Below are positions 1 through 64,000 of a stretch of DNA of 64,000 nt, one piece after another. Position numbers and translations under genes: made by a program. The stretch lies in sequence record ON210139.1. The stretch is one strand, 5' to 3'. The stretch is from Escherichia phage EC128. The notes below the pieces were generated by a model. That model made no database searches, was not told where the DNA came from, and worked only from the letters and a program-made list of their open reading frames with translations. How positions within the stretch are numbered: the first letter of the stretch is position 1; the number at the start of each line of letters is the position of its first letter.

Positions 1-2
1 AG

Positions 3-686
3 AATGTCGATTATGGCGATAAAGATTTTTATGTATTTGACATTATTGTCACTACAGAAAGTGGTGATGTGACTTATGTCGACGATTATATGATGGAATC
101 ATTCTGCAATACATTTAAATTTAAAATGGCTCCACTTTTAGGTCGCGGTAAATTTGAAGAGCTTATTAAATTGCCAAATGATTTAGATTCTGTCGTTCAA
201 GATTATAATTTTACAGTAGACCATGCTGGATTAGTTGATGCAAATAAATGCGTTTGGAATGCTGAAGCAAAAGGCGAAGTATTTACTGCTGAAGGATATG
301 TATTGAAACCTTGTTATCCTTCTTGGATGCCTAATGGCAATCGTGTAGCTATTAAATGCAAGAACTCTAAATTTAGTGAAAAGAAAAAGTCTGATAAGCC
401 TATTAAAGCTAAAGTTGAGCTGTCAGAAGCTGATAATAAATTGCTGGGAATTTTAGCTTGCTACGTTACACTGAACCGAGTAAATAACGTTATTTCTAAA
501 ATTGGCGAAATTGGTCCTAAAGATTTTGGAAAGGTGATGGGGCTAACTGTTCAAGATATTTTGGAAGAAACTTCTCGTGAAGGTATTACTCTAACTCAAG
601 CAGATAATCCTTCTTTGATTAAAAAGGAATTAGTTAAAATGGTACAAGATGTACTTCGTCCAGCTTGGATTGAGTTGGTGAGCTAA
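3..686 (+). CDS. rnlB: RNA ligase 2-like protein, C-terminal part (5' end outside window)
   Basis: Frame is open from the window edge to the stop at 686; convergent with gene 24 and sharing a hairpin terminator; identity assigned from recalled T4 gene order (24 then rnlB), not verified by alignment. Confidence 0.5.
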
Positions 687-690
687 ATAA

Positions 691-713
691 AAAGGGACCT
701 TTCGGTCCCTTTG
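691..713. terminator. Bidirectional hairpin terminator between rnlB and gene 24
   Basis: GGGACC-tttc-GGTCCC inverted repeat flanked by A/T runs, between convergent genes. Confidence 0.6.
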
Positions 714-715
714 CT

Positions 716-1999
716 TTATTCATCAATAATAATTTTTGGTAATTTAACACCTAATAAAACAGACAAATCTGAACGACCCGCCATTTTATCCATGTCTCCA
801 CCGTCAATTATTCTTGCTTCTTTTTCATCTTTTGCTACGGTGTAAGGATTTGCAGATAAAGCATATCTAACTAATAAACCGATAGACGGTTGTAAGCTTT
901 CTGGATCAACCACAACTTTAAATGCACCTACATGTTCAGGGTCATCTAAGTCGAGACCTTCTGTATACGGAGCATAGAAAATTGATCCAACAATTTCTTT
1001 TTCACCGATATTTTCTACTACGCCAACGATTACATAATCTAATGGGCTGTTAGTATCGCAATAAAGCGGTAAACCATTAGCTAAGAACCCATAGGCATTT
1101 TGTGAAAGATATTTATCATCTTCTGGTTTATGTTTTAACCAACCTGATGCAGCAAGAATCGCAGCGGAACGAGCTGAAGCAACACAGAACGTTGCAGTAT
1201 AAGTTGATTCTTTTTGGATATGCGAAACCATTTCACACACCATTCGGTATAATGAACGACCAGCTTCAGGTGCAGATGCATAACTCAAATCAATGAATCC
1301 AGTATCAGTAATTCCTGTGACTTTATAGCGTTTTGATACTGTAATCAAAGACTGTAGAATATCTTTATTGATTTCATCCGCCATTTCAGTTGCAAGCAAA
1401 TCTTCCAAGAAATTAGGAGCATCGAATCCATTTGCTTCTAAATCTTGTGCTAATTCAACCGTAATGCCAGTTTTAAGTTTACGAGATTTAACAGCGGTTT
1501 GCCATTTATTAATCTGGAATCTAGCATCCGCAATTTCGCTATCAGAGCTTTCAAATTTGCTTGTTGATGCTGCATCAGAAAATAGACGAACCTTTAAAAG
1601 AACAATTGCAATCTGAAGAGCTAGTTCTAAATCGCTTTCTTCAATGGTAGCAAATGGTGTATCTTCTAATACTTTATAAACGATATTATTATATTTGAAT
1701 AAATCGCCTTTATTGAGAGTTAATTTAGACTCTTCTGTTAATTCTGTGATTTGTTCTCGGTCTACGTATCCAGCTTCGCCAGCGTAAGTAGCACCAGTTT
1801 TAAATGTAAATTCGTTGTCTGGGTTAAGGTATTTGATACCATAAAAAGCAGCAACAGGTTGATTAGTTCTTTGCGTTGCTACAATGTCAGAATATATTAA
1901 TTTAGTGGTAGCGCGAGTCAAAGCAACGAGATTTGGGCGACCGATTGAGTTGCTATTCGTTGTGGTTGATTCGCGCAGAAGTTCGTTGATTTTAGCCAT
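716..1999 (-). CDS. 24: Capsid vertex protein gp24
   Basis: 427 aa ORF, paralog-like to the downstream major capsid protein, in the T4 position next to gene 23; length matches recalled T4 gp24. Confidence 0.9.
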   Translation of the reverse strand: MAKINELLRESTTTNSNSIGRPNLVALTRATTKLIYSDIVATQRTNQPVAAFYGIKYLNPDNEFTFKTGATYAGEAGYVDREQITELTEESKLTLNKGDLFKYNNIVYKVLEDTPFATIEESDLELALQIAIVLLKVRLFSDAASTSKFESSDSEIADARFQINKWQTAVKSRKLKTGITVELAQDLEANGFDAPNFLEDLLATEMADEINKDILQSLITVSKRYKVTGITDTGFIDLSYASAPEAGRSLYRMVCEMVSHIQKESTYTATFCVASARSAAILAASGWLKHKPEDDKYLSQNAYGFLANGLPLYCDTNSPLDYVIVGVVENIGEKEIVGSIFYAPYTEGLDLDDPEHVGAFKVVVDPESLQPSIGLLVRYALSANPYTVAKDEKEARIIDGGDMDKMAGRSDLSVLLGVKLPKIIIDE

Positions 2000-2026
2000 T
2001 GCGCTTTCCTTTTGGTTTATATGATT

Positions 2027-2034
2027 TATTTATA
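2027..2034 (-). promoter_or_regulatory. T4-type late promoter (TATAAATA) for gene 24
   Basis: Reverse complement of tatttata about 28 nt upstream of the gene 24 start. Confidence 0.6.
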
Positions 2035-2048
2035 CCATAAAAACAACT

Positions 2049-2070
2049 AAAGGGACCCGAAGGTCCCTTA
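2049..2070 (-). terminator. Hairpin terminator downstream of gene 23
   Basis: GGGACC-cgaa-GGTCCC inverted repeat immediately after the gp23 stop. Confidence 0.6.
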
Positions 2071-2082
2071 AATCGTCAAAGA

Positions 2083-3648
2083 TTAGATACCTTTAACATA
2101 TACACGGCGGAAGTAAGCGTTTTTACCAAGGCTATTCAGAATAGAAGGCATACCACTCTGAATGCGAGAAGCCGGAGCCTGAGCAGCGGATTCTGCAAAT
2201 GGGTTGATACCGATACCGTAACGAGTTTTGAATCCCATTACTGGTTGGAAGTTCTTCGGATCGGAACCACGCAGCGGAGTCAGAGCTACATATGGAGCAT
2301 AGTAAATACCAGCATCCATTTCGTTCGGACCTTTATAACCTACAGTGAAATAATCCTGTTTAGCATACTGGTCGATATATACACGGTATTTACCACCCAG
2401 AACACCAGCAAATACTGACTTGGTAGTATCAGTGTTAAAGCCAGTAGCCAGACCCTGTGCAGCATAAGAAATGCCAGTATCAACTGAAGCCAGAACGTTA
2501 ACTACGTTACGGGAAGCGATAATGAAGTTACCTTCACCACGACCGGTCTGACGAGCAATTTCAACTGCTTCTTTGTCAATCTGGAACAACAGAGCTTTAA
2601 AGGATTCACCCGCCCAGCGAGCACCACGAATATCAATCGGATCCTGGAAGTCAAATACGCCAGCTTTAGAACCCGGAGTCAGGGTCATACCAGATTTACC
2701 AACCTGAGCTGAGTAGTTAATCCAATCAACAACTTCGCGGTTGATTTCCAGCATGATTTCGGTAGCCAGAATACCAGACAGTTCAGCATCAGCATCCATA
2801 CCGTGAACAGCGCGGAGGTCTTGTGCTAATTCGATAGAGTAAGCAGCTTTCAGCTGACGAGATTTAGCTTCGATAACTTGTTTATCGATACGGAAGCCCA
2901 TTTCATTCCACGGGTTATCGGTAGAACCATTGAAACCTTCCTGGAGTTCAGCGATAGAAGTAGCCATACCTTCAGCGATTTCTACCAGTACACCAGCTTC
3001 CATTTGTTTCTTAATTTCAGCATCCAGTTTAGTTGCATCGTTAGCACTAGCATCGATTGTTACTACAGCGGAAGCTTGCAGATACACAGTACCAGTTTCC
3101 TGGAAGAAGTGAGTATAGATGTCACCTACAACAGTTTCTGTGCTAGCAGCCAGAGCTGGGAATTTCTTAGCAGCACCCTGACCAGAGAACATTGCATCTG
3201 GACCATACATTGGGTGGAATGCTTCTTTAGCACCGGAAGCGATTGGGTCTTTACCATATACTGCACGCAGTGCGAATACCTGGCCAGTCGGGCTGTTCAT
3301 CGGCTGAACACCACAAATATCGAAAGCAATCAGGTTAGGAATAGCACGACGTACCATACCCATAACAGCTGGGCCAATCTGAGTTACTGCGCCAGAAGTC
3401 TGACCAGCAGCAATGTTAGTAGCGTTGTAACCGTGATCACCACCGATTTCAGCTTCTGTTAAGAAAGAACCGAACGCCTGAGCAATTTTTTCGTCTTTGT
3501 ACTCTGGAGCTGTCTGGAAATCTTTTTCCTGGTTTTCAAAGATTTTAGCGATAATCGCTTGTTTGCTATTAGCAATTTCCGGTAAACCTTCACCTTCCAG
3601 TAATGGTTTCCATTTGTTCAAAAGTTCAGCTTTAGTTTTGATAGTCAT
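2083..3648 (-). CDS. 23: Major capsid protein gp23
   Basis: 521 aa ORF beginning MTIKTKAELLNKWKPLLEGEGLPEIANSKQAIIAKIFENQ; recognised as T4 gp23. Confidence 0.97.
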   Translation of the reverse strand: MTIKTKAELLNKWKPLLEGEGLPEIANSKQAIIAKIFENQEKDFQTAPEYKDEKIAQAFGSFLTEAEIGGDHGYNATNIAAGQTSGAVTQIGPAVMGMVRRAIPNLIAFDICGVQPMNSPTGQVFALRAVYGKDPIASGAKEAFHPMYGPDAMFSGQGAAKKFPALAASTETVVGDIYTHFFQETGTVYLQASAVVTIDASANDATKLDAEIKKQMEAGVLVEIAEGMATSIAELQEGFNGSTDNPWNEMGFRIDKQVIEAKSRQLKAAYSIELAQDLRAVHGMDADAELSGILATEIMLEINREVVDWINYSAQVGKSGMTLTPGSKAGVFDFQDPIDIRGARWAGESFKALLFQIDKEAVEIARQTGRGEGNFIIASRNVVNVLASVDTGISYAAQGLATGFNTDTTKSVFAGVLGGKYRVYIDQYAKQDYFTVGYKGPNEMDAGIYYAPYVALTPLRGSDPKNFQPVMGFKTRYGIGINPFAESAAQAPASRIQSGMPSILNSLGKNAYFRRVYVKGI

Positions 3649-3666
3649 TTGTGTTAACCTTTAAAA

Positions 3667-4476
3667 TTAGAAACGAGATGCGACTTTCGCATATACACTT
3701 ACAATATCTTCTGCACCAGGTGCAGCTTTATCTTCTACAGCTTCAGTGACGAAATTCAGTCCGGCTGCTTCAGTATCAGGAGTATTTATACTCTCAGTAA
3801 TAGTGCTTTCATCTTTATTAGATTTCTTCACCATTTCTACGATTGCACTCAATTTACTTGAGAATGCATCTGAATAATCCATACCTTCGACCAGAGCAGA
3901 GACTTTTTCTTTTTGAGACTCAGTCAGATCTTTAGTACTTTCGCTCAATGCCACTTCACGCTGCACATAATTGATATATGCGTCACGCTTATTGAGTTCT
4001 TCGAACAGACGAGCTGATTCTTCTTTATGTTCTTGCAGCTCTTCTTCCATTTCAGCTACAATATCAACTGATTCTTCTGGAACAACAACGTTGTGTTCAA
4101 CAAAGAGCTCTTTTAATCCACCAAGCATGGATTCAAACAGTTCGGCTTTGATGCCTTTATCAACTGCTAATTTATTTTCAGCGAGCCATTCTTTTGCAAG
4201 ATGGTCAATGAATTTAGAAGCTTGCTCAGCGATTTTCTTCTCAGCTTTTTCTTCGGCTTCTTCTTTATTTTTTTCTACTTCTTCTTCTGCTTTTTCAGCA
4301 ATTTTAGCGATATGAGATTCAGCTAATTTAACGGCGTGCTGCTTGACGGTAGCTTCGAATACAGTGCCGAAAGTTTCTTTTGCTTCCGGAGAAATATTAA
4401 CTGATTCGAAAATACTATCAAGAGCAACGGAAGCATCAATTTTCTGCGCTTCGGCAATCAGTTGTTCTTTAAGCAT
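3667..4476 (-). CDS. 22: Prohead scaffolding core protein gp22
   Basis: 269 aa acidic, coiled-coil-rich ORF between gene 21 and 23; length matches recalled T4 gp22. Confidence 0.9.
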   Translation of the reverse strand: MLKEQLIAEAQKIDASVALDSIFESVNISPEAKETFGTVFEATVKQHAVKLAESHIAKIAEKAEEEVEKNKEEAEEKAEKKIAEQASKFIDHLAKEWLAENKLAVDKGIKAELFESMLGGLKELFVEHNVVVPEESVDIVAEMEEELQEHKEESARLFEELNKRDAYINYVQREVALSESTKDLTESQKEKVSALVEGMDYSDAFSSKLSAIVEMVKKSNKDESTITESINTPDTEAAGLNFVTEAVEDKAAPGAEDIVSVYAKVASRF

Positions 4477-4506
4477 TTTGTAGTCCTGTTGTTTAGATAA
4501 TAATAT

Positions 4507-5145
4507 TTATAACGCTTTTTTCATGGCCTCTGCGAGAGCCATATAGGCGTCATCGGCACTTGTATCGGCTTCCGCCGTCTGTGATTCGGTAATTTCCTTA
4601 GGAGTTACCCATGCATCTGGAGCACTTGGACCCCATACTGCATCAACACCTACAGTTAATTTGAATCCTTCGTTTACGATACGATAACCTTTATTTGTGT
4701 CAGTCAATGAACCTAATCCACGAGAAGAAACTCCTGGAATCCATCCGGCACGAATATTAGCTGCTAATTTATCTCCAGGACCATGGTCACCTTCAATAAC
4801 ACGAGCTCGTCCGTATACGTCATTTCCTTTCCACCACATATCTTCTATAATGATAGCGGCTTGCATCGGGTCAACATTAGCGCGTGGAGGATGATTTAAT
4901 TCTCCGAGAGCTTGTTTAGTTAAAACTTGCTCATTAATATAGTCTTTTACCGCTTTTTCTAATATACGTTTTGGATAAAGACGTTTATTTCTATTGACGA
5001 CTTCCGCTTGCATGAATATTCCTTCGATGTATAAACCCGGTTTTAAACCTAAGTCTTTTCCATCATGAGATTCAAGCATTGGTACGCCATCAATAATTTC
5101 GCCAGGTTGACCCCAAGTTTCAATTAGTAATTGGGGTTCATTCAT
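4507..5145 (-). CDS. 21: Prohead protease gp21
   Basis: 212 aa ORF in the T4 position between 68 and 22; length matches recalled T4 gp21. Confidence 0.9.
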   Translation of the reverse strand: MNEPQLLIETWGQPGEIIDGVPMLESHDGKDLGLKPGLYIEGIFMQAEVVNRNKRLYPKRILEKAVKDYINEQVLTKQALGELNHPPRANVDPMQAAIIIEDMWWKGNDVYGRARVIEGDHGPGDKLAANIRAGWIPGVSSRGLGSLTDTNKGYRIVNEGFKLTVGVDAVWGPSAPDAWVTPKEITESQTAEADTSADDAYMALAEAMKKAL

Positions 5146-5570
5146 TAGCTTAATCCTAATGCTTTACGGCGTTTAAGAGCTTTTTTACGCTTACGCTGAG
5201 CACGAGATTGACCTGCTGGATTGGCAATCTTCGTTTTGGTAGCTTTACGAGCAATTTGTCTACGTTTTGCTTTAGACAACCCGGTAGTTTGAAATGCATT
5301 ACGTTCGCGGGTTTTGCGATCTTTAGTGCGAGTAATTTCACCACGGGCAGAAACATGTTTAACGATAAATTCATTTAACGGCATATTTTCATTAATAGAA
5401 GCTAATGCAACCGCTAAATCAGTTTCATCATCAAGCATATTCTCGACAATTGTATTTATATCGTCTTTATTTAAAGCGGAAGACAATTCGTCAAAGCGAC
5501 CCTGTGCTTCAGGAATAAGTGCTTCGACATTCTCGAGAACTAATTCATGAGTTTCAGGGATCAGAAGCAT
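5145..5570 (-). CDS. 68: Prohead core protein gp68
   Basis: 141 aa ORF with basic C-terminus, start/stop overlap with neighbours, T4 position. Confidence 0.8.
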
Positions 5571-5808
5571 TATTCATCATCCTCGTCTTCGTCAGAGTCT
5601 TTGTCTTTTTTGTCGTCTTTATCATCACTATCTTCGTCTTCGTCATCATCCTCGTCATCAGGTTCTTCACCTTCGATTAAGAAATTACGAGCGATAGCGA
5701 TTTTTTCTTCTTTAATTAAATCAGTCGTTCTTGCAGCCATGGCTTCAGCAAATAATTTACGAGCGGCTACGAGGTCGTTTGATTTAATAGCTTCAATTAA
5801 ACCTTCCA

Positions 5809-5809
<1 letters not shown>
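5570..5809 (-). CDS. 67: Prohead core protein gp67 (highly acidic C-terminus)
   Basis: 79 aa ORF ending in a D/E-rich tail, between portal and gp68 as in T4. Confidence 0.8.
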
Positions 5810-7434
<1,625 letters not shown>

Positions 7435-7442
7435 TTAAGCAG

Positions 7443-7462
7443 GATGGGGATTTCTCCCCATT
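7443..7462 (-). terminator. Hairpin terminator downstream of gene 19
   Basis: TGGGGA-tttc-TCCCCA inverted repeat just after the gp19 stop. Confidence 0.5.
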
Positions 7463-7466
7463 CATT

Positions 7467-7958
7467 TTATTCCCAATAATCGAGAGCGAGAGTTACTTCA
7501 AAGGTTTGGATTTCATTGTTTGAATCCCAATCTAATTGAAGTTCACCCACGTTGGTAGGCCACAAGCCTTTAATTTCGACTTCTTTTGTTACAGTTTTAG
7601 CGTCACGAGCATATTGGCGAACAACAGCGCTCTTTTTATACTCTGCTGGTTTTCCACCAGTAATTTCGTTCCCTTGCCCAGCAGCAATGCTTTGCCAATC
7701 AACAAACTTCTGGCGAGCATCATGTGCCTCATCGTTCATTACTGTAACAGTCCAGTCATCGAATGTACGATCGCCTGCTACGTTAATTTTACGGTTCATA
7801 AATCCGACTGGAATTTTTTCTACAATACCAGCTGGTAAAGCAGTGGCTTTACATTGAAACGTAAAATTTTGTCCAAGATAAGAAATTTCTACTTGGAATA
7901 AGTTAGGTCGCGCAAAATCACCCGATTCAAACGCGCGTGTTACATCATCTACAAACAT
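7467..7958 (-). CDS. 19: Tail tube protein gp19
   Basis: 163 aa ORF directly downstream of the sheath gene; length matches recalled T4 gp19. Confidence 0.93.
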   Translation of the reverse strand: MFVDDVTRAFESGDFARPNLFQVEISYLGQNFTFQCKATALPAGIVEKIPVGFMNRKINVAGDRTFDDWTVTVMNDEAHDARQKFVDWQSIAAGQGNEITGGKPAEYKKSAVVRQYARDAKTVTKEVEIKGLWPTNVGELQLDWDSNNEIQTFEVTLALDYWE

Positions 7959-7972
7959 ATTAGCCTCTGTAG

Positions 7973-7980
7973 TATTTATA
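7973..7980 (-). promoter_or_regulatory. Late promoter (TATAAATA) for gene 19
   Basis: Reverse complement of tatttata shortly upstream of the gp19 start. Confidence 0.55.
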
Positions 7981-8074
7981 TCCCTATGTTTAACCTAGGG
8001 CATATAGAATTAAAGAATTAAGGATATAGTGTATTTATATGGCCTGCCGAAACAGGCCTTTAGAATGCACCGTA

Positions 8075-10054
8075 TTAACCTGCAAGACCAGTCAACTCAT
8101 CGAAATCTGCACCAGTAGCAGTCGCAACGAAGTTAAGTTGGATATAATTTATACTGCGTGCAGGTTGGATGTAGAATGTTGCAACAAACTCATTTCTATC
8201 AATTACTGACGGAGTGTTATTTGTTGTATCGCAAACTACACGATATTCATAAATTCCACCGAGAGCTTTAATTCCCTGTAAGTACTGGGCAGTTTCTGTG
8301 CGGAATGATGAACGAGTAAACGCATTGTTTAATTCGAACAAACGATATTTTGAACTACGTCCGATATTCGTTTTCAACATATTAAACAGACGACGAACGT
8401 TAATACGATCAAATGGAGAAGGAACAGAAGTAGCTGTTTTATCACCATACAATACGTAACCATCGCCACCTGTACCAGTTACCGGGTTGATAGCTTCTTG
8501 GTATAAACGGTCGCGCTGAGCCTGGCGAGTTTCAATAGCCAGTTTAATAACGTTAAGAATCTGACCACGATTATAACCAGCTGGAGACATCCAAGTCTGA
8601 GATACGTTATCAGTTCTTGCGCATAAACCAGCAATATCAGCTGCTAATGGAACCCAACGATTCACATCATTATATTTGTCATACTGATATTTGTAGTTAC
8701 CATCGATTGCTGCATAGGTTGAACTGATATTAAAGTTGTTATCAGTGTATGAACCTGCTGCAGTTCTCCAATTGACTAAGTTATCAACAGCACGAGTTAC
8801 AGGAATTCCAACTACAGTTTCACGCGGTGGTGAGCACAGTACTAAGCAATCTTGGCGAGCATCACCAATTGAAACGACGTGTTTTTGGACAGTAGATGCT
8901 GTTTCTAAAGATTCGCCGGCGCAAGAACCAGCAATAAACAATTGAACATCTACAGATTCACGGTCAGCAAAGAAGTCCCAAGCTTCCATCAAATCTCCTG
9001 CTGTTACTTCAGCATTTGATGATAATCCACCAGACAGAGTTAAAATTCCAGAGAAGCCTTCTGGCCAGTTTTGTGCAGTTGCAAAAATATATTCTGAACC
9101 ACCTTTTGCGAAAAAGTCATCGATATAGATGTTACTATCGTAAATATCTTTTTCACCACGCTTAGTTGAAAGAACAACGCTTTGAACAATAGCATCATTA
9201 CGACGAACTATAATAGCGTACTGTGAATCAGTTTGCGGTCCATATCCAAACACTGCCTTGGCAGTAGATGCACGAGTACCACCACCTGGATAAATTGGCA
9301 GTAATGCAGAAGCTCCTTTTGCATAGTCAGCTTTAGATACGATTTCAATTTCAATTTTATCGCCTAATTCGCCTGGATAAAGAGCTACTACTCCTGGAAT
9401 TCCGTATTTTTTAAGATTTGCTTGAAAGTCAACCGCTGTCATAGCAGCTTCAGCATTTTCAATTTCAGCTAATAAAATACCAGAATCAGTAATAATTTTT
9501 CCAAGAGTTATTACTGCGGCTAAACCAGAGGAAGACGAAGAAATTTCTGCAGTCCAGTTAGAACCTAATGTTGGGTATTCACCGACTTCTTTAGCTTTAG
9601 CGATAATTTTTGCAGTAGGAATATTAATTTTCTTAATTTTTCCATCTGCGTCTACTTCAGTAATTTTACCTTCAGTTTCAATATCATCTGAAACATATTT
9701 GACCGTGATTTTATCTCCAACTGCATAGTTACTACCTGGGGTAGAAATTGTGTATTCAATATTACCAGCAATCGGAGATGAGTTTTTAGCGGTATCTCTA
9801 TCAACAGCACGAACTACTCGTAAGTCATTTCCGTACTGTAAGAAATTCATCGCAGACATAAAATAGTCAGCAGTTTCAGCGGTTGGTTGACCAAAAGTAT
9901 TAACTAAATCTACTTCATTTGTAACCTGTTTAATCTGAAAAGCAGGACCCCACTGGAATTTACCGGCCAAAGCTGCTGTACCAGTAGAGTTATTAACCAC
10001 GGTGCTTTGAACCGTAGTTTCTTTGAGCTCAATGCCCGGAGATAATAAAGTCAT
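8075..10054 (-). CDS. 18: Contractile tail sheath protein gp18
   Basis: 659 aa ORF in the T4 position; length matches recalled T4 gp18. Confidence 0.95.
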   Translation of the reverse strand: MTLLSPGIELKETTVQSTVVNNSTGTAALAGKFQWGPAFQIKQVTNEVDLVNTFGQPTAETADYFMSAMNFLQYGNDLRVVRAVDRDTAKNSSPIAGNIEYTISTPGSNYAVGDKITVKYVSDDIETEGKITEVDADGKIKKINIPTAKIIAKAKEVGEYPTLGSNWTAEISSSSSGLAAVITLGKIITDSGILLAEIENAEAAMTAVDFQANLKKYGIPGVVALYPGELGDKIEIEIVSKADYAKGASALLPIYPGGGTRASTAKAVFGYGPQTDSQYAIIVRRNDAIVQSVVLSTKRGEKDIYDSNIYIDDFFAKGGSEYIFATAQNWPEGFSGILTLSGGLSSNAEVTAGDLMEAWDFFADRESVDVQLFIAGSCAGESLETASTVQKHVVSIGDARQDCLVLCSPPRETVVGIPVTRAVDNLVNWRTAAGSYTDNNFNISSTYAAIDGNYKYQYDKYNDVNRWVPLAADIAGLCARTDNVSQTWMSPAGYNRGQILNVIKLAIETRQAQRDRLYQEAINPVTGTGGDGYVLYGDKTATSVPSPFDRINVRRLFNMLKTNIGRSSKYRLFELNNAFTRSSFRTETAQYLQGIKALGGIYEYRVVCDTTNNTPSVIDRNEFVATFYIQPARSINYIQLNFVATATGADFDELTGLAG

Positions 10055-10082
10055 TTTTAATCCTCTTTAATATGCTTTAATA

Positions 10083-13223
<3,141 letters not shown>

Positions 13224-13264
13224 GACTTCTCCTAATCTGGGCTTTAATTAGTTTATAATATTTA

Positions 13265-15775
<2,511 letters not shown>

Positions 15776-15788
15776 TTAAAAATCCTTT

Positions 15789-15806
15789 GGGGCCTTGCGG
15801 CCCCAT
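15789..15806 (-). terminator. Hairpin terminator downstream of wac
   Basis: GGGGCC-ttgc-GGCCCC inverted repeat between wac and gene 13. Confidence 0.5.
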
Positions 15807-15807
15807 G

Positions 15808-17259
15808 TTATGCTGGTGATAAAAAGGTAGAAAGTAATACCCATTCGCCGTCTTTACGAACGTAAGCTTGACCATCCTTTGGAGCTTCAGGAATATAACC
15901 TGCTTCCTGTAAAGTCTGAACATCCCCCTGTAATGAAGATACATTACTTTTAATACTACGCATTTCTTGATTAATAGAAGAAATGTTAGTTTCATTAGCT
16001 TTTATTGAATTAGTTAATCCGCGCTCTTCTACCGTTGAACCATTTGGATTTGTGCCGCTTACTAGTTTATTTAGTGTAACAACTTGGCCTTTAATTCCAG
16101 TAGTGTTATTACCAATTTCAACTTGTAAGTTTTGAACATCATTGTTCAGTCTATTAACTGAAGTTTCAACAGTTGAAACCCTATTTAAAAGAGACCCAGG
16201 AGGAGAAGGCTGACCTCCGCTAGAATCAGTTCCAACGATTTGGTTTAACCATGAAACGTTTGCTCGTAGTCCAGATGAAGTGTTTTCACCAACAATTCCA
16301 TTTAAAAACTCAATAGATGTGGTATTATCTTTAATTTGACCTTTAATACTAGAAGGAATATCATCTGAGCCAATTGACGTTTCAATGACAGTCAATCGCT
16401 GTTTAACGCCGCCACTTTTATTTAGTTCATCATTTAAAGCTGAAATTTCTTGACTATTGACATCTGTGATTATTGAAGTATTTCCTGGATATCCAATAGA
16501 AGTTTTGATAGATTTAATTTCGGAACTAAGATTAATCTGCGATTGATCTAAATTATGCATACGTGAATATATGCTTTCACTAAATGAAGATGGTCTTTGT
16601 CCAAGTTCTTGTCTAAGATTTCCAACTTCAATTGTCAGTGAACCTACATCAGATTCAATAAATTTTTCTTCCAAATCACTTAGACGTATTCCTTGGGAAG
16701 TTATAGCATCTGTATTATTAATGATACGGTGCTTCATACCCGTGCTGCTATTTCCTACAACAGGAAGACCATTAATATCTCGTCCAGCATATTGTCCTAA
16801 TTCCCTTTTAATCCACAGCAAATCATTTCTAATCGTTCTATAAACTGAATTTGCTTGCTCATTAAATGGACCTATATCAGAAAGAATGCGGTCAACTGTA
16901 GTATTTGTACCATTTAATATATCAGTGTGTTCATTTGTGAGTGTCTTTAAATTTGATATATCATTTTTATTAACGCTGATCTGCGATAGTGCTTCTATAT
17001 CTCCTGATACATCTAAAATGCCTTGAATTGTTTTAATATCTTCCTGCGATGTTTCAACGGCAGTTTTAAGAATTCCCACATTTTCATCAAGAACTTCGAC
17101 ATTTTTAAACACGGAAACAGTTGGTCTATTCATTGATCCATCGTTTCCATACTTAGTACTAGCTCCTAGTATTTCTTCACCATTTTTAATCCATGAAATA
17201 CGTTCCTGACCTTCGCCAGGAACGCTATCAACAAAAGGTAAATCTTTTAATTCAATCAT
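15808..17259 (-). CDS. wac: Fibritin (neck whiskers)
   Basis: 483 aa ORF, long segmented coiled-coil character, between gene 12 and 13 as in T4. Confidence 0.9.
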
Positions 17260-17268
17260 TTGTAATCC

Positions 17269-18819
17269 TTAGTAATGAATTTTAATAATATAGTTTAATG
17301 ATATATTCCATGGTCTAGTTTCATAACCAATTAATCCTTCACGATTAAGTGTACCAAGGGCATCTCTCGGTCCACCTAATTCAAATCCATCATTGGTGAA
17401 GTATGAAGCGTTATCCCAGTCGGCATATTTTCTAGTTCCAAGATATCCTTGATAAACAGACGCGCCAAATGGACCTTCACTTCTGTTATATTCTCCCCAA
17501 CCACCAGCATGTTTATGGTATGACATTTGTTGTGCCTGAACGCCACCAACATGCATTCCGTCACATCCTACACCAAGTCTATCCTTCCCATAACCATCTT
17601 GTCCACGTTGATTTAAAATATGACCGCCCGTGCCAGCTCCTCTAACAAAAAGACCTCGCATATCAGGAATGCCAGGATTATTCCAATCACCACCAAATCT
17701 TGTTCCAACTGTGTTTCTATAATCAGGATATTGATCTCCTGACACGGTTCCACCATGACACATAATCCAACCAGGAGGAGCTGAATCTCCAGCAAACATC
17801 ATAATAGTTCCAACTGGAACCCTTTCGGACGCATATCTTTCAGTGGCAACAGGTTGATCGCCATTTTTCCACATTCCGCCGCGCGACCAAATTCCATTTG
17901 CTGTGAGATGATCTAAATTTAAAGAACCATTAATAGTTTGTCCACCACGAGTATTAATTACATCTGCGTTCCAGGCTAATGCCCCAGAGCTATCACCTTC
18001 AGGAGCAATACCAGCTTGCGTCGTTAATTTTACTACCCCACGCATAGAACCGGTAGCTCCTCGACCATTTAGTGTTTCACCTGTTACTGCAACATCCCCC
18101 AAATTATTATTAATTTCTGCTTGTGTTCCTAGACGTATAACACCCTTATATTCTTGTGTTGCAACAGAATTCATAAAGGTATACGGAGAAATTGCATATC
18201 CTTCGCGGAGAGTTCCTTGACGAGTTTGTGCAACAGTAGATAATTGAACTACTCCTCTCACAGATTCTGTTGCAGTGTCTTCTGAAGGAGCTATTTGTGA
18301 AATTAATTTTATTGCAAGTTTTTGGGTTTTCAGCGGAGTCATCGCCGTAGTATCATCGACACCAGCCAAAGCTGCAGGCGTAGATGATATTTTAATAACC
18401 CCGTTTGATGACTCAGACGAATATCTATTTTGGAACACATCATCAGTATAGTATTTCAGTTTTTGCGGTGTTATTGATGAATTATTATCTGAGCCTTCTA
18501 ATGTTTCTTCATTTGTTGAATAACGCGTTAAACCATATTTAGTTTCAGTAGCATTTGGATACAATAATCTTGTTGCTAATGTAGCTGGTGTAACGATTTT
18601 AGAATTATTTGTTCCATCTAAAACCTCTTGCTCTGATGCAATCATTGCTATTCCTTTAACTTCCATAGTTGCATCAGGAATACCATTTACGCCGATATTA
18701 CTTATTTTTGATAATGCAGACTGAACCGTCGTAACAGTGTCAGGAAAATTCGATCCCACTGGATCGAATTTAACATATTTTGATTCATTTGATACGTGCT
18801 GATATGTATTATTACTCAT
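17269..18819 (-). CDS. 12: Short tail fibre protein gp12
   Basis: 516 aa ORF in the T4 position; Gly-rich repeats. Confidence 0.9.
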
Positions 18820-19475
18820 GCTATTCTCTCAAAATAATAAAATACTGTAGGTTGTGTGTGACTATCTAACGTGACAGTTTGCGCACCTAATAATTGCCAA
18901 GTTCCATATCCAGGTTTAGAAGGAGAAATTATTTCTTGTTTGAAAGTAATTCCTTTATCAGAGTATTGCTCTAAGATATGTTCTTGGTTATCTAAATACT
19001 TAACTTGTATTTTATTTCCTATGGTAGGATGGTCTTCAAATGAATCAATTGCAATAAATTTTGCAACCATTTCCTGCAGAGCTGTTCTAACGGCACTGGT
19101 AAATTCTATTGAAGTCATTCCATTAGTAGCTTTAACAGGAATGCCAAACATGTTAACAATAACTGGGTCACCTGGTTTGGCTGAAGTATCATTGACAGTT
19201 CCTTCAAATGACCAATAGTCTGTTTGCTGCACGCCAGTAGGAGATACGCCACTTATATTAACTAATACAGCTCCAACCTGTTGCTCTGCCATATTTCTAA
19301 CATCATTAATAGCAGATTCTACATTTGGGTCATAAAACCCTTTTGCTATTTGTGAAATTGTTACAGCACCTACTGGCTGATTATTCATAACCGAAATATC
19401 ATTTTTCTTAGTTCTAAAACCAAGAAAATCTGCTAAGCGGGAAATAACTCCCGCTTTATTATTAAGTAAACTCAT
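18816..19475 (-). CDS. 11: Baseplate wedge protein gp11 (short tail fibre connector)
   Basis: Start at MSLLNNKAG gives 219 aa, the recalled T4 gp11 length; the track ORF extends 6 codons further upstream. Confidence 0.85.
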
Positions 19476-21280
19476 TATGCAATCCTTATCCAACGGTATA
19501 CAGTAATAGACGGTTGAATATTACTAATATTAGCAGGAGGAGTATGTGAAGAGTTTGTTGTTGCGTAGTCTTCACGATATTTTGTATATATAGGACCAGT
19601 TTCATCTGGGTCATATTGGCAACCTCCAATAATAACTGATCCGTTTTCGTCTTCAATTAAAACTCTTTCGTCGGTTTTAGTTGCAGGAAGATTTGCATTC
19701 TCAAGTGTCACTGTTGTTGTTCCAACTGTTCCACCGGCAGTATGTGAAGGATTTCCGCTAGAATCTAAATCATTATTGTTTAATGCAAAGTTTGGATCTG
19801 TAACATCATCATTCCATCCTACTAAAACCTGCCCTTTACCAAATAATTTCCATGAACCAAATCCCATATAAGTCACTGGATTATTTGGATTTATAGCATT
19901 TTCATAAATTGAACCAACAGGATAAATGCTGTCGAAAATAGATGATATTGAATTATACGTTCTAGTATAAGAATCAACTTTTTCAACATTTGGCCAACCG
20001 ATTTTATCAAAATCTGTTAAGGCCACATCACCAGTAACTTCAGTAGATGATCCTTTACTAACATAACGGTCATCAGTCAATTCAATGATGTCATCTTTTT
20101 CTAAAAGAGTTCCTAAATCATTATTGAACCATGTTATAACGATAATGTCACCGGATTCAAATTTTCTATCAAATAAAAGACTGATAGGTTTTCCGTCTTC
20201 ATATTCTATAGAATAATCGGTGTTTGATTCTTTCCATTCGCCGCCAAGAGATATACATCCTTCTTGCGTATCTGAATTAGCACCTTCGCACAAAAACAGA
20301 GGATATCCAGCTGTTCCAGCCTGTTGCTGTAAAATTCCATTAAAACGAACCTCAAGGGAATTAGGATTAATGGGTTCACCAGGAATTAATCCAAATGCAG
20401 AAAATGGAATTGATTTCATCGCCGATAAATCAGTAACGTAAATACTTCCTTCTAATGAAGTCTTTGATGTTAGTTTTGAATCTAGTACTTTTATTTGGCG
20501 TCTTGTATATGAACTTCTCCATTGTGATACACCATCCATAAATGTTTCAATTTGAACGGTGTCACCAATATTACAAGGCTGTCTTAATCGAATATTAAAT
20601 CCATCAAGAGGAACTAATTCGCCTTCATTTTCGCCCGGAGAGCCAAAGTCACTGTTTTCGCTAAATACGTCGCCGTAATACAATTCGTTACCACGATGTT
20701 TTACTCTGATGTTATTGACATTATAACTAGTTCCATTGAAAACATCTAAAAAGTCAGTTTGTCCTTGAACTTCAACTAAAAATTCTTTGCGAGCTACATT
20801 ACTAATATCTGAACTAACAATTTTGTCAATTTGTTTGTTTTTGACATATTCCCAACGTCCTGGAGCGCAATAAACGAGCTCTAAATCACTAAATTGAATA
20901 TTAATTTCAACTGACGATGACGACCCTTTAATCGTATCTCCGGAAGCAGCTACTAGTGTAACTGGGTTGACGTTCCATGTAGCAAATACGTCTCTAGCTC
21001 TAATTACCTTGTTGTAATCATTAACAGTTCCTTTAGGAAGTTGTAGAGTTACTCTTCCAGACGAAGTATTAATGGCATATGATTTTCCCCATTCTGCCGT
21101 TAGTGTTTGTCCAGATGAAGCATCATAAGTTTTCCAGGCACCGGCTGAATATGGAACATCTCCATCACCAAGTTCATAATAAAGTTCATCAAAGTTTTCA
21201 TTTATTTTTATACCACCTTTACGCAGGTAGTCACCGGTACCATCATCAACAACATTACCGATATTAATATTTTGTTTCAT
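19475..21280 (-). CDS. 10: Baseplate wedge protein gp10
   Basis: 601 aa ORF in the T4 position. Confidence 0.9.
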
Positions 21281-22146
21281 TATTGAGCCACCCCGATTTT
21301 CTGCGTAGCGATAACTTTAACTGCTGCTCTCATACCGACAGTTGAAGAACTTATAGTCGCCGTTACATAATTTTCTTTAATACTAAATGCAATATTAGCG
21401 ATTTCGTCTTCTTCGGTTTCATTCCCAACCCGCATGACAGCATATTCAGAAGAAATGACCGTTGAATTAACAGTATCTACAAGAATATTTATTTCTGCTG
21501 TTTTAATTTTTCTTCCATCTACCGATTGGCATGTAACTAGTAATTTAGCCATATTGTATTCAGTGCGATGAAATAGTGGAATATCAACTGATCCAGATGT
21601 AGAAATATTCCATGTACCTTCAGCTGGTGATTCCTTTTGGCCAAACATGCTTTCAATAGAATAATTCCAAACTGACGTAGAATTATCAGATGAAATACAA
21701 CGTAAAGTAACTTTACTATATGGGCTAGTTACTACCAAATTACCTGAAACACCTTTAATTGAATCAATTGCTTGAATTGTTAAAGGATTAGTAACTGATA
21801 TCGATCCGTTAGAATTAATGAATTCAACACAGTCACCGAGTTCTCCTCTTTCAATGATAACTTTAACACCAACAGTAGAGGTATCAATATCATGTCTAGT
21901 ACCAACTTTCACCGGAGTTGCGTACTCTGTGATAGAATGCTTTTGATAATATCCAGTAGCATGGATAATTTGGCCGTCAGCACCAGTACCATTTGCTACT
22001 GCCATTTTACGCTGATCGCCAAACGCGTTATAAATTGCATTAAAATCACTATTAATTTTATTACCACCGTCGAATAAGATATCACCAGTAGAAGCGTTAC
22101 CAATTTCGCCGGTATCAATCAATTTCTTTGGTTCTTGAATGAACAT
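21280..22146 (-). CDS. 9: Baseplate wedge protein gp9 (long tail fibre attachment)
   Basis: 288 aa ORF; T4 position and length. Confidence 0.9.
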   Translation of the reverse strand: MFIQEPKKLIDTGEIGNASTGDILFDGGNKINSDFNAIYNAFGDQRKMAVANGTGADGQIIHATGYYQKHSITEYATPVKVGTRHDIDTSTVGVKVIIERGELGDCVEFINSNGSISVTNPLTIQAIDSIKGVSGNLVVTSPYSKVTLRCISSDNSTSVWNYSIESMFGQKESPAEGTWNISTSGSVDIPLFHRTEYNMAKLLVTCQSVDGRKIKTAEINILVDTVNSTVISSEYAVMRVGNETEEDEIANIAFSIKENYVTATISSSTVGMRAAVKVIATQKIGVAQ

Positions 22147-22170
22147 AGCGGTTTCCTTATGAGTTTATAG

Positions 22171-22178
22171 TATTTATA
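22171..22178 (-). promoter_or_regulatory. Late promoter (TATAAATA) for gene 9
   Basis: Reverse complement of tatttata about 25 nt upstream of the gp9 start. Confidence 0.55.
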
Positions 22179-22186
22179 AAGAAAAA

Positions 22187-22204
22187 GGGAGCCCATGGGC
22201 TCCC
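22187..22204 (-). terminator. Palindromic hairpin terminator downstream of gene 8
   Basis: GGGAGCCCATGGGCTCCC perfect palindrome followed by T-rich run on the minus strand. Confidence 0.55.
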
Positions 22205-22209
22205 TTAAT

Positions 22210-23214
22210 TTAAAATGTAAACAGAATATTGATTTCTTCTGTTTGATCCATTGCCATAATAATAGGTGGCCTATTTTCCATATAAATCATTTCGCCCGAA
22301 TGCCTCATTAAATCTTCCGGATCATAGTAATCCTTTTCAGCTTTAACGTTTGGGTCATTTGGATGAGCTTTAGCTTCAAGAGGATTCGTGATTATTGATA
22401 TTTGTCTAAATCCTTTATTTCCTGGCAATGCAGCTTCAGGAAAATAAACTGAATCTAAGTATGCTTTAAAACGAATAGTATTTGCCTTAACCCGGTAAAT
22501 TAATCCAAAATCATCTTGCTGCCAAGTGAGGTTATCTTCATACCCCCATCTAGTCGGGTCTTCTTTTAATTCCTCGGGCCAAGGAACCACGATATATTCA
22601 TTCGTGCATCTGTTTATAGATACATCAGGCGGAATCTCAAAAAGATATTCCCATACATACCCGTCTCCAGGTTCGATTGTTCCTTCCGCGTCTCCTCGAC
22701 CTTCAGGAGGAGTCATTGACCTAACAGAAGGAGTCCATTTTCCACCTAACTTAAGGCATTCATCCTTATTAGTTAAAGACTCAATTGAGCACATTCCGGT
22801 ATCAGGAACATCTAAACAACGATATACTAACCAGCCTGCGCCTGATTCGGTAGCGTTGTAAGGAGCTGAGTTACACACTACAATATCGTTAATTCTAAAT
22901 GTGTATGGATCCGGATATCTAGTATCTCCCCAATCTCTGCGAGGAATAACAGCATCAAGCATTGATGGAAGAACTTTTACTGTTCCCATCATATGAGTCC
23001 ACATGTCAGTTACACCTAATACAGAATCGGTAGGATAAGGTGGGGCAAAGCCCACCTCATTTTCATTTGATGACCACGGTTCTGATCTTCCAAATGTGAT
23101 AAAGATAGTGTTTTTATCCGGACCACTTCCAATTGAATTATAAAAATTCAACATTTTTTCTGTTCTAAATTTTGAAGTAACTATCGCACGATAGATAACA
23201 CTTGAATCATTCAT
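22210..23214 (-). CDS. 8: Baseplate wedge protein gp8
   Basis: 334 aa ORF; T4 position and length. Confidence 0.9.
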   Translation of the reverse strand: MNDSSVIYRAIVTSKFRTEKMLNFYNSIGSGPDKNTIFITFGRSEPWSSNENEVGFAPPYPTDSVLGVTDMWTHMMGTVKVLPSMLDAVIPRRDWGDTRYPDPYTFRINDIVVCNSAPYNATESGAGWLVYRCLDVPDTGMCSIESLTNKDECLKLGGKWTPSVRSMTPPEGRGDAEGTIEPGDGYVWEYLFEIPPDVSINRCTNEYIVVPWPEELKEDPTRWGYEDNLTWQQDDFGLIYRVKANTIRFKAYLDSVYFPEAALPGNKGFRQISIITNPLEAKAHPNDPNVKAEKDYYDPEDLMRHSGEMIYMENRPPIIMAMDQTEEINILFTF

Positions 23215-26200
23215 CTATTTTAACCTGTGTTGGATTTTCAGGGTCTCTTGGATTTCCTATATTATCTTTTAGACGTTTATTAACTAAATCTCTAAATTGC
23301 GCAAATGTTGTTCCAGATGCATCAAATAAAGGACTCATTAATTTACGTCGTTCAGACGGCAATTGACCTTGAAATATTGAATTATTATTTTCAGCATTAT
23401 AGTCATCAGGAAGAGGATATTCTACACCAGCCATTGGGCCAGGCTCATAAATTGCTTCGCCTGTTACCGAATCATGCTCAATTTCACCAGTTGGAGTCAA
23501 TTTAGCTACTCTATCAGCATATTCAGTAGGCAATCCAGAATCCCATTTATAGTTTTTGTATTTATTAATTATAGTCTCTGTGTGTTTAAGAGTTAAACCA
23601 ACATTAATAAACATCGTTAAAAGGGTAATTGCTATAAATCCAAATCCTACTGGATGAACAAAACGAATAACGTCAGATTTCCAACGAGAAGAAGGTAAAT
23701 TGGATTTAATTTTCATTACATAATATGATCGACTTCTATTAATATAGTCTATATTATTTTGAAGCAAATCCTTTCCTTTAACCCCACGAATAATTTCGCC
23801 TTCAAAACTAGGAAGTCTTTCTGCTTTAACTTCTTGACCAGCAATTAATCGTCCCAAAAGATTATGAATAGTTACGGTCCATTGCAATTTACCATTAGAA
23901 TAGCTTCTTTCTATATAAGTAACATTACATCTTCCTGTAGCTGTATAAATCGTTTGTCCTACTAAGTCTTCTGTCAAAGAATCAGATTGAACGATTATAT
24001 CATATTCAGTACCAGCCCCAGATTCAATTTCAATTTCAACTTCTTCATTATAAAGAACTTTAAAAAGAAATTTGTATGATGCTTCAATTCCTTTAGTAGA
24101 ATAAAAATCATAGCTACGTGATTCAAAAAATCTTGCAACAGCATCACGTTTGTCAGCATTTAAATAAATGTTTCTTTTATATATCTCTGACCACAAATAT
24201 TCCCATGCATGCTCTTCTCGTGGATATTGGTTACGAATTAAATTTCGTAAATTATTATACTGAGTTCCATATCCATCAGAAAGATACTGAATATATGCTT
24301 CGCAAAATGCCTCAAAATTAGAATCCTGTAGCAAATAAGAATCAGGCATCATTGTGCCAATCAATGGTCTTAAATCAGGATCAGCTAATCCATGCTCTTC
24401 TTCCGGGGACCAAGGAGTTTCACGCTCTTGGTTTTGTAAAAATGCTTTTAAAAATATTCCAGTTGGCTTCCAAATTATTTCAACCGTGTCTCTCACTCGA
24501 TAGTTAAAATCATAGTAAGAAATTATTTCACCAGAAGATTTATAAAAAAGCATCCCAGACGCATATTTTTTAAATCCTGTGAATTTAACATTTGGCATTA
24601 CTATCGTACAATCACCATCATCCCAGTATTCATGAACTAATCTATCTGGCGATGTTTCCGGAATATTTTCTATAACTTTGGTGTATTTTAAATCAGCATA
24701 AACTACTACAGCTCTATCAGAGTTGTTTATCCAACAACGTGTGTTAGATTTTTTAGACCAGTTAAAGAATGGTTCAGCATAATATTTCATTGGTTGCGGA
24801 GCAAAGGTTTCCCAATCAGACTTTTCATCTGCTATAAATGCCATCATATGATAATGCTTATCAGCTAACCATTCACGAGGAAATTCATATTTAACAGCAC
24901 CGATTAACTGATATTTCGCTGCAGTTTCAGGGTCATTAACAATGTTATCACTTAAAAATTTAAAATTACTCGAAGATAGAGAAACTAATTTACCGTCAGT
25001 TGACATATTCGCATATCCAGGTTGAATACGTCTTCTTTCTTCTTCAGTGTTGCCAAAAACTCTTTTCCACGTTTTTGTATCATGATTTAAAACGTATATT
25101 CCTTTATCATCAGAATCAATTATTTTTGATGTTCTAGGATTAGCATTTAATGTTTCAACTTCACCAATAATAAGAGCAAAAACTTTATCACCGATAGAAT
25201 CCATTTTATAGCATACTGCTTTAGGATTTCCGGTTATAGTCATTGTATCAGGTTCAAAAAGTCTTTCCGAATATGTTGGAGATAATGGATCAGAATCTAT
25301 AGGTGCATTACTCGTTTTTATGTATCTAACTTTGTCTCTGGCGACAACGTAAATGTAATCATCGGTGCAAGTAATAGCTTCAGCTATACGATACACATTT
25401 GCAGGTAATGTAGCATAAGTACCAAAGATTTCAACATCAAATCCCAAATGAAGTTGACCACCAAGTTTAGCGAATGTTATATCCTGCGAACTAAATCTGA
25501 CATCATCAGCTGACCATCTAACATCAGTAGATTTGCGGCCATAGAAAATCTTGTCGTATCCTAGAACGTATGTTGTGCTCGCAGATTGGTAATATACAGT
25601 CTTAGATAAAGGATATCCTACACGGTCATTGAAGAGCTTTACAGCTTTCCAGGTTTGACCTTTATCATTGGATACTTTAACTACAGGTTGATAACGCTCA
25701 AAAAGATATAGAATCCCTTCTGATTCCATCAAATAAACTCGATTAATATCCTTACATACTTGCTGAATAGAACCTTGTATTTCATGATACTCATTTTCAC
25801 CAATAATAAAATTACTTATTGATGAAACATCAGCATATGATGGGCTGAATTGGAATGATTCATTCATCAATGCAGCCATTATAGTGTCATTATTAAAATT
25901 AACATAGTCAGAATTATTAAGAGTAAATTTTTCCTGAATGAATTTATTAGCTAATTGCATTTCAATCATGTTTTGAAATGTATAAGCGTTTGTAGCAAAA
26001 GTTTCAAACTCTTCGGTATAAATCCAATCAGACTGCTCAAAATCCTGTGCAGCTGTAGCTACTCTAATAATGTACGATGTCAATGGATTAGCATTATCAA
26101 AAAAGAAGCTGTTATTTGCAGTATATCCTAAGTTAATCCATCTGTATTGATTACTCGGGAGATTTTCCCCCGAGTTTGTTTTTGTCTCAGCGATTTCTAC

Positions 26201-26305
26201 AAAATAGTAGAAATTAGCACCAACGTCATCCCAGCGTACTTGCACCTGATTTGCGGATAACTTGGAAATTCTGAGACTAGTGACTGAAGGTGCTTTTACT
26301 GTCAT
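23207..26305 (-). CDS. 7: Baseplate wedge protein gp7
   Basis: 1032 aa ORF; T4 position and length. Confidence 0.93.
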   Translation of the reverse strand: MTVKAPSVTSLRISKLSANQVQVRWDDVGANFYYFVEIAETKTNSGENLPSNQYRWINLGYTANNSFFFDNANPLTSYIIRVATAAQDFEQSDWIYTEEFETFATNAYTFQNMIEMQLANKFIQEKFTLNNSDYVNFNNDTIMAALMNESFQFSPSYADVSSISNFIIGENEYHEIQGSIQQVCKDINRVYLMESEGILYLFERYQPVVKVSNDKGQTWKAVKLFNDRVGYPLSKTVYYQSASTTYVLGYDKIFYGRKSTDVRWSADDVRFSSQDITFAKLGGQLHLGFDVEIFGTYATLPANVYRIAEAITCTDDYIYVVARDKVRYIKTSNAPIDSDPLSPTYSERLFEPDTMTITGNPKAVCYKMDSIGDKVFALIIGEVETLNANPRTSKIIDSDDKGIYVLNHDTKTWKRVFGNTEEERRRIQPGYANMSTDGKLVSLSSSNFKFLSDNIVNDPETAAKYQLIGAVKYEFPREWLADKHYHMMAFIADEKSDWETFAPQPMKYYAEPFFNWSKKSNTRCWINNSDRAVVVYADLKYTKVIENIPETSPDRLVHEYWDDGDCTIVMPNVKFTGFKKYASGMLFYKSSGEIISYYDFNYRVRDTVEIIWKPTGIFLKAFLQNQERETPWSPEEEHGLADPDLRPLIGTMMPDSYLLQDSNFEAFCEAYIQYLSDGYGTQYNNLRNLIRNQYPREEHAWEYLWSEIYKRNIYLNADKRDAVARFFESRSYDFYSTKGIEASYKFLFKVLYNEEVEIEIESGAGTEYDIIVQSDSLTEDLVGQTIYTATGRCNVTYIERSYSNGKLQWTVTIHNLLGRLIAGQEVKAERLPSFEGEIIRGVKGKDLLQNNIDYINRSRSYYVMKIKSNLPSSRWKSDVIRFVHPVGFGFIAITLLTMFINVGLTLKHTETIINKYKNYKWDSGLPTEYADRVAKLTPTGEIEHDSVTGEAIYEPGPMAGVEYPLPDDYNAENNNSIFQGQLPSERRKLMSPLFDASGTTFAQFRDLVNKRLKDNIGNPRDPENPTQVKIDE

Positions 26306-28284
26306 TGTGATATAGGCTCCAAATCGATAGTTAAGTATTGTGGACGTAAGTCATTTTCAAATACAATCAGTGAACCATCGCGAGTAAAGATAACATCATC
26401 AGTTGGGTCAGAATATAATTCAATAGTCTGAACTTCAAATTTTTCAGATGTTAAATTAATTTTAGCGATATTCCAATAAATCATGTCAGCTGGATAATTT
26501 ATTTCACCGATAACATAGTATTTGTCGCGTCCATCAGAATTTGCTAATTTGTTAAAATCATTGCCTGTATACGGCTGAATGTTTTCATTTTCTGTAACAT
26601 CGCCAGAAGCAAATGGACCAATAATAACTTTACCGATTCCTTTAGAATCTCGGTCTGTTGATACTATACGAACGTCATATAATACATCTTCTTCTAAACC
26701 AGTATTAGGATTTACAACCTTTCGTCCAGAATTAAATGAAAACGTATTAGATTCCATAGAACGATCTTTTATTTGATTATTGTATTTAATACCCGCTTCA
26801 GGCGTTTTATAGAAGTTTTGTACTTCACGTACCATTTGAATTGTCGCGGATGAGCCAATGATAGAATGATCTGCATCATCTACATATGTCAACATCTTAG
26901 ATTTAGCGAAAGATGAGTTAAAAATTTCTACATCTTCGGTATAATAACGATCAATTTTATCAATTATTTGACCTTCTAGCCACTGTTCTGATTCTTGCAG
27001 CTTATTTAAAGCATATGTGACTTTTAAATTAGTCTTAACAAAAAGATAATTAGGAGAAATAATTGATGGTGTAATAGGAGCTAAATTATAATCTTTGAGA
27101 TAATTTTTAATATCTTCACGTTGTACAGTAGTTAAATATAGTCCTGATTTAGGTTTAGCAGCAATAAATGCATAACCAGGTTTAGTAGAATCAGTGAAAG
27201 TCTGAACCGCTTGAATAATAGAACCGAATCTTTCTGAAACGAATGTGTCATAGTCAGTTGCAGTTACGCAGCGTTGCTGGGTTTCACGTTTAATAGTACC
27301 CAATTCGCGAATACGTTCAATATCTTCTGGATCGCCGCCGCCATCTGCCCCAACAAAATCTGGGTCATCGTTTGGATTTTCATTAATATTGATGACAGTT
27401 ATATTTGTTAATGTATCTGCATATGAAAATCCGACTGCACCATTCGCATCTGCACCGTTAGTACTGATGTACTCAATAACAATCGTAGAGTTCTGGGTAG
27501 GTTTAAGACCTCCAATATAATTAGCAGTCAATGCTCCTTCTGCCGCATTAACAGAAATCTCGCCTTCACCAAAATAAAACTCAGTATTTCCATCAATAGT
27601 TTCACGCATATAGTAAATCGTTGATGTTGAACCAGCATGAACCATTGACTTTCTTGTCCAGTTAATCCATTCTGCTCCATCAACGTATAGTTTAACTTGG
27701 TTTCTATCTATATTTTTGTCATAAATGATAATAGGTGTTAATTTATCATAAATGATTTCAGTTCTTACTATACGTCCCTGGGCTAATTTTAAACGCGGAA
27801 AATATTGGTTATTTTTATCACGAATAGCAATAACGTCTTCGGTAGAAACGAAGTTATATGGATTAACAGAAGTATCTTTTGCATATGCTAAAAAGCGAGT
27901 TCCGCGAGGAATTGTAATGTAATTCCTATTCAATGCGTCGGTGCATGTTAACATAATTTCGGTCTGCGCAGCGGATTTTGAAGTAGGTAAATATCCGTTA
28001 TCTTGTGCAGCTTGAACAACTGAACTTCGTAAGTTAGCAGTACGCATAAAGCTTTCATACACAGCAGCATTACCAAACTGCTGAATGTATAATGTATTAT
28101 AAGCCAAAAGGTCGCACAGAACGTTTAATCTTGAGCCTTCAAAATCATAATCCAAAAATTCATTTTGGCCATTAAGCCATTCAATGAGGTTTTGTTTTAT
28201 TTCAGCAAACGTACCCCCGACGAATATCTCGGGAATAGCATTTGCTGTTCTTGTTAATTGATAATTTACAGGGGTATTTGCCAT
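26302..28284 (-). CDS. 6: Baseplate wedge protein gp6
   Basis: 660 aa ORF; T4 position and length. Confidence 0.93.
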   Translation of the reverse strand: MANTPVNYQLTRTANAIPEIFVGGTFAEIKQNLIEWLNGQNEFLDYDFEGSRLNVLCDLLAYNTLYIQQFGNAAVYESFMRTANLRSSVVQAAQDNGYLPTSKSAAQTEIMLTCTDALNRNYITIPRGTRFLAYAKDTSVNPYNFVSTEDVIAIRDKNNQYFPRLKLAQGRIVRTEIIYDKLTPIIIYDKNIDRNQVKLYVDGAEWINWTRKSMVHAGSTSTIYYMRETIDGNTEFYFGEGEISVNAAEGALTANYIGGLKPTQNSTIVIEYISTNGADANGAVGFSYADTLTNITVININENPNDDPDFVGADGGGDPEDIERIRELGTIKRETQQRCVTATDYDTFVSERFGSIIQAVQTFTDSTKPGYAFIAAKPKSGLYLTTVQREDIKNYLKDYNLAPITPSIISPNYLFVKTNLKVTYALNKLQESEQWLEGQIIDKIDRYYTEDVEIFNSSFAKSKMLTYVDDADHSIIGSSATIQMVREVQNFYKTPEAGIKYNNQIKDRSMESNTFSFNSGRKVVNPNTGLEEDVLYDVRIVSTDRDSKGIGKVIIGPFASGDVTENENIQPYTGNDFNKLANSDGRDKYYVIGEINYPADMIYWNIAKINLTSEKFEVQTIELYSDPTDDVIFTRDGSLIVFENDLRPQYLTIDLEPISQ

Positions 28285-28292
28285 TTTAAATC

Positions 28293-28586
28293 CTATTTAA
28301 TGAATACTTTAGATGATGCCTGAGCCACAGTATCACCGCATGATATTGGATCAGCCATTTGAACAGCTTTCTTTCCAGTGACATATACCTTAGAAGTTCT
28401 AGGTTGTGTCACTCCGCCATGTGTTTCATATGGCTTTTTAATTTCTGTATGTTCTGTAATTGGATCACCTGCTACGAGAACAGCAATTCCTCCAGTGAAT
28501 ACTTTACTTTGTGTGGCATTCACAACTGTTGGAGGCCATGCTTCATGACCAGCAGTAACACACTTATCATAGCTTAATCCTGACAT
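28293..28586 (-). CDS. 5.4: PAAR-repeat spike tip protein gp5.4
   Basis: 97 aa ORF with PAAR-like short beta repeats, downstream of gene 5/5.1. Confidence 0.8.
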
Positions 28587-29144
28587 TTATGGCCTCTCAT
28601 ATACATAGCTTCTCAATTTATTAGCCCAACGACTCCAATTTCCAACTATAGTTTTTGTATAATTTTTAACAAGAGTTTTTCTTATTGGAGCTGGAGGATT
28701 CGTCGGTTCAGTAGTATCAGAAGATGACCTAGAATTACTGCCAGAACCTCCAGATTCACCTTGTTCTTGGTAGTCATATATCAATGTTACTTCGTAAGTG
28801 AATGTCTTCTGGAGGTTCTGAGGAGCTTTCCATAGATATAACTGAGTATTAGAATCAGTTGGAAGGTCTTCCCATGAAGCAGCGGTTTTAAATTCATTAT
28901 CTAAACGATATTTCAACGCATCATTTCCAAATCCAAATACAGATTCATACGTTCCATATAAACGATTTTCTTCTACTAAAACCCCAGGAGTTTCTTCGTA
29001 ACTAGTTATATTTATAGATACTAACGTTTCACCTGTTTCTAATTGAGCGGTAAAGGTGACGTCGATAGAAGAACCTTCTATGGATTCTCCTAAATCAGCG
29101 CTCATTGGAAGTATATTAGCCAATGTCAATCCTCGATCCATCAA
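28587..29144 (-). CDS. 5.1: Hypothetical protein gp5.1
   Basis: 185 aa ORF overlapping the 3' end of gene 5, T4 position. Confidence 0.7.
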
Positions 29145-30843
29145 TTGTGTATTGACCAGATGAAATAGAACTCATAGATGCCATTTTTTCTGTCCAATCA
29201 CCACCAACGTCCCAATCAACTGTCCCAGCAACTTTCCAAGAAAGATTTCCATTTACTGTGTTAGTTTGATTTCCTTCAACTAAAGTGGTAGCATCTCCTT
29301 TAACTGTAATGTCAGCATTACCTTCAACTACAATAGTAACATTACCTTTGACTAGGATAGTTCCATTACCTTCAACCGTCTTAGTTTCATCGCCACGCAC
29401 AAATATTGTATTGCTTCCATCTATCTGGTGAAGACGATTATCCATGTTGTAATAAATTTCTGATCCACCGACGTTAGTCTTTTTATCACCGGCTACCAAA
29501 AAATTACCGTCAGCGTTGGTTATATCATACAAATTATCAACAGTTTTTCTTGTTCTTCTTCCTGACGGTGATACTTCCTCATATGTTCCAGTAGGATGAA
29601 CTAATCTGTATCGTTCTTGTCCCGGGGTATCGTCAAATTCCTGAATATGACCGCTTTCAGTTTCCATTGTGTGAACATACGGATATTCACCTTTATATGA
29701 AGAAACAGGTTCTTTAAATAAAATTCTCGAATCATTCGGAATAGGAGGGTCAGCTGGATCAGAAGACTTTGCTACAGCAGCAGCCATTGCTGACAAAGAC
29801 CTAGCCGGTGTTTTCACTTCAACACCATATGATTCCAAATTCCCCGTAAGAATAATCATGGTAACACGGGATGCACGGCCTTTTGTTTGTTGATACCACA
29901 ATGAATCACGACCGGCTTTATATGCTTTTTCCCAATCTCCTGCTAACATAGCAGTTAACATTGTGTTAAATTTAGCTACACCGCCAACACCCATCTGAAA
30001 TGCCATATTTTCTAATGCCATTTGGCGAGAACGGTTGACAGCTTGCCAGACTGGTCCTACTTTAGAATGTGATTTAATGTCGCGTTGCATATCAGCCAAA
30101 TCACGTTCAAATAGAGTCGTCGCCTCTTCCATTGTAATAGAACCTGGGTTTCCAGTAATTTCACGACCAACTTGTTTCGATAAAACTTTATTAATTTGAG
30201 CCATATCACGAACTGGCTGCTTCATGATAAGATGACCAATACCAATTGTCGGATATCCTTCAGTATCCCAATAAACTTTTAGTCTTAATCCTTCATCACG
30301 GCGAAGCATTTCAGCCATTGACATATTTGGATTATCATCAGTTGGAATCTCTGATAGTGGTCTATCATCGGGATTTATTGCGGTGTCTAAGTTACTATCT
30401 TGAATAACATTAGAAGAGGAATCATATCCTACATCACCACCTTGGTTTAATACGTTCGTATCATTTCCTAAACGTCTAGGATATTGCCCAGTTGGGTCAG
30501 AAAATCCTTCAAGTCTATTCGGTTTTTCGCGAACTATTCCACCATACGTGCCAAGGACAATTCCGTTAGTTTTCCATTTGTCTAAAAAATGACCATAAAC
30601 TCTAGTTCCTTCTACCGGTCCAGTAACAGAACCTCCAATTCCAGACATTGCTGCAGAAGTTATAGGTTGAATAACTGACATCCATGGTAATTTTTCAGTT
30701 GGAATACCCATTACATCACCTTGCGCTCTTTGTGGTGGATGCAGACCAACCACACGAACACGAACACGACCTAATTTTAATGGGTCCATTCTATCTTCAA
30801 CAACACCAACAAACCAATTAAGGTTATTACTTATCATTTCCAT
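29116..30843 (-). CDS. 5: Baseplate hub / cell-puncturing protein gp5 with tail lysozyme domain
   Basis: 575 aa ORF; internal lysozyme domain (LRRDEGLRLKVYWDTEGYPTIGIGHLI) paralogous to gene e; C-terminal beta-helix repeats. Confidence 0.95.
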   Translation of the reverse strand: MEMISNNLNWFVGVVEDRMDPLKLGRVRVRVVGLHPPQRAQGDVMGIPTEKLPWMSVIQPITSAAMSGIGGSVTGPVEGTRVYGHFLDKWKTNGIVLGTYGGIVREKPNRLEGFSDPTGQYPRRLGNDTNVLNQGGDVGYDSSSNVIQDSNLDTAINPDDRPLSEIPTDDNPNMSMAEMLRRDEGLRLKVYWDTEGYPTIGIGHLIMKQPVRDMAQINKVLSKQVGREITGNPGSITMEEATTLFERDLADMQRDIKSHSKVGPVWQAVNRSRQMALENMAFQMGVGGVAKFNTMLTAMLAGDWEKAYKAGRDSLWYQQTKGRASRVTMIILTGNLESYGVEVKTPARSLSAMAAAVAKSSDPADPPIPNDSRILFKEPVSSYKGEYPYVHTMETESGHIQEFDDTPGQERYRLVHPTGTYEEVSPSGRRTRKTVDNLYDITNADGNFLVAGDKKTNVGGSEIYYNMDNRLHQIDGSNTIFVRGDETKTVEGNGTILVKGNVTIVVEGNADITVKGDATTLVEGNQTNTVNGNLSWKVAGTVDWDVGGDWTEKMASMSSISSGQYTIDGSRIDIG

Positions 30844-31417
30844 AAGATTTCTCCATTATACGTATAAGGTCGTTCATAAATGAATTAATGTCTGATTTTG
30901 CTATTATTTTTATTTGACGAAGTTTTTCATTTTCAAGAACAGCAGCTTCATACGTATCGACCGCAGCAAGCGCTCCTTCATATTGAGGATATTTTTTAGC
31001 TTTATCGCCTTTATCATACCAAACATATGGATTATCATCGTATGATACTAAATTATAAAATTTTTCACCGTTTTCATTCACATGATATACTATTTGGTCT
31101 CCACCTACGTTTTTGTATTTTTGTATAGATGCTTGATAAGCAGCTTCTTGTGAAGTAATCCATCCATAATACGGGTCATAATTATCATTACACATCAATA
31201 AAACCCAATACAACTGCGGATTTCCATATATAGCATTTGCTAATTCTTCCGGGCGTGGTGAACCTTTAATATAATAAGTACGTAAGCGGTATCCCGCAAG
31301 AGCACGTTTGAAATAGTCTTTATAGTTTCTAAAAATATCTGTCATAGGAATAGTCGGCGCGTTTTTATTCACCGTTTTGGCCGCATATTCAATCGGATCA
31401 AAAAATGTAAAGAGCAT
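30827..31417 (-). CDS. 53: Baseplate wedge protein gp53
   Basis: 196 aa ORF; T4 position and length. Confidence 0.9.
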   Translation of the reverse strand: MLFTFFDPIEYAAKTVNKNAPTIPMTDIFRNYKDYFKRALAGYRLRTYYIKGSPRPEELANAIYGNPQLYWVLLMCNDNYDPYYGWITSQEAAYQASIQKYKNVGGDQIVYHVNENGEKFYNLVSYDDNPYVWYDKGDKAKKYPQYEGALAAVDTYEAAVLENEKLRQIKIIAKSDINSFMNDLIRIMEKSYGNDK

Positions 31418-31430
31418 GGGCCCTCCTGTT

Positions 31431-31453
31431 TATAAATATATTATCTATTTATA
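31431..31453. promoter_or_regulatory. Divergent late promoters: TATAAATA on plus (31431-31438) for gene 4 and on minus (31446-31453) for gene 53
   Basis: Two TATAAATA boxes in opposite orientation within the 47-nt gap between divergent genes 53 and 4. Confidence 0.6.
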
Positions 31454-31464
31454 AGGAGAATCCA

Positions 31465-31917
31465 ATGGCATATTCTGGAAAATGGGTTCCTAAAAATATA
31501 TCAAAATATAGAGGTGACCCTAAAAAAATTACGTATAGATCAAATTGGGAAAAATTCTTTTTTGAATGGTTAGATAAAAATCCAGAAATTATTGCATGGG
31601 GTAGTGAAACAGCAGTAATTCCTTATTTTTGTAATGCAGAAGGGAAAAAACGTAGATACTTCATGGATATTTGGATGAAAGATTCTTCTGGACAAGAATT
31701 TTTTATTGAAATAAAACCTAAAAAAGAAACACAACCACCAGTTAAACCAGCACATCTAACAACTGCAGCGAAGAAAAGATTTATGAATGAAATTTATACA
31801 TATTCCGTTAATACCGACAAATGGAAAGCAGCGCAAGCTTTAGCTGAAAAGCGTGGAATAAAATTTAGAATTCTAACAGAAGATGGATTACGAGCTCTTG
31901 GCTTTAAGGGGGCATAA
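31465..31917 (+). CDS. 4: Head completion protein gp4
   Basis: 150 aa ORF, GGAG RBS; T4 position and length. Confidence 0.9.
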
Positions 31918-32741
31918 TGGCTATTTTTCAAATAATTAATGAAAGCACTCCCCAAGTTCCAAAGGTTAAGCAATCATTAAACGAAAAGAAATGGATTCAG
32001 ATAGGTCTTGAATATAAAAAGGCCAAAGCAAAAGGAATGACAGGAAAGCAATTTGCTGAAGAAAGAGGAATCAAATACTCTACGTTTACTTCAGCAATGT
32101 CAAAATATGCTTCAGGAATTAAAACGGCTGAAAAGATTCAAAAGCTTGAATCAAAACCAATGAATAAACTCAATAAGCAAGAAAGACAACTGCTTATGAT
32201 AAATTCATTCAGACAAACATTGCGTGATAAAATTCGTAATGAAGGTGCAGCAATTAATAATAAAACCAGAAAGTGGTTTGCTGAAACTATTAAGCAAGTA
32301 AAAGGACATAAAGTTGTTCGCCCGCAGCCGGGACGAATATATGCTTTTGCTTATGATGCTAAACACAAGGAAACTCTTCCTTATTGGGATAAATTTCCTT
32401 TGATAATTTACCTTGGTTTAGGTAAGCATAATTTAATGTACGGATTAAACTTGCACTATATTCCACCTAAAGCTCGTCAGCAATTCCTAGAAGAGCTTTT
32501 AAAGCAATATGCAAATACACCTACTATTACTAATAAAACGAAATTAAAAATTGATTGGAGTCAAGTGAAAGGATTTAGGGGTGCAGACCAAATGATTAAG
32601 GCATATATACCTGGTAATATTATGGGTAGCCTTGTTGAAATCGCCCCGAAAGATTGGGCGAACGTTGTGTTGATGCCACTCCAAAGCTTCTACTCAAAAG
32701 GAAAACGTTTCTCTGCAAACAAAGTCTGGTCAAATATCTAA
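31917..32741 (+). CDS. 2: DNA end protector protein gp2
   Basis: 274 aa ORF; T4 position and length. Confidence 0.9.
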
Positions 32742-32847
32742 TTCTATTATCTTCCATTCTTTTCTGTTGTTTGTTCTAAATGGAATTGAATGGAAGGGAC
32801 TTAGACCCATTATACCACCAACAGTTATAAAGCATTATGAGGAATAT

Positions 32848-33378
32848 ATGTCGCAAGCTCTGCAACAAATTTTTAACCAAGCAAATACAACTAACTTTGT
32901 AGTATCAATACCACATAGTAATACTACATCTGCTTTTACTTTAAATGCTCAGTCAGTTCCTATTCCAGGAATTAGAATACCTGTTACTGATACCGTGACT
33001 GGGCCGTTTGGATTGGGCCGAGCACAACGTCCAGGTGTTACATTTGAGTATGATCCACTCATTGTGAGATTTATAGTTGATGAAGAACTTAAATCATGGA
33101 TAGGAATGTATGAATGGATGCTAGGAACTAGCAACTATCTTACAGGTGAAAATACTGCCCAAAAAACAGGTCCTGAGTACATTACGCTTTACATCTTAGA
33201 TAATAGCAAAACTGAAATCGTGATGTCAATAAATTTTTATAAGCCTTGGGTTTCTGACCTATCTGAAGTAGAATTTAGCTACACAGAAGATTCAGACCCG
33301 GCTTTAGTATGTACTGCAACGATTCCTTACACATATTTTCAAGTAGAAAAAGATGGAAAAATTATAGCAGAAGTTTAA
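32848..33378 (+). CDS. 3: Tail completion / sheath stabiliser gp3
   Basis: Start at MSQALQQ (ATG 32848) gives 176 aa, the recalled T4 gp3 length; the track ORF starts 27 codons earlier. Confidence 0.8.
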   Translation: MSQALQQIFNQANTTNFVVSIPHSNTTSAFTLNAQSVPIPGIRIPVTDTVTGPFGLGRAQRPGVTFEYDPLIVRFIVDEELKSWIGMYEWMLGTSNYLTGENTAQKTGPEYITLYILDNSKTEIVMSINFYKPWVSDLSEVEFSYTEDSDPALVCTATIPYTYFQVEKDGKIIAEV

Positions 33379-33427
33379 TGCTTCAGTTTTGTGTGTTATA
33401 ATCTTAATTAAATTTGAGGAGAAACAC

Positions 33428-34140
33428 ATGAAACTAATCTTTTTAAGCGGTGTAAAGCGTAGTGGAAAAGATACTACTGCTGATTTTATCATGAGCAATT
33501 ATTCTGCAGTTAAATACCAACTTGCTGGTCCTATTAAGGATGCATTGGCTTATGCATGGGGAGTATTTGCAGCAAACACTGACTATCCTTGCTTAACTCG
33601 TAAAGAGTTTGAAGGAATTGACTATGATCGTGAGACTAATTTAAATCTGACTAAATCAGAAGTAATCACGATTATGGAACAAGCATTTTGCTATCTTAAC
33701 GGTAAAAGCCCAATTAAAGGTGTGTTTGTTTTTGATGACGCAGTTAATTTCGTAGCATTTAACAAGATTGCTGACGTTATAAATAATATTGAAGATCAAT
33801 GGTCAGTCCGTCGTCTGATGCAAGCCCTAGGTACGGATTTGATTGTTAATAACTTCGACCGCATGTATTGGGTAAAATTATTTGCTTTAGATTATCTTGA
33901 TAAATTTAACTCAGGTTATGATTATTATATCGTTCCTGATACTCGTCAAGATCATGAAATGGATGCGGCTAGGGCGATGGGTGCTACAGTAATTCATGTA
34001 GTTCGTCCTGGTCAAAAATCCAATGATACTCATATTACAGAAGCTGGATTGCCAATTCGTGATGGCGATTTAGTAATTACAAACGATGGTTCTCTTGAAG
34101 AACTTTTTTCTAAAATTAAAAATACACTAAAGGTACTATA

Positions 34141-34141
<1 letters not shown>
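33428..34141 (+). CDS. 1: Deoxynucleoside monophosphate kinase gp1
   Basis: Start at MKLIFLSGVKRSGKDTTADF (P-loop) after a GAGGAG RBS; about 237 aa. Confidence 0.9.
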
Positions 34142-34838
<697 letters not shown>

Positions 34839-34850
34839 TTTCACAAAGTT

Positions 34851-34890
34851 GTTTACATACTGATGAGGTAGTGATACTATTATCTCATCA
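34851..34890 (+). promoter_or_regulatory. Early promoter with stem-loop (PeSL-like) upstream of ipI
   Basis: -35 GTTTACA, -10 TGATACTAT embedded in the inverted repeat TGATGAGg...tCTCATCA. Confidence 0.6.
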
Positions 34891-34910
34891 AAATTAATTA
34901 GGAAAATAAA

Positions 34911-35198
34911 ATGAAAACTTTCAAAGAATTTACTTCTACAACTACCCCGGTTTCTACTATTACTGAAGCTACTCTTACTTCTGAAGTTATTAAAGCAAAT
35001 AAAGGACGAGAAGGTAAACCAATGATTAGTTTAGTTGATAGCGAAGAAATCAAAGGTACTGTTTACCTAGGTGATGGGTGGTCTGCTAAAAAGGATGGTG
35101 CTACAATCGTTATCTCTCCTGCTGAAGAAACTGCGTTGTTTAAAGCTAAACACATTTCTGCGGCACATCTCAAGATTATTGCTAAAAATCTTTTGTAA
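34911..35198 (+). CDS. ipI: Internal protein I (capsid-targeted)
   Basis: 95 aa ORF; N-terminal capsid-targeting leader ending ITE|A (gp21 protease site); body matches recalled T4 IPI. Confidence 0.85.
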   Translation: MKTFKEFTSTTTPVSTITEATLTSEVIKANKGREGKPMISLVDSEEIKGTVYLGDGWSAKKDGATIVISPAEETALFKAKHISAAHLKIIAKNLL

Positions 35199-35216
35199 TA
35201 AATATTTCACAAAGTT

Positions 35217-35255
35217 GTTTACATAGGGTTTTAGTAGTGATACTATTACCCTATC
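35217..35255 (+). promoter_or_regulatory. Early promoter with stem-loop (PeSL-like)
   Basis: -35 GTTTACA, -10 TGATACTAT inside the inverted repeat ATAGGGT...ACCCTAT; near-duplicate of the module at 34841-34890. Confidence 0.6.
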
Positions 35256-35274
35256 AACTACTGAGGAGAATAAA

Positions 35275-35460
35275 ATGAAACGTTGTGAATTAATTCGAAA
35301 TGTTGCTATTGCAATTTCTGCTTCTGCTTTTAGTTTTTCAATGTTTGTTGGATTTATATGTGGATTATTAACTACAGCAGAAAATGTGTTTTCACTTGTA
35401 GTAGCATTTTTAATTGGTTTAATCGCTATCGTTATGGATAAAATTTCTAAAGGTGAATAG
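35275..35460 (+). CDS. Small hydrophobic protein (two predicted TM segments)
   Basis: 61 aa ORF, GAGGAG RBS, hydrophobic stretches ISASAFSFSMFVGFICGLL and VVAFLIGLIAIV. Confidence 0.5.
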   Translation: MKRCELIRNVAIAISASAFSFSMFVGFICGLLTTAENVFSLVVAFLIGLIAIVMDKISKGE

Positions 35461-35461
35461 A

Positions 35462-35842
35462 ATGTATAAAGTGTATGCGGATTATCAGGCTAATCCATCT
35501 GAAAAGCCAGGTTGTCAAATTGGATGGGCTCATGATACTTTGCTTGAAGCAGTAGATGCTGCCCAAAAATTGGGATATAAATATGTAGAGATTGTTCAAC
35601 CGTCAGGAAAAGTTATTACTCTTGAAGAGTTCAATAATATTAAACCAAACTTTTTACTTTTTGCAGGTGATAATTATTATCCTCGTGGTGGATATGCTGA
35701 TTTAATCGCGAAAGCCGCTACCGAAGATGAACTTCGTGATATTATTAAAGAAAATGAAAATAAACCGATGTATGGTTCTAATCGTTTTGACTGGTGGCAA
35801 ATTGTAAATGCCCATACGCATACTATTGTTGATGAAGGTTGA
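35462..35842 (+). CDS. Hypothetical protein
   Basis: ORF with AGGTGA RBS before ATG 35462 (track start 35453 is 3 codons earlier). Confidence 0.5.
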   Translation: MYKVYADYQANPSEKPGCQIGWAHDTLLEAVDAAQKLGYKYVEIVQPSGKVITLEEFNNIKPNFLLFAGDNYYPRGGYADLIAKAATEDELRDIIKENENKPMYGSNRFDWWQIVNAHTHTIVDEG

Positions 35843-35844
35843 TA

Positions 35845-36132
35845 ATGATTCTTTATGCGAAAGTATCATCCATTGAAAATGGATATAAATATGATCAAGA
35901 AGCAGCTAAAGCCTTGATTGATGATTATGGCATTTTAACATATTTTGAAGTTGAAAAGGTTTACATTGACCGTTCATCTTCTCAAGTTAAATTAGTAAAG
36001 GAAGACCGTAAATTTAATACAGTAAATTTTGATTTCTTTATTGAAACAGAAAAAGGTCCTCTTGAATATGATATTTTCAAGAATCCTTTGGGTCTTGAAT
36101 GCATCGTAAATATGTATTATCATAAATGGTAA
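35845..36132 (+). CDS. Hypothetical protein
   Basis: Track ORF starts at a TTG (35839); the first ATG at 35845 has a GAAGG RBS. Confidence 0.45.
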   Translation: MILYAKVSSIENGYKYDQEAAKALIDDYGILTYFEVEKVYIDRSSSQVKLVKEDRKFNTVNFDFFIETEKGPLEYDIFKNPLGLECIVNMYYHKW

Positions 36133-36229
36133 ATATGCTTTAAGAATTATTTGTTATTATTAACTCATATCGCACTGATTAATACCCTCTATCATCAAGG
36201 GTTCTTGCTTAAGAGCCTTTGTTAATAAT

Positions 36230-36302
36230 TGGGAATTAGCCAAGTTGGTAAGGCACTGGATTTTGATTCCAGGATGCAAAGGTTCGAGTCCTTTATTCCC
36301 AG
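36230..36302 (+). tRNA. tRNA-Gln (anticodon UUG)
   Basis: Cloverleaf with acceptor TGGGAAT/ATTCCCA, anticodon loop TTTTGAT, T-arm GGTTCGAGTCC. Confidence 0.85.
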
Positions 36303-36303
36303 C

Positions 36304-36390
36304 GCGAGAATGGTCAAATTGGTAAAGGCACAGCACTTAAAATGCTGCGGAATGATTTCCTTGTGGGTTCGAGTCCCACTTCTCGCACCA
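36304..36390 (+). tRNA. tRNA-Leu (anticodon UAA), type II with long variable arm, CCA encoded
   Basis: Acceptor GCGAGAA/TTCTCGC, anticodon loop CTTAAAA, long variable arm, T-arm GGTTCGAGTCC. Confidence 0.85.
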
Positions 36391-36395
36391 AATTT

Positions 36396-36469
<74 letters not shown>

Positions 36470-36479
36470 ATTTAATTTA

Positions 36480-36553
36480 CTCCGTGTAGCTCAGTTTGGT
36501 AGAGCGTCTGCTTTGGGAGCAGAATGTCGTAGGTTCAAATCCTGCCACGGAGA
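36480..36553 (+). tRNA. tRNA-Pro (anticodon UGG)
   Basis: Acceptor CTCCGTG/CACGGAG, D-arm TAGCTCAGTTTGGTAGAGC, anticodon loop TTTGGGA. Confidence 0.85.
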
Positions 36554-36555
36554 CT

Positions 36556-36642
36556 GGAGGCGTGGCAGAGTGGTTTAATGCACCGGTCTTGAAAACCGGC
36601 AGTCGCTCCGGCGACTCATAGGTTCAAATCCTATCGCCTCCG
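36556..36642 (+). tRNA. tRNA-Ser (anticodon UGA), type II
   Basis: Acceptor GGAGGCG/CGCCTCC, anticodon loop CTTGAAA, long variable arm. Confidence 0.85.
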
Positions 36643-36644
36643 TT

Positions 36645-36720
36645 GCTGATTTAGCTCAGTAGGTAGAGCAACTCACTTGTAATGAGAAGGTCGGCGGTTC
36701 GATTCCGTCAATCAGCACCA
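36645..36720 (+). tRNA. tRNA-Thr (anticodon UGU), CCA encoded
   Basis: Acceptor GCTGATT/AATCAGC, anticodon loop CTTGTAA, T-arm GGTTCGATTCC. Confidence 0.85.
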
Positions 36721-36721
36721 A

Positions 36722-36793
36722 GGCCCTGTAGCTGGAAGGTTCAAGCAAGCGACTCATAATCGCCAGATGGTGGTTCAATTCCACCCAGGGCCA
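36722..36793 (+). tRNA. tRNA-Ile (anticodon CAU, presumably lysidine-modified as in T4)
   Basis: Acceptor GGCCCTG/CAGGGCC, anticodon loop CTCATAA; T4 encodes a CAU-anticodon tRNA-Ile (established knowledge). Confidence 0.75.
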
Positions 36794-36834
36794 TATTTTG
36801 GGAACATAAATACTCTTAGAAATAGGAGATATTT

Positions 36835-37500
36835 ATGTTCCATTACACTTATAAAATAACAAATAAAATTAATAATAAAATTTATATTGGTGTGCATTCT
36901 ACCGAAAATTTAGATGATGGATATATGGGTTCTGGTAAATTATTAAAAAGAGCCCAAGATAAATATGGTATAGAAAATTTTTCTAAAGAAATATTAGAGT
37001 ATTTTGATGATAAAGAATCTATGCTTGAAGCCGAGAAAAATATTGTCACAGAAGAGTTTTTAAATAGACCAGATGTGTATAATTTAAAACTTGGCGGTGA
37101 AGGTGGATGGGACCATATAAATATTCCTGGGATGCTAAACCAGAAGAAAGACGCTAGTTTAAAAGGAGCTAAATCGTTTAAGTCACGTTTTAAAAATGAT
37201 ATTTTACTTCAAGAAAAATATCGTAAACATGGTTCAAATGTATTTAAACGCTTGTGGTCAACTCCTGAATACAGGGAAAAATTTTTAAATAATAGCAGAT
37301 TTTTAAATAAGCATCATACTCCTGAAACTATTAATAAAATGAAAGAATCTCACGCCAGAAATAAACACCAACAGGGCGAAAAGAATTCCCAATTTGGTAT
37401 GATGTGGATTCATTCATTAGATGAAAAAGTTTCTAAACGTATTAAGAAAACTGACCCAATTCCAGAAGGATGGTTTAAAGGTCGAAAAATGAAATTTTAA
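36835..37500 (+). CDS. segB: GIY-YIG homing endonuclease SegB inside the tRNA cluster
   Basis: 221 aa ORF with GIY-YIG motif YTYKITNKINNKIYIGVHS; located between the tRNA subclusters as in T4. Confidence 0.85.
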   Translation: MFHYTYKITNKINNKIYIGVHSTENLDDGYMGSGKLLKRAQDKYGIENFSKEILEYFDDKESMLEAEKNIVTEEFLNRPDVYNLKLGGEGGWDHINIPGMLNQKKDASLKGAKSFKSRFKNDILLQEKYRKHGSNVFKRLWSTPEYREKFLNNSRFLNKHHTPETINKMKESHARNKHQQGEKNSQFGMMWIHSLDEKVSKRIKKTDPIPEGWFKGRKMKF

Positions 37501-37503
37501 TTA

Positions 37504-37580
<77 letters not shown>

Positions 37581-37894
37581 AACAAGAAGCCGGGTCGCTA
37601 CCGGTAAGTCGTCGGACTGATGTTCCCTGAGTAAGGAATTGCGTTAATAATCTTTGCGTTTATTGATGCCCTCTTACATCACAGCAGAAACGGCGCACCG
37701 AATTATCGATTCGAGGAAATATCTTTGCCGTAAGCCGAGTAGCGTTTTTGACGGAACGTTCGGATATGGTCGAGATATGGCCTTTTAAAAATATTGAGTA
37801 GCGTCAACTACTTAATAACCGGGTTCAAGTCCCGGCGTTTCGTACAAACACTTGCCTTAGCAGGTGGAACCCCGACAAGGTTGCCGCAAGGCTT
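37581..37894 (+). ncRNA. Stable small RNA region (candidate equivalents of T4 RNA species C and D)
   Basis: About 310 nt without ORFs downstream of tRNA-Arg, containing a tRNA-like T-arm (CCGGGTTCAAGTCCCGG) and hairpins; T4 carries two stable RNAs here; boundaries not determined. Confidence 0.4.
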
Positions 37895-37922
37895 AGCCCC
37901 GACCGAAAGGTTGGGGCTTTTT
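37895..37922 (+). terminator. Rho-independent terminator after the tRNA / stable RNA cluster
   Basis: AGCCCCGACC-gaaa-GGTTGGGGCT hairpin followed by a T run. Confidence 0.75.
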
Positions 37923-37924
37923 AG

Positions 37925-37932
37925 TATAAATA
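37925..37932 (+). promoter_or_regulatory. Late promoter (TATAAATA)
   Basis: TATAAATA 37 nt upstream of the ATG at 37969. Confidence 0.55.
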
Positions 37933-37968
37933 AGTATATTAAAACCACGATTTAAAACAGGAAATAAG

Positions 37969-38262
37969 ATGAAATCATATGCTCAATTTTTAAATGAAGC
38001 GGTGTTAAATGAAGCATCTAGCACCGAAATTCAAGCTGTCGCAAAAGCAGCCATTGCCGCGGGTAAATATTCCTATAAAGATGCTTCCGATGAATCGCGA
38101 TTCCAGTTCGCACGCGACATGAAAGCGGAAGGATTTACGGGAAATGCAGTTAGTATGGCCTGGAAAAGTTTAGTTGCTACTGGAGCTGCTTTTGCAAAGG
38201 CTTCAGGTAAACCTGCTCCTAAAGCAGATCCTAAAGCTGCACAAGAAAAAAAATATTGTTAA
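37969..38262 (+). CDS. Internal-protein-like gene with capsid-targeting leader; frame appears broken at an A8 run, with the continuation open to 38443
   Basis: N-terminus MKSYAQFLNEAVLNEA resembles the T4 internal-protein capsid-targeting sequence with L-x-E sites; A8 tract at 38248-38255 separates it from an overlapping frame (track ORF 38174-38443). Confidence 0.55.
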   Translation: MKSYAQFLNEAVLNEASSTEIQAVAKAAIAAGKYSYKDASDESRFQFARDMKAEGFTGNAVSMAWKSLVATGAAFAKASGKPAPKADPKAAQEKKYC

Positions 38263-38450
38263 AGGAATTATCTCCAAATATGAAGCTATCCTTAAAGAGC
38301 TTTTAGTAATCAAAACTGAAGGCCAAAAGCTAGCTCGTGCTTATAGTTTCAAAGATAATCCGCATGCTCATGACCTAGAGTATGTTGAAGACATCCAAAA
38401 AATTATTAAAGACCGCATTTGGTCTGCTAAACAAATCAAATAACATTCTT

Positions 38451-38477
38451 AGCCCCGACCAAAAGGTTGGGGCTTTT
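38451..38477 (+). terminator. Rho-independent terminator, near-identical copy of the one at 37895
   Basis: AGCCCCGACC-aaaa-GGTTGGGGCTTTT; direct repeat of the hairpin at 37895-37922. Confidence 0.7.
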
Positions 38478-38610
38478 GGTATCTAGGCCTTTCTGGGCCT
38501 CTCTAGGCATTATTTAGTTTCTACCCTTTATAATATATTATCCTATCTTTTAATTGCCCCTCCTGACCCTAGAATTCCCTAAAACTTTTTAAAAATTTTT
38601 TCACAAAACT

Positions 38611-38645
38611 GTTTACATCCCTGTTCTTCCATGGTACTATACAAC
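38611..38645 (+). promoter_or_regulatory. Early promoter (PeSL-like module with conserved leader)
   Basis: -35 GTTTACA, -10 TGGTACTAT, followed by the leader GGTACTATACAACTATCAACTAC also present at 53388 and 55527. Confidence 0.6.
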
Positions 38646-38683
38646 TATCAACTACTGATACAGAAAACAACTTGGAGAACGAA

Positions 38684-38947
38684 ATGGATAATTACGGCGA
38701 ACTGTTCAACTTCTTTATGAAATGTGTTTCAGAAGATTTCGGTCGTACAGTGAATGATATTAAAGTTATCGGTCCTGATCATCCGATGTTTGAAACTTAT
38801 GCGGTAATGGGCAATGAAGACGGTCAGTGGTATACTGTAAAGGTTGTGATTAACATGTTCACTGCTGAAAGTTATGTTAAACTGTCTTCTAAAGTTTACC
38901 ATGATAACGACGAAATCGCAGAAGAATATTTCAATAATATGAAATAA
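38684..38947 (+). CDS. Hypothetical protein
   Basis: ORF with GGAG RBS before ATG 38684 (track start 38672). Confidence 0.5.
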   Translation: MDNYGELFNFFMKCVSEDFGRTVNDIKVIGPDHPMFETYAVMGNEDGQWYTVKVVINMFTAESYVKLSSKVYHDNDEIAEEYFNNMK

Positions 38948-38985
38948 GTTTACATAGGCTCATGATTGAGATATTATGAGCCTAT
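38948..38985 (+). promoter_or_regulatory. Early promoter inside a stem-loop (PeSL-like)
   Basis: -35 GTTTACA and -10 TATTAT enclosed by the 9-bp inverted repeat TAGGCTCAT...ATGAGCCTA. Confidence 0.6.
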
Positions 38986-39003
38986 ACAAATGAGGAAAAC
39001 ATT

Positions 39004-39339
39004 ATGAAACGTAACTTTAGTAAAGCTTTTTGTAATAGAAATAATTATCCTGAAGAGCTTTTTGAATCTAAGGAATTTAAAGAGTTTAACGAACGTTCTC
39101 AAAACATGCCTGTACAATGGGTGTTAGATTATGCCAATCGTATCTTTGAAGGTGTGCGGGATATTTGTCCTGATGATGAAACTCCTTATTTTAAAAAGGC
39201 TTGGGAACTCGTCAATCAAGCATATATCAATGCTTCAGAATCTTATAAAGGTACTGACGATGATTTTACTTTATTGGCTATCAATGATGCCGTTATCGAG
39301 GCCATTGACGTCTTTATCGATGAGATAGACGAAGAATAA
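39004..39339 (+). CDS. Hypothetical acidic protein
   Basis: 111 aa ORF downstream of an early promoter. Confidence 0.5.
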   Translation: MKRNFSKAFCNRNNYPEELFESKEFKEFNERSQNMPVQWVLDYANRIFEGVRDICPDDETPYFKKAWELVNQAYINASESYKGTDDDFTLLAINDAVIEAIDVFIDEIDEE

Positions 39340-39370
39340 GTTTACAATCTATTAAAAACGTGATATTATC
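39340..39370 (+). promoter_or_regulatory. Early promoter
   Basis: -35 GTTTACA, -10 TGATATTAT at T4-early spacing. Confidence 0.5.
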
Positions 39371-39396
39371 TAATTGTATCAATCTAAGGAAATACT

Positions 39397-39990
39397 ATGA
39401 ACACACTGAAGAAAATTGTTGAGTTTATTCGCACTAAACTTGGTTCTGCTATGGCTAAAAATCTATCTGTTGAAGAACAGTATACTGCTGCAGCAGCAAA
39501 ACTACTTGATAAGATTAAAGATCTAAAAACTGCTTCTGTTAAATCTATTAATGAAGAAAAGCGTATTCGTGAACTTATTGTCGAAAAGAATAAGCAGGCC
39601 GAATCAAAAGAGCGTGAAATTCGCAAGCTTCTTTCGGAAGGTCAAGATGTAACAATGCATGCTAAACTTGGTTTACTATATCGTCGAACAGCTGAGCAGT
39701 TGACTACTAAAGCTGATGGTTATGCTGAAATGCGAATTGAAATCGCCAAGAAAGTAGTTGAGTTAGATGATGCTCGCCAAGAACTTGCAGTTAAATTGGA
39801 ATATATCCGTGAAACTCGCGCCGCGAATGCCCTCGGAATTAGTACTGCCGATGATGTAGTTGAAATTGCAGCACTGACTAAGGTTGATATTGAAGATACT
39901 CTTGCTCGAGTTGAAACCTTTAATGGTAATATTTCTGGGGTTGAAACTACCTCTGCCGATGTCCAGGAATATATTAATTCTCTGAAATAA
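39397..39990 (+). CDS. Hypothetical coiled-coil protein
   Basis: 197 aa ORF, heptad-rich, ends before a GGGGC-ttcg-GCCCC hairpin. Confidence 0.5.
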
Positions 39991-39999
39991 TGATAAGGG

Positions 40000-40016
40000 G
40001 CTTCGGCCCCTATTAC
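40000..40016 (+). terminator. Hairpin terminator
   Basis: AGGGGC-ttcg-GCCCCT immediately after the stop at 39990. Confidence 0.5.
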
Positions 40017-40031
40017 TTGGAGTAAATAGGA

Positions 40032-40637
40032 ATGAAAATGCAAAGTGATTTCAATTCAATGTTTGAAGAGTTCCAAAGACAGGTTGATGTTCCAGATCAA
40101 TTACTAAATGCTCTTAAACGTATGGCAGAAGGACGTAATTACTATTGGGGGTCTTCATACGAAACTGATGAAAGTCTTTCTGGATTTTATAAAGGTAAAA
40201 AGTCTTTAATACGTCCTGGAATACTCATTAAAAGTATTGAATCAATTCATTCATTGACGTGTGATTTTGATGTTGAATTTACTGATTTCATTTCTCCTGA
40301 ATGGACAGTTTGTTATTTAAATGACGATTATGATTATCTTGGCGTTTACAGTTTAAGTGACGCATGGTTTAAACGTAATTTACAAAAGTCAAATTTGTTC
40401 TATATTGATACTACGGTAAAATTTCAGGGAAAGAAATATTTCTTTACTCTTATAGTTGACTCTGAAACAAAATATGAAAATAAGCGTATTCTTAATAAAA
40501 AGAATATCTTAACTATCGTTGATGATCTTTTTGATAAATTCGTGGAAAATCCTAATTTTGAAAGCGATTTATTATTAGAAAAATTTGTTAAGGAATGTAG
40601 AGAATATGTCAAAGCCATCACTATACCTTCCAAGTAA
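40032..40637 (+). CDS. Hypothetical protein
   Basis: 201 aa ORF with RBS. Confidence 0.5.
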   Translation: MKMQSDFNSMFEEFQRQVDVPDQLLNALKRMAEGRNYYWGSSYETDESLSGFYKGKKSLIRPGILIKSIESIHSLTCDFDVEFTDFISPEWTVCYLNDDYDYLGVYSLSDAWFKRNLQKSNLFYIDTTVKFQGKKYFFTLIVDSETKYENKRILNKKNILTIVDDLFDKFVENPNFESDLLLEKFVKECREYVKAITIPSK

Positions 40638-40836
40638 ACCTGTGAAGTATGAACTAAAGCGTCAGCTAATTCCTACTGATGTATTAATAGGTCCTGTGAC
40701 AGCTATATCATTTGTAATTCTATTGGTTGTTGGAATGGTTATAGACTTTATGACTGATATTGAATCTGGCGTAATATTTTTGTTAGTATTAATTCTTCCA
40801 TTAGTAGTTCCATTTTTATTGGTACCTGTAAATTGA
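40606..40836 (+). CDS. Small membrane protein
   Basis: About 76 aa from ATG 40606 with hydrophobic segment VTAISFVILLVVGMVIDF...FLLVLILPLVVPFLLVPV; frame stays open after the TGA stop. Confidence 0.4.
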   Translation: MSKPSLYLPSKPVKYELKRQLIPTDVLIGPVTAISFVILLVVGMVIDFMTDIESGVIFLLVLILPLVVPFLLVPVN

Positions 40837-40979
40837 GTAGGATATTGGTATCAAGGAAGGCATTATCGTAAACGTGTACGTGAATGGAAAGCTCAGTGTA
40901 AAAAGATTAAAAAGGAACACCAGCTTAAATTAGATATGCATGAATTTAACGAAATTATGAAATTTGTTAAGGAATCACG

Positions 40980-41354
40980 ATGCAAAAGCCAAAACTAAAT
41001 AAAGTCAAATATTCTTTTTCTGAGTCATTTTTAATTTTTGCTGTGGCGTTGGCTGCAGCTCTTGCTGGTAGTCTTATTGGATTAATGATTGACTGTATTA
41101 TTTTAAACATCCGCAGTAATGTCAGCGGTATAGTAGATATAATAGAAGTTTGGAGTGAACTTCACTATACTAAAATTATTTCATTATTTTCATTCTTTGG
41201 TACCATGTTATATTTTCATTATGATAATTTTAAAATAAATTGGCAAAGAAAAAAAGATTACAAAATACAATTAAAAGAATATAATAGCTACATGTCTTAT
41301 ATTGAAAAAGAATCAATGGAAGAGTTTGTGAGTGATTGTAGGAAAATTAAATGA
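40980..41354 (+). CDS. Membrane protein
   Basis: 124 aa ORF with N-terminal hydrophobic helix FLIFAVALAAALAGSLIGLMI. Confidence 0.5.
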   Translation: MQKPKLNKVKYSFSESFLIFAVALAAALAGSLIGLMIDCIILNIRSNVSGIVDIIEVWSELHYTKIISLFSFFGTMLYFHYDNFKINWQRKKDYKIQLKEYNSYMSYIEKESMEEFVSDCRKIK

Positions 41355-41839
41355 TTTTAAAAACTCGCTGGTATGATTTAGATGATGGGGATGATGGCAT
41401 TTCAGTTGATAGAGTTGACTGGAATGGTTGTTCCGAAGATATGAAAAATTTGTTGATTAGGGAGTTTAGAATGGGATATCAAGCAGCTAAGCCATTTACT
41501 GTAACAGATGATAAGTTCGTATGTATTCAAAACGGTCGCGCTAAGTTAACGAACGCTGATTGGTTCACAGATAAAATTATGATTCTGTGGTATATTATTA
41601 GTCTTCCTGTGACATCATTCGTATTTTGCTTCTTTGGAGAAAGTCCAATGGACAAAACAGGAGATTGGGTTATTTTAACCATACTTGTTAATATTTTTAC
41701 AGCAGCAATATTATCTGGGATATGGTACACGTTCATTGAAATGCCATGGCGTTTACGCAGACAGCAAAAGATTTTTGATGAAAAGAAATATACTCAAAAT
41801 TTAAATAACTTTATCACTGAATGCAGGAAATTAAAATGA
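41351..41839 (+). CDS. Membrane protein
   Basis: 162 aa ORF with two central hydrophobic helices. Confidence 0.5.
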   Translation: MILKTRWYDLDDGDDGISVDRVDWNGCSEDMKNLLIREFRMGYQAAKPFTVTDDKFVCIQNGRAKLTNADWFTDKIMILWYIISLPVTSFVFCFFGESPMDKTGDWVILTILVNIFTAAILSGIWYTFIEMPWRLRRQQKIFDEKKYTQNLNNFITECRKLK

Positions 41840-42276
41840 AAACACTATCAGCTGGTATTATCTTTATGACAGAAGATAAAGATTTATTCATGGGACGGGT
41901 TACTGGTTCTCGTAAGCCTGGAATGATGGCACATCGCTGGGATATTCCAAAAGGCCGTGTAGAAAATTCTGATTTGAGCGCACTAGATGCAGCACGAAGA
42001 GAATGCTTAGAAGAGACCGGTTTTAGCAATTATAATCCAGACCTTCTAGAAGACCTAGGTGTATTTAAATATTCTAGTAATAAAGACTTACAGCTGTTTT
42101 ATTATACGATTCCAGTAGAGCATGAGATGTTTAGAAATTGCCATTGCGAGTCTTATTTTGAAAATAAAGATGGTGTTATGATTCCAGAGATGGATGCTTT
42201 TGCTCTTATTCCTCGTACTCAGTGGCAATATGTGATGGGTCCTTCACTTTACCGAATAATGAACAGCCTCTTTTAA
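41821..42276 (+). CDS. nudE: Nudix hydrolase NudE
   Basis: 151 aa ORF with Nudix box (RRECLEETGF); directly upstream of e as in T4. Confidence 0.85.
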   Translation: MQEIKMKTLSAGIIFMTEDKDLFMGRVTGSRKPGMMAHRWDIPKGRVENSDLSALDAARRECLEETGFSNYNPDLLEDLGVFKYSSNKDLQLFYYTIPVEHEMFRNCHCESYFENKDGVMIPEMDAFALIPRTQWQYVMGPSLYRIMNSLF

Positions 42277-42807
<531 letters not shown>

Positions 42808-42811
42808 AGTT

Positions 42812-42843
42812 GTTTACTTTCTCCTAGAATTGTGATAGTATAT
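42812..42843 (+). promoter_or_regulatory. Early promoter for denV
   Basis: -35 GTTTAC, -10 TAGTAT with upstream TG, in the 59-nt gap between e and denV. Confidence 0.55.
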
Positions 42844-42866
42844 TCACAGTTACTTGGAGGGATAAA

Positions 42867-43283
42867 ATGACTCGTATTAATTTGACTTTAGTATCTGAAC
42901 TTGCTGATCAACATTTAATCGCAGAATACCGTGAATTGCCGCGTGTTTTTGGTATAGTTCGTAAGCATGTGGCAAACGGTAAGCGCGTTAAAGATTTTAA
43001 AATATCTTCTAAATTTATTTTAGGTTCTGGTCATGTTACTTTCTTTTACGATAAGTTAGAATTTTTGCGAAAGCGTCAATCGGACATTATAACGGAATGC
43101 TTAAAACGCGGGTTCAGTATAAAAGATACTGAAGTTCCTGACATCAGCGATATTCCAGTAGAATGGAAAAATGATTATAATCCATGCAAATCAGCTATTA
43201 AGTTGAGTCAACAACGACTCGATGAAAAAATTTTAATGAAGCCACACTGGTATAAGTATTACGGCAAAAATATTTACATTTAA
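42867..43283 (+). CDS. denV: Endonuclease V (pyrimidine dimer DNA glycosylase)
   Basis: 138 aa [20 protein letters not shown]...; recognised as T4 endonuclease V. Confidence 0.95.
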
Positions 43284-43380
43284 ATAACATGGGAATAACC
43301 TGGACCTCATGATTCTGTGAGGGATTCCCGCCAACCTGTAATAAGGTCGAGCCCAAGTGCGGTAATGGGTAAATACAGAA

Positions 43381-43968
43381 ATGGACAATTCATGCGCCAT
43401 GGAATGGCCCAAACCTAGAGATAACAAAATGAGAACATTTTTAACTGGTCCTTATCTATCCCTGATGAATGCTTTTACACACCATTCTGATGCTAGAGTA
43501 GAAGAAATTTGTAAAAACGAATATATCCCGCCATTTGAAGACTTACTTAAACAGTATTGCACACTTCGACTAGACGGTGGACGTCAATCTGGTAAATCAA
43601 TTGCTGTGACTAACTTTGCTGCTAATTGGTTGTATGATGGCGGAACAGTTATTGTTCTTTCTAATACTTCAGCTTACGCTAAAATTTCTGCAAATAACAT
43701 TAAAAAGGAATTTTCGCGTTATTCTAATGATGATATACGTTTTCGTTTATTTACTGATTCTGTACGCAGTTTTATTGGTAATAAAGGAAGCAAGTTCAGA
43801 GGTTTATCGCTTTCGCGAATTTTGTATATAATTGATGAGCCTGTCAAATCTCCTGATATGGATAAGATTTATAGTGTCCATATTGACACTGTACACTGCT
43901 GCTGTAATATTAAATGTTGTATTGGTGGTATTACTCGTCCACAGTTTTTCGTAATCGGAATGCAATGA
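43381..43968 (+). CDS. P-loop NTPase-like protein with C-terminal cysteine cluster
   Basis: Walker A GGRQSGKS and Walker B-like LYIIDE; C-terminal HCCCNIKCC; real start may be the internal Met at 43429. Confidence 0.5.
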   Translation: MDNSCAMEWPKPRDNKMRTFLTGPYLSLMNAFTHHSDARVEEICKNEYIPPFEDLLKQYCTLRLDGGRQSGKSIAVTNFAANWLYDGGTVIVLSNTSAYAKISANNIKKEFSRYSNDDIRFRLFTDSVRSFIGNKGSKFRGLSLSRILYIIDEPVKSPDMDKIYSVHIDTVHCCCNIKCCIGGITRPQFFVIGMQ

Positions 43969-44294
43969 TGACAGACACTCAGCTTTTCGAATATCTTTAT
44001 TTTTCGCCAAAAACTATTAAAAATAAATTGGTGAATCATTTTGAAATTTTGGCAAATAACAACGTCTTGAGCGAATTTTATCCTAAGCAATACAAATTAC
44101 AAAAAGGCGTATTCAAAGGATGTAGAGTTTTATGTACTGCTCCTAATGCACGGCTAATGAATAAAATTCCATATTTTACCATGGAATTTATTGATGGGCC
44201 TTTTAAAGGACTAATCACACAGAGTTTAATGGCATATGATTCTGAGCCATTTTTAATTAAAGAACAATCTTGGATAAATTTATTTTCTAATTGA
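43965..44294 (+). CDS. Hypothetical protein
   Basis: ORF whose ATG overlaps the upstream stop (ATGATGA); track start 43914. Confidence 0.45.
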
Positions 44295-44301
44295 GGTTTA
44301 T

Positions 44302-44664
44302 ATGAAAGCATATCAAATTCTTGAAGGCACACATAAAGGTACTATTTATTTTGAAGATGGTATTCAAGCACGAATTATCGTTTCTAAAACCTTTAAAGAG
44401 GACTCTTTTGTAGACCCAGAAATTTTCTATGGTTTGCATGCCCGTGAAATTGAAATTGAGCAACAGCCTACAGTTAAAATTGAAGGTGGTCAACACCTGA
44501 ACGTTAACGTTCTGCGTCGTGAAACTCTGGAAGATGCAGTTAAGCATCCGGAAAAATATCCGCAGCTGACCATCCGTGTATCCGGTTATGCAGTTCGCTT
44601 TAACTCTCTGACTCCGGAACAGCAGCGCGACGTTATCGCTCGTACCTTTACCGAGAGTTTGTAA
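44302..44664 (+). CDS. Autonomous glycyl-radical cofactor (GrcA/YfiD-like)
   Basis: C-terminus [29 protein letters not shown] matches the glycyl-radical signature of GrcA and pyruvate formate-lyase C-termini. Confidence 0.85.
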
Positions 44665-44885
44665 TGGCAAAGATAATTATTGAAGGTTCTGAAGATGTGC
44701 TAAATGCTTTCGCCGAATGGTTTAGTAATTCAGGCGAACAGCAATTTAACGAAGCATGGAACATGGGTGATATTAATGGAATTTATCCTACTACAGAAAT
44801 TTCTGTTCAGGGATATGGCATTCATGAACCTATTCGTTTAGTTGAATACGATTTATGTACTGGTGAGGAAGTCAAATATGATTGA
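44664..44885 (+). CDS. Hypothetical protein
   Basis: 73 aa ORF with start/stop overlap with neighbours. Confidence 0.5.
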   Translation: MAKIIIEGSEDVLNAFAEWFSNSGEQQFNEAWNMGDINGIYPTTEISVQGYGIHEPIRLVEYDLCTGEEVKYD

Positions 44886-45144
44886 AGATATTAAAGGTTA
44901 TAAGCCACATACTAACGAAAAAATCGGTAAAGTAAATGCTATTAAAGACGCTGAAGTTCGTTTAGGACTTATCTTTGACGCTTTATACGATGAATTCTGG
45001 GAAGCACTAGATAATTGCGAAGACTACGAATTCGCAAAGAATTATGCTGAAAGCCTCGATCAGCTAACTATTGCTAAAACGAAACTCAAAGAAGCTAGTA
45101 TGTGGGCTTGTCGCGCGGTATTCCAACCAGAGGAAAAATATTAA
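44878..45144 (+). CDS. vs.4-like small protein (candidate Acb2 cyclic-oligonucleotide sponge)
   Basis: Fifth ORF counting from denV toward regB, the vs.4 slot in T4; about 88 aa from the ATG after a GAGGAA RBS; assignment by position and size only. Confidence 0.45.
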
Positions 45145-45422
45145 TGGCTCAATTAAGCGCAGGGTTTGGTTATGAGTATTATACTGCCCCTCGTCGTGTA
45201 TCTGTTGCTCCTAAGAAAATTCAAAGTCTTGATGATTTCCAGGAAGTAATTCGTAACGCTTTCCAGGACTATGCGCGTTATCTTAAAGAAGATTCACAGG
45301 ACTGTCTCGAAGAAGATGAAATTGCTTATTATGAGCAGCGTCTTGAACAGCTTAAAAACCTACATGAGGTTCGTGCAGAAGTTACAAAGTCTATGAATAA
45401 ATTGATTAGATTTAAAGAATAA
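45144..45422 (+). CDS. Hypothetical protein (vs.3 position)
   Basis: 92 aa from [13 protein letters not shown]; track ORF starts upstream at 45102. Confidence 0.5.
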
Positions 45423-45424
45423 TT

Positions 45425-45455
45425 GTTTACTTTTCCTCTTGACTGTGGTATAATT
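45425..45455 (+). promoter_or_regulatory. Early promoter for regB
   Basis: -35 GTTTAC, extended -10 TGGTATAAT. Confidence 0.65.
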
Positions 45456-45481
45456 TTTCTATCAGTTAAGAGGAGAATAAC

Positions 45482-45943
45482 ATGACTATCAACACAGAAG
45501 TTTTTATCCGTCGAAATAAGCTCCGTCGTCACTTTGAGTCGGAGTTTCGTCAAATTAACAATGAGATTCGTGAGGCATCAAAAGCAGCAGGAGTCTCATC
45601 GTTTCATCTAAAATATTCTCAACATCTTCTTGATCGTGCAATTCAACGGGAGATTGATGAGACATATGTTTTTGAATTATTCCACAAAATAAAAGACCAT
45701 GTTTTAGAAGTTAATGAATTCCTGAGTATGCCTCCGCGTCCTGACATTGACGAGGATTTTATTGATGGGGTTGAATATCGTCCTGGGCGTTTAGAAATCA
45801 CAGATGGAAATCTTTGGCTTGGATTTACAGTTTGTAAACCTAATGCGAAGTTCAAAGACCCGTCACTTCAATGTAGGATGGCCATTATCAACAGTCGTCG
45901 TTTACCAGGAAAGGCTTCTAAAGCAGTAATTAAAACTCAATGA
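45482..45943 (+). CDS. regB: Endoribonuclease RegB
   Basis: 153 aa ORF, GAGGAG RBS; recognised as T4 RegB by sequence and length. Confidence 0.9.
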   Translation: MTINTEVFIRRNKLRRHFESEFRQINNEIREASKAAGVSSFHLKYSQHLLDRAIQREIDETYVFELFHKIKDHVLEVNEFLSMPPRPDIDEDFIDGVEYRPGRLEITDGNLWLGFTVCKPNAKFKDPSLQCRMAIINSRRLPGKASKAVIKTQ

Positions 45944-45950
45944 GGTAAGC

Positions 45951-46496
45951 ATGAGAAAAGCACTACTCGCTGGTCTATTGGCCATTTCTATGATGGCACA
46001 TAGCTCCGAGCATACTTTCAGTAATGTCCAACTCGATAACATGCGTTACGCGTATCAATTCGGGGAACAATTTTCCAAGGATGGAAAATATAAAACACAT
46101 AAAAATATCCACAAGAGCGGATTAGGTCATATAATGGCTGCTATTTTATGGCAAGAAAGCTCTGCCGGAGTTAATTTAAAATCTAAACCAAAGCATCATG
46201 CCTACGGAATGTTCCAAAACTATTTGCCGACCATGCGAGCAAGAGTTAAGGAACTTGGTTATAATATGACCGATGCTGAAATAAAAAGAATGTTGAATAA
46301 ACGGTCCAATTCAGCTTCCTGGGCGTACATTGAACTTTCTTATTGGTTAAATATACATAAGGGCGATATAAGAAAAGCAATATCCTCTTATAATTCGGGA
46401 TGGAATGTTAAAGCAGGTTCTAAATATGCTTCTGAAGTCCTAGAAAAGGCTAACTACCTTAAAAATAATAAACTGTTGGAAATAGTAAATGACTAA
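45951..46496 (+). CDS. vs.1: Secreted lytic-transglycosylase-like protein
   Basis: 181 aa ORF with N-terminal signal peptide MRKALLAGLLAISMMAHS and a QESS motif reminiscent of SLT-domain catalytic Glu; T4 vs.1 position. Confidence 0.6.
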   Translation: MRKALLAGLLAISMMAHSSEHTFSNVQLDNMRYAYQFGEQFSKDGKYKTHKNIHKSGLGHIMAAILWQESSAGVNLKSKPKHHAYGMFQNYLPTMRARVKELGYNMTDAEIKRMLNKRSNSASWAYIELSYWLNIHKGDIRKAISSYNSGWNVKAGSKYASEVLEKANYLKNNKLLEIVND

Positions 46497-46830
46497 AATT
46501 TTGGTTTTATGTGTAGGATTAATTTCATTTTCTGCGTTAGCAGATATATCATATTCTGAAGTTAGAGAGTATGTAAACCGTACTGCCGCGGATTATTGTG
46601 GGAAAAATAAAGCATGCCAAGCTGAATTTGCGCAGAAATTAATATATGCATATAAAGACGGAGAAAGAGATAAATCAAGCAGATATAAAAATGATACATT
46701 GTTAAAACGATATGCTAAAAAGTGGAATACTTTAGAATGTTCAGTTGCGGAGGAGAAAGATAAAGCCGCTTGTCATTCAATGGTTGACCGTTTGGTAGAT
46801 TCTTATAATCGAGGATTGAGTACTAGATGA
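46489..46830 (+). CDS. vs: Valyl-tRNA synthetase modifier-like protein with signal peptide
   Basis: 113 aa ORF with N-terminal signal-like MTKILVLCVGLISFSALA; T4 vs position and similar size. Confidence 0.55.
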   Translation: MTKILVLCVGLISFSALADISYSEVREYVNRTAADYCGKNKACQAEFAQKLIYAYKDGERDKSSRYKNDTLLKRYAKKWNTLECSVAEEKDKAACHSMVDRLVDSYNRGLSTR

Positions 46831-47306
46831 TTGTAAAATATATCAAGGGCGATATTGTCGCCCTATTTCTTCAAGGTAATATTATTGCGCACGGGTGTAA
46901 CTGTTTTCATACTATGGGTTCAGGTGTAGCGGGTCAATTAGCAAGGGCCTATCCTAAAATTTTAGAAATAGATAAAACCACTACCGAGTACGGTTCTCGT
47001 GATAAATTAGGCGATATGTCTATTGTTTTTAAACATAATCCTACAGGATTTGGTATATGCTATAACCTGTATACACAATACGAACCGGGTCCTAATCTTG
47101 ATTATGGTGCTTTAGTAAACTGCATGATAGAATTAAATCTACAGGCAGAGACTCTTTTGTTTAAACCAGTAATTTACATTCCACGCATAGGTTGTGGTAT
47201 TGCTGGCGGCGATTGGGATAAGGTTTCTAAATTAATCGACATGTTTACTCCTGATATTGATTTGATAGTGGTGGATTATGAAAGTACATTACCCGCATCC
47301 GTTTGA
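46827..47306 (+). CDS. Macro-domain protein (ADP-ribose binding / processing)
   Basis: N-terminal KGDIVA...IAHGCNCFHTMGSGVAGQLARAYP and C-terminal IPRIGCGIAGGDWDKV resemble macro-domain diphosphate-binding loops. Confidence 0.6.
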   Translation: MIVKYIKGDIVALFLQGNIIAHGCNCFHTMGSGVAGQLARAYPKILEIDKTTTEYGSRDKLGDMSIVFKHNPTGFGICYNLYTQYEPGPNLDYGALVNCMIELNLQAETLLFKPVIYIPRIGCGIAGGDWDKVSKLIDMFTPDIDLIVVDYESTLPASV

Positions 47307-47490
47307 TCCTAAAAACAAAGCGGAAATTATTCGTCAATGGGAACGCATTTGCCGTACTAAATGCCCAATTAATAGTCCTCATGATGTAGATAAAGACTAT
47401 ATTGGAACATTCGTTGAATATACCTTTATTGATAGGAAAGGTCGTAAACAACATGTAGAAGAATATTGCTTAAAGGTTACATGGTTATGA
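47278..47490 (+). CDS. Hypothetical protein
   Basis: 70 aa ORF overlapping neighbours. Confidence 0.4.
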   Translation: MKVHYPHPFDPKNKAEIIRQWERICRTKCPINSPHDVDKDYIGTFVEYTFIDRKGRKQHVEEYCLKVTWL

Positions 47491-47693
47491 GCCAAACTAG
47501 TATTCTTAAAAATGCCCATTGTGAAAATTGTAAATGGCCTGTTGTTTTTGCTTTATGTAATGATGAAATGGCCTGTGATTTTGACTATTGGTGCTATTGT
47601 TCTAATAAAGGATGCATCAATCATAAAGGTGAAGGATTTTATTCAGGATTTTATCCTTATCCTGATTTCGTTAAAGAAGGTAAACCAAAATGA
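47466..47693 (+). CDS. Cys/His-rich small protein
   Basis: 75 aa ORF with CENCKW...CNDEMACDFDYWCYCSNKGCINH metal-binding-like pattern. Confidence 0.45.
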   Translation: MLKGYMVMSQTSILKNAHCENCKWPVVFALCNDEMACDFDYWCYCSNKGCINHKGEGFYSGFYPYPDFVKEGKPK

Positions 47694-47863
47694 ATAATTT
47701 TGAGTTACAATATGAAGTGTTACGTGAACTTGATAATTTAATTGAACTCGCTGTTAATAAAGGTTTTGCCATTGGAATTGGTCAAAAAGATACTGATCAT
47801 TTAACTATGGAAATATTTAAGCAAAAACGAATTATTTTAAAACTTCTGGAAATTAATATATGA
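47690..47863 (+). CDS. Hypothetical small protein
   Basis: 57 aa ORF (below track cut-off) filling the gap, ATGA overlap with the next ORF. Confidence 0.35.
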   Translation: MNNFELQYEVLRELDNLIELAVNKGFAIGIGQKDTDHLTMEIFKQKRIILKLLEINI

Positions 47864-48045
47864 GTCTGAGCAAAGAACAAAAAGATAAATTGTTTGAGCT
47901 TATCCATGAACTTCTAGATGAGCATACAGAAGTAAACACCTTTTATGATGAATACGGCCCGCTATCTCCCGAACAGCAAGAAGAATTTGCTGACCGGTTT
48001 GATAAGAAAGAAAACGAATTAATAGCTTATGTGAATACGCTTTAA
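47860..48045 (+). CDS. Hypothetical acidic protein
   Basis: 61 aa ORF. Confidence 0.4.
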   Translation: MSLSKEQKDKLFELIHELLDEHTEVNTFYDEYGPLSPEQQEEFADRFDKKENELIAYVNTL

Positions 48046-48054
48046 GAAGGTGAT

Positions 48055-48636
48055 ATGGCGAGTTTAATTTTTACTTATGCGGCAATGAATGCTGGAAAAT
48101 CTGCTTCTCTTTTGACTGCTGCACATAATTATAAAGAACGCGGAATGAGTGTATTAGTTCTTAAGCCTGCTATTGATACTCGCGATTCTGTCTGTGAAGT
48201 CGTTTCTCGCATTGGAATTAAGCAGGAAGCGAATATTATTACGGATGATATGGATATTTTTGAGTTCTATAAATGGGCTGAAGCACAAAAAGATATTCAT
48301 TGTGTATTTGTAGATGAGGCCCAGTTTTTAAAAACTGAACAGGTGCATCAATTAAGCCGAATTGTTGATACATATAATGTTCCTGTTATGGCTTATGGGC
48401 TAAGGACTGATTTCGCTGGAAAATTATTTGAAGGTTCTAAAGAACTTTTAGCGATTGCAGATAAACTTATTGAACTAAAAGCAGTTTGTCATTGCGGCAA
48501 AAAAGCGATTATGACAGCTCGATTAATGGAAGATGGAACACCAGTTAAAGAAGGTAATCAAATCTGTATTGGTGATGAAATTTATGTTTCTTTGTGTAGA
48601 AAACATTGGAATGAATTAACTAAAAAGCTCGGTTAG
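48055..48636 (+). CDS. tk: Thymidine kinase
   Basis: 193 aa ORF with P-loop AAMNAGKSASLL and C-terminal CHCGKK...C zinc ribbon typical of type II thymidine kinases. Confidence 0.93.
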   Translation: MASLIFTYAAMNAGKSASLLTAAHNYKERGMSVLVLKPAIDTRDSVCEVVSRIGIKQEANIITDDMDIFEFYKWAEAQKDIHCVFVDEAQFLKTEQVHQLSRIVDTYNVPVMAYGLRTDFAGKLFEGSKELLAIADKLIELKAVCHCGKKAIMTARLMEDGTPVKEGNQICIGDEIYVSLCRKHWNELTKKLG

Positions 48637-48645
48637 TGCAAAAGT

Positions 48646-48653
48646 TATAAATA
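48646..48653 (+). promoter_or_regulatory. Late promoter (TATAAATA)
   Basis: TATAAATA upstream of the 48679 ORF and rI. Confidence 0.5.
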
Positions 48654-48678
48654 GGTTTATCTAACTAAAGGGGTATAT

Positions 48679-48891
48679 ATGCTACAATTAACTGAAAAGC
48701 AACTTCGCAATCTTACTGTTCTTCAATTAGATGAAATTCGTAGGGAAGTTGGAAATATCATTTCAGCTTTGCGTCGAGAAGTATCACTCAACCAATCTCC
48801 GGCAGACTATACTAGATTGCGAAATTTTGAAAAATACCTTGATAAAGTTAAGGCCGTGCACCGGCACAAAGTAAATACAGGACAAAAATGA
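48679..48891 (+). CDS. Hypothetical protein (rI.-1 position)
   Basis: 70 aa ORF between tk and rI. Confidence 0.5.
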
Positions 48892-48903
48892 TAGGAGGCC
48901 TTT

Positions 48904-49197
48904 ATGGCCTTAAAAGCAACGGCACTATTTGCCATGCTAGGATTAGCGTTTGCTTTATCTCCACCAATTGAAGCGAATGTCGATCCTCATTTTGATAAAT
49001 TTATGGAATCTGGTATTAGACACGTTTATATGCTTTTTGAAAACAAAAGCGTAGAATCATCTGAACAGTTCTATAGTTTTATGCGAACGACTTATAAAAA
49101 TGACCCGTGCTCTTCCGATTTTGAATGTATAGAGCGAGGCGCGGAGATGGCACAATCATACGCTAGAATTATGAACATTAAATTGGAGACTGAATGA
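48904..49197 (+). CDS. rI: Lysis inhibition regulator RI (periplasmic antiholin)
   Basis: 97 aa ORF with N-terminal signal-anchor MALKATALFAMLGLAFALS; T4 position and length. Confidence 0.85.
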   Translation: MALKATALFAMLGLAFALSPPIEANVDPHFDKFMESGIRHVYMLFENKSVESSEQFYSFMRTTYKNDPCSSDFECIERGAEMAQSYARIMNIKLETE

Positions 49198-49580
49198 AAT
49201 TCAGCGACTTTTCACAAAGTGGAAAACCTTCAAAGGCAGATGAATACTTAGGTTTATTAATGGCTGCACAAGCTTATTTTCATTCTGCGCATTTTGAAAC
49301 TAAAAGTTATGCTAGACACAAAGCATACGATTTTATTTTCTCTGAGTTGCCAGATTTGATTGATAAATTTGGTGAGCAATATTTGGGGTATTCTGGTAGA
49401 AAATACACGCCTTCTATTCCAGATGCCAGTAAACTTCCTACCGACACAATTAAAATGATTGATCGCATACTAGACCAATCTAACAGCATTTACAAAGAAA
49501 TGCCTCCAGCCATTCAAAGCACGATAGATGATATTACTGGAATGTTTTACCAGAGCAAATATCTTCTTTCCCTCGAATAA
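49194..49580 (+). CDS. rI.1: Hypothetical protein rI.1
   Basis: 128 aa ORF overlapping the rI stop. Confidence 0.6.
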
Positions 49581-49584
49581 CATT

Positions 49585-49608
49585 AGTCTCCTTCGGGAGA
49601 CTTTTTTC
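49585..49608 (+). terminator. Rho-independent terminator after rI.1
   Basis: AGTCTCC-ttcg-GGAGACT hairpin followed by TTTTTTC. Confidence 0.75.
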
Positions 49609-49617
49609 ATTTTACCG

Positions 49618-49650
49618 GTTTACTTTCCATTTGAGCTGTGATACTATACA
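49618..49650 (+). promoter_or_regulatory. Early promoter
   Basis: -35 GTTTAC, -10 TGATACTAT. Confidence 0.6.
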
Positions 49651-49675
49651 ACCATCGGATAAAGAGGAGAACATC

Positions 49676-49864
49676 ATGAAAATTGAAGCACTTAATCAAG
49701 AAGGAAATATCTACGTCATCATTAACGGCGATTTTTTCGTCGACATGGATGAAGTTACCAGTGAAGAACTTGAAGAACTTCTTAAGAAACGTTATGATAT
49801 GTGTGATGAAGCTGCAACTCATATGGCGTGTGCAATATTCTCTCTTTCATATGTGGTGGAATAA
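49676..49864 (+). CDS. Hypothetical acidic protein
   Basis: About 62 aa from [10 protein letters not shown] after an AAGAGGAG RBS; track start 49631. Confidence 0.45.
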
Positions 49865-50067
49865 TGATTAGTATCGAACAAGCAGATAAAATTAAAGAAT
49901 TGGTAGCTTTAATTCGCAAAGCAGATGAGGAACTTAGTGACTTTGCTTGGTTTTCGGCAGGCATTGCAAATAAAGGTATTGAAGAATTTGAAGCTAAAGT
50001 TGATAATGCTGTAGAAGCTTTAGATATGTTTCTTGATGAAATTATCGATCACAATACGAGAGTTTAA
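49864..50067 (+). CDS. Hypothetical acidic protein
   Basis: 67 aa ORF. Confidence 0.45.
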   Translation: MISIEQADKIKELVALIRKADEELSDFAWFSAGIANKGIEEFEAKVDNAVEALDMFLDEIIDHNTRV

Positions 50068-50069
50068 GT

Positions 50070-50264
50070 ATGCTGACACACGAACAGTTTGAAAAAATCA
50101 TTAAATTAGCACGTGATGTTGAAATAGATTCATATCAATTAGCAGTTGAGCATTGTGAAGGATATTCATACGAAGGTATAGCAGCAGCTAAAAGAGATTT
50201 GGATGAATCTAAAGCTAAGTTAGTTCAATATCTTGAAATGATTAGGTGGAATAATGAAAACTGA
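50070..50264 (+). CDS. Hypothetical protein
   Basis: 64 aa ORF. Confidence 0.45.
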   Translation: MLTHEQFEKIIKLARDVEIDSYQLAVEHCEGYSYEGIAAAKRDLDESKAKLVQYLEMIRWNNEN

Positions 50265-50427
50265 AAAGCAGATGTTTTTAATGAAGCTAATTGAAGAATA
50301 TGCTAATGCAGTTTCTGACTATGAGTGTTCTTCTCGTGAAAGGGGTATAGCTTTCGCAAAGGAAGAAATGAAAATCATGGTTGATGCTCATACAAAGCTT
50401 CAGAATTTTATCGAAAACGTCATTTAA
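50254..50427 (+). CDS. Hypothetical small protein
   Basis: 57 aa ORF (below track cut-off). Confidence 0.35.
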   Translation: MKTEKQMFLMKLIEEYANAVSDYECSSRERGIAFAKEEMKIMVDAHTKLQNFIENVI

Positions 50428-50429
50428 TG

Positions 50430-50472
50430 GTTTACAAGTTGGCAAGGTTATGGTATAGTAATCTTGTCAACT
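50430..50472 (+). promoter_or_regulatory. Early promoter inside a stem-loop (PeSL-like)
   Basis: -35 GTTTACA, -10 TGGTATAGT flanked by the imperfect inverted repeat AGTTGGCAAG...CTTGTCAACT. Confidence 0.6.
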
Positions 50473-50487
50473 GCCAAGGAGAAGAGA

Positions 50488-50592
50488 ATGAAAGTTTTGT
50501 TTGTTGTGTATGTGATGATTCAATATAATTACCCAATGTTTACTTATAATCTGGTGAACAACATTATTGATATTATTCAAAGGAGTATGTAA
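50488..50592 (+). CDS. Short hydrophobic peptide
   Basis: 34-codon ORF MKVLFVVYVMIQYNYPMF... after a GAGAAGAGA RBS. Confidence 0.25.
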   Translation: MKVLFVVYVMIQYNYPMFTYNLVNNIIDIIQRSM

Positions 50593-50777
50593 TGACAAGT
50601 GAGCAGGCTTTTAAATTAAGAGAATTAATTGAGACGTATAGTAAAGCTGTTCATACATCAACAATTATTGATGAATCAGCTTTCTCCGGACATGCTAACA
50701 AGATTAAATACAAAACTCTTATGGAAGAAGCTAAAGTAAATCTTGATTCTTATATTGAAACTTTAATTGGTAAATAA
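50592..50777 (+). CDS. Hypothetical protein
   Basis: 61 aa ORF with AAGGAG RBS. Confidence 0.45.
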   Translation: MTSEQAFKLRELIETYSKAVHTSTIIDESAFSGHANKIKYKTLMEEAKVNLDSYIETLIGK

Positions 50778-50778
50778 T

Positions 50779-50928
50779 ATGAAAGCTGTAATTGAAACAA
50801 CTGATTTGTTCGGTGACCTAGTTATCGAAAAACGCGGTAATGTATACGTTCTGACGCAGGAAGACGATAGTATTACTATTCTTCCTATGGAACTGGCTGC
50901 GATTTTATCTTATGCTCCCTCAAACTAA
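50779..50928 (+). CDS. Hypothetical small protein
   Basis: 49 aa ORF (below track cut-off). Confidence 0.3.
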   Translation: MKAVIETTDLFGDLVIEKRGNVYVLTQEDDSITILPMELAAILSYAPSN

Positions 50929-51307
50929 TATTACAGGTGACCTCCAAGTTCGTTTTTATCGTGGCCTTTACGGCGGTAATATTGAAACTGAATTTATGTG
51001 TCTTTCTATCAACAATTGGGCAACATTCGTTGCCAAGGTGAAAGAATTCTTAGAATCTGAAACAGTCGAAACACCCGAAAAGGCTAAACTTCAATGGGCT
51101 AAAGATCGCGGTGCTAACATTATTAATCCAGTAGCTGCAAACTATACTACGACTTTGGATGTCAAGACTTCTTATGAAGATGGCGATGTCGTACTTGTTC
51201 GCCAAAATGATGATTCTCGAGCACATATTGTCACATTTACCAAAGACGAAGCTATTGCGCTAAAGACTTATCTTGATTCTGTCATTCCAACTATGATTTC
51301 AAAGTGA
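50912..51307 (+). CDS. Hypothetical protein
   Basis: 131 aa ORF; start uncertain, no clear RBS. Confidence 0.4.
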   Translation: MLPQTNITGDLQVRFYRGLYGGNIETEFMCLSINNWATFVAKVKEFLESETVETPEKAKLQWAKDRGANIINPVAANYTTTLDVKTSYEDGDVVLVRQNDDSRAHIVTFTKDEAIALKTYLDSVIPTMISK

Positions 51308-51313
51308 GGAAAT

Positions 51314-51841
51314 ATGTTTATTTCAAGTGGAAGTGGTTTAATTCGTGTTGAATTTAAAAATGACATCTTTCTTATTCAAGGAGATGATATTATTAAAATG
51401 AGTTATGACGAAATCAAGAAAATTTGTCATGCTCTTGAAAGTCATGGAAAAGTGAACGCTGTTATTGATATTGGCGATTTATGGGTGACACTTTATGAAG
51501 TATCCGAAGGATTTAACATTGAAGATGAAAATAACATTTTAGCTATTGATAAAAGAAGTGATTTGTTTGATGTATTAAAAGTTTATGAACAGTCAAATGG
51601 CGGAAGAAAAGCTGCATTGATTTATCAAAAACCACATTCATGTGGAACTGCTTCAATCATTTCAAATATTGAAGATGAAGATGAAGTTGATACTTATATG
51701 TGTGTTTTAAAAGCTGGTGGTGACCGTCATCCGGATTTTATTTCTATTCGTCAAAACAATGGAGAAATTTCATTATCAAAATCAGAAGCTGAAGCTATGA
51801 TTAAGTATTTAACAACTGTTACGCCTTCAATGAAAGGATAA
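51314..51841 (+). CDS. Hypothetical protein
   Basis: 175 aa ORF with GAGGA RBS. Confidence 0.5.
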   Translation: MFISSGSGLIRVEFKNDIFLIQGDDIIKMSYDEIKKICHALESHGKVNAVIDIGDLWVTLYEVSEGFNIEDENNILAIDKRSDLFDVLKVYEQSNGGRKAALIYQKPHSCGTASIISNIEDEDEVDTYMCVLKAGGDRHPDFISIRQNNGEISLSKSEAEAMIKYLTTVTPSMKG

Positions 51842-51843
51842 TT

Positions 51844-52305
51844 ATGATTATTAATGAAAACTCTTGGCACTATAAATTATTCAAATTGTTTAACGATGAA
51901 TGGCAACGACCTAAGACACTATGCGCATATTTTTGGTCTATTGCTATTCCTACATTTTTCGTTTCTATTTTTGGATGTGCTATACTCGTAGGGCTAACAA
52001 TTATTTGCGCAGAAAGCCTACAGCGTTGGCTTATTTTTGGTAGTTTATGGACTTTGCTTCCATCAGCATTTATACTTGCGCTTTTGGTTGTTTTACTTAT
52101 TATCGGTTCATTTGTTATTCCTGCACATTTGCGTGAAAAATATAAAGATTATAAATGGAAAAAGGATTATGCTTTACACGTAGAAAATATTGATAGGGCG
52201 TATAAAGGTTTACCTCCTATTCAACCAAAGAAATCGATTATCGTTGAATTTTTAAAAGCTCGTAAAGCTAAAGTATGTCCTGTTATTGAATATAAGGCTG
52301 AATGA
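51844..52305 (+). CDS. Integral membrane protein (two to three TM helices)
   Basis: 153 aa ORF with hydrophobic helices FWSIAIPTFFVSIFGCAILVGLTIICA and LWTLLPSAFILALLVVLLIIGSFVIP. Confidence 0.55.
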   Translation: MIINENSWHYKLFKLFNDEWQRPKTLCAYFWSIAIPTFFVSIFGCAILVGLTIICAESLQRWLIFGSLWTLLPSAFILALLVVLLIIGSFVIPAHLREKYKDYKWKKDYALHVENIDRAYKGLPPIQPKKSIIVEFLKARKAKVCPVIEYKAE

Positions 52306-53315
52306 TGAAAACAGTAATGAAAAGTTATTTTGGCAGTCATCTTTATGGAACTTCTACTCCAGAATCTGATGTAGATTTTAAAGAAATCTTTGTTCCTCCT
52401 GCTCGCGATATTCTTATCGGAAGTGTCAAAGAGCACATGAGTAAAAACACTAACAACACATCATCTAAAAACACTAAAGATGATATTGACCATGAACTAT
52501 ACAGTCTTAAATATTTCTTTAAATTAGCAGCAGATGGTGAAACTGTAGCATTGGATATGCTTCACACTCCACCTGAACTAGTGGTTAAATCTGATTTGCC
52601 TGATGTGTGGAAGTTTATTCAAGACAACCGTTCTCGTTTTTATACGACTAACATGAAATCATATTTAGGATATGTCCGCAAGCAAGCTTCTAAATACGGT
52701 GTCAAGGGTTCTCGTTTGGCTGCATTACGTGATGTATTGAAAGTAGTTAATCAAATCCCTGAGCAATGGATTGATTACCAAGAAGATGGTTCTATTAAGC
52801 AGCGTCGCACTAAAGTTGAAGATATTAAGCATCGTCTTCCAGAAAACGAATTCTGTGAATGGGTGTTCCATAATCATGAGAAAACAGGCCCACAAACGTT
52901 CTACACTGTGTTGGGTCGTAAATATCAGACAACTCTTTCTCTTATTGAGCTTAAGCAGTCACTGAACAAATTAGATGCTGAATACGGTGAACGTGCTCGT
53001 AAGGCCGAAGCCAATGAAGGTATTGACTGGAAAGCTCTGAGCCATGCCTGCCGTGGTGGACTTCAACTATTGGAAATTTACAAAACTGGCGACTTGATTT
53101 ATCCACTCCAAGATGCTCCATTTATTCTCGACGTGAAGTTGGGTAAACATCCATTTAAAACAGTTCAAGAGTTTTTGGAAGATGTGGTCGATCAAGTAGA
53201 AGCAGCATCTACTGAAGCTTCTAAGAACGGTATGCCTAAAACAGTAGACATGAGTTTCTGGGATGACTTCCTTGAGAAGGTCTATCTTGAAAACCACCGA
53301 AGTTATTATAAATGA
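52302..53315 (+). CDS. Nucleotidyltransferase-fold protein (Pol-beta-like NTase)
   Basis: N-terminal YFGSHLYGTSTPESDVDFKEIFV fits the NTase G[GS]-x9-13-D-x-[DE] motif; a candidate third acidic residue in ETVALDMLH. Confidence 0.6.
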   Translation: MMKTVMKSYFGSHLYGTSTPESDVDFKEIFVPPARDILIGSVKEHMSKNTNNTSSKNTKDDIDHELYSLKYFFKLAADGETVALDMLHTPPELVVKSDLPDVWKFIQDNRSRFYTTNMKSYLGYVRKQASKYGVKGSRLAALRDVLKVVNQIPEQWIDYQEDGSIKQRRTKVEDIKHRLPENEFCEWVFHNHEKTGPQTFYTVLGRKYQTTLSLIELKQSLNKLDAEYGERARKAEANEGIDWKALSHACRGGLQLLEIYKTGDLIYPLQDAPFILDVKLGKHPFKTVQEFLEDVVDQVEAASTEASKNGMPKTVDMSFWDDFLEKVYLENHRSYYK

Positions 53316-53317
53316 TA

Positions 53318-53343
53318 GGGAGCCTTCGGGCTCCCTTTTTTTA
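53318..53343 (+). terminator. Rho-independent terminator
   Basis: GGGAGCC-ttcg-GGCTCCC hairpin followed by TTTTTTT. Confidence 0.8.
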
Positions 53344-53366
53344 TTTCAAAAATTTTTCACAAAACG

Positions 53367-53400
53367 GTTTACAAGCATAAAGCTTTATGGTACTATACAA
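53367..53400 (+). promoter_or_regulatory. Early promoter (PeSL-like module with conserved leader)
   Basis: -35 GTTTACA, -10 TGGTACTAT, and the leader GGTACTATACAACTATCAACTACTGATACAGA shared with the module at 38611. Confidence 0.6.
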
Positions 53401-53433
53401 CTATCAACTACTGATACAGATTTGGAGAATAAA

Positions 53434-54402
53434 ATGAAAACTGTAACTATCAATAAGGGTATCTACTTCGGTAAAGAAATCTCTGGAACTTTTGAGCTCT
53501 TAGGTGAATGGTTCCCAGATAATGCTCCGGTAGATGCACAAGGAGATGGTAAAGTTTTTGTTGAAATTGACGGTAAGCGTCGCGGTGTTTGGGTTTACAA
53601 ATCAGACATTTCATATGATGGTGTAAAAGTTGAAGAAGTTAAAGAATCATATGAAGATATGAAAACCCGCATTAATAAAAGATTTAATGTTATGGGAATG
53701 ATGACGAATGGTATTATTAACGGAAACATTCGTTCATTAATTATCTCTGGTGCGGCGGGTATTGGTAAAACGTATTCTTTAGATAAAGCTTTGAATAAAG
53801 CAAATGATAATGGATACATTGAATATAAAAGCATTAACGGTAAAATCTCCGGTATCGGTCTTTATGAACAACTTTGGAATAATCGTGAAGAGAATTCTGT
53901 CCTTTTGATTGATGATGTGGATGTTTTCTCTGATATGGACATTCTTAATCTTCTGAAAGCTGCTCTGGACACTGGAGAGACCCGTAAAGTCTGCTGGAGC
54001 ACTGCATCTTCTTACTTAGAAGAAAAAGGCATTGAGCGTGAGTTTGAATTTAAAGGAACGATTGTTTTTATCACAAACGTTGACATTGACCGCGAATTAG
54101 ACCGTGGTACTAAACTTGCTCCACATTTACAAGCATTAGTGTCCCGCTCAGTTTATTTAGATTTGGGTGTTCACACTAATGAAGAAATTATGGTCAGGGT
54201 TGAAGATGTTATTCTTTCAACTGACATGATGCAAAAGCGCGGTCTTTCTGATGAAGAAACTTATAAAGCATTATCATGGATGAAAGTCAATGTTAATCGT
54301 TTACGCAATGTTTCACTGCGTACTGCTCTTTATCTTGCTGACTTTATTATGACCGACAAAAACGGTTGGGAAGAAATCGCTGAAACAGTATTATTAAAAT
54401 GA
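53434..54402 (+). CDS. AAA+ ATPase
   Basis: Start at MKTVTINKG after a GGAG RBS (track ORF starts upstream); Walker A GAAGIGKT, Walker B VLLIDDVD, sensor-like FITNV. Confidence 0.65.
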   Translation: MKTVTINKGIYFGKEISGTFELLGEWFPDNAPVDAQGDGKVFVEIDGKRRGVWVYKSDISYDGVKVEEVKESYEDMKTRINKRFNVMGMMTNGIINGNIRSLIISGAAGIGKTYSLDKALNKANDNGYIEYKSINGKISGIGLYEQLWNNREENSVLLIDDVDVFSDMDILNLLKAALDTGETRKVCWSTASSYLEEKGIEREFEFKGTIVFITNVDIDRELDRGTKLAPHLQALVSRSVYLDLGVHTNEEIMVRVEDVILSTDMMQKRGLSDEETYKALSWMKVNVNRLRNVSLRTALYLADFIMTDKNGWEEIAETVLLK

Positions 54403-55118
54403 AAAAATATTTTACTATCTATAAAACTGAAATATTAAATTTAAAGACAGGTATTAAGAAATACTATTATGGTCGACATATAACTAATAATATCAATGAT
54501 TCGTATGTTGGTAGTGGAAATTATATAGAACGTGTAAAAGTGTCAAATGACCACATATTATCAAAAACGGTTTTAGAAGTTTTTGATAATTATGATAAAA
54601 TGGTACAAGCTGAAATATTATATATCATGGCAGGTAAATTGAAATATGGGAAAAACTGTGTTAACCTGTCATACGGGGGTGAAGGAGGAAAGGTTGCAGA
54701 TGAAACTAGGATAAAATGCAAAAAGCATTCTATAAATTTATGGAAAAATCCTAATCATATACAGCATATGAAGAAAAAGATGAAAGAGGTCACATCCACG
54801 CCGGAAGCTAAATTAAACACTTCAATAAAAACTTCGCAACGATATAAGGACCCGGTTTTTGTTAGAAAAGTTAGTAATATTATTAAAAAGAAACTAAGCA
54901 ATCCTGTAGTAAAAGAAAAGCATATTAATGGAATTAAAGCTGCAAAGCGTTCTCATTTAACTATATGGCAGTATGAAGATGAATTATTCGAGCTCTGGAA
55001 AGAAACTAAATGTGGATGGAGAAAATTTACAAAGGAAGCTATAAAACACGGATATCCAAATGAACCGTATCGTAGTATGGTATCAACTTTTCAGAAAAGA
55101 CATTTAGAAGAATCCTAA
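54399..55118 (+). CDS. Seg-like GIY-YIG homing endonuclease
   Basis: N-terminus YFTIYKTEILNLKTGIKKYYYGRH plus VGSG...NLSYGGEGG aligns with the SegB ORF at 36835 (YTYKIT..IYIGVHS, MGSG..NLKLGGEGG). Confidence 0.75.
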   Translation: MKKYFTIYKTEILNLKTGIKKYYYGRHITNNINDSYVGSGNYIERVKVSNDHILSKTVLEVFDNYDKMVQAEILYIMAGKLKYGKNCVNLSYGGEGGKVADETRIKCKKHSINLWKNPNHIQHMKKKMKEVTSTPEAKLNTSIKTSQRYKDPVFVRKVSNIIKKKLSNPVVKEKHINGIKAAKRSHLTIWQYEDELFELWKETKCGWRKFTKEAIKHGYPNEPYRSMVSTFQKRHLEES

Positions 55119-55200
55119 GACAAAAAGGCAGTTCAGAAATAGATTATATGGACTGCCATTAAAAAGATGACTAGAATTAAACTGGTGAATGGAGGTAGTG

Positions 55201-55503
55201 ATGTTATACTCAAAGGCTCGTGAAATTTACGAAACTAAGATTAAAGAAGCTGTATTTCAGTTCGCAACGACAATGCGATGGACAAATGATTGGGAGTATT
55301 CAAAAAATCATAAGAAGCCCATGGTGACAAGAAAGGCTCATATGTTAGTGTTAATAGACCGTGAGCAGATTAAAGCCCGAGAAGCCCTCCAGAATCATAA
55401 AAAGGCTGCCTTTGAATGGTTTATGGATAACACTGCTCCTGAGACTAAGAAAGCGGTAAGCGCGTGGTTCAGTGGAAAAAATTGTGAAAGAAGTTTCTTT
55501 TAG
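55201..55503 (+). CDS. Hypothetical protein
   Basis: About 100 aa from the ATG after a GGAGG RBS (track start 55189). Confidence 0.45.
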   Translation: MLYSKAREIYETKIKEAVFQFATTMRWTNDWEYSKNHKKPMVTRKAHMLVLIDREQIKAREALQNHKKAAFEWFMDNTAPETKKAVSAWFSGKNCERSFF

Positions 55504-55505
55504 TG

Positions 55506-55540
55506 GTTTACAAGACCGTTCCTCTGTGGTACTATACAAC
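55506..55540 (+). promoter_or_regulatory. Early promoter (PeSL-like module with conserved leader)
   Basis: -35 GTTTACA, -10 TGGTACTAT and leader GGTACTATACAACTATCAACTAC. Confidence 0.6.
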
Positions 55541-55563
55541 TATCAACTACGGAGGAACAGAAA

Positions 55564-56091
55564 ATGAACGCTAAAGATATTTTCAACCTGGTAAATTACA
55601 ACGATGGTAAATTTAAATCAGAAGCACAAAGCAAGTTCTTTAATGACATCTCAATCGGAGGTGAAATCACTGTTAATGGAGGACAAATTTACAAATCCCG
55701 TTGGAATTGGATCGTTATTATCGATGAGATTGGTATTGTAGAAATTTACAAGAATACGAATAAAAATCGTACATTACACTGGTCTCGTGATACTAACGAA
55801 CAGTACAAAAAGGATAAAGCATCTAAATTATCTCGTGTAACTCAAGAAGATATTGAGTTCATCAAGAAAGATATTTTAATGTATGATAACTTAATTGCTG
55901 AAGAGCAAGCTGTTATTGATAAATTTGACGAAATTAAAGCTTCTCGTGAAATTCCTGATTTTATGAAAGAATCAGTAAATGAACGATACTCTCTCATTTC
56001 AGAGCGTATTGAAACTTACAAAAAGCAAAGAGCTGAACGCCAAAATACTCTTCGGAAGTTTGAAGAACGGTTAAAGACGGTACTCGCATAA
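55564..56091 (+). CDS. Hypothetical protein with C-terminal coiled coil
   Basis: 175 aa ORF with GGAGG RBS. Confidence 0.5.
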   Translation: MNAKDIFNLVNYNDGKFKSEAQSKFFNDISIGGEITVNGGQIYKSRWNWIVIIDEIGIVEIYKNTNKNRTLHWSRDTNEQYKKDKASKLSRVTQEDIEFIKKDILMYDNLIAEEQAVIDKFDEIKASREIPDFMKESVNERYSLISERIETYKKQRAERQNTLRKFEERLKTVLA

Positions 56092-56092
56092 C

Positions 56093-56117
56093 TGCTTTAT
56101 ACCAAGGATGGTATAAT
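56093..56117 (+). promoter_or_regulatory. Candidate MotA-dependent middle promoter
   Basis: TGCTTTA (MotA-box-like) 12 nt upstream of -10 TATAAT with TG extension. Confidence 0.4.
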
Positions 56118-56146
56118 GGTTCTAAGCCCTTTTAATTGAGATTATT

Positions 56147-56548
56147 ATGAAACAGTTGATAATTAAAAGATTGAATTTATTGATATGTTGTTTATGTATA
56201 GTAATTGCATATGGTTATTATGCTATTAATGATTATATGCATTATAAAGATTATGATGTTACTGTAGTTAATACCCTTACAGGAACTCAAGGAAAGGGGT
56301 CTAGTTTATCGTTTATTGCTGTATATGAACTAAATGACGGTTATAGATTTAGTGAATATATTTCACCAGAGATGTATTCTTCAATAGAAAAAGGCGATAA
56401 TATTACTGTAAGTTTACGTCCTTTCGACGTAAAACAGACATGGTTTGATAATATTGTTTGGTTCTTTGGAATGGTATTAGTTCAATCTGTGTGTGGTGCT
56501 TATATAGTCTTTTCAATCTTATTCTGTGTATTTAGTAAAATTGAGTGA
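56147..56548 (+). CDS. Membrane protein (N- and C-terminal TM helices)
   Basis: 133 aa ORF with hydrophobic helices LNLLICCLCIVIAYGYYAI and IVWFFGMVLVQSVCGAYIVFSILFCVF. Confidence 0.5.
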   Translation: MKQLIIKRLNLLICCLCIVIAYGYYAINDYMHYKDYDVTVVNTLTGTQGKGSSLSFIAVYELNDGYRFSEYISPEMYSSIEKGDNITVSLRPFDVKQTWFDNIVWFFGMVLVQSVCGAYIVFSILFCVFSKIE

Positions 56549-56555
56549 GGAAAAT

Positions 56556-57443
56556 ATGTCAGCGGTAATTAATAATGTCAATGCAGTAATTAAATCTTTA
56601 GTTAATAAAAAATCAAATGAATGGACTGTACTTCAACGCGACAAGTCAGATAAATTTTTTCATAAATTTAACCCAGTACTAAATTTAAATGTTATTGATA
56701 AAGATGTTCACGCCGAAATTTTAGATAAGTTTAAAGTTGATATTGGATTTGGATTAGAAAAACATTTACAACGAACAAACGAGTCTGGAATGCTTTTATC
56801 TAATCGCATCATGAAAGCCCTTAATAAAATTGGAGCATTGTCTCGCATTAACGCGAGTGAAATTCTTCGCAATTATAATAAAGGATATGACCTTTATGGC
56901 CGACTAATGCCAAAATTATCATTCGACCAAATGATTGCGGATTTGTGGGAAAATCAACGACGATTATTAGCATTAGGTGCTCGATTAGCTAAAGGTCTAG
57001 ATAAACAAATGATTTTTAAAACTAATAATACAGAAGACCTTAAATGCTTTAAATTTAGTACTCGTGGAGATGATTATTACGTCAGAGCTCACTCTACAGA
57101 TTATGTTAATATGGGGCATCATCTCTGTTTAGCTTTTGAAGTTTTAAAAGAAGCTGGAACATTAGAATATGTGTCTGGTGCTAAATGCCCGATTGGTTCA
57201 AGTTGTATTTTAATTTATCGCCCGGATGAATCCAGTTCATCTAAATTGCCTACAAAACCTGCACCAGTTCGTAGTAACGAAAAACATTCTGAACAAATTG
57301 ATTATTTTAATAAGCAAATTGAAGAGCTGAATATTTCTATTCAACGATATGACGATGAAATTTTCAGACTATCTGGATTGAGTAGTAAAGCTAAATCTGA
57401 ACGTGAAAAATTAATTAAAATTGTTGATTTACTTAAATCTTAA
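56556..57443 (+). CDS. Paralog 1 of a four-member tandem family (globular N-domain plus C-terminal coiled coil)
   Basis: About 295 aa from MSAVINN; shares the central motif L-x3-(R/K)(R/K)-x-L-x3-A-x-L-x-G-x-D and a C-terminal heptad-rich tail with the next three ORFs. Confidence 0.55.
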   Translation: MSAVINNVNAVIKSLVNKKSNEWTVLQRDKSDKFFHKFNPVLNLNVIDKDVHAEILDKFKVDIGFGLEKHLQRTNESGMLLSNRIMKALNKIGALSRINASEILRNYNKGYDLYGRLMPKLSFDQMIADLWENQRRLLALGARLAKGLDKQMIFKTNNTEDLKCFKFSTRGDDYYVRAHSTDYVNMGHHLCLAFEVLKEAGTLEYVSGAKCPIGSSCILIYRPDESSSSKLPTKPAPVRSNEKHSEQIDYFNKQIEELNISIQRYDDEIFRLSGLSSKAKSEREKLIKIVDLLKS

Positions 57444-57451
57444 GGAACACC

Positions 57452-58471
57452 ATGAAAACTCGTTCTCAAATTGAAGATATGGTTCGTAATGCCAGTTATA
57501 CTCGTGATGTTATGACATTTTTGTGCCAAAATAATTTAGACCCTGATAAAGTTAATCGTGATATTCACTTTAAATATCTAAATAGCATTGAATTGTTACG
57601 TCATTTTAGTAAAGCGGGGTATATTACACAAATGACTGCTCGTGAGCAGCTCACCGATTTCTGTAAAACTATTGATTATAAAAATCCTCTATTTGTTCAA
57701 GGCGTTGGTCAGAGTAAGGTCGATTTATCATCTGGATTTTTCAATCCAAATCATTATCGTCTTGAATGGAGATTTATTGCTCTATTCCGTAAACAATTAA
57801 AGCAAATTTTGTCTACTGCTAGTCGATTAAAAGGTTCTGATATTAACTTAAAGAATCTGAAATTTGATGGTTATACTCTTCAAATGGAAGTAAGACCATC
57901 TAAAGAAAATAATAGAACTGCACGAATTAGCTTTAAGCCTAATACTAAAAATTCTCTTTCAATTTGTGAATGCCTTAAATCGCAGTTGACAGAAGCATTT
58001 AAGTATATGGATGTTGTTGCTGCTGTTCAATCTAAGATTTTACCTCGTTTTGAGCGAAATTGGGAACATACAACAACATATGAACTTGATATGATCGTTT
58101 CATTTAAATACGATTTTTTGAGAAAGGACGAAGTCCCGCAAGAGAAAAAGCAAGAAGTGCAAGATAACTTAAATTTATCCAATTACTCATCAAACGATCC
58201 TAAATTTTGGATGTATAGTTCAGGTAATAAAGATGCATGGAAATTCAATAAAGTGAATTTTCTTCCTGTTGAAAATCCGAGTCTTAAACCTGTTGAAAAA
58301 TGGCACGCGGATGCGATTGAGAAGTCTATCAAGGCAGTAGATGATGAACTCGTTAAAGCAACTAATGAAGTGTTAGAAGCTGAAAAGATGTTAGAAAAAG
58401 CTCAAGAAAAAGTCAAAAATCTCGCGAAGCAACGTTCTAAACTGAACAATGCACTAAATGCACTAAACTAG
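57452..58471 (+). CDS. Paralog 2 of the four-member tandem family
   Basis: 339 aa; N-terminus MKTRSQIEDMV like paralog 4; motif FRKQLKQILSTASRLKGSD; C-terminal coiled coil. Confidence 0.55.
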   Translation: MKTRSQIEDMVRNASYTRDVMTFLCQNNLDPDKVNRDIHFKYLNSIELLRHFSKAGYITQMTAREQLTDFCKTIDYKNPLFVQGVGQSKVDLSSGFFNPNHYRLEWRFIALFRKQLKQILSTASRLKGSDINLKNLKFDGYTLQMEVRPSKENNRTARISFKPNTKNSLSICECLKSQLTEAFKYMDVVAAVQSKILPRFERNWEHTTTYELDMIVSFKYDFLRKDEVPQEKKQEVQDNLNLSNYSSNDPKFWMYSSGNKDAWKFNKVNFLPVENPSLKPVEKWHADAIEKSIKAVDDELVKATNEVLEAEKMLEKAQEKVKNLAKQRSKLNNALNALN

Positions 58472-58500
58472 TTTACTTTGCCACAAGGATGTGGTATAAT
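58471..58500 (+). promoter_or_regulatory. Early promoter
   Basis: -35 GTTTAC, extended -10 TGGTATAAT. Confidence 0.6.
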
Positions 58501-58528
58501 GTTCTTACTTTCTACTGAGGAGATTATT

Positions 58529-59530
58529 ATGACTCGTAACGAATATATCAAATCATTCAATAGCGTTATTGATGATAAAGTTAAACCTGTGTTTAGTCAG
58601 AATAGTGTTATTTCCATTATCAATCAATGGCTAAATAATATTGATGTAAGCATTGTTTCTTCCAGCAAATTTATTCACGAAGTTCGTGAAATTTCTAGTC
58701 GTACAGATAAAGATGACATTAAGAAAACCTTTAAAGGGTCTCGTCTTCTTTCATACTTAGTCAACAGAGATATTCTTGGTAAATTTGGGAAAGAAATTAA
58801 ACGAACTAAAGATGTAATAGGATACAGTTGGTTCGGTGATGTTAATTCTTATCATCTTAATAATAAAGAAGACCCTGAGAATATTTTTACTCGTCGTTGG
58901 ATTAGTAATTTTAGACTTTTCAAGAAGCAAATTCTAAAATCAGCTTCTAAATTATGCTATGGTGATTATCGTCAAATCCATCCTTGGGCTTCTGATATGA
59001 TTATCATAAAAGAATATGAGCTTGATAAAAATAAAGCAGCTATTTTTGTGAATTATGAATTTTTTACACCAGAAGCTAATCAAAAGAACATTAATAAATT
59101 TTTCTCAATTGCTAGCGATATAACTCGTCAGTTAGAGACCGCATTACTTTGTATGGAAACAGTAGAAAATATTCATACTTATCCTTTTAAGAATATATGC
59201 GGTTGGGAAGGATATAAAATTGTAGTTAGTCTCCGTGAAGTAAAGTGTGCGTACTCACCGACTGATAAAGAAATTTACCAACAAAAATGTGATGAAATTG
59301 TGAATACTCCTAAAGAAGAAACTACCCTTGAGGAACTAATGGAATGTCTTGACGATTCGCCTGAACCAGTAGAAATTCGTCCAGAAGTTATTGCACTAGA
59401 AAAAGCTTATAAAGAAGTTCTAGAAATTTCTAATAAAGCGCAGAAAGAATATGAGCAGGCTAAAAGGATTTGGGAAGAATCTGTTAATCGCCTGGATCGT
59501 CTTGAACAAGCTTTACAGTTAATTAAGTAA
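58529..59530 (+). CDS. Paralog 3 of the four-member tandem family
   Basis: 333 aa from MTRNEYIKSF after a GAGGAG RBS; motif FRLFKKQILKSASKLCYGD; C-terminal coiled coil. Confidence 0.55.
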   Translation: MTRNEYIKSFNSVIDDKVKPVFSQNSVISIINQWLNNIDVSIVSSSKFIHEVREISSRTDKDDIKKTFKGSRLLSYLVNRDILGKFGKEIKRTKDVIGYSWFGDVNSYHLNNKEDPENIFTRRWISNFRLFKKQILKSASKLCYGDYRQIHPWASDMIIIKEYELDKNKAAIFVNYEFFTPEANQKNINKFFSIASDITRQLETALLCMETVENIHTYPFKNICGWEGYKIVVSLREVKCAYSPTDKEIYQQKCDEIVNTPKEETTLEELMECLDDSPEPVEIRPEVIALEKAYKEVLEISNKAQKEYEQAKRIWEESVNRLDRLEQALQLIK

Positions 59531-59582
59531 TTTAAAGCCAAGGATGGCTCGGAGTATAAATCATTAACCAAGTGAGAAGAAC

Positions 59583-60512
59583 ATGAAAACTCGTAAACAT
59601 TATATTGATTATTTTGACAGCCTTATTACTAAACATCGTAATTATCAGATCGGGCACAGAGCAGTAATCAATAATATTCTTCGTGATTTCCTTCAATATG
59701 TTGGCCAGGAAAATCATATCTGTAAAGATACTCAGAACGCTTATTCTCATTCGTTAGGCAATTTGCTTCAATGGTTTAAACGTTCTCGTCTGTTATCTTC
59801 TACTGTAGCTCGTGATAACATTGAAAACTTTATGAAGCCGAGCTTCATTAAATCTGCGACATCTATAACCGATTTGGTTGAATTTACTATTGTTAACGAT
59901 GTTAAAAAGACCCATTTGGCTGATTGGTTATCTACCATTCCCGAAACTAAATTTGCTGATAAATTCGCTTGTCAATTCAATGACCAAGTGAATATGCTTT
60001 TTAAGCATGCTCGTAAACTATTTACCGCGGGCGATGACCGTACAAATACAGTTCATGTTAAGGATTGGGTTATTGCTGATGAAGTAACACATAAGCCAGG
60101 TGGTTCATCAGTATTAATTAATATCCAGGTTCCTTATTATTACTCACGTAATCTCGGCACCATGAACTCTAGAGAAATTAATAAGCACAACAAAACTATT
60201 CGTTCGTTGTCTTATAAACTCCGCATGATGTTAAAAATCATGGACGTAGTAGAAATGTATGACGAAACCGAAGATAATGGTTCAATGCTGTACAGTTCAC
60301 GCATTCTAATTAAACTGAAGAACCCTAATACATATAAGCCAGTTGTAAAAGAACCTAAAGCAGAAAAGGCTGATAACCTGAGTGAAGAACGCGAATATCT
60401 CAAATCTCGACTGGTTGAAGTTGAAGCCCAGATTGCCGAACACACCAAATTGTTAAAAGCTCTTAATGCAAAAGCAAATGGTTTACGTAATGCTATTGAG
60501 GTACTGAAATGA
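59583..60512 (+). CDS. Paralog 4 of the four-member tandem family
   Basis: 309 aa; MKTRKHYIDYF; motif LFKHARKLFTAGDD; C-terminal coiled coil. Confidence 0.55.
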   Translation: MKTRKHYIDYFDSLITKHRNYQIGHRAVINNILRDFLQYVGQENHICKDTQNAYSHSLGNLLQWFKRSRLLSSTVARDNIENFMKPSFIKSATSITDLVEFTIVNDVKKTHLADWLSTIPETKFADKFACQFNDQVNMLFKHARKLFTAGDDRTNTVHVKDWVIADEVTHKPGGSSVLINIQVPYYYSRNLGTMNSREINKHNKTIRSLSYKLRMMLKIMDVVEMYDETEDNGSMLYSSRILIKLKNPNTYKPVVKEPKAEKADNLSEEREYLKSRLVEVEAQIAEHTKLLKALNAKANGLRNAIEVLK

Positions 60513-60805
60513 AAAAGCGCTTATTAGAAGATATTGCCGAAGCTTCAGATTTTCCTGAATGGACTCCATGCGCTGGGTTTGATAAAGGGCTGCTAGTTAC
60601 CGACGATTTAGACTTTAAACCTCCAGCATGGGATGCCATTATGGCTATGGTTAGTCGTCGTGAGCAATCTTCTAAGAATGTTCCAAACTGCCCAAAGTGT
60701 GGTACTGAACAGGTACAATTAGTTCATTGGCAGACTAGTATTCTTCGTTATAAATGTCGTCATTGCAAACACCGATTTAACCGAGAAGAAAATGACCAAG
60801 CGTAA
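60509..60805 (+). CDS. Small zinc-ribbon protein
   Basis: 98 aa ORF with C-terminal CPKCG...x17...CRHCKH pair of CxxC motifs. Confidence 0.5.
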
Positions 60806-61034
60806 AGAATATATGGAGATTGCTGAAAAGGCAGTCCGTGAATTAGCAATAGCGTATTATAATGAACATGGTAAATTTCCTGATAGATACAGCGTGCTTA
60901 AATCTGCTTTAACTCGTTCATATAAAAATATGCTATCAGAAGTAAGTGATATTATATACAAACATAAAGAACAAACAGGCCAAAGTCTTGATTACGACGA
61001 GACTTTTAAACAAGTATTAGGAATTAAGGAATAA
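60792..61034 (+). CDS. Hypothetical protein
   Basis: 80 aa ORF immediately upstream of nrdC. Confidence 0.5.
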
Positions 61035-61035
61035 T

Positions 61036-61299
61036 ATGTTTAAAGTATATGGTTATGATAGCAACATCCACAAATGCGTGTATTGCGATAATGCAAAACG
61101 TCTTTTGACCGTGAAGAAACAGCCGTTTGAATTTATCAACATTATGCCGGAAAAAGGTGTTTTTGATGATGAGAAAATCGCTGAGCTTCTGACTAAACTA
61201 GGTCGTGATACTCAAATCGGCTTAACAATGCCTCAGGTATTTGCTCCTGATGGAAGTCATATTGGTGGATTTGACCAATTGCGGGAATACTTTAAATGA
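61036..61299 (+). CDS. nrdC: Phage glutaredoxin/thioredoxin NrdC
   Basis: 87 aa ORF with active-site CVYC; recognised as T4 NrdC. Confidence 0.93.
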   Translation: MFKVYGYDSNIHKCVYCDNAKRLLTVKKQPFEFINIMPEKGVFDDEKIAELLTKLGRDTQIGLTMPQVFAPDGSHIGGFDQLREYFK

Positions 61300-61511
61300 T
61301 GCTCGAAGGAACTGATTATATCCATGATTACCGCGGAAGCGCGGTATATGTAGGTGATGAAGTTGTAGTTTATTATGGGTATGGAACTTTGATGACAGCA
61401 AAGGTTATTCAAATTAAAAATAATCGTGCTAAACTTGAAGTTTATTATTCTAATGGTGAAAAGTCTATTTCTAAGTGGAAATATGGCGATTGTATGGTCA
61501 AACTGGGGTAA
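61296..61511 (+). CDS. Hypothetical protein
   Basis: 71 aa ORF. Confidence 0.45.
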   Translation: MMLEGTDYIHDYRGSAVYVGDEVVVYYGYGTLMTAKVIQIKNNRAKLEVYYSNGEKSISKWKYGDCMVKLG

Positions 61512-61513
61512 AT

Positions 61514-61684
61514 ATGATTTACGATATTAATGTAGCAAGAGCTCCGTCAATGGTTACTATTCCTGCTAAAGAACTAGATCGTCTTCATAAAATTGAAGAA
61601 CTTCTTTGGGAAATTGAATCTGATTTGCCATCAGGATTAGAATCCTGGATTGATTATGAAGAACTTAATAAGCTTCGGGGTTAA
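61514..61684 (+). CDS. Hypothetical small protein
   Basis: About 56 aa from MIYDINV after a GGGG RBS; track ORF starts upstream. Confidence 0.35.
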   Translation: MIYDINVARAPSMVTIPAKELDRLHKIEELLWEIESDLPSGLESWIDYEELNKLRG

Positions 61685-61806
61685 ACCTTGGTGGGCGGCT
61701 AGATGGGAAACTGTAGAGCCAGAGCCGGAAGAACCGGTTTACACTGATGAAGAAACAGTATATAATGAACCAACGATAAATGACTTAATTGATATGGAGA
61801 TGGGAC

Positions 61807-62292
61807 ATGATTACAGTAGATAAGTGGTTTAGAATTAATCGTGCTGATACAGGGCTATGTAATTACTGGCCGGAACTTAGTGCAGGTACTGTCTTTAAAG
61901 TTCGTGAACTTGCAAAAGAATGTGAAGATGATATAGAGCCTGACACTGGAATTGTTGAAATTGAACTTTCCGACGGAAAGATTATTAATATCTATGATAA
62001 GCCAATTACATATTGGTGCTTATGGAATACTGAATCAGTCGAAAATGGCGAAATTGAAGAAGTTGTAGAGCGAACTAATCAAGTTGTTCAGAAGCCTAAA
62101 GCCGATTTTCAAGGTGAACGTATTTCATACGCACTAGCTAAATTAGCTGCGCAAGAAAATAACGATGGCTATGAAGGTAACCTGATGCAAGCTGCCGCAG
62201 AGTACATTGAATGGCTTGAAACTCAAATTTCTTTTTCTGACCAAAAGATTCGGCAATATAAGCGATTGAATCAAATGTTTTACAATACTTGA
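61807..62292 (+). CDS. pin: Pin-like protein (candidate Lon protease inhibitor)
   Basis: Start at MITVDKWF gives 161 aa, the recalled T4 Pin length; sits between nrdC and gene 49 as in T4; by position and size only. Confidence 0.5.
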   Translation: MITVDKWFRINRADTGLCNYWPELSAGTVFKVRELAKECEDDIEPDTGIVEIELSDGKIINIYDKPITYWCLWNTESVENGEIEEVVERTNQVVQKPKADFQGERISYALAKLAAQENNDGYEGNLMQAAAEYIEWLETQISFSDQKIRQYKRLNQMFYNT

Positions 62293-62333
62293 AAATAATA
62301 AATACCCTTATCTATTTAAGGTAAGGGTTTATT

Positions 62334-62807
62334 ATGTTATTGACTGGCAAATTATATAAAAAAGAAAAACAGAAATTTTATGATGCACAAAATGGTAAAT
62401 GCTTAATTTGCCAACGAGAACTAAATCCTGACGTTCAAGCTAATCACCTCGACCATGACCATGAATTAAATGGACCAAAAGCAGGAAAGGTACGTGGATT
62501 GCTTTGTAATCTATGCAATGCCGCAGAAGGTCAAATGAAGCATAAATTTAATCGTTCTGGCTTAAAGGGACAGGGTGTTGATTATCTTGAATGGTTAGAA
62601 AATTTACTTACTTACTTAAAATCCGATTACACCCAAAATAATATTCACCCTAACTTCGTTGGAGATAAATCAAAGGAATTTTCTCGTTTAGGAAAAGAGG
62701 AAATGATGGCTGAGATGCTTCAAAGAGGATTTGAATATAATGAATCTGACACCAAAACACAATTAATAGCTTCATTTAAGAAGCAGCTTAGAAAGAGTTT
62801 AAAATGA
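62334..62807 (+). CDS. 49: Endonuclease VII (Holliday junction resolvase)
   Basis: 157 aa ORF with zinc site CLIC...CNLC and HNH-like NHLDHDHELNG; recognised as T4 gp49. Confidence 0.93.
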   Translation: MLLTGKLYKKEKQKFYDAQNGKCLICQRELNPDVQANHLDHDHELNGPKAGKVRGLLCNLCNAAEGQMKHKFNRSGLKGQGVDYLEWLENLLTYLKSDYTQNNIHPNFVGDKSKEFSRLGKEEMMAEMLQRGFEYNESDTKTQLIASFKKQLRKSLK

Positions 62808-63341
62808 CAATTGAAAAAGAAATTGAAGGATTGATTCATAAAACTAATAAAGACCTTTTGAACGAGAATGCTAATAAAGATTCTCGTGTTTTTCCAACTC
62901 AACGGGACCTTATGGCTGGTATTGTGTCTAAACACATTGCCAAAAATATGGTCCCGTCTTTTATTATGAAAGCGCATGAAAGCGGAATTATCCATTTCCA
63001 TGATATTGATTATTCCCCTGCTCTTCCATTTACTAATTGCTGTTTAGTAGATTTAAAAGGAATGCTTGAGAACGGATTTAAGCTCGGTAATGCACAGATT
63101 GAAACTCCTAAATCAATTGGCGTTGCTACTGCAATTATGGCACAAATTACTGCACAGGTTGCTTCCCATCAATATGGCGGAACGACTTTTGCGAATGTAG
63201 ATAAAGTACTTTCTCCTTATGTTAAACGCACCTATGCAAAACATATTGAAGATGCAGAAAAATGGCAAATCGCCGATGCGTTGAATTATGCTCAATCTAA
63301 AACAGAAAAAGACGTATACGATGCATTCCAAGCTTATGAGT
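62804..63341 (+). CDS. nrdD: Anaerobic ribonucleoside-triphosphate reductase NrdD, exon 1 (interrupted by a group I intron)
   Basis: Frame open from MTIEKEIEGL to 63349; proposed 5' splice site after U63341, where exon UAUGAGU can pair with intron GCUCAUG (P1 with terminal U-G). Confidence 0.75.
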
Positions 63342-63545
63342 TAACGTAAGTCAAGCTCATGTAAAATCTGCCTAAAACGGGAAACTCTCACTGAGACAAT
63401 CCGTTGCTAAATCAGCGGTAGCTGTAAATGCCCAACGACTATCCCTGATGAATGTAAGGGAGTAGGGTCAAGCGACCCGAAACGGCAGACAACTCTTAGA
63501 GTTGAAGATATAGTCTGAACTGCATGGCGACATGCAGCTGTTTAT

Positions 63546-63569
63546 CCTCGTATAAATACGAATACGAGG
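63546..63569 (+). promoter_or_regulatory. Late promoter TATAAATA within a hairpin that also contains the I-TevII Shine-Dalgarno
   Basis: CCTCGTAT-aaatacga-ATACGAGG inverted repeat; TATAAATA at 63551-63558; GAGG RBS lies in the 3' arm, 8 nt before the ATG. Confidence 0.55.
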
Positions 63570-63576
63570 TGAAACG

Positions 63577-64000
63577 ATGAAATGGAAATTAAGAAAAAGC
63601 TTAAAAATTGACAATTCTGTAGCATTTACCTATATGGTAAGATTTCCTGATAAGTCTTTTTATATAGGTTTTAAAAAATTCAAAACTATATATGGTAAAG
63701 ATACAAATTGGAAAGAATACAATTCGTCATCTAAGCTTGTTAAAGAAAAGCTTAAAGATTATAAAGCTAAGTGGATAATTCTTCAAGTTTTTGATTCTTA
63801 TGAATCGGCCCTTAAACATGAAGAAATGCTTATTAGGAAACATTTTAATAACGAATTTATTCTTAATAAATCTATAGGTGGATATAAATTTAACAAATAT
63901 CCGGATTCAGAAGAACATAAGCAAAAACTTAGTAATGCCCATAAAGGTAAAATCTTATCTTTAAAACATAAAGATAAGATACGAGAGAAATTGATTGAGC
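63577..64000 (+). CDS. I-TevII: Intron-encoded GIY-YIG homing endonuclease I-TevII (3' end outside window)
   Basis: MKWKLRKSLKIDNSVAFTYMVRFPDKSFYIGF contains the GIY-YIG motif; sits inside the nrdD intron. Confidence 0.8.
   Translation, partial: MKWKLRKSLKIDNSVAFTYMVRFPDKSFYIGFKKFKTIYGKDTNWKEYNSSSKLVKEKLKDYKAKWIILQVFDSYESALKHEEMLIRKHFNNEFILNKSIGGYKFNKYPDSEEHKQKLSNAHKGKILSLKHKDKIREKLIE

Follow-up and report, generated by a model that had tools for sequence, protein, structure and literature searches.

Repeats of about 70 bp carrying early promoters were first reported at both internal protein (IP) loci of the T-even phages by Repoila, Tetart, Bouet and Krisch (1994, EMBO J 13:4181), as recounted in later papers (PMC2839356, PMC12373910 and PMC4122927, the last being Comeau et al. 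2014, who recall these IP-locus observations). Arbiol et al. (2010, PMC2839356) classed the T-even IP elements as analogs rather than homologs of the promoter early stem-loops (PeSLs), which are described from RB49/phi1, PST/T4 and nt-1/KVP40 (PMC2839356, PMC4122927). The PeSL authors proposed a terminator or attenuator role for the stem-loop, which for the T-even IP modules stands as a proposal only. Petrov et al. (2010, PMC2993671) make no mention of IP loci. A 2025 study found a separate GmrSD type IV restriction enzyme to be inhibited by each of Ip1, Ip2 and Ip3 and called the two Ip loci a hotspot (PMC12373910); since each Ip disarms a different enzyme, host range depends in part on which cassette a phage has. 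The mature product of ipI, IPI*, is an inhibitor of GmrSD type IV restriction (PMC3012670, PMC12373910).

We analyzed a stretch of 64,000 nucleotides from Escherichia phage EC128 (ON210139.1), hereafter the window. Its best DNA matches are Tequatrovirus records, 96-98% identical, so that the window is not T4 itself; roughly 800 records of this genus match the locus studied here. An earlier note on this DNA had proposed that ipI is bounded by two near-identical PeSL-like modules, each with its -10 element inside an inverted repeat, and is a swappable cassette. The wording 'PeSL-like' is right, because the IP elements are analogs according to Arbiol et al. Our analysis confirms the observation of a promoter-hairpin arrangement around ipI and supports its interpretation. 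The arrangement is already known, and the result is a confirmation for the field, not a discovery.

ipI lies between two copies of a direct repeat

The genes and intergenic modules of the locus are as follows.

34383-34838, + strand: 57B (Acb1, anti-CBASS), conserved left flank; Pfam PF23474 Acb1, E 2.6e-60
34839-34910, + strand: module 1, the 57B/ipI intergenic region, 72 nt; block TTTCACAAAGTTGTTTACAT, early-promoter-like site, hairpin, Shine-Dalgarno AGGA at 34900-34903
34911-35198, + strand: ipI, 95 aa; Pfam PF11634 IPI_T4, E 6.3e-53, residues 20-95
35199-35274, + strand: module 2, the ipI/trna.4 intergenic region, 76 nt; same block (35205-35224), early-promoter-like site, hairpin, Shine-Dalgarno GAGGAG at 35263-35268
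35275-35460, + strand: trna.4, a 61-aa predicted membrane protein, conserved right flank; annotated Trna.4 in T4, T2 and RB7

The gene order, which runs gene 1, 57A (PF17594), 57B, ipI, trna.4, trna.3, trna.2 and eight tRNA genes, matches that annotated in T4, T2 and RB7. The ipI product is identical to IPI of T4 GT7 at 94 of 95 residues. Residues 1-19 (MKTFKEF...ITE) form the capsid-targeting leader and residues 20-95 the mature IPI*; the N-terminus of the ORF, MKTFKEFTSTTTPVSTITE, is the conserved IP leader. Two counter-defence genes adjoin at 34383-35198, 57B coding for Acb1 (anti-CBASS) and ipI for the inhibitor of GmrSD type IV restriction.

The tRNA cluster occupies 36230-36793 (Gln, Leu, Gly, Pro, Ser, Thr and Met(CAT)), and an Arg tRNA follows about 700 nt further on (37504-37580). 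The seventh tRNA, Met(CAT) in the window, is labelled Ile in the T4 GT7 record. Relatives have up to 11 tRNAs (RB7, slur04, ECO07P3), and the tRNA region forms a second variable segment that adjoins the IP locus.

The two modules share a gapless direct repeat of 54 nt, at 34838-34891 and 35204-35257, with 45 of 54 positions identical (83%) and a start-to-start distance of 366. Both copies begin with the same 22 nt, ATTTCACAAAGTTGTTTACATA, and both hold the core GTAGTGATACTATTA in identical form. All nine mismatches between the copies fall in two short blocks flanking the core, which are the stem arms, ACTGATGAGG/TCTCATCA in copy 1 versus AGGGTTTTAG/CCCTATCA in copy 2, and complementarity is kept within each copy. 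The earlier note had placed the modules at 34841-34890 and 35207-35255, which agrees to within 2-3 nt. The strings that it quoted are correct, TTTCACAAAGTTGTTTACAT and GTGATACTATTA being found unchanged in both copies, and the alignment of the modules bears out its claim that repeats flank ipI. Its term 'near-identical' is slightly generous, given the nine mismatches in the stem arms.

With up to 3 mismatches allowed, the window holds three copies of the 20-mer TTTCACAAAGTTGTTTACAT, the third at 38599, whereas shuffled sequences gave an expectation of 0.02. Shuffled sequence is not the strictest null, as the early promoters of the EC128 genome are alike well beyond their hexamers. As null we used all 11 early-promoter-like modules of the window, compared pairwise. 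Of these 55 pairs, none is more alike than the one flanking ipI, which ranks first (45/54; mean 28.9, sd 5.1); another pair, 38612/53368, matches at 43/54 and lies away from the IP loci.

These comparisons bear on the possibility that the modules are simply two ordinary T4-type early promoters, alike through an extended early-promoter consensus and without a role in gene shuffling. That 38612/53368 should reach 43/54, and that three sites should have TGGTACTATACAACTATCAACTA in common, is in keeping with such a consensus, whereas the first rank of the ipI pair is not. The likeness of the two modules is by itself no proof of a special role; at the level of sequence, it is the comparative evidence from relatives that proves one. 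The three sites with TGGTACTATACAACTATCAACTA, which stands downstream of the spacer, make up a second early-promoter subfamily (38599-38650, 53355-53410 and 55494-55550). Two of its members also have an upstream block, TTTTCACAAAAC(T/G)GTTTACA, in common, and hairpins are absent from all three sites (-1.5 to -3.7 kcal/mol).

Both repeats contain an early-promoter-like site

Each repeat copy includes one early-promoter-like site.

34852-34880, + strand: site of module 1; -35 TTTACA at 34852-34857, spacer of 17 nt, TG at 34872-34873, -10 TACTAT at 34875-34880
35218-35246, + strand: site of module 2; -35 TTTACA at 35218-35223, spacer of 17 nt, TG at 35238-35239, -10 TACTAT at 35241-35246

The 57B stop codon abuts module 1, and the sequence upstream of the promoter, AAAATAATTTCACAAAGTTG, is A/T-rich. 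In both sites TG stands at -15/-14, so that the repeat holds the sequence consensus of T4 early promoters (TTTACA-17-TACTAT with TG). The hexamers match the E. coli consensus at 9 of 12 positions, in addition to TG, and represent the T4/PST variant, not the near-perfect RB49 type. Both sites fit TTTACW-N17-TAYWAT, the consensus given for PST/T4 PeSL promoters (Comeau et al. 2014, PMC4122927). Transcription is predicted to start at A34887 in module 1 and A35253 in module 2, 7 nt past the -10. Our literature searches retrieved no transcript data on the 57B-trna.4 locus when aimed at promoter mapping of T4 ipI, and nothing on T4 when aimed at genome-wide mapping of start sites or terminators.

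The flanked interval differs among relatives

We compared the 57B-trna.4 interval in 45 loci, comprising eight GenBank phages, 36 IMG/VR loci encoding 57B relatives and the window. As listed below for representative loci (L numbers are our own handles), it holds 0, 1, 2 or 3 CTS-type (IP) cassettes, which belong to at least eight protein kinds.

0 cassettes: slur04, L013, L014
1 cassette: the window, T4 and P8 (ipI); L039 (ip7); L040 (77 aa)
2 cassettes: T2 (ip5 + ip7); RB7 (ip5 + ipI); Lv5cm and ECO07P3 (90 aa + 102 aa); G9062 and L009 (ip5 + 77 aa)
3 cassettes: L019, L022, L024, L025, L028

Every cassette in the relatives begins with MK(T/S)(F/Y)xEF. The ip7, 90-aa and 77-aa cassettes are found alone or at any of positions one to three, ipI alone or second. 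In relatives with other cassettes, the last 400 nt of 57B are 97-98% identical and trna.4 is 96-99% identical at the nucleotide level. Next to a 57B protein that is 100% identical, the window has ipI, L009 has ip5 and the 77-aa gene, L039 has ip7 and L040 has the 77-aa gene alone, which means that the exchanges are recent. The proposal that ipI is a swappable cassette is thus upheld by alternatives between the same flanks. Repeat-bounded polymorphism, whose absence from relatives would have spoken against the earlier note, is abundant across the 45 loci.

Many more distant relatives have IP genes without a module of their own, with an ATG that overlaps the 57B stop or with gaps of 1-8 nt, so modules are not required for every cassette. 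The first IP gene is of this kind in L010, L015, L019, L022, L025, L026, L028, L030, L031, L033-L036 and L041. A module-less first IP gene has its ATG 4 nt ahead of the 57B end (3453 versus 3456), in overlap with the 57B stop codon, which suggests translational coupling to acb1.

The second internal protein locus

In T4 GT7, ipII and ipIII lie between denV and e. In the window this second locus is empty: lysozyme e (42313-42807) and denV (42867-43283) are 59 nt apart, and a lone promoter module fills the gap.

42808-42866, + strand: lone promoter module in the 59-nt e-denV gap; TTTACT-17-TAGTAT with TG, 42813-42841; weak hairpin, -8.1

Within a spread sample of 30 records, 12 have an uninterrupted e-denV junction, two are interrupted by some 270 nt, which slur03 annotates as an internal head protein, and 11 match the e part only. 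With both canonical IP loci included, ipI is the only CTS-type ORF of the 64-kb window. In practical terms, EC128 has in the window a single CTS-type internal-protein gene, ipI, which stands next to the anti-CBASS gene acb1.

Homology breaks and resumes within the modules

In the compared relatives the flanks are 96-99% identical to the window, and the junctions of indels and replacements between close relatives fall in the modules. The places where homology ends or resumes are few. Homology breaks right after the -35 (window 34850-34859) in Lv5cm, slur04, L040 and L032, and after the whole module and the leader codons (34927-34932) in T2, ECO07P3, L009 and L039. It resumes at the TGn/-10 core (35234-35237) in seven loci. 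Module 1 has an identical copy in T2, in P8 and in one further locus, and module 2 is identical from TTTCAC on to the lone 57B/trna.4 module of slur04. This lone module, 70 nt long, is base for base the predicted product of recombination between the two modules of the window within their shared 5' block.

Several relatives have chimeric modules, in which a 5' arm from the 'B' stem is followed by a 3' arm and ribosome-binding site from the 'A' stem. The hairpins of chimeric modules are weakened (T2 ip5/ip7, -8.1; RB7 ip5/ipI, -10.1; L025 and L032, -4.9 to -7.0). Breakpoints, chimeric modules and the slur04 deletion product together identify the modules as crossover points. They bear out the earlier note's likening of the arrangement to modular gene shuffling and speak against two ordinary early promoters that merely share a consensus, as does the near restriction of strong hairpins to IP-locus modules described below. 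We regard this family-resemblance reading as very improbable.

One intergenic module of L025 (4174-4251) contains a tandem duplication of GATACTATTACCTCATCAA, which spans the -10 core and the 3' arm and looks like a slippage or unequal-crossover scar inside the module. The ribosome-binding sites of the window also differ, as that of trna.4, GAGGAG (35263-35268), contains GGAG and that of ipI is AGGA. The T4 RegB endoribonuclease preferentially targets GGAG in early Shine-Dalgarno sequences. If this holds here, the types of ribosome-binding site that travel with the 'A' and 'B' stems might differ in early mRNA decay.

A model for cassette exchange

We consider it likely that the repeats are copies of a composite intergenic module that heads every independently transcribed gene of the T-even IP locus (57B/acb1-trna.4), that ipI is an interchangeable cassette, that recombination between modules swaps cassettes and that the hairpin acts on read-through RNA. 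The module would consist of the stop codon of the upstream gene, the conserved block with a T4-type early promoter (TTTACA-17-TGn-TACTAT), the hairpin and the ribosome-binding site, and in IP genes it would be followed by the conserved leader codons MKTFKEF. Homology between phages with different cassettes stops and resumes at three conserved sub-blocks, namely the 22 nt up to the -35, the TGn/-10 core of about 15 nt and about 40 nt of ribosome-binding site plus leader. Stops and resumptions at conserved sub-blocks point to general homologous recombination between modules, which would delete, insert or replace cassettes.

For T4 recombination short homology patches of <50 bp suffice, and PeSL pairs of RB49/phi1 excise mini-circles (PMC2839356), so that for PeSLs exchange may proceed via such excised circles. 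Each module would give its own cassette strong immediate-early transcription, and the hairpin would most probably serve as an attenuator or 3'-end barrier on read-through RNA. Cassettes insulated from each other in this way could be expressed alike in any order or number.

The promoter-like core lies within a predicted hairpin

Each module can fold into a hairpin around its TGn/-10.

34861-34890, + strand: hairpin of module 1; 13 bp including 3 G.U, 5' arm 34861-34873, loop 34874-34877, 3' arm 34878-34890
35223-35254, + strand: hairpin of module 2; outer stem 35223-35229/35248-35254, inner stem 35232-35236/35241-35245, loop 35237-35240

The hairpin of module 1 encloses the TGn/-10 and ends at about +4; that of module 2 has its axis 3 nt further upstream. 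The RNA folds reach -14.8 kcal/mol (z -4.7) in module 1 and -15.1 kcal/mol (z -4.2) in module 2, and both enclose the TGn/-10, in agreement with the inverted repeat around each -10 that had been noted earlier. The stem arms, TGATGAGG/TCTCATCA and TAGGGT/ACCCTA, are AT-rich with G.U pairs. A search of Rfam (E up to 1) with 34300-37500 found tRNAs only and no match on the modules.

Strong hairpins are mostly confined to IP-locus modules. In 46 unique modules of this kind, related by descent, the MFE has a median of -12.9, versus -3.7 in the window's 9 other early-promoter-like sites (Mann-Whitney p 0.005). The sole strong exception, at 50431, has TTTACA-17-TATAGT and a hairpin round the -10 of -19.0 kcal/mol with the stem AAGTTGGCAAGGTTA/TAATCTTGTCAACTG. 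This hairpin folds in the register of module 1 from a stem whose sequence is unrelated, and a 34-codon hydrophobic ORF (50488-50592, MKVLFVVYVMIQYNYPMF...) follows on its 3' side. With this promoter-hairpin at 50431-50592, the architecture is not strictly confined to IP loci.

Among the IP-locus modules the stem has at least eight unrelated sequences and takes one of two registers, with axes 3 nt apart. These two registers led us to reject a covariation test with one fixed structure for all modules. The covariation alignment was gapless and covered 18 modules of the larger register group only, its rows being chosen for folding in that register. In these 18 modules, which were selected by register and are related by descent so that p-values overstate their independence, pairing cells amounted to 84.9% versus 73.9% after shuffling (0/500), 9 of 14 pairs had changed on both sides (1/500), and the covariation score was 0.451 versus 0.241 after shuffling (0/500) and 0.05-0.21 with the partners slid. 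The fold of the sense strand is more stable than that of the antisense strand in 36 of the 46 modules (Wilcoxon p 1.7e-4, for modules related by descent). There are 43 G.U pairs in sense folds versus 11 in antisense folds, in part forced by the fixed TG and -10 bases. Taken together, the pattern of covariation supports the predicted hairpin.

An inverted repeat in this position could also act as DNA, either as a cruciform or palindrome cut, for example, by T4 endonuclease VII, or as a protein-bound site, and so target recombination or regulate the promoter. The repeat covers exactly the stretch from promoter spacer to +4, and one inferred class of crossovers lies in the loop/-10 core, both of which speak for this reading. 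DNA-parameter folds are weak, however, at -5.4 (+) and -4.0 (-) kcal/mol for module 1 and -7.2 kcal/mol on both strands for module 2, and some crossovers fall outside the hairpin, following either the -35 or the leader codons. The arms differ wholly between variants while pairing is kept, which leaves no conserved operator sequence, and the pairing favours the sense strand through G.U pairs, which are A.C mismatches on the other strand. Action at the level of DNA is accordingly improbable in our view. We also considered an operator for a dimeric protein and rejected it for want of conservation in the sequence of the arms.

Both predicted starts, A34887 and A35253, fall within the 3' arm, so the hairpin would form only in read-through RNA from upstream, and the module's own transcript presumably cannot form it. 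Such a hairpin, placed directly after the stop codons and present in read-through RNA only, could be a strict transcription terminator that ends the 57B and ipI transcripts at each module, as in the 'promoter-terminator' reading of PeSLs; one RB49/phi1 PeSL stem-loop cut lacZ expression as much as rrnB T1 did (PMC2839356). Against this, the stems are followed by AAAATTAA and ACTACTGA, with no U-tract after either, they are AT-rich with G.U pairs, and a terminator scan of 33300-36600 called two sites, neither of them at a module. The nearest upstream TATAAATA on the + strand is at 33778, so that late transcripts would be expected to cross module 1; as IPI is packaged in the head, ipI must also be expressed late. 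We hold strict termination to be doubtful, and classical intrinsic termination at the modules is unlikely. An intrinsic terminator in the usual sense, a G+C-rich hairpin with a U-tract, was rejected on the missing U-tract and the scan.

The late-promoter motif TATAAATA is present on the + strand at 33778-33785, inside gene 1 and upstream of 57A/57B/ipI, and at 35576-35583 and 35884-35891. The motif at 33778 could feed late read-through transcription of ipI across module 1. Those at 35576 and 35884 lie within a 13-nt exact repeat, GGATATAAATATG, at the starts of the ORFs 35462-35842 and 35839-36132.

Exchange of cassettes between composite modules, with a hairpin acting on read-through RNA, is more likely than any of its rivals, whether a mere likeness among promoters, a cruciform or protein-binding site in the DNA, or strict intrinsic termination. 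On the hairpin itself we suggest, tentatively and as one possibility, that it might be a separately selected sense-strand RNA element within the -10/+1 region, with at least eight compensatory stem variants, two registers and a G.U bias. It may then serve, in read-through RNA only, as an insulator of each anti-restriction cassette, through attenuation or 3'-end protection without a U-tract, and would not be a passive by-product of the repeat. If so, the module would be a promoter-embedded, order-independent 'expression socket'.

Comparison with known systems

The module hairpin resembles Rho-independent terminators in being stable and directly 3' of a stop codon. It differs from them in having no U-tract, in its AT-rich stems and in its overlap with the promoter -10.

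With integron gene-cassette arrays, the locus shares a fixed socket in which small adaptive genes come, go and change order. Each gene is bordered by a repeated element with structure, which in integrons is the attC hairpin. The IP locus has no integrase or site-specific recombination, however, and exchange takes place by general homologous recombination. Its cassettes bring their own promoters, whereas integrons have a common Pc promoter, and the locus is not a member of this class.

The likeness to PeSLs is closer. In both, a stop codon is followed by an A/T-rich lead, -35, -10, Shine-Dalgarno sequence and start codon, with a stable stem-loop that can overlap the -10 and is variable in position in PeSLs. 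Small non-essential genes flank both kinds of element, and in both the indels and replacements that set close relatives apart coincide with the elements. In contrast to PeSLs, the IP-locus elements are built on T4 early promoters, not on a near-perfect sigma-70 consensus, and their stems are weaker, AT-rich and variable. The G-run/C-run arms of PeSLs (GN-loop-CN) are absent from the two modules of the window, a difference in the stem that the PeSL authors likewise pointed out (PMC2839356). Terminator activity and mini-circles have been shown for the RB49/phi1 PeSLs only.

The T-even IP repeats of Repoila et al. (1994), as recounted in the later papers, are the same system. They lie at the same 57B-trna.4 locus, with IP genes that carry an N-terminal leader, flanking promoter repeats and polymorphism in the number, order and identity of cassettes, for which the window has the T4-type allele (ipI alone). 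The repeat of about 70 bp is present on both sides of the IP ORF, as the intergenic regions of 72 nt and 76 nt around the 54-nt repeat. Every testable defining feature of the 1994 repeats, as these papers give them, is found in the window. Nothing essential differs from that account: EC128 has an ipI-only first locus and an empty second one, where T4 has ipII and ipIII. The IP loci are an anti-type-IV-restriction hotspot of T-even phages, and the flanking modules would explain the fast turnover of their cassettes.

Follow-up and report, generated by a model that had tools for sequence, protein, structure and literature searches.

The internal proteins of T-even phages enter the host cell together with the phage DNA. 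At the T-even internal-protein (IP) loci, Repoila et al. reportedly found in 1994 that the capsid-targeting leader is conserved while gene number and identity vary, and regulatory blocks on both sides are said to mediate the shuffling. The proteins form a diverse set with the capsid-targeting sequence as the only common part (PMC3012670), and in T4 their genes are found at two loci, ipI and ipIII-ipII (PMC12373910). All three T4 internal proteins (Ip1-3) are reported to be specific inhibitors of GmrSD-type/type IV restriction systems (PMC12373910). Since the injected proteins block specific type IV systems, the set of IP genes likely influences which hosts can be infected. A comparable organization was described by Arbiol et al. 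(2010) for the phages RB49 and phi1, where promoter/stem-loop (PeSL) repeats flank single ORFs, a single element is present at the empty site, and mini-circles are detectable (PMC2839356). The same authors pointed out that Repoila et al. (1994) saw analogous elements, based on a T4 early promoter, at two variable IP loci (PMC2839356), and Comeau et al. (2014) extended the PeSL finding to a T-even pair (PMC4122927). The mechanism class is already known, as it was proposed for both the T-even IP loci and the PeSL elements (PMC2839356, PMC4122927).

Here, we analyzed a site between rnaC and e.8 in a stretch of 64,000 nt from Escherichia phage EC128 (ON210139.1; hereafter the window), where two copies of a terminator-like hairpin enclose a late promoter and a single gene, termed ipX. 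A 1.1-kb query across the site matched 770 phage records with 80–98% identity, nearly all of them Tequatrovirus, and the window phage is itself a T4-like Tequatrovirus. All features described in the following are located on the plus strand. Upstream of hairpin copy 1 (37892..37923), eight tRNA genes stand in T4 order, broken by a GIY-YIG gene matching segB. The conserved left flank consists of rnaD and rnaC, two small stable RNAs closing the tRNA cluster (37581..37844; rnaD approximately 37581-37699, rnaC approximately 37706-37844). Their coordinates are those annotated in T4T (L003: rnaD 1492-1610, rnaC 1617-1755), shifted by a constant offset of 36089. Copy 1 is followed by the late promoter TATAAATA (37925..37932), located 2-3 nt past the T-run and 37 nt before the ATG, by ipX (37969..38443) and by hairpin copy 2 (38448..38478). 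Next comes a spacer (38479..38683) with an early-type promoter of family D1-D3 (TTTACA at 38612, TACTAT ending at 38640), which serves e.8. This spacer is collinear with the T4T sequence directly past the single hairpin of T4T, and the right flank begins there. The e.8 homologue (38684..38947; phrog_2678, E = 6e-56; annotated as e.8 in T4T) forms the conserved part of this flank. Based on the collinearity of the locus with T4 and on the record matches, copy 1 is the hairpin ending the tRNA/stable-RNA cluster, and copy 2 is the one that follows the inserted gene. The segB-type homing endonuclease gene is located at 36835-37500 inside the tRNA cluster, approximately 400 bp upstream of copy 1; relatives without this gene (TB37, G4498, Ozark) have tRNA-Tyr, tRNA-Asn and sometimes tRNA-His instead.

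The EC128 site resembles the PeSL loci in having terminator-like stem-loop repeats around a single non-essential ORF with its own expression signals, and in having a relative with one element at the empty site; the proposal for both is that the ORF is excised, inserted or swapped when the repeats recombine. For the EC128 site, the close relatives with a single element at the empty site are T4T and T6. However, PeSL elements contain a sigma-70-like early promoter, whereas the EC128 hairpin is joined to the late consensus TATAAATA, and the nearest early-type promoter lies approximately 135 nt past copy 2 and thereby outside the repeat. Furthermore, the PeSL element is a composite of about 100 bp in RB49 and phi1, for which mini-circles were shown, while the EC128 repeat consists of 30-36 nt of terminator and belongs to the T-even phages proper. 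With the T-even IP loci, the site shares leader-bearing genes, a variable content and conserved flanking regulatory blocks. Unlike the two IP loci of T4, however, the rnaC–e.8 site is empty in T4, and the classical IP loci are flanked by early-promoter/stem-loop units, whereas the rnaC–e.8 cassette is flanked by a terminator and carries a late promoter.

Similarly, the T4 deletions reported by Srikant et al. 2022 (PMC9391042) represent a loss of accessory genes at short direct repeats with one copy left behind. Those events occurred in the laboratory at chance microhomologies of 6-10 bp, whereas the EC128 site involves a functional element of 30-36 nt and natural alleles. Lambdoid morons also consist of one gene with its own promoter and terminator between backbone genes. 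They are not thought to be mobile via their own regulatory sequences or flanking repeats (PMC2839356), while in the EC128 cassette a copy of the terminator stands at each of the two joints. Compared to these systems, the rnaC–e.8 site and its module of terminator and late promoter appear new; the site may have an earlier description in the T-even literature.

The window also contains IP loci of the classical type. The ipI homologue (34911-35198) is located between two 54-nt early-promoter/stem-loop modules (34838-34891 and 35204-35257), which are 83% identical and 366 bp apart. Each module has an inverted repeat between its -35 and -10 elements, a PeSL-like arrangement as at the classical IP loci, and related promoter modules recur at 38598, 42799, 49618, 53367 and 55506. 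The interval between e (42313-42807) and denV (42867-43283) contains no IP gene at 42808-42866 and a single promoter module, whereas the e–denV interval of T4 harbors ipIII and ipII, both preceded by an early-promoter/stem-loop module of their own. With the ipIII-ipII locus empty and the rnaC–e.8 site occupied, the IP occupancy of EC128 is the reverse of that in T4.

The sequence-only reading that preceded this analysis had reported near-identical 28-nt hairpins about 560 bp apart, bracketing one late promoter and one leader-bearing gene. Both 28-nt sequences are present in the window, copy 1 at 37895-37922 and copy 2 at 38451-38478 (for a length of 28 nt, the end lies one base past the 38477 given before), and they differ at two positions, in the hairpin loop (GAAA versus AAAA) and in the last base (T versus G). 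With a leftward CTT, the direct repeat reaches 30 nt (37892-37921 and 38448-38477), of which 29 are identical, and the spacing measured start-to-start is 556 bp, in agreement with the earlier estimate. Between the copies we found exactly one match to TATAAATA and one gene with the leader MKSYAQFLNEA, starting at 37969; this part of the reading also stood, except that the gene is frameshifted in the window. The repeat is longer in most genomes, where it reaches 36 nt, CTTAGCCCCGACC(G/A)AAAGGTTGGGGCTTTTTGGTAT, and in most relatives it continues into GGTAT/AAATA, with the late promoter overlapping the repeat end.

Allowing up to three mismatches, the repeat was matched exactly twice on both strands of the 64 kb and never in 100 dinucleotide-preserving shuffles; no chance copies are expected in a sequence of this length. 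Among all direct repeats of at least 24 nt in the window, the terminator repeat has the highest identity. The homopolymer oddities of the window (A8 versus A7, T4 versus T5) could be sequencing errors, and would in that case lend something to the view that the repeat arose by chance or as an artefact of the assembly. We consider the probability of this explanation to be negligible, as the shuffles leave no room for chance matches and the two-copy arrangement recurs in independently sequenced genomes, with ipX being present in 402 phage records, always at one place per record.

Both copies fold as a stem of 10 bp capped by a 4-nt loop. In copy 1, the stem-loop (AGCCCCGACC GAAA GGTTGGGGCT, 37895-37918) is followed by TTTTT; in copy 2 (38451-38474, loop AAAA) it is followed by TTTT, where relatives have TTTTT. 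The folding energies are -20.3 kcal/mol for copy 1 and -19.5 kcal/mol for copy 2 (z = -3.6 and -3.9), and none of the shuffles folded as stably. Seven of the ten base pairs are G-C pairs (GCCCC/GGGGC). A terminator scan called both copies, and some depositors annotated a predicted terminator at copy 2. The two hairpins lie on the coding strand, copy 1 approximately 50 nt past rnaC and copy 2 8 nt past the ipX stop codon. They combine the sequence characteristics of intrinsic terminators, namely a GC-rich stem-loop, a U-run directly 3' of it and a sense-strand position where a unit ends. From this, we infer an intrinsic-type terminator in copy 1, which would close the tRNA/rnaD/rnaC transcription unit; copy 2 presumably terminates the ipX unit.

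Among nine distinct natural variants of the hairpin, 93% of the stem cells stay paired. For the most part, the variants have U in place of C opposite G, or exchange G and A opposite U, and the resulting G-U or A-U pairs preserve pairing in the coding-strand RNA; one two-sided change was found in WG01. A covariation test on the nine variants favours pairing, but 55 of 500 shuffles did equally well and the statistical support is weak. An Rfam scan of positions 36000-39000 returned only the eight tRNAs and sub-threshold noise, and no family for the hairpin, rnaC or rnaD. Just 5' of copy 1, the stretch 37866-37892 (GGTGGAACCCCGACAAGGTTGCCGC) has CCCCGAC and AAGGTTG in common with the hairpin and itself folds into a weaker stem-loop. 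All alleles, including T4, have this conserved stretch, which could be a decayed older copy of the hairpin or a part of the rnaC precursor.

Comparison with related genomes showed the presence/absence polymorphism that had been anticipated, with a single terminator at the empty site. T4T and T6 have one hairpin. Upstream of it is the sequence that precedes window copy 1, the adjoining 30 nt being identical, and downstream is the sequence that follows window copy 2. When the window and T4T were aligned globally, one clean gap of 555 nt resulted, which is one repeat unit because window copy 2 is one T short. As judged from these alignments, the cassette unit is a presence/absence polymorphism, and its ends are exactly the two putative terminator copies. 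The allele of the EC128 window, hairpin-ipX-hairpin, is shared by G10400, TB37 and Ozark. In ESh24 and G4498, an ipY-only allele consists of the hairpin, a second gene termed ipY and then a different hairpin, T2 (CCCTATC-TAAAT-GATAGGG followed by a T-run), while CrRp10 and two IMG/VR contigs have both genes in the order hairpin-ipX-hairpin-ipY-T2. T4_ev151, which we considered as a laboratory deletion ending at the hairpin, was rejected as such and simply carries the ipY allele.

In a six-way alignment of the locus, all edges of large gaps lie within or at a hairpin. On its right side, ipY is joined at GGGCTTTTTGG, the sole stretch common to T2 and the first hairpin. As the right end of ipY is a different hairpin, not all joints represent long homologous repeats. 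The joints at hairpins across the alleles support the earlier proposal that the cassette was inserted, or may be excised, by recombination between the repeats. A lack of empty-site alleles, named beforehand as the result that would speak against it, was not encountered: about 80 of 585 records covered at least 80% of a 100-nt T4 query across the empty junction, among them T4, T6, RB3, ACG-C40 and BF15, at least one of these 80 matches being joined from two pieces. The ipY gene was found in 165 phage records, including Mosigvirus RB69 and phiC120. In an evenly spaced sample (60 of the 770 records), roughly 24 had ipX, 10 ipX and ipY, 6 the empty site and 3 ipY, the remainder being other genera or partial.

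An exact-pattern scan of IMG/VR yielded only five loci, too few for population counts, one of which (L010) is an unrelated short contig. In the last 80 bases of this 5239-bp contig, on the reverse strand, two tandem hairpins resemble the terminator (AACCCCAACCGAAAGGTTGGGGTT and AGCCCCGACCGAAAGGTTGGGGCT), with a long T-run behind each; the contig itself is apparently unrelated.

The best reading of these data, to which we assign a probability of roughly 0.7, is a single-gene cassette that is gained and lost by homologous recombination at duplicated terminators. According to this reading, the hairpin would close the tRNA/rnaD/rnaC unit, and the 556-bp unit directly behind it would comprise the late promoter, ipX and the second terminator copy. 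The terminator repeat of 30-36 nt would serve as the crossover site for ordinary phage homologous recombination, in the form of unequal crossing-over or direct-repeat deletion, within one genome or between co-infecting genomes. Removal of the cassette would lead to the T4/T6 state with one hairpin, its addition or stacking would lead to the ipX-hairpin-ipY state, and different left flanks would become combined with the cassettes. The crossovers would probably lie within the repeat itself; once alleles exist, crossovers anywhere in the conserved flanks could maintain their distribution. With its own late promoter and terminator, the cassette would be correctly expressed wherever it landed, without read-through into the early gene e.8. 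In laboratory evolution, T4 deletes 0.7-6 kb, including ipIII, at microhomologies of 6-10 bp (PMC9391042), and a repeat of 30-36 nt is therefore more than sufficient.

Another explanation would be that the hairpin is a dedicated, structure-specific recombination site, similar to the PeSL mini-circles or to integron attC, from which the cassette excises as a circle and at which it re-integrates. The PeSL-flanked ORFs of RB49 and phi1 indeed give mini-circles, with crossovers in or beside the stem-loop (PMC2839356), and the geometry of the cassette is the one expected for the integration of a circle by a single crossover. Mosig 1998 is quoted as placing half of a set of T4 deletions at GGGC/GCCC motifs and suggesting a targeted pathway; the stem of our hairpin is GCCCC/GGGGC and the right joint of ipY is at GGGC. 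General homologous recombination is, however, sufficient for the data, and the neighbours of the site are tRNA genes, segB and e.x genes, with no evident recombinase candidate beside it, which makes a dedicated site very improbable in our view.

We also compared the sequences flanking the hairpins. In the left flank (300 nt), T4T with its empty site is 1.0-2.0% distant from three ipX sequences (the window, TB37 and G10400) and from CrRp10 (ipX and ipY), and G4498 (ipY) is 1% distant from a contig with ipX and ipY and approximately 10% from the others. On the right, the two empty alleles are mutually closest, the alleles with ipX and ipY are nearer to each other than to most others, and the grouping follows the allele more than in the left flank. 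Taken together, the left- and right-flank distances of these 14 loci, a small sample, indicate that left-flank haplotypes are re-assorted relative to the cassette content, as would be expected for crossovers placed near copy 1. An identity jump at the hairpin between RB69 and CrRp10 (82% on the left, 94% on the right) was considered as a sign of a recent inter-genus transfer and dropped: in a check with T4T, G10400 and the window, the rnaD/rnaC flank was approximately 93% and the e.8 flank 89-91% identical, and the low left figure is due to a divergent ORF further left.

Outside the Tequatrovirus, the rnaC–e.8 site of Dhakavirus WG01 has a variant of the hairpin, AGGCCCTTCC-GAAA-GGTTGGGC, twice, past rnaC and before e.8. 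Between these hairpins of WG01 (L016, 2800-4060) are an ipX-like gene with its own, different terminator and then a gene for a predicted membrane protein of 184 aa (phrog_2143), which has no capsid-targeting leader. With this membrane-protein gene between the hairpins, the site takes non-IP cargo too. The presence of a lineage-specific hairpin on both sides points to a repeated duplication or conversion of the terminator and not to one ancient scar. In related genera the rnaC–e.8 site is occupied, which suggests that the empty state of T4 and T6 may have arisen by deletion. The comparison locates the joints, and the sequence by itself is compatible with insertion as well as with deletion.

These flank and WG01 data also bear on the view that the duplicated terminator is a functional necessity and a passive scar of one ancient event, with the polymorphism spreading by crossovers in the flanks, possibly with SegB co-conversion. 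Across hundreds of genomes, the left (rnaC) and right (spacer and e.8) flanks share 90-99% identity, which is ample for allele replacement, and the two hairpin copies differ from each other differently in each genome (Ozark, L011, phiC120), which argues against constant homogenisation. In the window, segB lies 400 bp upstream, and SegB causes the tRNA region to be inherited preferentially when infections are mixed (PMC2330249); homing-associated co-conversion by segB could carry the neighbouring cassette allele along. Even then, the origin of each allele would still require a joint exactly at the hairpin. The four allele types are interrelated through joints at hairpins, the WG01 cassette is flanked on both sides by a hairpin variant of its own, and T4 readily recombines at far shorter homologies. 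We therefore regard a passive scar as unlikely and favour recombination at the duplicated terminators.

Looking at the cassette genes, ipX encodes a protein of 157 aa, which is intact in G10400, CrRp10, TB37 and Ozark and carries the leader MKSYAQFLNE/A. The 187-aa product of ipY has the leader MKTYAEFLTE/A, and its late promoter is AATAAATA; for both genes, the late promoter upstream is a consensus match only. Both leaders end in L-x-E followed by A, as do those of T4 IPII and IPIII (MKTYQEFIAE/A), and L/I-x-E followed by A is the form of site cut by the T4 prohead protease in head maturation. The combination of leader and late promoter justifies the label "internal-protein-like", and ipX would accordingly be a candidate for a protein that is packaged in the head and injected. 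Both proteins match phrog_2280, a family of unknown function (intact ipX homologue, E = 2e-60; first half of the window ipX, 4e-37; ipY, 1e-53), and are therefore distant paralogues. T4 IPI, IPII and IPIII match the separate families phrog_4363, 7857 and 5341, respectively, and the family matching gave no homology of ipX or ipY to these proteins past the leader. For the ipX-like proteins of phiC120 and WG01, a weak match of the first ~40 residues to the IPII family was obtained (E = 8e-3 and 7e-4). A Pfam search of ipX and ipY gave no match.

Since the principle has been published, the value of the site lies in a well-resolved example and in a source of candidate anti-defence genes, and not in a new mechanism. 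Its natural alleles, with neither gene, either gene alone or both, are clean and show how such genes can be gained, lost and stacked at a repeated terminator. Being empty in the reference phage T4, the rnaC–e.8 site was probably overlooked, and ipX and ipY, with their 402 and 165 records, are unstudied candidates for injected anti-defence proteins. On a speculative note, the terminator of the tRNA operon might be a preferred, perhaps structure-directed, docking site and thereby a third IP platform, missed because of its empty state in T4, with cassettes excising as circles and re-integrating at the hairpin, and with ipX and ipY as injected inhibitors of defences such as GmrSD-type restriction. 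We consider this extended scenario as a whole improbable.

In the window, the ipX reading frame is split, frame 1 covering 37969-38262 and another frame continuing to the stop at 38443. The cause is a run of A8 at approximately 38248-38255; the corresponding stretch is A7 in G10400 and CrRp10 and AGAAAAA in TB37. In all 40 evenly sampled records (of the 402 with ipX), this stretch is at least one base shorter than in the window, and the frameshift is therefore either private to the EC128 sequence or an error; it could represent a private pseudogene, a slippage-prone run or a homopolymer sequencing error. Programmed frameshifting or transcriptional slippage at A8 was considered and set aside, a private mutation or sequencing error being likelier given the in-frame sampled relatives and a nearby homopolymer difference. 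Other homopolymer differences in the window are the T-run of copy 2, which is one T short (38475-38478), and a further one at approximately 39354. A second frame-disrupted cassette gene at the rnaC–e.8 site is the ipY of RB69 (L012, 2084-2646); the reference record divides it into two overlapping ORFs (ORF149c and ORF148c), whereas other genomes have one ORF of 187 aa.

Follow-up and report, generated by a model that had tools for sequence, protein, structure and literature searches.

The 64-kb window examined here (the whole stretch of DNA that was analysed, 64,000 nucleotides of Escherichia phage EC128, record ON210139.1) carries a gene between rnaC and e.8 that we regard as probably, though by no means assuredly, an undescribed T4-type internal-protein cassette (PHROG 2280), in which an A8 homopolymer represents a recent hotspot loss of the C-terminal domain. 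The gene is widespread yet uncharacterised, and its sequence shows the features typical of proteins that travel in the phage head and are injected.

A 97-aa ORF at 37969-38262 begins MKSYAQFLNEAVLNEA, and an overlapping +1 frame is open up to the stop codon at 38441-38443. Both had been described in the original prediction, which held the ORF to be split by one additional A in a homopolymer; we reached the same result. The run is A8 as claimed, but it occupies 38246-38253, two bases to the left of the position given earlier (38248-38255), and removal of one A produces a fused product of 157 aa instead of the approximately 155 aa proposed. The frame-corrected product is 100% identical to the intact proteins of Citrobacter phage PhiZZ6 and phage AdolfPortmann (Bas44), which, like phage fD1, have the A7 allele. 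Because no in-frame ATG, GTG, or TTG start was found after the A8 run, the C-terminal domain is silent in the A8 allele.

Anatomy of the cassette and its putative capsid-targeting leader

The features of the cassette are as follows, with the basis of each assignment in parentheses.

37892..37921, + strand: upstream copy of the 30-nt repeat with intrinsic-terminator hairpin (stem 37895-37918 and T-run), left cassette border (repeat and hairpin)
37925..37932, + strand: TATAAATA, T4 late-promoter consensus, 37 nt 5' of the ATG (motif match)
37959..37962, + strand: Shine-Dalgarno-like AGGA, 6 nt 5' of the ATG (read from the sequence)
37969..38013, + strand: leader or capsid-targeting sequence, codons 1-15, MKSYAQFLNE/AVLNE/A, with two tandem L-x-E gp21-type sites marked by slashes (translation and motif scan)
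38014..38193, + strand: N-terminal helical domain, residues 16-75, common to distant homologues in Klebsiella and Yersinia phages (alignment and AlphaFold model)
38194..38253, + strand: Lys/Pro/Ala-rich linker, residues 76-95, AKASGKPAPKADPKAAQEK, the final codons of which form the A-tract (low pLDDT and alignment)
38246..38253, + strand: A8 homopolymer, one A longer than the A7 of most relatives and thereby frameshifted (sequence and allele comparison)
38252..38443, + strand: C-terminal helical-hairpin domain (NIVKGIIS...WSAKQIK), read in the +1 frame up to the stop codon 38441-38443 (translation, model helices 88-125 and 132-154, and pN/pS)
38260..38262, + strand: premature TAA stop of the A8 allele, whose 97-aa product ends ...QEKKYC (sequence and translation)
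38448..38477, + strand: downstream copy of the 30-nt repeat and terminator hairpin (stem 38451-38474), right cassette border (repeat and hairpin)

The gene lies in a self-contained cassette of 556 bp that consists of a terminator hairpin, the TATAAATA late promoter, the ORF, and a second copy of the hairpin. The 30-nt direct repeat, the copies of which are spaced 556 nt apart, brackets the cassette, and the upstream hairpin terminates the tRNA/rnaD/rnaC transcription unit. T4, T2, and T6 have a single hairpin copy and the cassette is cleanly missing; the T4 sequence past its single hairpin matches the window sequence past the second copy. Two more copies of TATAAATA are located just 5' of the e gene, at 42279 and 42292. 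Ahead of the cassette ORF the late motif is the sole promoter motif found, and a sigma-70-like promoter was not seen there. Going by this motif match, the ORF would be expressed late in infection.

The two L-x-E sites of the leader are L8-N9-E10 and L13-N14-E15, each followed by Ala. The segment MKSYAQFLNE retains Y4, F7, L/I8, and E10 of the T4 IPIII targeting sequence MKTYQEFIAE, and the IPIII residues at positions 4, 7, 8, and 10 are those reported to decide targeting and processing (PMC9026906). Across all six reading frames of the window, the strict motif M-x2-[YF]-x2-F-[ILVT]-x-E has a single occurrence, which is the start of this ORF, and the match is therefore more than chance. The leader is also kept in all distant family members, which share approximately 40% identity or less (MLKFNEFLAE, MINFSDFLNE, and MKSFSSFLNE), and variants with a single site are found among relatives (FLTE before Q, and FLAE before A or G). 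A T4-type capsid-targeting leader with two gp21-type sites had been predicted for this ORF, and the motif scan, the retained residues, and the conservation in the family all support that assignment.

The frame-corrected product, and that product only, matches PHROG 2280 (function unknown) over its full length, with E = 2.3e-60 for residues 1-157 against profile positions 1-172 of 178. In the AlphaFold model, the N-terminal domain comprises helices 18-30, 41-53, and 59-71 with pLDDT values of 80-90, and residues 72-87 show low pLDDT and are devoid of secondary structure. The A-tract falls at this inter-domain linker, and in its A7 form it makes up the last linker codons, GAA AAA AAT. A profile search of 1.84 billion representative proteins gave 13 matches, all of them relatives from T4-like phages, and revealed no connection to any other family. 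Pfam and NCBIfam contained no meaningful match. A Foldseek search with the model (pLDDT 73) against PDB and BFVD yielded nothing with E < 2 outside the protein's own family, only generic helical hairpins, and the BFVD hits recovered that family alone. Its members are annotated everywhere as 'hypothetical protein' or 'Phage protein'. The mature product is computed to be basic (pI 9.5), as the T4 internal proteins likewise are.

In the scheme that we favour, a full-length precursor of 157 aa would be made late in infection, and the N-terminal leader would carry it into the prohead core, where gp21, the prohead protease, would cut it behind LNE. Cleavage at the L-x-E sites would yield the N-termini AVLNEASSTEIQAVAK or ASSTEIQAVAK. 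The mature basic product of approximately 15.4 kDa would then enter the cell by injection along with the phage DNA, and the analogy with Ip1, Ip2, and Ip3 makes the block of a host defence its most probable role. The protein is predicted to combine a conserved N-terminal helical domain with a C-terminal helical hairpin, separated by the Lys/Pro/Ala linker. With the A8 tract of the window, translation would stop five codons on and leave the leader and N-terminal domain only, a product of 97 aa and approximately 8.5 kDa once mature. The tract itself would act as a hotspot of replication slippage, at which A6, A7, A8, and A9 recur in nature.

The e-denV junction and distribution among phages

Two further features of the window bear on the known internal proteins.

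34911..35198, + strand: ipI, the only other leader-bearing ORF of the window, 98.9% identical to T4 IPI (tblastn and motif scan)
42808..42866, + strand: e-denV junction, 59 nt, with a single early-promoter-like element GTTTAC...TATATT (sequence and T4 comparison)

The lysozyme gene e (42313-42807) is 97% identical to T4 e, and denV (42867-43283) is 78% identical to T4 denV. The T4 gap between these genes holds three early-promoter-like elements, which bracket ipIII and ipII. Using tblastn, we found IPI and obtained no match to IPII or IPIII anywhere in the 64 kb. The original prediction was correct on these points: e and denV are 59 nt apart, and ipII and ipIII are missing from the junction. 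However, its suggestion of a relocated internal protein was not upheld. BLASTP against IPIII gave only short stretches with E values of 1.1 or worse, and against IPII no alignment; there is no similarity beyond the leader, and the protein belongs to a family of its own, PHROG 2280. A strict complementarity of the cassette gene with ipII and ipIII was also considered and rejected, because T2 and T6 are devoid of the cassette and are also reported to lack Ip2 and to need supplied Ip3 against GmrSD-ECOR17 (PMC12373910).

A tblastn search identified 511 phage records with a match to the protein, 467 of which cover at least 80% of it. The 511 records are approximately twice as many as those found for IPIII (261). 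In every homologue locus inspected, the site between rnaC and e.8 is the standard cassette site. The locus, which had been called non-canonical, is so only relative to T4, T2, and T6; among the loci inspected it is the rule for this family, which is found in approximately 470 phage records. Silas et al. describe two internal-protein loci for T4, and the gene lies outside both known Ip loci (the 57B-tRNA side and e-denV). The restriction to those loci is a positional habit of the known internal proteins, not a mechanistic requirement. Because T4, T2, and T6 are without the gene and its site is outside the two known Ip loci, the family has been overlooked.

Tract-length alleles and alternative readings

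A tract of A7 or AGAAAAA gives an intact ORF, and approximately 95% of the relatives are in frame. Alleles were counted with 79/80-nt queries, using identity bands and record-span lengths, together with a spread tblastn sample, in which the ORF is unbroken in 53 of the 55 full-length records. Among records that share one flanking haplotype, A7 was counted 20 times and A8 once. Alleles with A6, A7, A8, and A9 all occur among the relatives, and A6, A8, and A9 are found on several haplotype groups and recur in independent metagenomes. Recombination among T-even phages could carry a single frameshift to several haplotypes, in which case fewer independent events occurred than it seems.

The exact 97-aa truncated product is indexed in 43 blocks. 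The 23 contigs with this product that we examined come from metagenome and Logan assemblies and several GenBank phages, and their neighbour genes differ; four separate samples (L007, L009, L012, and L013) yielded one and the same A8 haplotype. Because dozens of assemblies obtained independently contain the same truncated product, A8 alleles do exist in nature. The frameshifted sample was retrieved via the truncated proteins, so that it is enriched for frameshifts and biased as an estimate of their frequency. A pattern scan of IMG/VR with the tract and its exact flanks returned a single contig and was of no use for allele counts.

In all 22 frameshifted loci, the window included, the 62-63 downstream codons are open and end at the same stop. 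The C-terminal domain has a pN/pS of 0.082 in frameshifted alleles, compared with 0.085 in intact ones; pS among the frameshifted haplotypes is 0.28, and both halves of the window gene are 100% protein-identical to an intact allele. Because the downstream frame is open throughout and its pN/pS equals that of intact alleles, the A8 alleles have the look of hotspot mutations that arose recently and repeatedly, not of pseudogenes in decay. The tract in the window (38246-38253) is its only A/T run of at least 8, compared with 17.9 expected from a first-order Markov model (minimum of 6 in 100 simulations), and runs of at least 7 number 6, compared with 51.7 expected. We also considered conservation of the A7 run as a sign of selection and discarded it as insufficient, since it concerns just two synonymous sites and T4-like phages favour the codons GAA and AAA.

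The extra A might instead be a sequencing or assembly error, in which case the phage would truly have A7 and an intact 157-aa gene. We find this doubtful, though it has to be reckoned with. Homopolymers are a classic error site for several sequencing chemistries, approximately 95% of the relatives have A7 or are otherwise in frame, and the downstream frame of the window is 100% protein-identical to intact alleles. However, the 43 index blocks and 23 contigs represent independent assemblies with different flanking genes, the A8 haplotype was found in four samples, and A6 and A9 alleles exist too. The occurrences elsewhere show that the A8 allele exists without proving the EC128 copy. We infer that the A8 of the EC128 record is probably a real base, and not an error. 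An old inactivation, with the gene heading for deletion as in T4, T2, and T6, seems highly improbable. The cassette is altogether absent from those three phages and the family contains other disruptions (P0030, P0034, and the P0014 fusion), but the open downstream codons of all 22 loci, a pN/pS as low as that of intact alleles despite a pS of 0.28, and the identity of both halves to an intact allele argue against decay. Thus, the earlier alternative of a pseudogene or a sequencing error retains some probability as an error in the EC128 record, whereas A8 alleles elsewhere are real and do not look like decaying genes. Programmed recoding, in which a +1 slip of the ribosome or of RNA polymerase on A8 would set a regulated ratio of short to long product, is equally hard to credit. 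A +1 slip of tRNA-Lys in the run would restore exactly the wild-type ...QEKNIV..., and the C-terminal domain of frameshifted alleles is under purifying selection. However, programmed frameshift sites are conserved out of frame, whereas here the out-of-frame state is the minority (53 of 55 sampled records are in frame). The RNA fold of 38254-38340 has a z-score of -1.6, with 16 of 200 shuffles folding equally well, an upstream Shine-Dalgarno-like stimulator is absent, and A6 and A9 alleles would require the opposite shift. A8 is also shorter than the runs known to give efficient transcriptional slippage in E. coli. The slippage-regulated gene of the original prediction is therefore not supported, given the in-frame state of approximately 95% of the relatives and the absence of a significant stimulatory RNA structure after the run. 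It follows from the favoured reading of a hotspot frameshift that split ORFs at the rnaC-e.8 locus should be annotated as one gene with such a frameshift, and the tract state of any single record calls for read-level confirmation.

A different question is whether the product enters the virion at all. The protein could be an ordinary cytoplasmic late accessory protein that is not packaged, its leader being derived from a shared 5' segment by ancestry or recombinational shuffling; the locus is unlike the described internal-protein loci, which would agree with this. The homologue g140 of phage fD1 (157 aa) was scored as particle-associated by LC-MS/MS of purified virions (PMC8309999 Table S3; data set PXD026812), data that report on association with the particle and not on location inside the head. 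Of 277 proteins, the same proteome assigns 113-137 to the particle, lysozyme e, DenV, and NudE among them (PMC8309999), and the virion evidence for g140 is therefore weak in specificity, which leaves room for a cytoplasmic protein. However, g140 also passes the more stringent cut-off in fD1 virions, which the neighbouring g138 and g139 (e.8) fail (PMC8309999). The leader with its targeting and cleavage residues is kept where the rest of the protein has diverged to 40% identity or less, the sole promoter motif ahead of the ORF is of the late type, and the mature product is basic. We consequently judge a purely cytoplasmic role to be quite unlikely, and we retain packaging in the head as the preferred reading.

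Comparison with known systems

The cassette protein resembles the T4 internal proteins in its leader, MK[ST][YF]x[EQ]F[IL]xE with an L/I-x-E cleavage site, and in its small basic product. Both are non-essential accessory genes that are bounded by repeated regulatory sequence and are present or absent between close relatives, and the late-promoter motif of the cassette would fit expression when heads are built. In contrast, no likeness in sequence or detectable fold extends past the leader, the cassette occupies a third locus (rnaC-e.8) rather than 57B-trna.4 or e-denV, and the protein has two domains with a linker, unlike the T4 internal proteins. Work on the classical systems never touched the gene, because T4, T2, and T6 do not have it.

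The polymorphic Ip genes of T-even phages (Ip5, Ip6, Ip7, and others) go back to Repoila et al. 1994, a study cited in PMC12373910 and PMC3012670. Like Bas37_0260 of the HIDEN-SEQ preprint, they are diverse, unrelated ORFs with the leader alone in common, in hyperplastic cassettes, and the ipI locus of the T6 and T2 records is annotated with Ip5/Ip6 and 'internal head protein 7'. They sit in the two known Ip loci, whereas the cassette gene does not. We found no literature that names the PHROG 2280 family as an Ip, the study of Repoila et al. 1994 being represented by the papers that cite it. Judging from its locus and from current annotations, the family does not appear to be among the ten Ips of that study, as far as the citing papers convey its content.

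GmrSD type IV restriction enzymes are inhibited by Ip1, Ip2, and Ip3, a different one by each protein (PMC12373910), and work from 2022 to 2025 showed or implicated the three T4 proteins as specific inhibitors of different GmrSD enzymes. Any leader-bearing gene that is still uncharacterised therefore becomes a candidate for the inhibition of a defence system not yet matched. The cassette protein is a concrete candidate for assay against GmrSD panels and other defences, and the natural allele pair, with and without the C-terminal domain, offers a means to dissect the roles of the two domains.

The tract can also be compared with the contingency loci of bacterial phase variation (Neisseria, Campylobacter, Bordetella, and Mycobacterium). 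In both cases a coding mononucleotide run undergoes recurrent length changes that switch the frame, alleles of both states circulate, and the run stands out in a genome that is otherwise poor in such tracts. Here, length changes from A6 to A9 are found on several haplotype groups, a number of independent events that recombination could lower. Unlike the bacterial loci, the tract is short (7-8), belongs to a lytic phage genome, and costs one domain rather than the whole product. It is conceivable, but we think it unlikely, that the A7 tract is a maintained contingency switch of an injected two-domain anti-defence protein in a lytic phage. If so, large populations would hold variants with (A7) and without (A6, A8, and A9) the C-terminal effector domain, and a defence that is blocked or triggered by this domain could be met without loss of the gene. 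The tract lies exactly at the linker, in a genome otherwise purged of long homopolymers. For the hotspot frameshift that we prefer, a close precedent is provided by the frameshift hotspots at A-runs of T4 rII (Streisinger slippage model), where replication slippage by the T4 replisome gives +1 and -1 changes at elevated rates. Those hotspots are A6 runs seen in the laboratory, whereas the variants described here segregate among isolates and in nature, in a tract of 7 or more bases.

Cassette and genomic setting

The window holds a mosaic Tequatrovirus (T4-like) genome whose + strand corresponds to the T4 minus strand. The relevant features are as follows.

Features of the window in gene order
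57B and ipI (ipI at 34911-35198, +): first in the order
Homologues of trna.4, trna.3 and trna.2: after ipI
36230-37580: eight tRNA genes with segB, after the trna.2 homologue
rnaD and rnaC: between the tRNA/segB cluster and the split gene
37925-37932, +: perfect match to the T4 late-promoter motif TATAAATA, between the repeat copies
6 nt ahead of the ATG, +: AGGA ribosome-binding site
37969-38443, +: split leader-bearing gene, between rnaC and e.8
e.8, e.7, e.6 and onward to nudE: after the split gene, before e
42313-42807: e, 97% identical to T4 e
42867-43283: denV, 78% identical to T4 denV

The split gene is bordered by a 30-nt direct repeat, CTTAGCCCCGACC(G/A)AAAGGTTGGGGCTTTT, with copies at 37892-37921 and 38448-38477 (spacing 556 nt), both of which are terminator-like hairpins followed by Ts. 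No sigma-70-like promoter was found ahead of the ORF. T4 aligns perfectly with the window through rnaC and the first hairpin, and then resumes at the sequence after the second hairpin. Because the hairpin is single-copy in T4, T6 and T2, where tblastn gave no match to the 157-aa protein within 11-14 kb around the locus, and the junction falls at the repeat, the presence or absence of the gene amounts to a clean indel with the repeat at its borders. To judge from these sequences, the cassette is a compact unit that is polymorphic in the same style as the e-denV junction. Its flanks are hyperplastic across the compared loci (L006-L030): the upstream neighbour is segB, a 116-aa ORF or a T5orf172/MUG113 ORF, and downstream e.8 follows directly or is preceded by an inserted 187-aa ORF or 184-aa DUF7338 ORF. 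ARAGORN called a tRNA-Met (CAT) at 36722-36793, beside tRNA-Thr, where the T4 record has tRNA-Ile; it is presumably a lysidine-modified Ile tRNA.

The absence of ipII and ipIII from the e-denV junction, claimed in the original prediction, was confirmed. The 59-nt gap is occupied in T4 by ipIII and ipII, and neither gave a tblastn match in the whole 64 kb, in which IPI was found at 98.9% identity. The gap (42808-42866) contains one early-promoter-like element (GTTTACTTTCTCC...GATAGTATATTCAC), whereas the T4 region (L004 1857-3003) has three similar elements, ahead of ipIII, ipII and denV; this arrangement suggests gain or loss of the ipIII-ipII block, as a cassette, through recombination between repeated promoters. 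In the Yersinia phage fD1, e and denV are likewise spaced about 59 nt apart, and the gene just past denV encodes 157 aa and is named 'Head protein' (PPAP). T2 (L033, AP018813) likewise has a 157-aa ORF, adjoining lysozyme e at 2430-2903 and labelled, apparently in error, 'valyl tRNA synthetase modifier', which is not homologous to the PHROG 2280 protein (no tblastn match).

Frameshift and domain organization

The ORF at 37969-38262 begins with MKSYAQFLNEAVLNEA and encodes a 97-aa product; as originally described, it is overlapped by a +1 frame that stays open as far as 38443. The A8 homopolymer is present, but at 38246-38253, which is 2 nt to the left of the 38248-38255 first assigned, and the TAA stop of the short frame is at 38260-38262. 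Deleting one A joins the frames as anticipated, but the product has 157 rather than about 155 residues; phages PhiZZ6 and AdolfPortmann each have an annotated intact protein with 100% identity to it.

Once the frame is corrected, the product gives a full-length match to PHROG 2280, a family of unknown function (E = 2e-60), and no match in Pfam or NCBIfam. By tblastn, the family occurs in 511 phage records (coverage of at least 80% in 467; IPIII, for comparison, in 261), mostly Tequatroviruses of Escherichia, Shigella, Yersinia, Citrobacter and Salmonella, and in Klebsiella and Raoultella phages the match is confined to the N-terminal domain. Among 1.84 billion representative proteins, a profile search retrieved only 13 sequences, indicating a small, phage-restricted family. 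In the AlphaFold model (mean pLDDT 73), three helices form the N-domain (residues 18-71), a Lys/Pro/Ala linker (72-87) is unstructured, and the C-terminal part (88-154) is a helical hairpin; searches by fold returned nothing informative. The N-domain and linker are retained in distant members, whose C-terminal part is either the same hairpin or another one ending in GDVGRHYKKL. The latter is found in P0010, P0011 and P0031 (Yersinia and Klebsiella phages), which share the leader, N-domain and linker, whereas P0029 and P0033 retain a DRIWSIK-type end; the swap point lies at or near the linker. P0014 (94 aa, 2.9-kb Logan contig) is a chimeric ORF in which most of a trna.3-like protein (...ATEDELRDIIKEN) is followed by the family's C-terminal 27 residues (PHAHSLEYVEDIQKIIKDRIWSAKQIK). 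Compared with window 35453-35842 and 38360-38443, this fusion implies a deletion that took out segB, rnaC/rnaD, the entire tRNA cluster and the greater part of the cassette.

Since the A-tract encodes the last linker residues (E-K-N), a change in its length deletes exactly the C-terminal domain and spares the leader, N-domain and linker. The C-domain frame past the run contains no ATG, GTG or TTG start codon, and the C-domain is predicted to be silent in an A8 phage, save for rare slippage.

Polymorphism of the A-tract

Tract alleles among relatives
A7: AdolfPortmann, intact
AGAAAAA: JK38, intact
A8: teqhal, FJ1, AUBRB02, T4_ev240 and others, frame shifted
A6: SfPhi01, 235Ecol030PP and a divergent lineage, frame shifted
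A9: ECO4, frame shifted

When tblastn hits in the phage collection were sampled at even spacing, the frame was unbroken in 53 of the 55 that matched over the full length, and the flanking haplotype of the window has A7 in 20 records and A8 in one. Since relatives are thus normally in frame, a conserved programmed frameshift is ruled out; the sequence downstream of the run showed no significant RNA structure. The earlier suggestion of a slippage-regulated gene fails on these grounds, and programmed recoding is very improbable.

An extra A introduced by a sequencing error in the ON210139.1 record is a possible but rather unlikely explanation. The exact 97-aa product is indexed in 43 assembly-collection blocks, and among the 23 contigs inspected are metagenome and Logan assemblies that come from unrelated samples and have differing neighbour genes (a second 97-aa variant is on 9 further contigs); A8 alleles are thus genuine, heritable variants in nature. 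A neighbour-joining tree shows A8 in five or more haplotype groups, and A6 in two. The gene had also been proposed to be a pseudogene, but an old one is scarcely credible: the downstream 62-63 codons are open to the same stop in 22/22 frameshifted loci, window included, and the C-domain of ten distinct 157-codon frameshifted haplotypes (pS = 0.28) has a pN/pS of 0.082, versus 0.085 in seven intact haplotypes. The alleles diverged while the C-domain was translated; the frameshifts arose recently and repeatedly, or are often reverted or recombined.

A-runs are classical replication-slippage hotspots of T4 (rII). In the window, A/T runs of at least 7 number 6 against 51.7 expected (first-order Markov; minimum of 100 simulations, 32), and there is one run of at least 8, the split-gene tract, against 17.9 (same model; minimum 6 in 100 simulations). 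No G or C run of at least 6 occurs in window 1-64000. This scarcity suggests genome-wide selection against slippage-prone tracts. Most simply, the tract can be read as a mutational hotspot within an accessory gene that is dispensable; that it is a contingency switch under selection is possible but unlikely.

Putative internal protein

Capsid targeting is reported to be ruled mainly by leader residues 4 and 7, and processing by 8 and 10 (review of Black's work, PMC9026906); the T4 IPIII leader is MKTYQEFIAE. The predicted capsid-targeting-type leader was recovered in the window ORF, with Y4, F7, L8 and E10 in place and another L-x-E site after them. Across all six frames of the window, a strict leader motif occurs once, at the split ORF, and a looser one additionally hits ipI and one 13-codon fragment. 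Every family member has such a leader (MKTYNEFLNE, MKSYAEFLTE, MLKFNEFLAE, MINFSDFLNE, MKSFSSFLNE), even at about 40% identity or less, which argues for functional constraint on it. In the main clade (window 37969-38016 and family alignment A3) the cleavage site is tandemly duplicated (FLNEA-VLNEA), whereas other clades have a single site (FLTE|Q, FLMTE|A, FLAE|A), so that leader length differs by five residues within the family. The predicted mature product is basic (pI 9.5), with about 15.4 kDa for the full-length and 8.5 kDa for the short form. The proposed comparison of the fused product with IPII and IPIII revealed no similarity past the leader, and a relocated copy of either was rejected.

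In the published virion proteome of fD1, the homologue g140 (67942-68415, 157 aa, without T4 counterpart) is above the stricter particle-associated threshold (PMC8309999 Table S3). Lysozyme e, DenV and NudE are on the same list, with thymidine kinase below the threshold (PMC8309999 Table S3), which implies low specificity for true virion components; the data reflect expression and co-purification of g140, not internal location. That the product is not packaged would fit this unspecific proteome, but is quite improbable given the family-wide leader.

In our proposed explanation, the product would be expressed late, targeted by its leader, processed by the gp21 prohead protease and injected with the DNA to counter a host defence, and the window allele would be a hotspot +1 making the N-domain only. 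We consider this combined explanation fairly probable; it and the alternatives concern different steps of the chain, so their likelihoods do not total one.

Databases already contain the sequence family, annotated as hypothetical in every record inspected. Its Ip-type reading at a third locus, clean absence from T4, T2 and T6, two-domain layout and recurrent A6-A9 linker polymorphism appear not to have been described previously. The gene is a candidate for the ongoing search for injected anti-restriction proteins and supplies a natural domain-deletion allele. The T4 ip genes lie in two loci and 'at least 10' Ips are reported from related phages (PMC12373910); we regard the present family as a putative additional one at a third locus. 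The suggested anti-defence role is by analogy with Ip1, Ip2 and Ip3, inhibitors of one distinct GmrSD enzyme each (PMC12373910; PMC9391042).

Follow-up and report, generated by a model that had tools for sequence, protein, structure and literature searches.

We propose, with a probability of about 0.87, that the 24-nt block TGGTACTATACAACTATCAACTAC, which occurs in three identical copies in the DNA analysed here, forms the invariant core shared by a sub-family of T4-type early promoters that depend on sigma-70. This DNA, hereafter the window, is a stretch of 64,000 nucleotides of Escherichia phage EC128 (ON210139.1) that is 96–99% identical to Tequatrovirus genomes and, as judged by sequence, belongs to a T4/T6/RB32-like Tequatrovirus. 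The finding is real but ordinary, since this T4 early-promoter sub-family is well known, and the sites are already annotated in old T4 GenBank entries.

Three identical copies of the block in the window

The block is found on the + strand at positions 38632-38655 (site A), 53388-53411 (site B) and 55527-55550 (site C). It consists of a 23-mer quoted in the preliminary description (exact at 38633-38655, 53389-53411 and 55528-55550, + strand) and of the T that precedes it at all three sites. Allowing up to three mismatches yielded no match of the 23-mer in the window other than these copies, and 100 shuffled sequences contained none, as expected by chance. The preliminary description, which placed identical blocks upstream of three different accessory open reading frames, was right on both counts: the ATG codons at 38684, 53434 and 55564 open the orthologues of the non-essential genes e.8, nrdC.10 and nrdC.8, respectively. 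The diverged copies that it placed near 34873, 35238 and 49640 are also present, as follows:

34872..34895, +, diverged copy at the ipI promoter (13/24 match; -10 hexamer from 34875)
35238..35261, +, diverged copy at the trna.4 promoter, TGATACTATTACCCTATCAACTAC (19/24 match; -10 hexamer from 35241)
49585-49602, terminator preceding the next copy
49639..49662, +, diverged copy at the promoter after rI.-1, 5' of the mobD.5 orthologue (18/24 match; -10 hexamer from 49642)

The identity of the three copies might be due to chance, or to the ordinary likeness of any two T4 early promoters, which do have a long consensus in common. This reading has a negligible probability and is refuted by the shuffled sequences and by two comparisons. 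First, the window early promoters other than the three copies and the three diverged ones match the block at 11–15 positions out of 24, so that the resemblance among the three copies exceeds that of generic early promoters; overall, the scores are 24/24 for the copies versus 11–19/24 for all other early promoters of the window. Second, the 27 T4 early promoters that do not belong to the family match the 23-mer at 7–20 positions out of 23.

Copies A (38.6 kb) and B (53.4 kb) match each other at every base for 34 nt, on through ...TGATACAGA. Upstream, they share the -35 element and an A/T-rich region (21/27 identical), whereas the -35/-10 spacers, of 14 nt each, bear no relation to one another (4/14 identical).

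Anatomy of the three promoters

The features of the three sites are as follows.

Site A (e.8):
38451..38474, +, terminator-like stem-loop 5' of the e.8 promoter (10 bp, 7 G-C, T-rich tail)
38583..38610, +, A/T-rich UP-element-like region AACTTTTTAAAAATTTTTTCACAAAACT, the one that is 21/27 identical to site B; matches the T4 consensus aAAAaaaTTTcA.AAA
38611..38617, +, -35 GTTTACA
38618..38631, +, gene-specific spacer TCCCTGTTCTTCCA, partly complementary to the SD region UGGAGAAC
38632..38655, +, block copy A, exact match: TGn 38632-38634, TACTAT 38635-38640, ACAACT 38641-38646, predicted +1 A 38647, then TCAACTAC (+2 to +9)
38647..38683, +, predicted e.8 5'UTR, 37 nt, unstructured (MFE -1.2 kcal/mol, z +0.8)
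38674-38677, +, e.8 SD GGAG, followed by the ATG at 38684
38684..38947, +, e.8 orthologue, 87 aa, no Pfam match

Site B (nrdC.10):
53317..53343, +, intrinsic-terminator-like stem-loop AGGGAGCCTTCGGGCTCCCT (53317-53336) and T-run, after nrdC.11
53339..53366, +, A/T-rich UP-element-like region
53367..53373, +, -35 GTTTACA
53374..53387, +, spacer AGCATAAAGCTTTA with the palindrome TAAAGCTTTA
53388..53411, +, block copy B (-10 53391-53396; predicted +1 53403)
53403..53433, +, predicted nrdC.10 5'UTR, 31 nt, unstructured
53424-53434, +, GGAGAATAAAA, the T4 RegB/S1 consensus (PMC1702504)
53434..54402, +, nrdC.10 orthologue, 322 aa, weak P-loop/AAA/STAND matches, all below the Pfam cut-offs

Site C (nrdC.8):
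55506..55512, +, -35 GTTTACA, 3 nt past the nrdC.9 stop codon
55513..55526, +, spacer AGACCGTTCCTCTG, complementary to the nrdC.8 SD region
55518..55558, +, stem-loop enclosing the -10 box, 13-bp stem (-20.9 kcal/mol, z -4.9)
55518-55530 and 55546-55558, +, its 5' arm GUUCCUCUGUGGU and its 3' arm ACUACGGAGGAAC, which carries the SD
55527..55550, +, block copy C (-10 55530-55535; predicted +1 55542)
55564..56091, +, nrdC.8 orthologue, 175 aa, no Pfam match

Every copy of the block lies 14 nt 3' of a GTTTACA motif (38611, 53367 and 55506) that fits the -35 form GTTTAC(A/T), and the spacing between TTTACA and TACTAT is 17 bp at the three sites, within the 17 ± 1 bp of early promoters. All three sites have an extended -10 element, TGG followed by TACTAT, with the T-12, A-11 and T-7 of TAnnnT, and an A/T-rich UP-like region at about -40 to -60; this region fits the T4 consensus at sites A and B, while it is weaker at site C (AAAATTGTGAAAGAAGTTTCTTTTAGT), where it lies within the end of nrdC.9. 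This -35/-10 geometry, together with the T4 orthology described below, bears out the earlier assignment of the blocks to early promoters.

The block itself divides into the TGn motif, the -10 TACTAT, the discriminator ACAACT, the predicted +1 A and eight further transcribed bases. The preliminary description regarded it as a leader following the promoter, a view that has to be corrected, since the block is mostly promoter and only about 9 of its 24 nt would be transcribed. We infer this start, the A located 7 nt 3' of the -10 hexamer, from the spacing, the consensus and one GenBank annotation: an A occupies this position in 26 out of 35 T4 early promoters, and the promoter annotated in the T4 entry X75802 (-10 TACTAT) has as its last base the A 7 nt past the hexamer.

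The alignment of these 35 T4 early promoters gave the consensus GTTTACA..TGTGgTAtTATA.accTATCAAcTA, with an invariant TA...T and a G at -14 in 33 of them. After removal of the eight members of the block family, the majority bases of the remaining 27 promoters at -1 to +8 were T-A-T-C-A-A-C-T-A, i.e., the same as those of the block (TATCAACTA). It has been noted in a review by Hinton that alignments of T4 early promoters show additional consensus regions beyond the UP, -35, TGn and -10 elements (PMC2988021).

Orthology with T4 and occurrence in related phages

By gene context and sequence, the three sites are orthologous to the early promoters that precede e.8, nrdC.10 and nrdC.8 in T4: the same genes and sequence occur in NC_000866, with the corresponding features in U76612 and X75802. 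In T4, the 23-mer is exact 5' of both e.8 and nrdC.8, while the copy 5' of nrdC.10 has two mismatches. At nrdC.10, the entry U76612 lists a terminator (orthologous to the 53317..53343 stem-loop), a -35 and a -10 under the name 'early promoter 54.4'; at nrdC.8, it lists a -35 and a -10. Furthermore, the exact 18-mer TACTATACAACTATCAAC occurs in T4 before imm.1, before motA and immediately after denB, and frd.3 has a near copy; the spacer of site B is also found at the T4 nrdC.10 and frd.3 promoters.

The T4 early promoters (Pe) of this sub-family thus have the same exact 18- to 23-mer, downstream genes and strand as the window copies, and the same architecture (A/T-rich UP, GTTTACA, 17-bp spacing, TGn and TACTAT). 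There is no essential difference between T4 and the window, which shows a few substitutions in the spacers and SD regions and retains, at nrdC.10, an ACT that is absent in T4 (CAACTACTGATACAG versus CAACTGATACGG). The search of other T4-like genomes, suggested in the preliminary description, revealed the block in more than 500 Tequatrovirus records, at about seven copies per genome; a 33-mer was found at 3566 places in 573 phage records, typically seven per genome.

Proposed function of the block as a promoter core

We propose that the host RNA polymerase would contact the A/T tract (through alpha-CTD), the GTTTACA -35 and, at the 17-bp spacing, the TGn and TACTAT elements, and would then open the ACAACT discriminator to start at the A 7 nt past the hexamer. 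The only part of the block to enter the mRNA would be AUCAACUAC, which would begin a short, G-poor and unstructured leader ending in the GGAG SD. Two forces may have kept the copies identical. The first is selection on what would be a module of very strong promoter and initiation activity, in line with the agreement of the -1 to +8 bases with the consensus that unrelated early promoters of T4 give. The second is ectopic homologous recombination with short-patch conversion between the dispersed cassettes, which may thereby act as the boundaries of gene insertion, loss and swapping, i.e., a modular shuffling of the PeSL (promoter-early stem-loop) type. Both the strength of the promoter and the relative weights of selection and conversion are what we infer. 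The divergence of the entire 14-nt spacer beside identical flanks does not appear to be explained by simple duplication; it would require the additional assumption that the spacer is free, or tuned to something else.

The transcribed part of the block and post-transcriptional control

Alternatively, the transcribed part of the block could be a shared signal co-regulating the three mRNAs after transcription, as a RegB/S1 context, a translational operator or an enhancer. Some features would suit this proposal, which we nevertheless regard as unlikely. The +1 to +8 bases AUCAACUA are also the majority bases in unrelated T4 early promoters, making a function of the initial bases plausible. The leaders (22–37 nt) are G-poor and unstructured, as would suit the binding of S1 or of the 30S subunit, and all three end in GGAG. 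RegB-type motifs occur 3' of the block at 38674-38684, 53424-53434 and 55551-55561. As compared to the RegB/S1 site GG*AGRAYARAA (PMC1702504), the SD of site B is the exact T4 consensus and that of site A (GGAGAACGAAA) is close to it, and the GGAG of T4 nrdC.8 is a mapped site at which RegB cuts moderately in vivo (PMC1702504).

Against this proposal stand the following lines of evidence. First, the block, of which about 9 nt would be transcribed, contains no GGA, and hence not the single-stranded GGA(G/U) plus 7 A-rich nt (GGAGRAYARAA) of a RegB/S1 target. Second, Durand et al. (2006) have shown, using deletions and chimeras, that no specific information is required 5' of GGAG, the determinant being GGAG and the 7 A-rich nt 3' of it, with no other conserved-scoring position in the 48-nt windows analysed (PMC1702504), and SELEX recovered only GGAG (PMC3014915). 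The targets lie 0–18 nt 3' of the block, which would be dispensable for cleavage according to this deletion analysis. Third, the block and the SD are separated by 0, 12 or 18 nt, depending on the site. Fourth, the structure prediction that had been proposed for the leaders left all three unfolded (MFE 0 to -3.3 kcal/mol, as for shuffled sequences), and the Rfam covariance models applied to positions 33000-59000 at the gathering score detected eight tRNAs only, none of them at the block. Consequently, neither the RegB processing site nor the shared translational operator that the preliminary description had envisaged in the block is borne out.

Recombination and cassette boundaries

The third role envisaged for the block, that of a recombination homology for cassette exchange, is supported by the insertions, the promoter deletion and the converted patch observed in relatives with junctions inside the promoter cassette, and it corresponds to the already published PeSL model (PMC2839356, PMC4122927). 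At site B, phage SG1 has an insert of two open reading frames, which carries a second promoter and joins the surrounding sequence on the left within the block, following TACTATACAACTATCAA, and on the right at TTGGAGAATAAAATG; T2 has an extra open reading frame flanked by a duplicated UP/-35 segment; in L006 and L008, nrdC.10 is 99% identical and is preceded by another promoter and another upstream gene, the junction being located at the SD; H110-113 likewise have a junction inside the cassette, and the homology stops at window position 53407, within the block, in four records. At site A, the e.8 promoter is deleted in BYEP01, and a gap of about 680 bp separates two matched pieces in ime09. At site C, L077 carries TATTATTACCCT over 12 nt of the block, the flanks being identical on both sides, which gives the appearance of a short converted patch. 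At least 80% of the query was covered in 512 out of 534 records for site A and in 498 out of 675 for site C; nearly all relatives being syntenic at these two sites, cassette exchange is documented mainly at site B.

The PeSL cassettes described by Arbiol et al. (2010, PMC2839356) and Comeau et al. (2014, PMC4122927) are of the same type, with an A/T-rich region, an early promoter, a stem-loop, an SD and an ATG, and with crossovers between the -10 and the ATG. As in the window, they are repeats in hyperplastic regions before small non-essential genes, where close relatives differ by indels or replacements with junctions from the -10 to the ATG or in the A/T-rich region. In the window, the early promoter leads to the SD and ATG at each site, and the stem-loop lies upstream of the promoter at site B (53317-53336, followed by the T-run) and site A (where 38451-38474 would be the stem-loop part), or overlaps the -10 box at site C (13-bp stem). 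Site A is a looser cassette, its stem-loop being about 137 nt 5' of the -35. The window promoters fit the TTTACW-N17-TAYWAT form of the PST/T4 pair included in these studies, whereas the RB49/phi1 PeSLs, for which mini-circles have been shown (PMC2839356), have near-perfect TTGACA/TATAAT elements and G/C-rich stems; the window holds the T-even version.

One could go further and regard the block as primarily a recombination site, operating in cassette exchange or in the formation of mini-circles, with a secondary resemblance to a promoter. The junctions within or beside the block, the arrangement of the copies as direct repeats on one strand, and the fact that short homology is enough for recombination in T4 (PMC2839356) are in keeping with this reading, which we hold to be very improbable because a promoter element accounts for every position of the block and the orthologous T4 sites have been annotated as early promoters. 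Furthermore, the junctions are spread over the cassette (UP/-35 in T2, +5 in SG1, SD in L006 and L008) rather than being at a single site, as expected of general homologous recombination, and no natural recombinant between copies B and C was found among 677 records. We know of no specific recombinase for the block.

Hairpins around the promoters

Pairing of the variable -35/-10 spacer with the region of the +1 or of the Shine-Dalgarno sequence is frequent, the 13-bp hairpin of nrdC.8 being such a case. None of 200 shuffled sequences was as stable as the site C stem-loop, while the RNA starting at +1 has an MFE of 0; folding thus predicts that this stem-loop is possible only in RNA read through from upstream. 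At site A, the read-through RNA folds weakly (-13.7 kcal/mol, z -1.3), and neither site A nor site B showed a significant hairpin of the type found in T4 e, soc, 49 and I-TevI, in which a promoter inside a hairpin controls translation (PMC3014915). As in these genes, the SD of site C is paired in the upstream read-through RNA, and so are those at the regB and denV promoters of the window; the proximal promoter would start inside the hairpin, producing its own transcript with a free SD. In e, soc, 49 and I-TevI the internal promoters are late and delay expression, whereas in the window they are early.

The block as an early promoter core

The 23-mer GGTACTATACAACTATCAACTAC occurs exactly three times in the window, at 38633, 53389 and 55528, always on the + strand, which is the strand of the T4 early genes; allowing up to three mismatches revealed no further match in the window and none in 100 shuffles. 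Together with the preceding T, it makes up a 24-nt element (the block), whose copies precede three genes identified from the T4 map:

Copy A, 38632-38655, + strand, upstream of e.8 (ATG at 38684)
Copy B, 53388-53411, + strand, upstream of nrdC.10 (ATG at 53434; AAA/STAND matches are sub-threshold only)
Copy C, 55527-55550, + strand, upstream of nrdC.8 (ATG at 55564)

All three copies display the same order, i.e. GTTTACA (the -35), a 14-nt spacer and the block. Identity between copies A and B extends over 34 nt; these two also share the -35 and are alike at 21 of 27 positions of the A/T-rich upstream region, and their spacers are unrelated (4/14); copy C has only the -35 and the block in common with the others. 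The preliminary description was right to place identical blocks at early promoters, and the three diverged copies it reported are also real, with 13, 19 and 18 of the 24 block positions matching, as compared to 11-15 of 24 for the remaining early promoters of the window. Both the shuffles and the lower match of the other early promoters of T4 and of the window rule out chance or a generic likeness between promoters.

Tequatrovirus genomes such as T6, RB32, RB18 and AR1 share 96-99% identity with the window. In T4, the 23-mer is found exactly before e.8 and nrdC.8, and with two mismatches before nrdC.10, while the exact 18-mer TACTATACAACTATCAAC also precedes imm.1 and motA and follows denB, frd.3 being preceded by a near copy. 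In the phage collection, a 33-mer occurred at 3566 places in 573 records (typically 7 per genome), with partial matches only outside Tequatrovirus.

Alignment of 35 T4 early promoters on their -10 hexamer yielded the consensus aAAAaaaTTTcA.AAA.TtGTTTACAt-(variable spacer)-TGTGgTAtTATA.accTATCAAcTA, with an A at 7 nt past the hexamer in 26 promoters. The parts of the block are as follows:

TGG: extended -10
TACTAT: -10
ACAACT: discriminator
A: predicted +1
TCAACTAC: +2 to +9

By this reading, transcription covers only about 9 of the 24 nt, so that "leader", as the block had been called, is a misnomer; the rest is promoter. When the eight family members were removed, the majority bases at -1 to +8 of the 27 other T4 promoters were T-A-T-C-A-A-C-T-A, as in the block, whereas the ACAACT discriminator proved specific to the block family. 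This start-region consensus is in line with Hinton, who remarked on a consensus beyond UP/-35/TGn/-10 in T4 early promoter alignments (PMC2988021). Older T4 GenBank entries already carry the same elements: U76612 gives a -35 and a -10 for the nrdC.8 site and, for the nrdC.10 site, a terminator together with a -35 and a -10 under the label "early promoter 54.4"; X75802 covers the copy downstream of denB, with a -35 (GTTTACA), a -10 (TACTAT) and a promoter feature that runs up to the A located 7 nt past the hexamer. Furthermore, nrdC.10 promoter orthologues are kept in phages whose nrdC.10 protein is just 60-78% identical, in the form GTTTACA...TG(A/T)TA(C/T)TAT......ATC(A/G)AA, showing that the cATCaAA-type start region is conserved well beyond the genus.

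The block is not new, having been described both as the core of T4 early promoters and as a cassette of the PeSL type (promoter-early stem-loop regulatory cassette of T4-like phages). It matters little as a discovery, given that these are textbook T4 early promoters with a published role as shuffling points. Its value lies in annotation: in any Tequatrovirus genome, it can be used to locate early transcription units and likely boundaries of cassettes.

Two sites in T4 look like annotation issues. At NC_000866 ~167019, the block copy downstream of denB is followed by a Shine-Dalgarno sequence (SD), GGAGAATAAA, and by ATGAAAATCGCT, with no RefSeq CDS there. The annotated start of ndd.4 (166764) lies 8 nt past the predicted +1, and an in-frame ATG with a GGAGG SD is present five codons downstream of it (ndd.4, 166749-166764).

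RegB and leader structure

The block had also been regarded as a possible RegB processing site or translational operator. RegB cuts GG*AG within the target GGAGRAYARAA (T4 consensus GGAGAAUAAAA), and Durand et al. found that no specific information is required 5' of GGAG (PMC1702504, PMC3014915). The block contains no GGA, and the published deletion, SELEX and alignment data argue against both proposals. It is worth noting that the SD following copy B is exactly GGAGAATAAAA, that following copy A is GGAGAACGAAA, and nrdC.8 is a moderately cut RegB site (Durand et al., PMC1702504). Judging from these sequences, these mRNAs are very probably RegB substrates, at a point 0-18 nt downstream of the block and with the block itself playing no part.

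Similarly, a structured leader or a known RNA family found no support. RNAs starting at the predicted +1 had minimum free energies of -1.2, -3.3 and 0 kcal/mol at sites A, B and C, respectively, no better than shuffles, and an Rfam search of 33-59 kb returned eight tRNAs and nothing else. These tRNAs form the cluster at 36230-37577 (T4 tRNA region), split by a 221-aa ORF (36835-37500) in the position that the segB homing endonuclease occupies in T4.

Recombination and cassette exchange

Judged by their sequences, the cassettes appear as modular mosaics. In T4, the spacers of imm.1, ndd.4, e.8 and nrdC.8 make up one related family, and the whole 5'UTR up to ATGAAAA is common to imm.1, nrdC.10 and the copy downstream of denB. 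The site B spacer (53374-53387, AGCATAAAGCTTTA), which contains the perfect palindrome TAAAGCTTTA, is identical at T4 nrdC.10 (NC_000866 ~146851) and frd.3 (~55360), which share this one spacer though ~91 kb apart. The identity of these two T4 promoters extends to roughly 60 nt, indicating that whole promoter modules, not the block alone, are common to distant loci.

At site B, junctions of several kinds occur in relatives. First, Salmonella phage SG1 has a two-ORF insert (a 49-aa ORF and a DUF4031 ORF) after the resident promoter; homology stops after TACTATACAACTATCAA and restarts at TTGGAGAATAAAATG, and a second promoter, from another sub-family, precedes nrdC.10. Second, T2 carries an extra ORF between duplicated UP/-35 segments. 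Third, homology ends at window position 53407, within the block, in four records. Fourth, loci L006 and L008 encode a 99% identical nrdC.10 whose promoter and upstream gene are different ones, the break falling at the SD.

At sites A and C, synteny is preserved in most genomes. At site C, a 12-nt stretch, TATTATTACCCT in place of TACTATACAACT, lies between identical flanks ~40 nt upstream of nrdC.8 in locus L077 (IMGVR_UViG_2974787500_000001); by its sequence, this patch resembles the outcome of a short-patch gene conversion with another promoter sub-family, TATTACCCTATCAAC, as donor. At site A, phage BYEP01 (L085, OR757453.1) has lost the e.8 promoter from the UP region to +4 (junction ...ccctaaaact|aactactgatacag...), so that e.8 could be expressed by read-through only and its promoter is dispensable.

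The window itself offers clean cases of junctions within the cassette. The e gene (42313-42807) is directly followed by denV (42867-43283), the T4 ipIII and ipII genes being missing between them; the promoter at 42812-42841 is that of T4 ipIII, joined in the 5'UTR to the SD and ATG of denV at a point between the -10 and the SD. This region is an in-window case of cassette loss or exchange at promoter modules. Such junctions inside cassettes are as described by the PeSL model, which places crossovers between the -10 and the ATG, including in the PST/T4 pair (PMC2839356, PMC4122927). Hence, with junctions within the cassette at sites A, B and C in relatives, the recombination homology considered in the preliminary description is borne out along with the promoter association, unlike its leader, RegB and operator proposals. 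As for a natural deletion between copies B and C, the synthetic nrdC.11-block-nrdC.8 junction was covered by none of 677 records, the partial matches in EH2 and ECp13 corresponding to the normal nrdC.8 promoter.

Between nrdC.10 and nrdC.9, the window also harbors a 239-aa ORF (54399-55118) which is not in T4, has no Pfam match and has a start overlapping the nrdC.10 stop; in RB32, T6 and AR1, it is annotated as a seg-like, HNH or 'intron-like' homing endonuclease.

Stem-loops enclosing the -10 box

The spacer is often complementary to the segment just past the -10, or to the SD. For 14 of the 35 T4 promoters, the cognate spacer/downstream duplex ranked first among the 35 downstream segments (-12 to -22 kcal/mol). 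In a set of 157 unique promoters (T4, the window and IMG/VR loci), -14 kcal/mol or better was reached by 23.6% of cognate and 1.9% of non-cognate pairs; for 62 representatives clustered at 70% identity, the values were 19.4% and 0.95%, a ~20-fold enrichment. Mismatches within the cognate inverted repeats were 8 G.U-type, 0 A.C-type and 1 other (background 61:65:295), and the sense-strand duplexes were more stable than the antisense ones, which points to a structure in the sense RNA. An inverted repeat around the -10 might instead form a DNA cruciform or the site of a dimeric protein; this is unlikely, considering the G.U bias, the greater sense stability and the fact that the arms differ between promoters. 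Nor is there one fixed helix register, as i+j=1 was used by only 9 of the 62 representatives and other registers by the others. Among the 20 strongest hairpins, the SD is covered in 7 and the -6 to +4 segment in 13.

Of 11 early promoters folded in the window, 7 gave a significant fold of the read-through RNA (the transcript entering the cassette from upstream), the loop containing or adjoining the -10 box.

Significant folds of read-through RNA at early promoters of the window
34851-34920, ipI promoter, z -3.6
35217-35284, trna.4 promoter, z -2.6
38948-39013, e.7 promoter, z -5.1
42812-42876, denV promoter, z -3.2
45425-45491, regB promoter, z -4.6
50430-50500, mobD.2 promoter, z -3.8
55506-55580, nrdC.8 promoter, z -4.9

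The 3' arm holds the SD at regB, denV and nrdC.8. The site C hairpin (13 bp, GUUCCUCUGUGGU with ACUACGGAGGAAC, -20.9 kcal/mol) stands alone among sites A-C, the read-through RNA showing a weak fold at A (z -1.3) and none at B. This class of structure was already known: for RB49/phi1, Arbiol et al. listed stem-loops of this kind, drawn with G-T pairs, among the common subclasses of PeSL ("SLS overlapping the -10 box") and interpreted them as attenuators (PMC2839356).

A possible promoter-specific control of translation

From these pairings, we tentatively propose, with a probability of about one in four, that in many T-even early promoters the spacer is tuned to its own +1 or SD, making translation and RegB inactivation promoter-specific. 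The spacer, as the sole free part of the cassette, would pair in the sense RNA with its own +1 or SD segment. Read-through transcripts would then fold with the -10 box in the loop, hiding the SD at nrdC.8, regB and denV, while transcripts from the cassette's own promoter, starting inside the loop, would be open to both ribosomes and RegB. The protein would thereby be made only while the early promoter fires, and the conserved ACUAC (+5 to +9) would additionally serve to pair with the GUGGU of the extended -10. Such translational insulation would have its analogue in the late-promoter hairpins of e, soc, 49 and I-TevI; we did not find it proposed for early promoters in the accessible literature. 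If true, it would help explain the resistance of some GGAG sites to RegB, and how T4 confines some proteins to the first minutes of infection while read-through transcription goes on.

In T4-like phages that are more distant (nrdC.10 loci L033, L036 and L037), the region 60-100 nt upstream of the ATG contains a G/C-rich stem enclosing the -35 hexamer, with a T-run within the spacer (e.g. cgCCCAGGCAgtttacatTGCCTGGGcttttctgtataat), in a compact terminator-in-promoter arrangement.

Follow-up and report, generated by a model that had tools for sequence, protein, structure and literature searches.

The closest described systems are the spare parts of the glycyl-radical enzyme PFL. According to the account of Wagner et al. 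2001 (PMID 11444864) given in PMC8683613, two such proteins of approximately 14 kDa are the E. coli protein YfiD and Y06I, the product of the bacteriophage T4 gene vs.6; the same account states that YfiD and Y06I receive their glycyl radical from the PFL activating enzyme, and that either protein, in complex with oxygen-cleaved PFL, restores activity in vitro. Spare parts have been validated for PFL only, YfiD and Y06I being the sole validated ones, and in YfiD residues 61-127 take the fold of PFL residues 693-759, while residues 1-60 are disordered, yet required for binding to cleaved PFL (PMC8683613). The radical sites have been named as G102 in GrcA and G734 in PFL (PMC12338860), and vs.6 was among the few ORFs found in all T4-like genomes compared in an earlier survey, where it matched the Gly_radical family (PMC1524935). 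Identification of the gene is therefore already known, T4 vs.6/Y06I having been recognised in 2001 as a spare part for PFL and carrying the RefSeq annotation "autonomous glycyl radical cofactor GrcA". The present analysis concerns a vs.6-like open reading frame (ORF) in a window, by which we mean the whole 64,000-nucleotide stretch of Escherichia phage EC128 (ON210139.1) that was analysed, and its modest lead beyond the known gene identity is a DNA mosaic within the gene that appears to track the host.

The window belongs to a T4-like myovirus genome (Tequatrovirus) and is oriented opposite to the T4 GenBank record. The features of the locus are as follows.

Positions 42313-42807 of the window: gene e (lysozyme).
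Positions 42867-43283 of the window: denV.
Positions 44293-44296, plus strand: Shine-Dalgarno sequence GAGG, 5 nt before the vs.6 ATG, read from the sequence.
Positions 44302-44664 including the TAA stop, plus strand: coding sequence of the GrcA-like vs.6/Y06I orthologue, with an ATG start and 120 amino acids.
Positions 44584-44586, plus strand: GGT codon of Gly95, the predicted radical glycine, which aligns with GrcA G102 and PFL G734.

After denV the gene order is vs.8, vs.7, the 44302-44664 ORF, vs.5/vs.4/vs.3, and regB. The Shine-Dalgarno GAGG of vs.6 overlaps the TGA stop of vs.7 (44292-44294), and the vs.6 stop shares bases with the ATG of the downstream ORF (44664-44885) in a TAATG overlap; this packing suggests that vs.8-vs.7-vs.6-vs.5 are translated as a polycistronic unit and that vs.6 is co-transcribed with vs.8 and vs.7. 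The product is a standalone small protein, encoded with its own Shine-Dalgarno sequence and stop and unrelated small phage ORFs on both sides. Scanning found no MotA-box middle promoter or TATAAATA late promoter directly upstream of vs.6, the only late promoters of the region lying before gene e (at 42279 and 42292), and sigma-70-like and terminator-like sites near vs.6 were no commoner than in shuffled sequence. A TTG-start ORF of 127 amino acids on the minus strand (44287-44670), antisense to the whole of vs.6, was set aside as most likely a shadow, having no family or homology support while all family matches fell on the plus strand.

Two further observations concern the surroundings of the gene. 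In the window, e is directly followed by denV (42313-43283) and internal-protein genes are absent at the locus; T4, by contrast, has ipIII and ipII between e and denV, and in phage slur14 denV is flanked by internal-protein genes. A cluster of eight tRNA genes at 36230-37580 (Gln, Leu, Gly, Pro, Ser, Thr, Met/Ile-type CAU, and Arg; ARAGORN and Rfam) resembles the tRNA region of T4.

The initial annotation had read a glycyl-radical signature at the C-terminus of this ORF and had proposed a GrcA-like autonomous cofactor, and both readings were confirmed; it had not identified the ORF with the characterised T4 gene. The product matches Pfam PF01228 Gly_radical with an E-value of 2.5e-18 (67 bits against a cut-off of 22.2 bits), and NCBIfam TIGR04365 (autonomous glycyl radical cofactor GrcA) matches residues 20-120 with an E-value of 1.2e-45. 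The TIGR04365 score of 154.9 bits falls below the 170-bit equivalog cut-off owing to the divergence of the N-terminal half, and RefSeq gives the name GrcA to T4 vs.6 and many of its orthologues despite the sub-cut-off score of the window protein. Among known structures, E. coli GrcA (PDB 6owr) matched at 9e-42 and the C-terminus of PFL (1h16, residues 697-759) at 5e-26, with 49 of 63 residues identical. By BLASTP, residues 60-120 are identical to E. coli GrcA 67-127 at all 61 positions, and identity falls to a weak but still alignable level of approximately 38% over residues 22-59; in the alignment to GrcA/YfiD the radical glycine is kept (Gly95 for G102), and the domain has the PFL-type RVSGY motif. 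Judged by these scores, the Pfam, NCBIfam, and PDB family signal is far above chance. A single-sequence AlphaFold2 model was uninformative (mean pLDDT 34.8).

Comparison with T4 points to the same gene. T4 vs.6 (T4p117, NP_049730.1; reference NC_000866) has the same length and shares 118 of 120 residues with the window protein, which also matches PHROG 1209 along residues 1-120 (E-value 5.7e-63); on sequence grounds the ORF is the T4 vs.6 (Y06I) orthologue and a member of PHROG 1209. The gene is widespread. A megablast search of 43900-45200 returned 797 phage records, 489 of them with a query coverage of 80% or more; the best hits stood at 97-98% identity, and most label the vs.6 coding sequence "autonomous glycyl radical cofactor". 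A tblastn search with the protein reached 1588 phage records, of which 1538 align over 80% or more of its length; the records span Straboviridae genera, T5-like Demerecviridae, and Aeromonas and Vibrio phages, and several Tequatrovirus phages encode a protein 100% identical to the window product. All of the 14 phage vs.6 alleles that we translated were intact save that of Klebsiella phage KPV15 (NC_055715.1; 221-583). There a frameshift interrupts the 5' half of the homologue, and the GrcA annotation covers the final 51 codons only; either the sequence is in error, or the allele is a truncated one that retains the radical domain alone. In the T5-like phage AKFV33 (2501-2869) and the T4-like Aeromonas phage 31 (992-1360), the homologue lies in or beside the phage tRNA cluster, not in a denV-regB string.

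At the DNA level the window gene is composed of dissimilar segments, listed here by position.

Positions 44302-44479, plus strand: phage-like 5' half (GC 0.33 and GC3 0.20, as elsewhere in the phage).
Positions 44480-44651, plus strand: putatively host-derived block encoding the structured radical domain (EGGQHLN...RTFT), 172 nt and 100% identical to E. coli grcA.
Positions 44652-44664, plus strand: last four codons and stop, ACC GAG AGT TTG TAA against ACT GAA AGC CTG TAA in E. coli grcA, the differences being synonymous.

The 5' half has approximately 45% DNA identity and approximately 38% protein identity to E. coli grcA, and 88-89% DNA identity to the alleles of Mosigvirus. Local GC climbs from approximately 0.30 to 0.47-0.50 on entering the block (GC 0.50 and GC3 0.45 across 44480-44651), with the left junction at the EGGQHLN codons, where nucleotide homology begins and which lie near the point where GrcA passes from its disordered into its structured part. 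The 3' 185 nt of vs.6 match grcA in all 5426 of 5426 complete E. coli genomes at 95-99% identity, the best listed being 97.8%. The synonymous differences in the last four codons recur in every phage allele examined, and this segment bounds the host-identical block on its right; it may simply be a recombination junction, or it may serve as the ribosome-binding region of the downstream gene. Between the window and Mosigvirus, DNA identity is 72-76% in flanking genes, 88-89% in the 5' half as given above, and 96-100% in the block; with identity in the block so far above that in the flanks, the block is much younger than the split between Tequatrovirus and Mosigvirus.

A second block of the same kind is found in Klebsiella phages. 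In Jiaodavirus, vs.6 has a phage-type 5' half (GC3 0.20) and a block with a GC3 of 0.55 of which 167 of 173 nt are those of K. pneumoniae grcA (96-97%), unlike the E. coli type of the window, and phages with this Klebsiella-type block have just 86-87% identity to E. coli grcA. The difference extends to the protein: the Jiaodavirus block and K. pneumoniae GrcA read LLDAVEH, whereas E. coli phages and E. coli GrcA read LEDAVKH. Among phage records, 80 were matched by the K. pneumoniae grcA block at 95-99% identity; the 40 best listed were all at 96-97%, and by name 39 of them are phages of Klebsiella. Four carriers of the Klebsiella-type block were checked taxonomically (KPV15, KP179, PSE-D1, and LF82-7 aside), and all were Jiaodavirus. 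PSE-D1 (Jiaodavirus) is labelled a Salmonella phage. At the 22 diagnostic sites of the block that separate E. coli from K. pneumoniae grcA, the phage alleles were distributed as follows.

Tequatrovirus and Mosigvirus: 21-22 of 22 sites in the E. coli state.
KPV15 (Jiaodavirus): 19 of 22 sites in the K. pneumoniae state.
PSE-D1 (Jiaodavirus): 17 of 22 sites in the K. pneumoniae state.
KP179 (Jiaodavirus): 14 of 22 sites in the K. pneumoniae state.
Slopekvirus, Karamvirus, T5-like, and Aeromonas phages: mixed at the 22 sites.

The Slopekvirus, Karamvirus, T5-like, and Aeromonas-phage alleles have 70-84% identity to the grcA of E. coli and K. pneumoniae and are close to neither. Radical-domain DNA of AKFV33 and Aeromonas phage 31 is 72-75% identical to E. 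coli grcA, so that no recent host conversion has taken place there, and the grcA block of Enterobacter sichuanensis had no match among phages at 95% identity or above. By these alignments, host matching is established for E. coli and Klebsiella only.

The bacterial sequences used in this comparison call for some comment. A scan of genome contigs for grcA found at least 80 loci in Enterobacterales, Pasteurellaceae, and Vibrio, with K. pneumoniae not among the matches listed, and the K. pneumoniae grcA came from a PLSDB entry that is labelled a plasmid but is in fact a chromosome. Two PLSDB "plasmids" that carry grcA are actually chromosomal (CP125156.1, K. pneumoniae "plasmid unnamed2", 5.37 Mb; LR134122.1, K. 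aerogenes, 568 kb), and in the second of these grcA is frameshifted, probably through an assembly error. Plasmid unnamed4 of Klebsiella sp. WOUb02, a 275-kb replicon labelled as a plasmid, also carries grcA, and "Vagococcus sp. WN89Y", which bears a Firmicute label, has an enterobacterial-type grcA that suggests contamination or mislabelling.

The simplest reading of the mosaic is that host grcA DNA took the place of the conserved 3' half of an old phage homologue of grcA on at least two occasions, once with Escherichia and once with Klebsiella as the source. Codon usage and the full-length, syntenic grcA of bacteria point to transfer from host to phage, and the E. coli-type block may have passed between Tequatrovirus and Mosigvirus by phage-phage recombination. 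On balance, we lean towards a process in which the grcA of the current host repeatedly overwrites the radical half of vs.6 by recombination, keeping the catalytic plug host-identical for PflA and PflB while the N-terminal half evolves apart. If this is true, vs.6 would be a clean natural case of host-tracking gene conversion in an auxiliary metabolic gene of a strictly lytic phage. The mosaic points to DNA passing from host to phage in T4-like phages, which are strictly lytic, and the host-matched block suggests that selection has favoured a radical domain fitting the host activase and PFL exactly. No description of the vs.6 mosaic was found in the searchable full-text literature, which did not include the original 2001 paper or the 2003 T4 review, and its novelty is accordingly uncertain.

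As to function, the 44302-44664 protein very probably serves host PflB as a working spare part of the GrcA class, made by the phage in a host that has been shut off. That such a protein might rescue the host enzyme had been suggested in the initial annotation, and the suggestion is supported, being in keeping with the published biochemistry of the near-identical T4 Y06I (PMC8683613) and with the RefSeq annotation of T4 vs.6. When a fermenting or micro-oxic enterobacterial host is infected, oxygen would cleave PflB at the Gly734 radical, and the phage protein would bind the cleaved PFL, presumably via its N-terminal half. Host PflA (radical SAM, the PFL-activating enzyme) would then place a radical on the phage Gly95, and the phage C-terminal domain would fit in where the C-terminus of PFL has been lost and hand the radical to Cys419, so that the rescued PFL could again convert pyruvate and CoA to acetyl-CoA and formate. 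The phage would make its own spare part because a T4-infected cell stops host gene expression, leaving no new PflB or GrcA. The gain to the phage would be sustained ATP and acetyl-CoA, plus formate for the formate-dependent phage NrdD; such a benefit in vivo is what we infer from the scheme as a whole, and if PFL repair does sustain these supplies, phage yield may rise in the oxygen-fluctuating gut. A radical domain that is DNA-identical to host grcA fits the need to match host PflA and PflB. The divergent N-terminal half would, by analogy, count against the spare-part reading, in that the corresponding half of YfiD mediates binding to cleaved PFL. T4 can dispense with vs.6 when grown aerobically under standard laboratory conditions, and we know of no in vivo phenotype for the gene, none being found in the searchable literature.

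The enzyme served might be a host enzyme other than PflB. The E. coli tdcE gene matches the block DNA at 78.8%, and the C-terminus of TdcE (2-ketobutyrate formate-lyase) is therefore closely related; several phage records label the vs.6 homologue 2-ketobutyrate formate-lyase, and the possibility that GrcA proteins repair other glycyl-radical enzymes has been raised in print (PMC8683613). Experimental support in that source is for rescue of PflB only, however, and the phage domain is identical to that of GrcA, whose documented partner is PflB, so that we consider service to TdcE or other PFL-type enzymes, whether besides PflB or instead of it, improbable.

That the protein does not repair PFL at all, but acts as a decoy, shutting down host fermentation by titrating PflA or occupying PFL, or is a functionless passenger of host DNA, seems to us highly improbable. 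Half of vs.6 is literally host DNA, as a passenger would be, but T4 Y06I restores PFL in vitro and does not inhibit it, according to the account in PMC8683613. Nor does the distribution of the gene suggest junk, given its wide conservation across Straboviridae and T5-like phages (the 1588 tblastn records, 1538 at 80% coverage or above) and the intact state of the 14 translated alleles save KPV15; the phage-specific N-terminal half is itself conserved, which would be unexpected of junk.

The initial annotation had also placed the gene alongside nrdD and had proposed that its product rescues the phage NrdD. Of the first statement, it holds that nrdD starts in the window, at 62804, but the two genes are not adjacent, nrdD lying 18 kb and approximately 25 ORFs downstream of vs.6. 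Exon 1 of nrdD alone is inside the window, its frame stopping after 181 codons (62804-63349), and a group I intron follows (63306-63537; Rfam RF00028, full model, 98.2 bits), which we take to be the known T4-type nrdD (sunY) intron; the window ends inside the intron. T4 NrdD is likewise cleaved by oxygen at its glycyl radical. A BLASTP comparison with the C-terminal 200 residues of T4 NrdD, which include IRRTCGYLGNPNERGF, found no significant similarity to the vs.6 protein (best E = 27), and the T4 NrdD radical motif is RRTCGYLG, placed after a Zn-ribbon; on these findings we rejected the rescue of NrdD. Although one genome encodes two glycyl-radical proteins and a role in nucleotide metabolism has been speculated from the shared Pfam domain (PMC1524935), a spare radical domain for phage NrdD, activated by NrdG, is the least credible of the readings, since the vs.6 domain matches the PFL C-terminus at 49 of 63 residues and host GrcA at 61 of 61 but finds NrdD only at E = 27, its DNA was apparently copied from host grcA and not from nrdD, the two genes stand 18 kb apart, and validation is restricted to PFL (PMC8683613). 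A link of another kind, through metabolism, can be drawn between the two genes. PFL is the source of formate in the cell. A connection from vs.6 to NrdD by way of PFL-made formate is therefore plausible, formate being the reductant of class III ribonucleotide reductases of the T4 and E. coli type (PMC4493059).

Set beside the known systems, the phage protein shares 49 of 63 residues with the C-terminal domain of PflB (697-759; PDB 1h16/2pfl), the segment that a spare part replaces (PMC8683613), but differs from PflB in being a separate polypeptide without the 690-residue barrel, and at every position where PflB and GrcA vary it is nearer to GrcA. Like E. coli GrcA/YfiD (P68066; PDB 6owr) it is a standalone protein of approximately 14 kDa, although its N-terminal half is 7 residues shorter and has phage codon usage, and whereas grcA adjoins ung in the E. 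coli chromosome, vs.6 lies in an early-region gene string of a lytic phage. Among phages, the Jiaodavirus, Slopekvirus, and T5-like homologues have the same architecture as the window gene, with a conserved phage-type N-terminus beginning MKAYQ. T4 vs.6 agrees with the window gene in position, within the vs.8-vs.7-vs.6-vs.5-vs.4-vs.3-regB string between denV and regB, and differs from it at residues 54 and 72 (P54 and H72 in T4, Q54 and R72 in the window), where the window residue 72 is in the E. coli GrcA state, unlike that of T4. T4 vs.6 is also a mosaic, with an exact run of 138 nt against E. coli grcA.

Follow-up and report, generated by a model that had tools for sequence, protein, structure and literature searches.

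The vs.4 locus and its gene neighborhood

The stretch of DNA analyzed here (64,000 nucleotides from Escherichia phage EC128, sequence record ON210139.1; referred to below as the window) carries at positions 44878..45144 of the plus strand an open reading frame that starts with an ATG at 44878, ends with a TAA at 45142-45144, and encodes an acidic protein of 88 amino acids and 10.3 kDa. By homology, it is the coding sequence of acb2/vs.4, a cyclic-dinucleotide sponge of the T4 type. Our reading of the sequence placed a Shine-Dalgarno-like GAGGA on the same strand (44865..44869), 9 nucleotides 5' of the ATG and within the 3' end of vs.5. The same motif precedes the gene in T4 and T2, and we infer that it is the acb2 ribosome-binding site. 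A TTG at 44842, which would give a product of 100 amino acids, was rejected as the start codon because the crystallized T4 construct starts with MIEDIKGY and because GAGGA serves the ATG at 44878; T4 Vs.4 and the 115 homologs that we aligned all begin with M(x)IEDIKGY. Open reading frames that overlap the region in other frames or on the minus strand, among them 45071..45175 and 44730..44825, have no support and lie inside conserved coding sequence. The GC content of acb2 is 36.7%, compared to 35.8% for the window. Judged from its sequence, the acb2 reading frame is far beyond what chance would produce, and we regard a chance open reading frame as excluded.

The gene lies in a tightly packed run of plus-strand genes that extends over ~41.8 to 48.6 kb of the window, and the 5.6 kb around it is ~97% identical to many T4-like coliphages. 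To map this run, we used tblastn with T4 proteins, which placed, all on the plus strand, nudE (from 41821), e (42313..42807), denV (42867..43283, with the match itself spanning 42867..43277), vs.8, vs.7, vs.6 (from 44302), vs.5 (from 44664), vs.4 (44878..45141), vs.3 (from 45144), regB (from 45482), vs.1, vs, tk.4, tk.3, tk.2, and tk. The gene order from nudE to tk is that of T4, except that ipII and ipIII are missing between e and denV. This map confirms the placement in the original prediction, which had put the reading frame in the vs.4 slot as the fifth one from denV toward regB.

The genes around acb2 overlap at their junctions, by 1 nucleotide at vs.6/vs.5, by 8 nucleotides at vs.5/vs.4, where the acb2 ATG precedes the end of the vs.5 stop codon (vs.5, 44664..44885), and by 1 nucleotide at vs.4/vs.3, where the acb2 TAA shares a base with the vs.3 ATG (vs.3, 45144..45422). 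Because of these overlaps, we suggest that acb2 is cotranscribed and translationally coupled with its neighbors. A scan of positions 41500..48800 for promoters and terminators found no more sites than in shuffled sequences (24 promoters, compared to 28.6 expected). Since promoter-like sites are no more common than chance predicts, the scan gives no indication of a dedicated acb2 promoter or of the timing of acb2 expression. The only well-placed site is a sigma-70-like one on the plus strand (45426..45454; TTTACT, a 17-nucleotide spacer, TATAAT, and an extended -10 TG) in the 59-nucleotide gap between vs.3 and regB; the block from vs.6 to vs.1 has no other intergenic gap. This site would drive regB and not acb2. 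A GC-rich, T4-conserved stretch upstream of and within vs.8 (43284..43400) gave no signal of RNA structure (fold z-score of +0.57) and no Rfam match.

Several neighbors of acb2 differ from their T4 counterparts. The vs.5 gene (44664..44885, plus strand) is an uninterrupted reading frame of 73 amino acids, whereas the T4 reference has a 1-nucleotide deletion ~50 nucleotides into the gene that results in the annotated 58-amino-acid Vs.5, ending 36 nucleotides before vs.4. When the 73-amino-acid protein was used as a tblastn query, at least 80% of it was covered in 986 of the 987 matching phage records, down to ~45% identity; the matches listed are single uninterrupted pieces, while the total may also contain loci assembled from separate pieces. 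The T4 reference vs.5 thus looks like a frameshifted exception. Vs.5 matched no Pfam family. Two Vs.5 proteins (P0007 and P0015) fall into the 90% cluster of Vs.4, but a relationship between Vs.5 and Acb2 was rejected on the basis of a BLASTP E value of 0.39, and their presence in one cluster is probably an artifact of the clustering. Farther upstream, vs.8 (43317..43968, plus strand) is missing 8 bp at ~43422 compared to T4. As a result of this deletion, the T4-type N terminus (GTG, 43317..43418, 33 amino acids) is cut off from the remainder of vs.8, which is open from an ATG at 43381 or 43429 to 43968, so that vs.8 is here either 5' truncated or has its true start at an internal ATG (MRTFLTG...).

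Between e (42313..42807) and denV (42867..43283) there are 59 nucleotides (42808..42866) in the place where T4 has ipII and ipIII. Amid neighbors that are 97 to 100% identical to T4, mosaic islands that have diverged from it lie at 42867..43283, 46827..47306, 47860..48045, and 35447..35839; denV shares 78% amino acid identity with T4, the tk.4 macrodomain protein (Pfam Macro, E value of 5.8e-8) 58%, tk.2 54%, and trna.3 56%. T4 tk.1 had no tblastn match on the window, and two extra small reading frames (47466..47693 and 47690..47863) fill the interval between tk.3 and tk.2.

Identity of the acb2 product

The original prediction had named the reading frame at 44878-45144 as a candidate Acb2 from its position and size, and had proposed alignment to characterized Acb2 as a check. 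We ran this comparison with phmmer against all PDB chains. The best match was chain 7uq2_A ("Vs.4"; E value of 3.6e-55), with 86 of 88 residues identical over the full length, followed by two sequence sets of the PaMx33 Acb2 (p26) with E values of ~0.06. Likewise, tblastn of T4 Vs.4 against the window gave 97.7% identity over 88 amino acids (44878..45141). The only Pfam match of the window protein was to PF24729, the Acb2/Tad1 hairpin (Acb2_Tad1_hairpin), with a score of 69 bits (gathering score, 27), and its PHROGs match was phrog_717 (5.3e-32), the family that Jenson et al. (2023) used to collect Vs.4 homologs (PMC10097602). A profile built from the 115 homologs also reached the PaMx33 Acb2 (p26; 8IXZ and 8H2J) at ~1e-4. 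An AlphaFold2 monomer model made from the 115-homolog alignment (pLDDT of 88.4) folds as a hairpin of two helices, which span residues 13 to 45 and 50 to 81. In a Foldseek search of this model against the PDB, the 7UQ2 chains ranked at the top (E value of 3e-11, TM score of 0.79), followed by the PaMx33 Acb2 structures 8H2X and 8H2J (TM scores of 0.73 to 0.75). Sequence, profile, and fold therefore all bear out the candidate. The window reading frame is almost certainly the vs.4/acb2 gene of a Tequatrovirus, or T4-like coliphage, and its product an ortholog of the Acb2 sponge; no result of our analysis speaks against this assignment.

As such, it is an already known entity, the ortholog of a structurally and genetically characterized protein at its canonical locus. 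The exact 88-amino-acid protein has been deposited as URO83746.1 of Escherichia phage EC128, labeled "hypothetical protein," and falls into a 90% cluster made up of 373 Tequatrovirus proteins. A search for contigs encoding precisely this product gave no match, so its origin is assigned from the identical deposited protein. DNA similar to acb2 is present in 487 phage records, and the majority of database records label this gene a hypothetical protein. What our analysis adds is a confident acb2 name for a gene mostly recorded as hypothetical, which matters mainly for annotation, and the predictions of CBASS evasion and Panoptes sensitivity described below; it opens no new biological question.

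The closest characterized relative, T4 Vs.4/Acb2 (NP_049728; PDB 7UQ2; PMC10097602), has the same length of 88 amino acids and likewise sits 5' of regB, flanked by vs.5 and vs.3. The two share their ligand-contact, helix-cap, hexamer-interface, and trinucleotide-excluding residues, and their genes have the same ribosome-binding site and join vs.3 through the same TAATG. They differ by two substitutions (E13N and C50Y from T4 to the window), by 17 nucleotides, and by vs.5, which is intact in the window and shortened in the T4 reference. The Acb2 of PaMx33 (gp26/p26; 8H2X, 8H2J, 8H39, and 8IXZ-8J8O; Huiting et al. 2023; Cao et al., PMC10312549) shares with the window protein the hairpin fold and the Pfam family. 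Its Y11 corresponds to the stacking tyrosine Y8 of the window protein and its K26 to K23, and by homology the two would have in common a hexamer with three dinucleotide sites. Sequence identity between them, in contrast, is only ~22 to 24%, and the PaMx33 protein has two further pockets, which hold cA3 or cAAG through R67, T74, and a kinked helix, whereas the window protein has D61 and the residues of the unkinked T4 type.

Binding-site residues, ligand range, and selection

In the T4 structure, Vs.4 forms a hexamer that binds three molecules of 3',3'-cGAMP, one in each of the pockets that lie between pairs of protomers; Y8 and F82 stack the bases, Y8, H11, K23, and R79 supply hydrogen bonds and salt bridges, and L29, F33, A66, A73, and A77 form the hexamer interface (PMC10097602). 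The substitutions T12I, S74N, and A77I cause loss of T4 Vs.4 activity (PMC10097602). When we compared the window translation to T4, the ligand residues Y8, H11, K23, S74, R79, and F82 were all retained, and all five interface residues were identical. None of the loss-of-function substitutions T12I, S74N, A77I, F82C, and Y8A is present. Across the 115 homologs, Y8, H11, K23, A66, S74, R79, and F82 are invariant. The two positions that differ from T4 vary in the family. At position 13, the homologs have, among others, D (81), E (21), K (7), and N (2), and at position 50, in the hypervariable region of the hairpin tip, they have E, D, H, S, Q, M, T, or Y. In close Tequatrovirus alleles, position 13 is D, E, or N and position 50 is C, D, Y, or F. 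Since E13N directly follows the T12 helix cap and lies two residues from H11, it might conceivably alter affinity or selectivity to a modest degree.

At the DNA level, the window acb2 and T4 vs.4 differ at 17 of 267 positions (93.6% identity), which fall into 15 codons, 13 of them with synonymous and 2 with nonsynonymous changes. A hand calculation from these codon-difference counts gave a pS of ~0.28, a pN of ~0.014, and an omega of ~0.04. The excess of synonymous changes and the low omega indicate that acb2 is under strong purifying selection.

The T4 Acb2 binds 3',3'-cGAMP with a dissociation constant of ~30 nM (PMC10097602) or ~84 nM (PMC10312549). It binds the same set of dinucleotides as the PaMx33 Acb2, but neither cA3 nor cAAG (Cao et al., PMC10312549). 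The exclusion of trinucleotides has been attributed to D61, which corresponds to R67 of PaMx33, to the unkinked helix, and to clashes from Y37, A57, L60, D61, and T64; a D61R mutant of the T4 protein still failed to bind cA3, the geometry of the helix being the limiting factor (PMC10312549). The window protein keeps Y37, A57, L60, D61, and T64, as well as T68, all in the T4 state. At the positions that mark the dual-pocket type (PaMx33 and JBD67), it has D61 in place of R67 and, as in T4, T68 in place of T74. Because all of the T4 residues that exclude cA3 are unchanged, binding of trinucleotides by the window protein is not expected, and an assay with cA3 or cAAG should be negative. The original prediction spoke of a sponge for cyclic oligonucleotides and proposed binding assays with both di- and trinucleotides; for this subfamily, both the wording and the trinucleotide part of the assay go too far.

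We considered whether E13N, C50Y, or both could have broadened or shifted the ligand range relative to T4, either toward trinucleotides or toward discrimination against 2',3'-c-di-AMP. Acb2 homologs do vary in their binding spectrum (PMC10312549, PMC12393519), phages have been proposed to be able to tune Acb2 specificity away from this decoy (PMC12657218), and position 13 is next to two residues of the binding loop, T12 and H11. However, the trinucleotide-excluding residues and the T68/D61 pair described above are those of T4, the D61R mutant gained no cA3 binding, and both substituted positions vary freely among close Tequatrovirus alleles, position 50 being in the region where the family varies most. 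In the model, position 50 is at the tip of the hairpin, at the start of helix 2 and at the opposite end from the ligand-contacting termini, which would put it well away from the pocket, as read from the monomer model and not from a measured distance. We therefore consider a shifted range very improbable. The same low likelihood applies to the specific case in which E13N and C50Y weaken binding of 2',3'-c-di-AMP and keep that of 3',3'-cGAMP, making this a naturally "tuned" Acb2; if it were true, such a protein would escape the dilemma between CBASS and Panoptes.

Less probable still are two readings in which the gene does not act on CBASS signals at all. One is that the protein is directed at Thoeris and sequesters 3'cADPR, as ten Acb2 homologs act against type I Thoeris and Acb2_43 has 3'cADPR as a ligand (PMC12393519). 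Tad1 and Thoeris-directed proteins such as Acb2_43 do share the PF24729 hairpin and the sponge principle with the window protein, but they bind gcADPR or 3'cADPR with other pocket residues and extra beta-strands (PMC12393519, PMC10680739). In Acb2_43, additional N- and C-terminal beta-strands are present, L6, V7, H5, K19, and K55 replace the tyrosine stack, and CBASS is not inhibited (PMC12393519). The window pocket is instead of the CBASS type, with Y8, F82, and K23 kept in a protein 97.7% identical to T4 Vs.4, a proven cGAMP binder. The other reading, about equally improbable, is that the allele has decayed and is nonfunctional, as in T2 or PaMx41, where natural loss of acb2 function is documented and is expected under pressure from Panoptes (PMC12657218). 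The T2 lesion was confirmed in our analysis. In T2 (NC_054931, T2_122, 8591..8875), which has the same locus and near-identical DNA 3' of codon 8, a 2-nucleotide deletion in codons 7 and 8 (GGTTAT to GG--AT) removes the MIEDIKGY N terminus including Y8, and the annotated Vs.4 product starts with LKILRDKPHT and is without the ligand-stacking Y8. This deletion is consistent with the reported escape of T2 from Panoptes, and T2 acb2 has been described as probably disrupted in its dinucleotide site (PMC12657218). In contrast, the window acb2 does not have the T2 lesion; its frame is intact from a canonical ATG to a canonical stop codon, its ribosome-binding site is kept, it has none of the known loss-of-function substitutions, and the 13:2 ratio of synonymous to nonsynonymous codons points to continued selection.

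Predicted function, acb1, and other features of the window

Acting as an ortholog of the T4 sponge, the window Acb2 would be expected to work as its T4 counterpart does. Six interlocked protomers would make up a hexamer. It would have three pockets, every one of them formed between the N- and C-terminal tails of a pair of protomers and occupied by one cyclic dinucleotide, with Y8 and F82 stacking the bases, Y8, H11, K23, and R79 bonding the ligand, and S74 nearby. The protein would thereby bind 3',3'-cGAMP, with an affinity in the range of tens of nM, as well as dinucleotides related to it, and would leave them undegraded. With the signal sequestered, CBASS effectors such as the phospholipase CapV would not be activated, and with CapV-type effectors silent, the infected cell would not kill itself before the phage has finished. 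In T4, knockout of vs.4 led to an ~50-fold loss of titer on Cap2-mutant CBASS cells (PMC10097602).

The same binding capacity may come at a cost. T4 Acb2 binds 2',3'-c-di-AMP at ~62 nM, which triggers the Panoptes (OptSE) defense (PMC12657218). By homology, the window Acb2 should also bind this decoy, making the phage visible to Panoptes hosts. Because the T4 protein triggers OptSE in this manner, an intact allele like the window acb2 should be a liability on Panoptes hosts, and EC128 is predicted to be sensitive to them.

A second gene directed at CBASS is found ~10 kb away from acb2 in the same window. The acb1 gene (gene 57B; 34380..34835, plus strand) is separate from acb2, its product matches T4 57B at 99.3% identity over 152 amino acids (tblastn), and it belongs to Pfam family PF23474 (Acb1; E value of 2.7e-60, 202.7 bits compared to a cutoff of 27). 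Acb1 and Acb2 share the purpose of removing CBASS signals but are unrelated; Acb1 is an enzyme that degrades cyclic nucleotides, while Acb2 sequesters them. T4 encodes both proteins (PMC10312549), and EC128, like T4, carries both a predicted degrader of CBASS signals (acb1) and a predicted sponge (acb2). Together, the two genes predict resistance of EC128 to most CBASS systems that use cyclic dinucleotides. Predictions of CBASS evasion and Panoptes sensitivity would help in the selection or engineering of T4-like phages for therapeutic use.

Two further groups of features in the window involve RNA. An Rfam group I intron (RF00028, 98 bits) is present on the plus strand at 63306..63537 and begins at the end of the reading frame at 62804..63349; the window ends before the exon downstream of it. 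From our own reading of the sequence, we take this reading frame to be the N-terminal part of nrdD (anaerobic ribonucleotide reductase) and the intron to be the T4 nrdD/sunY intron. Eight tRNA genes lie on the plus strand, those for Gln, Leu, Gly, Pro, Ser, Thr, and Met(CAT) at 36230..36793 and a separate one for Arg(TCT) at 37504..37580. The gene with the CAT anticodon occupies the position that is annotated as tRNA-Ile in T4, and its CAT is presumably lysidine modified.
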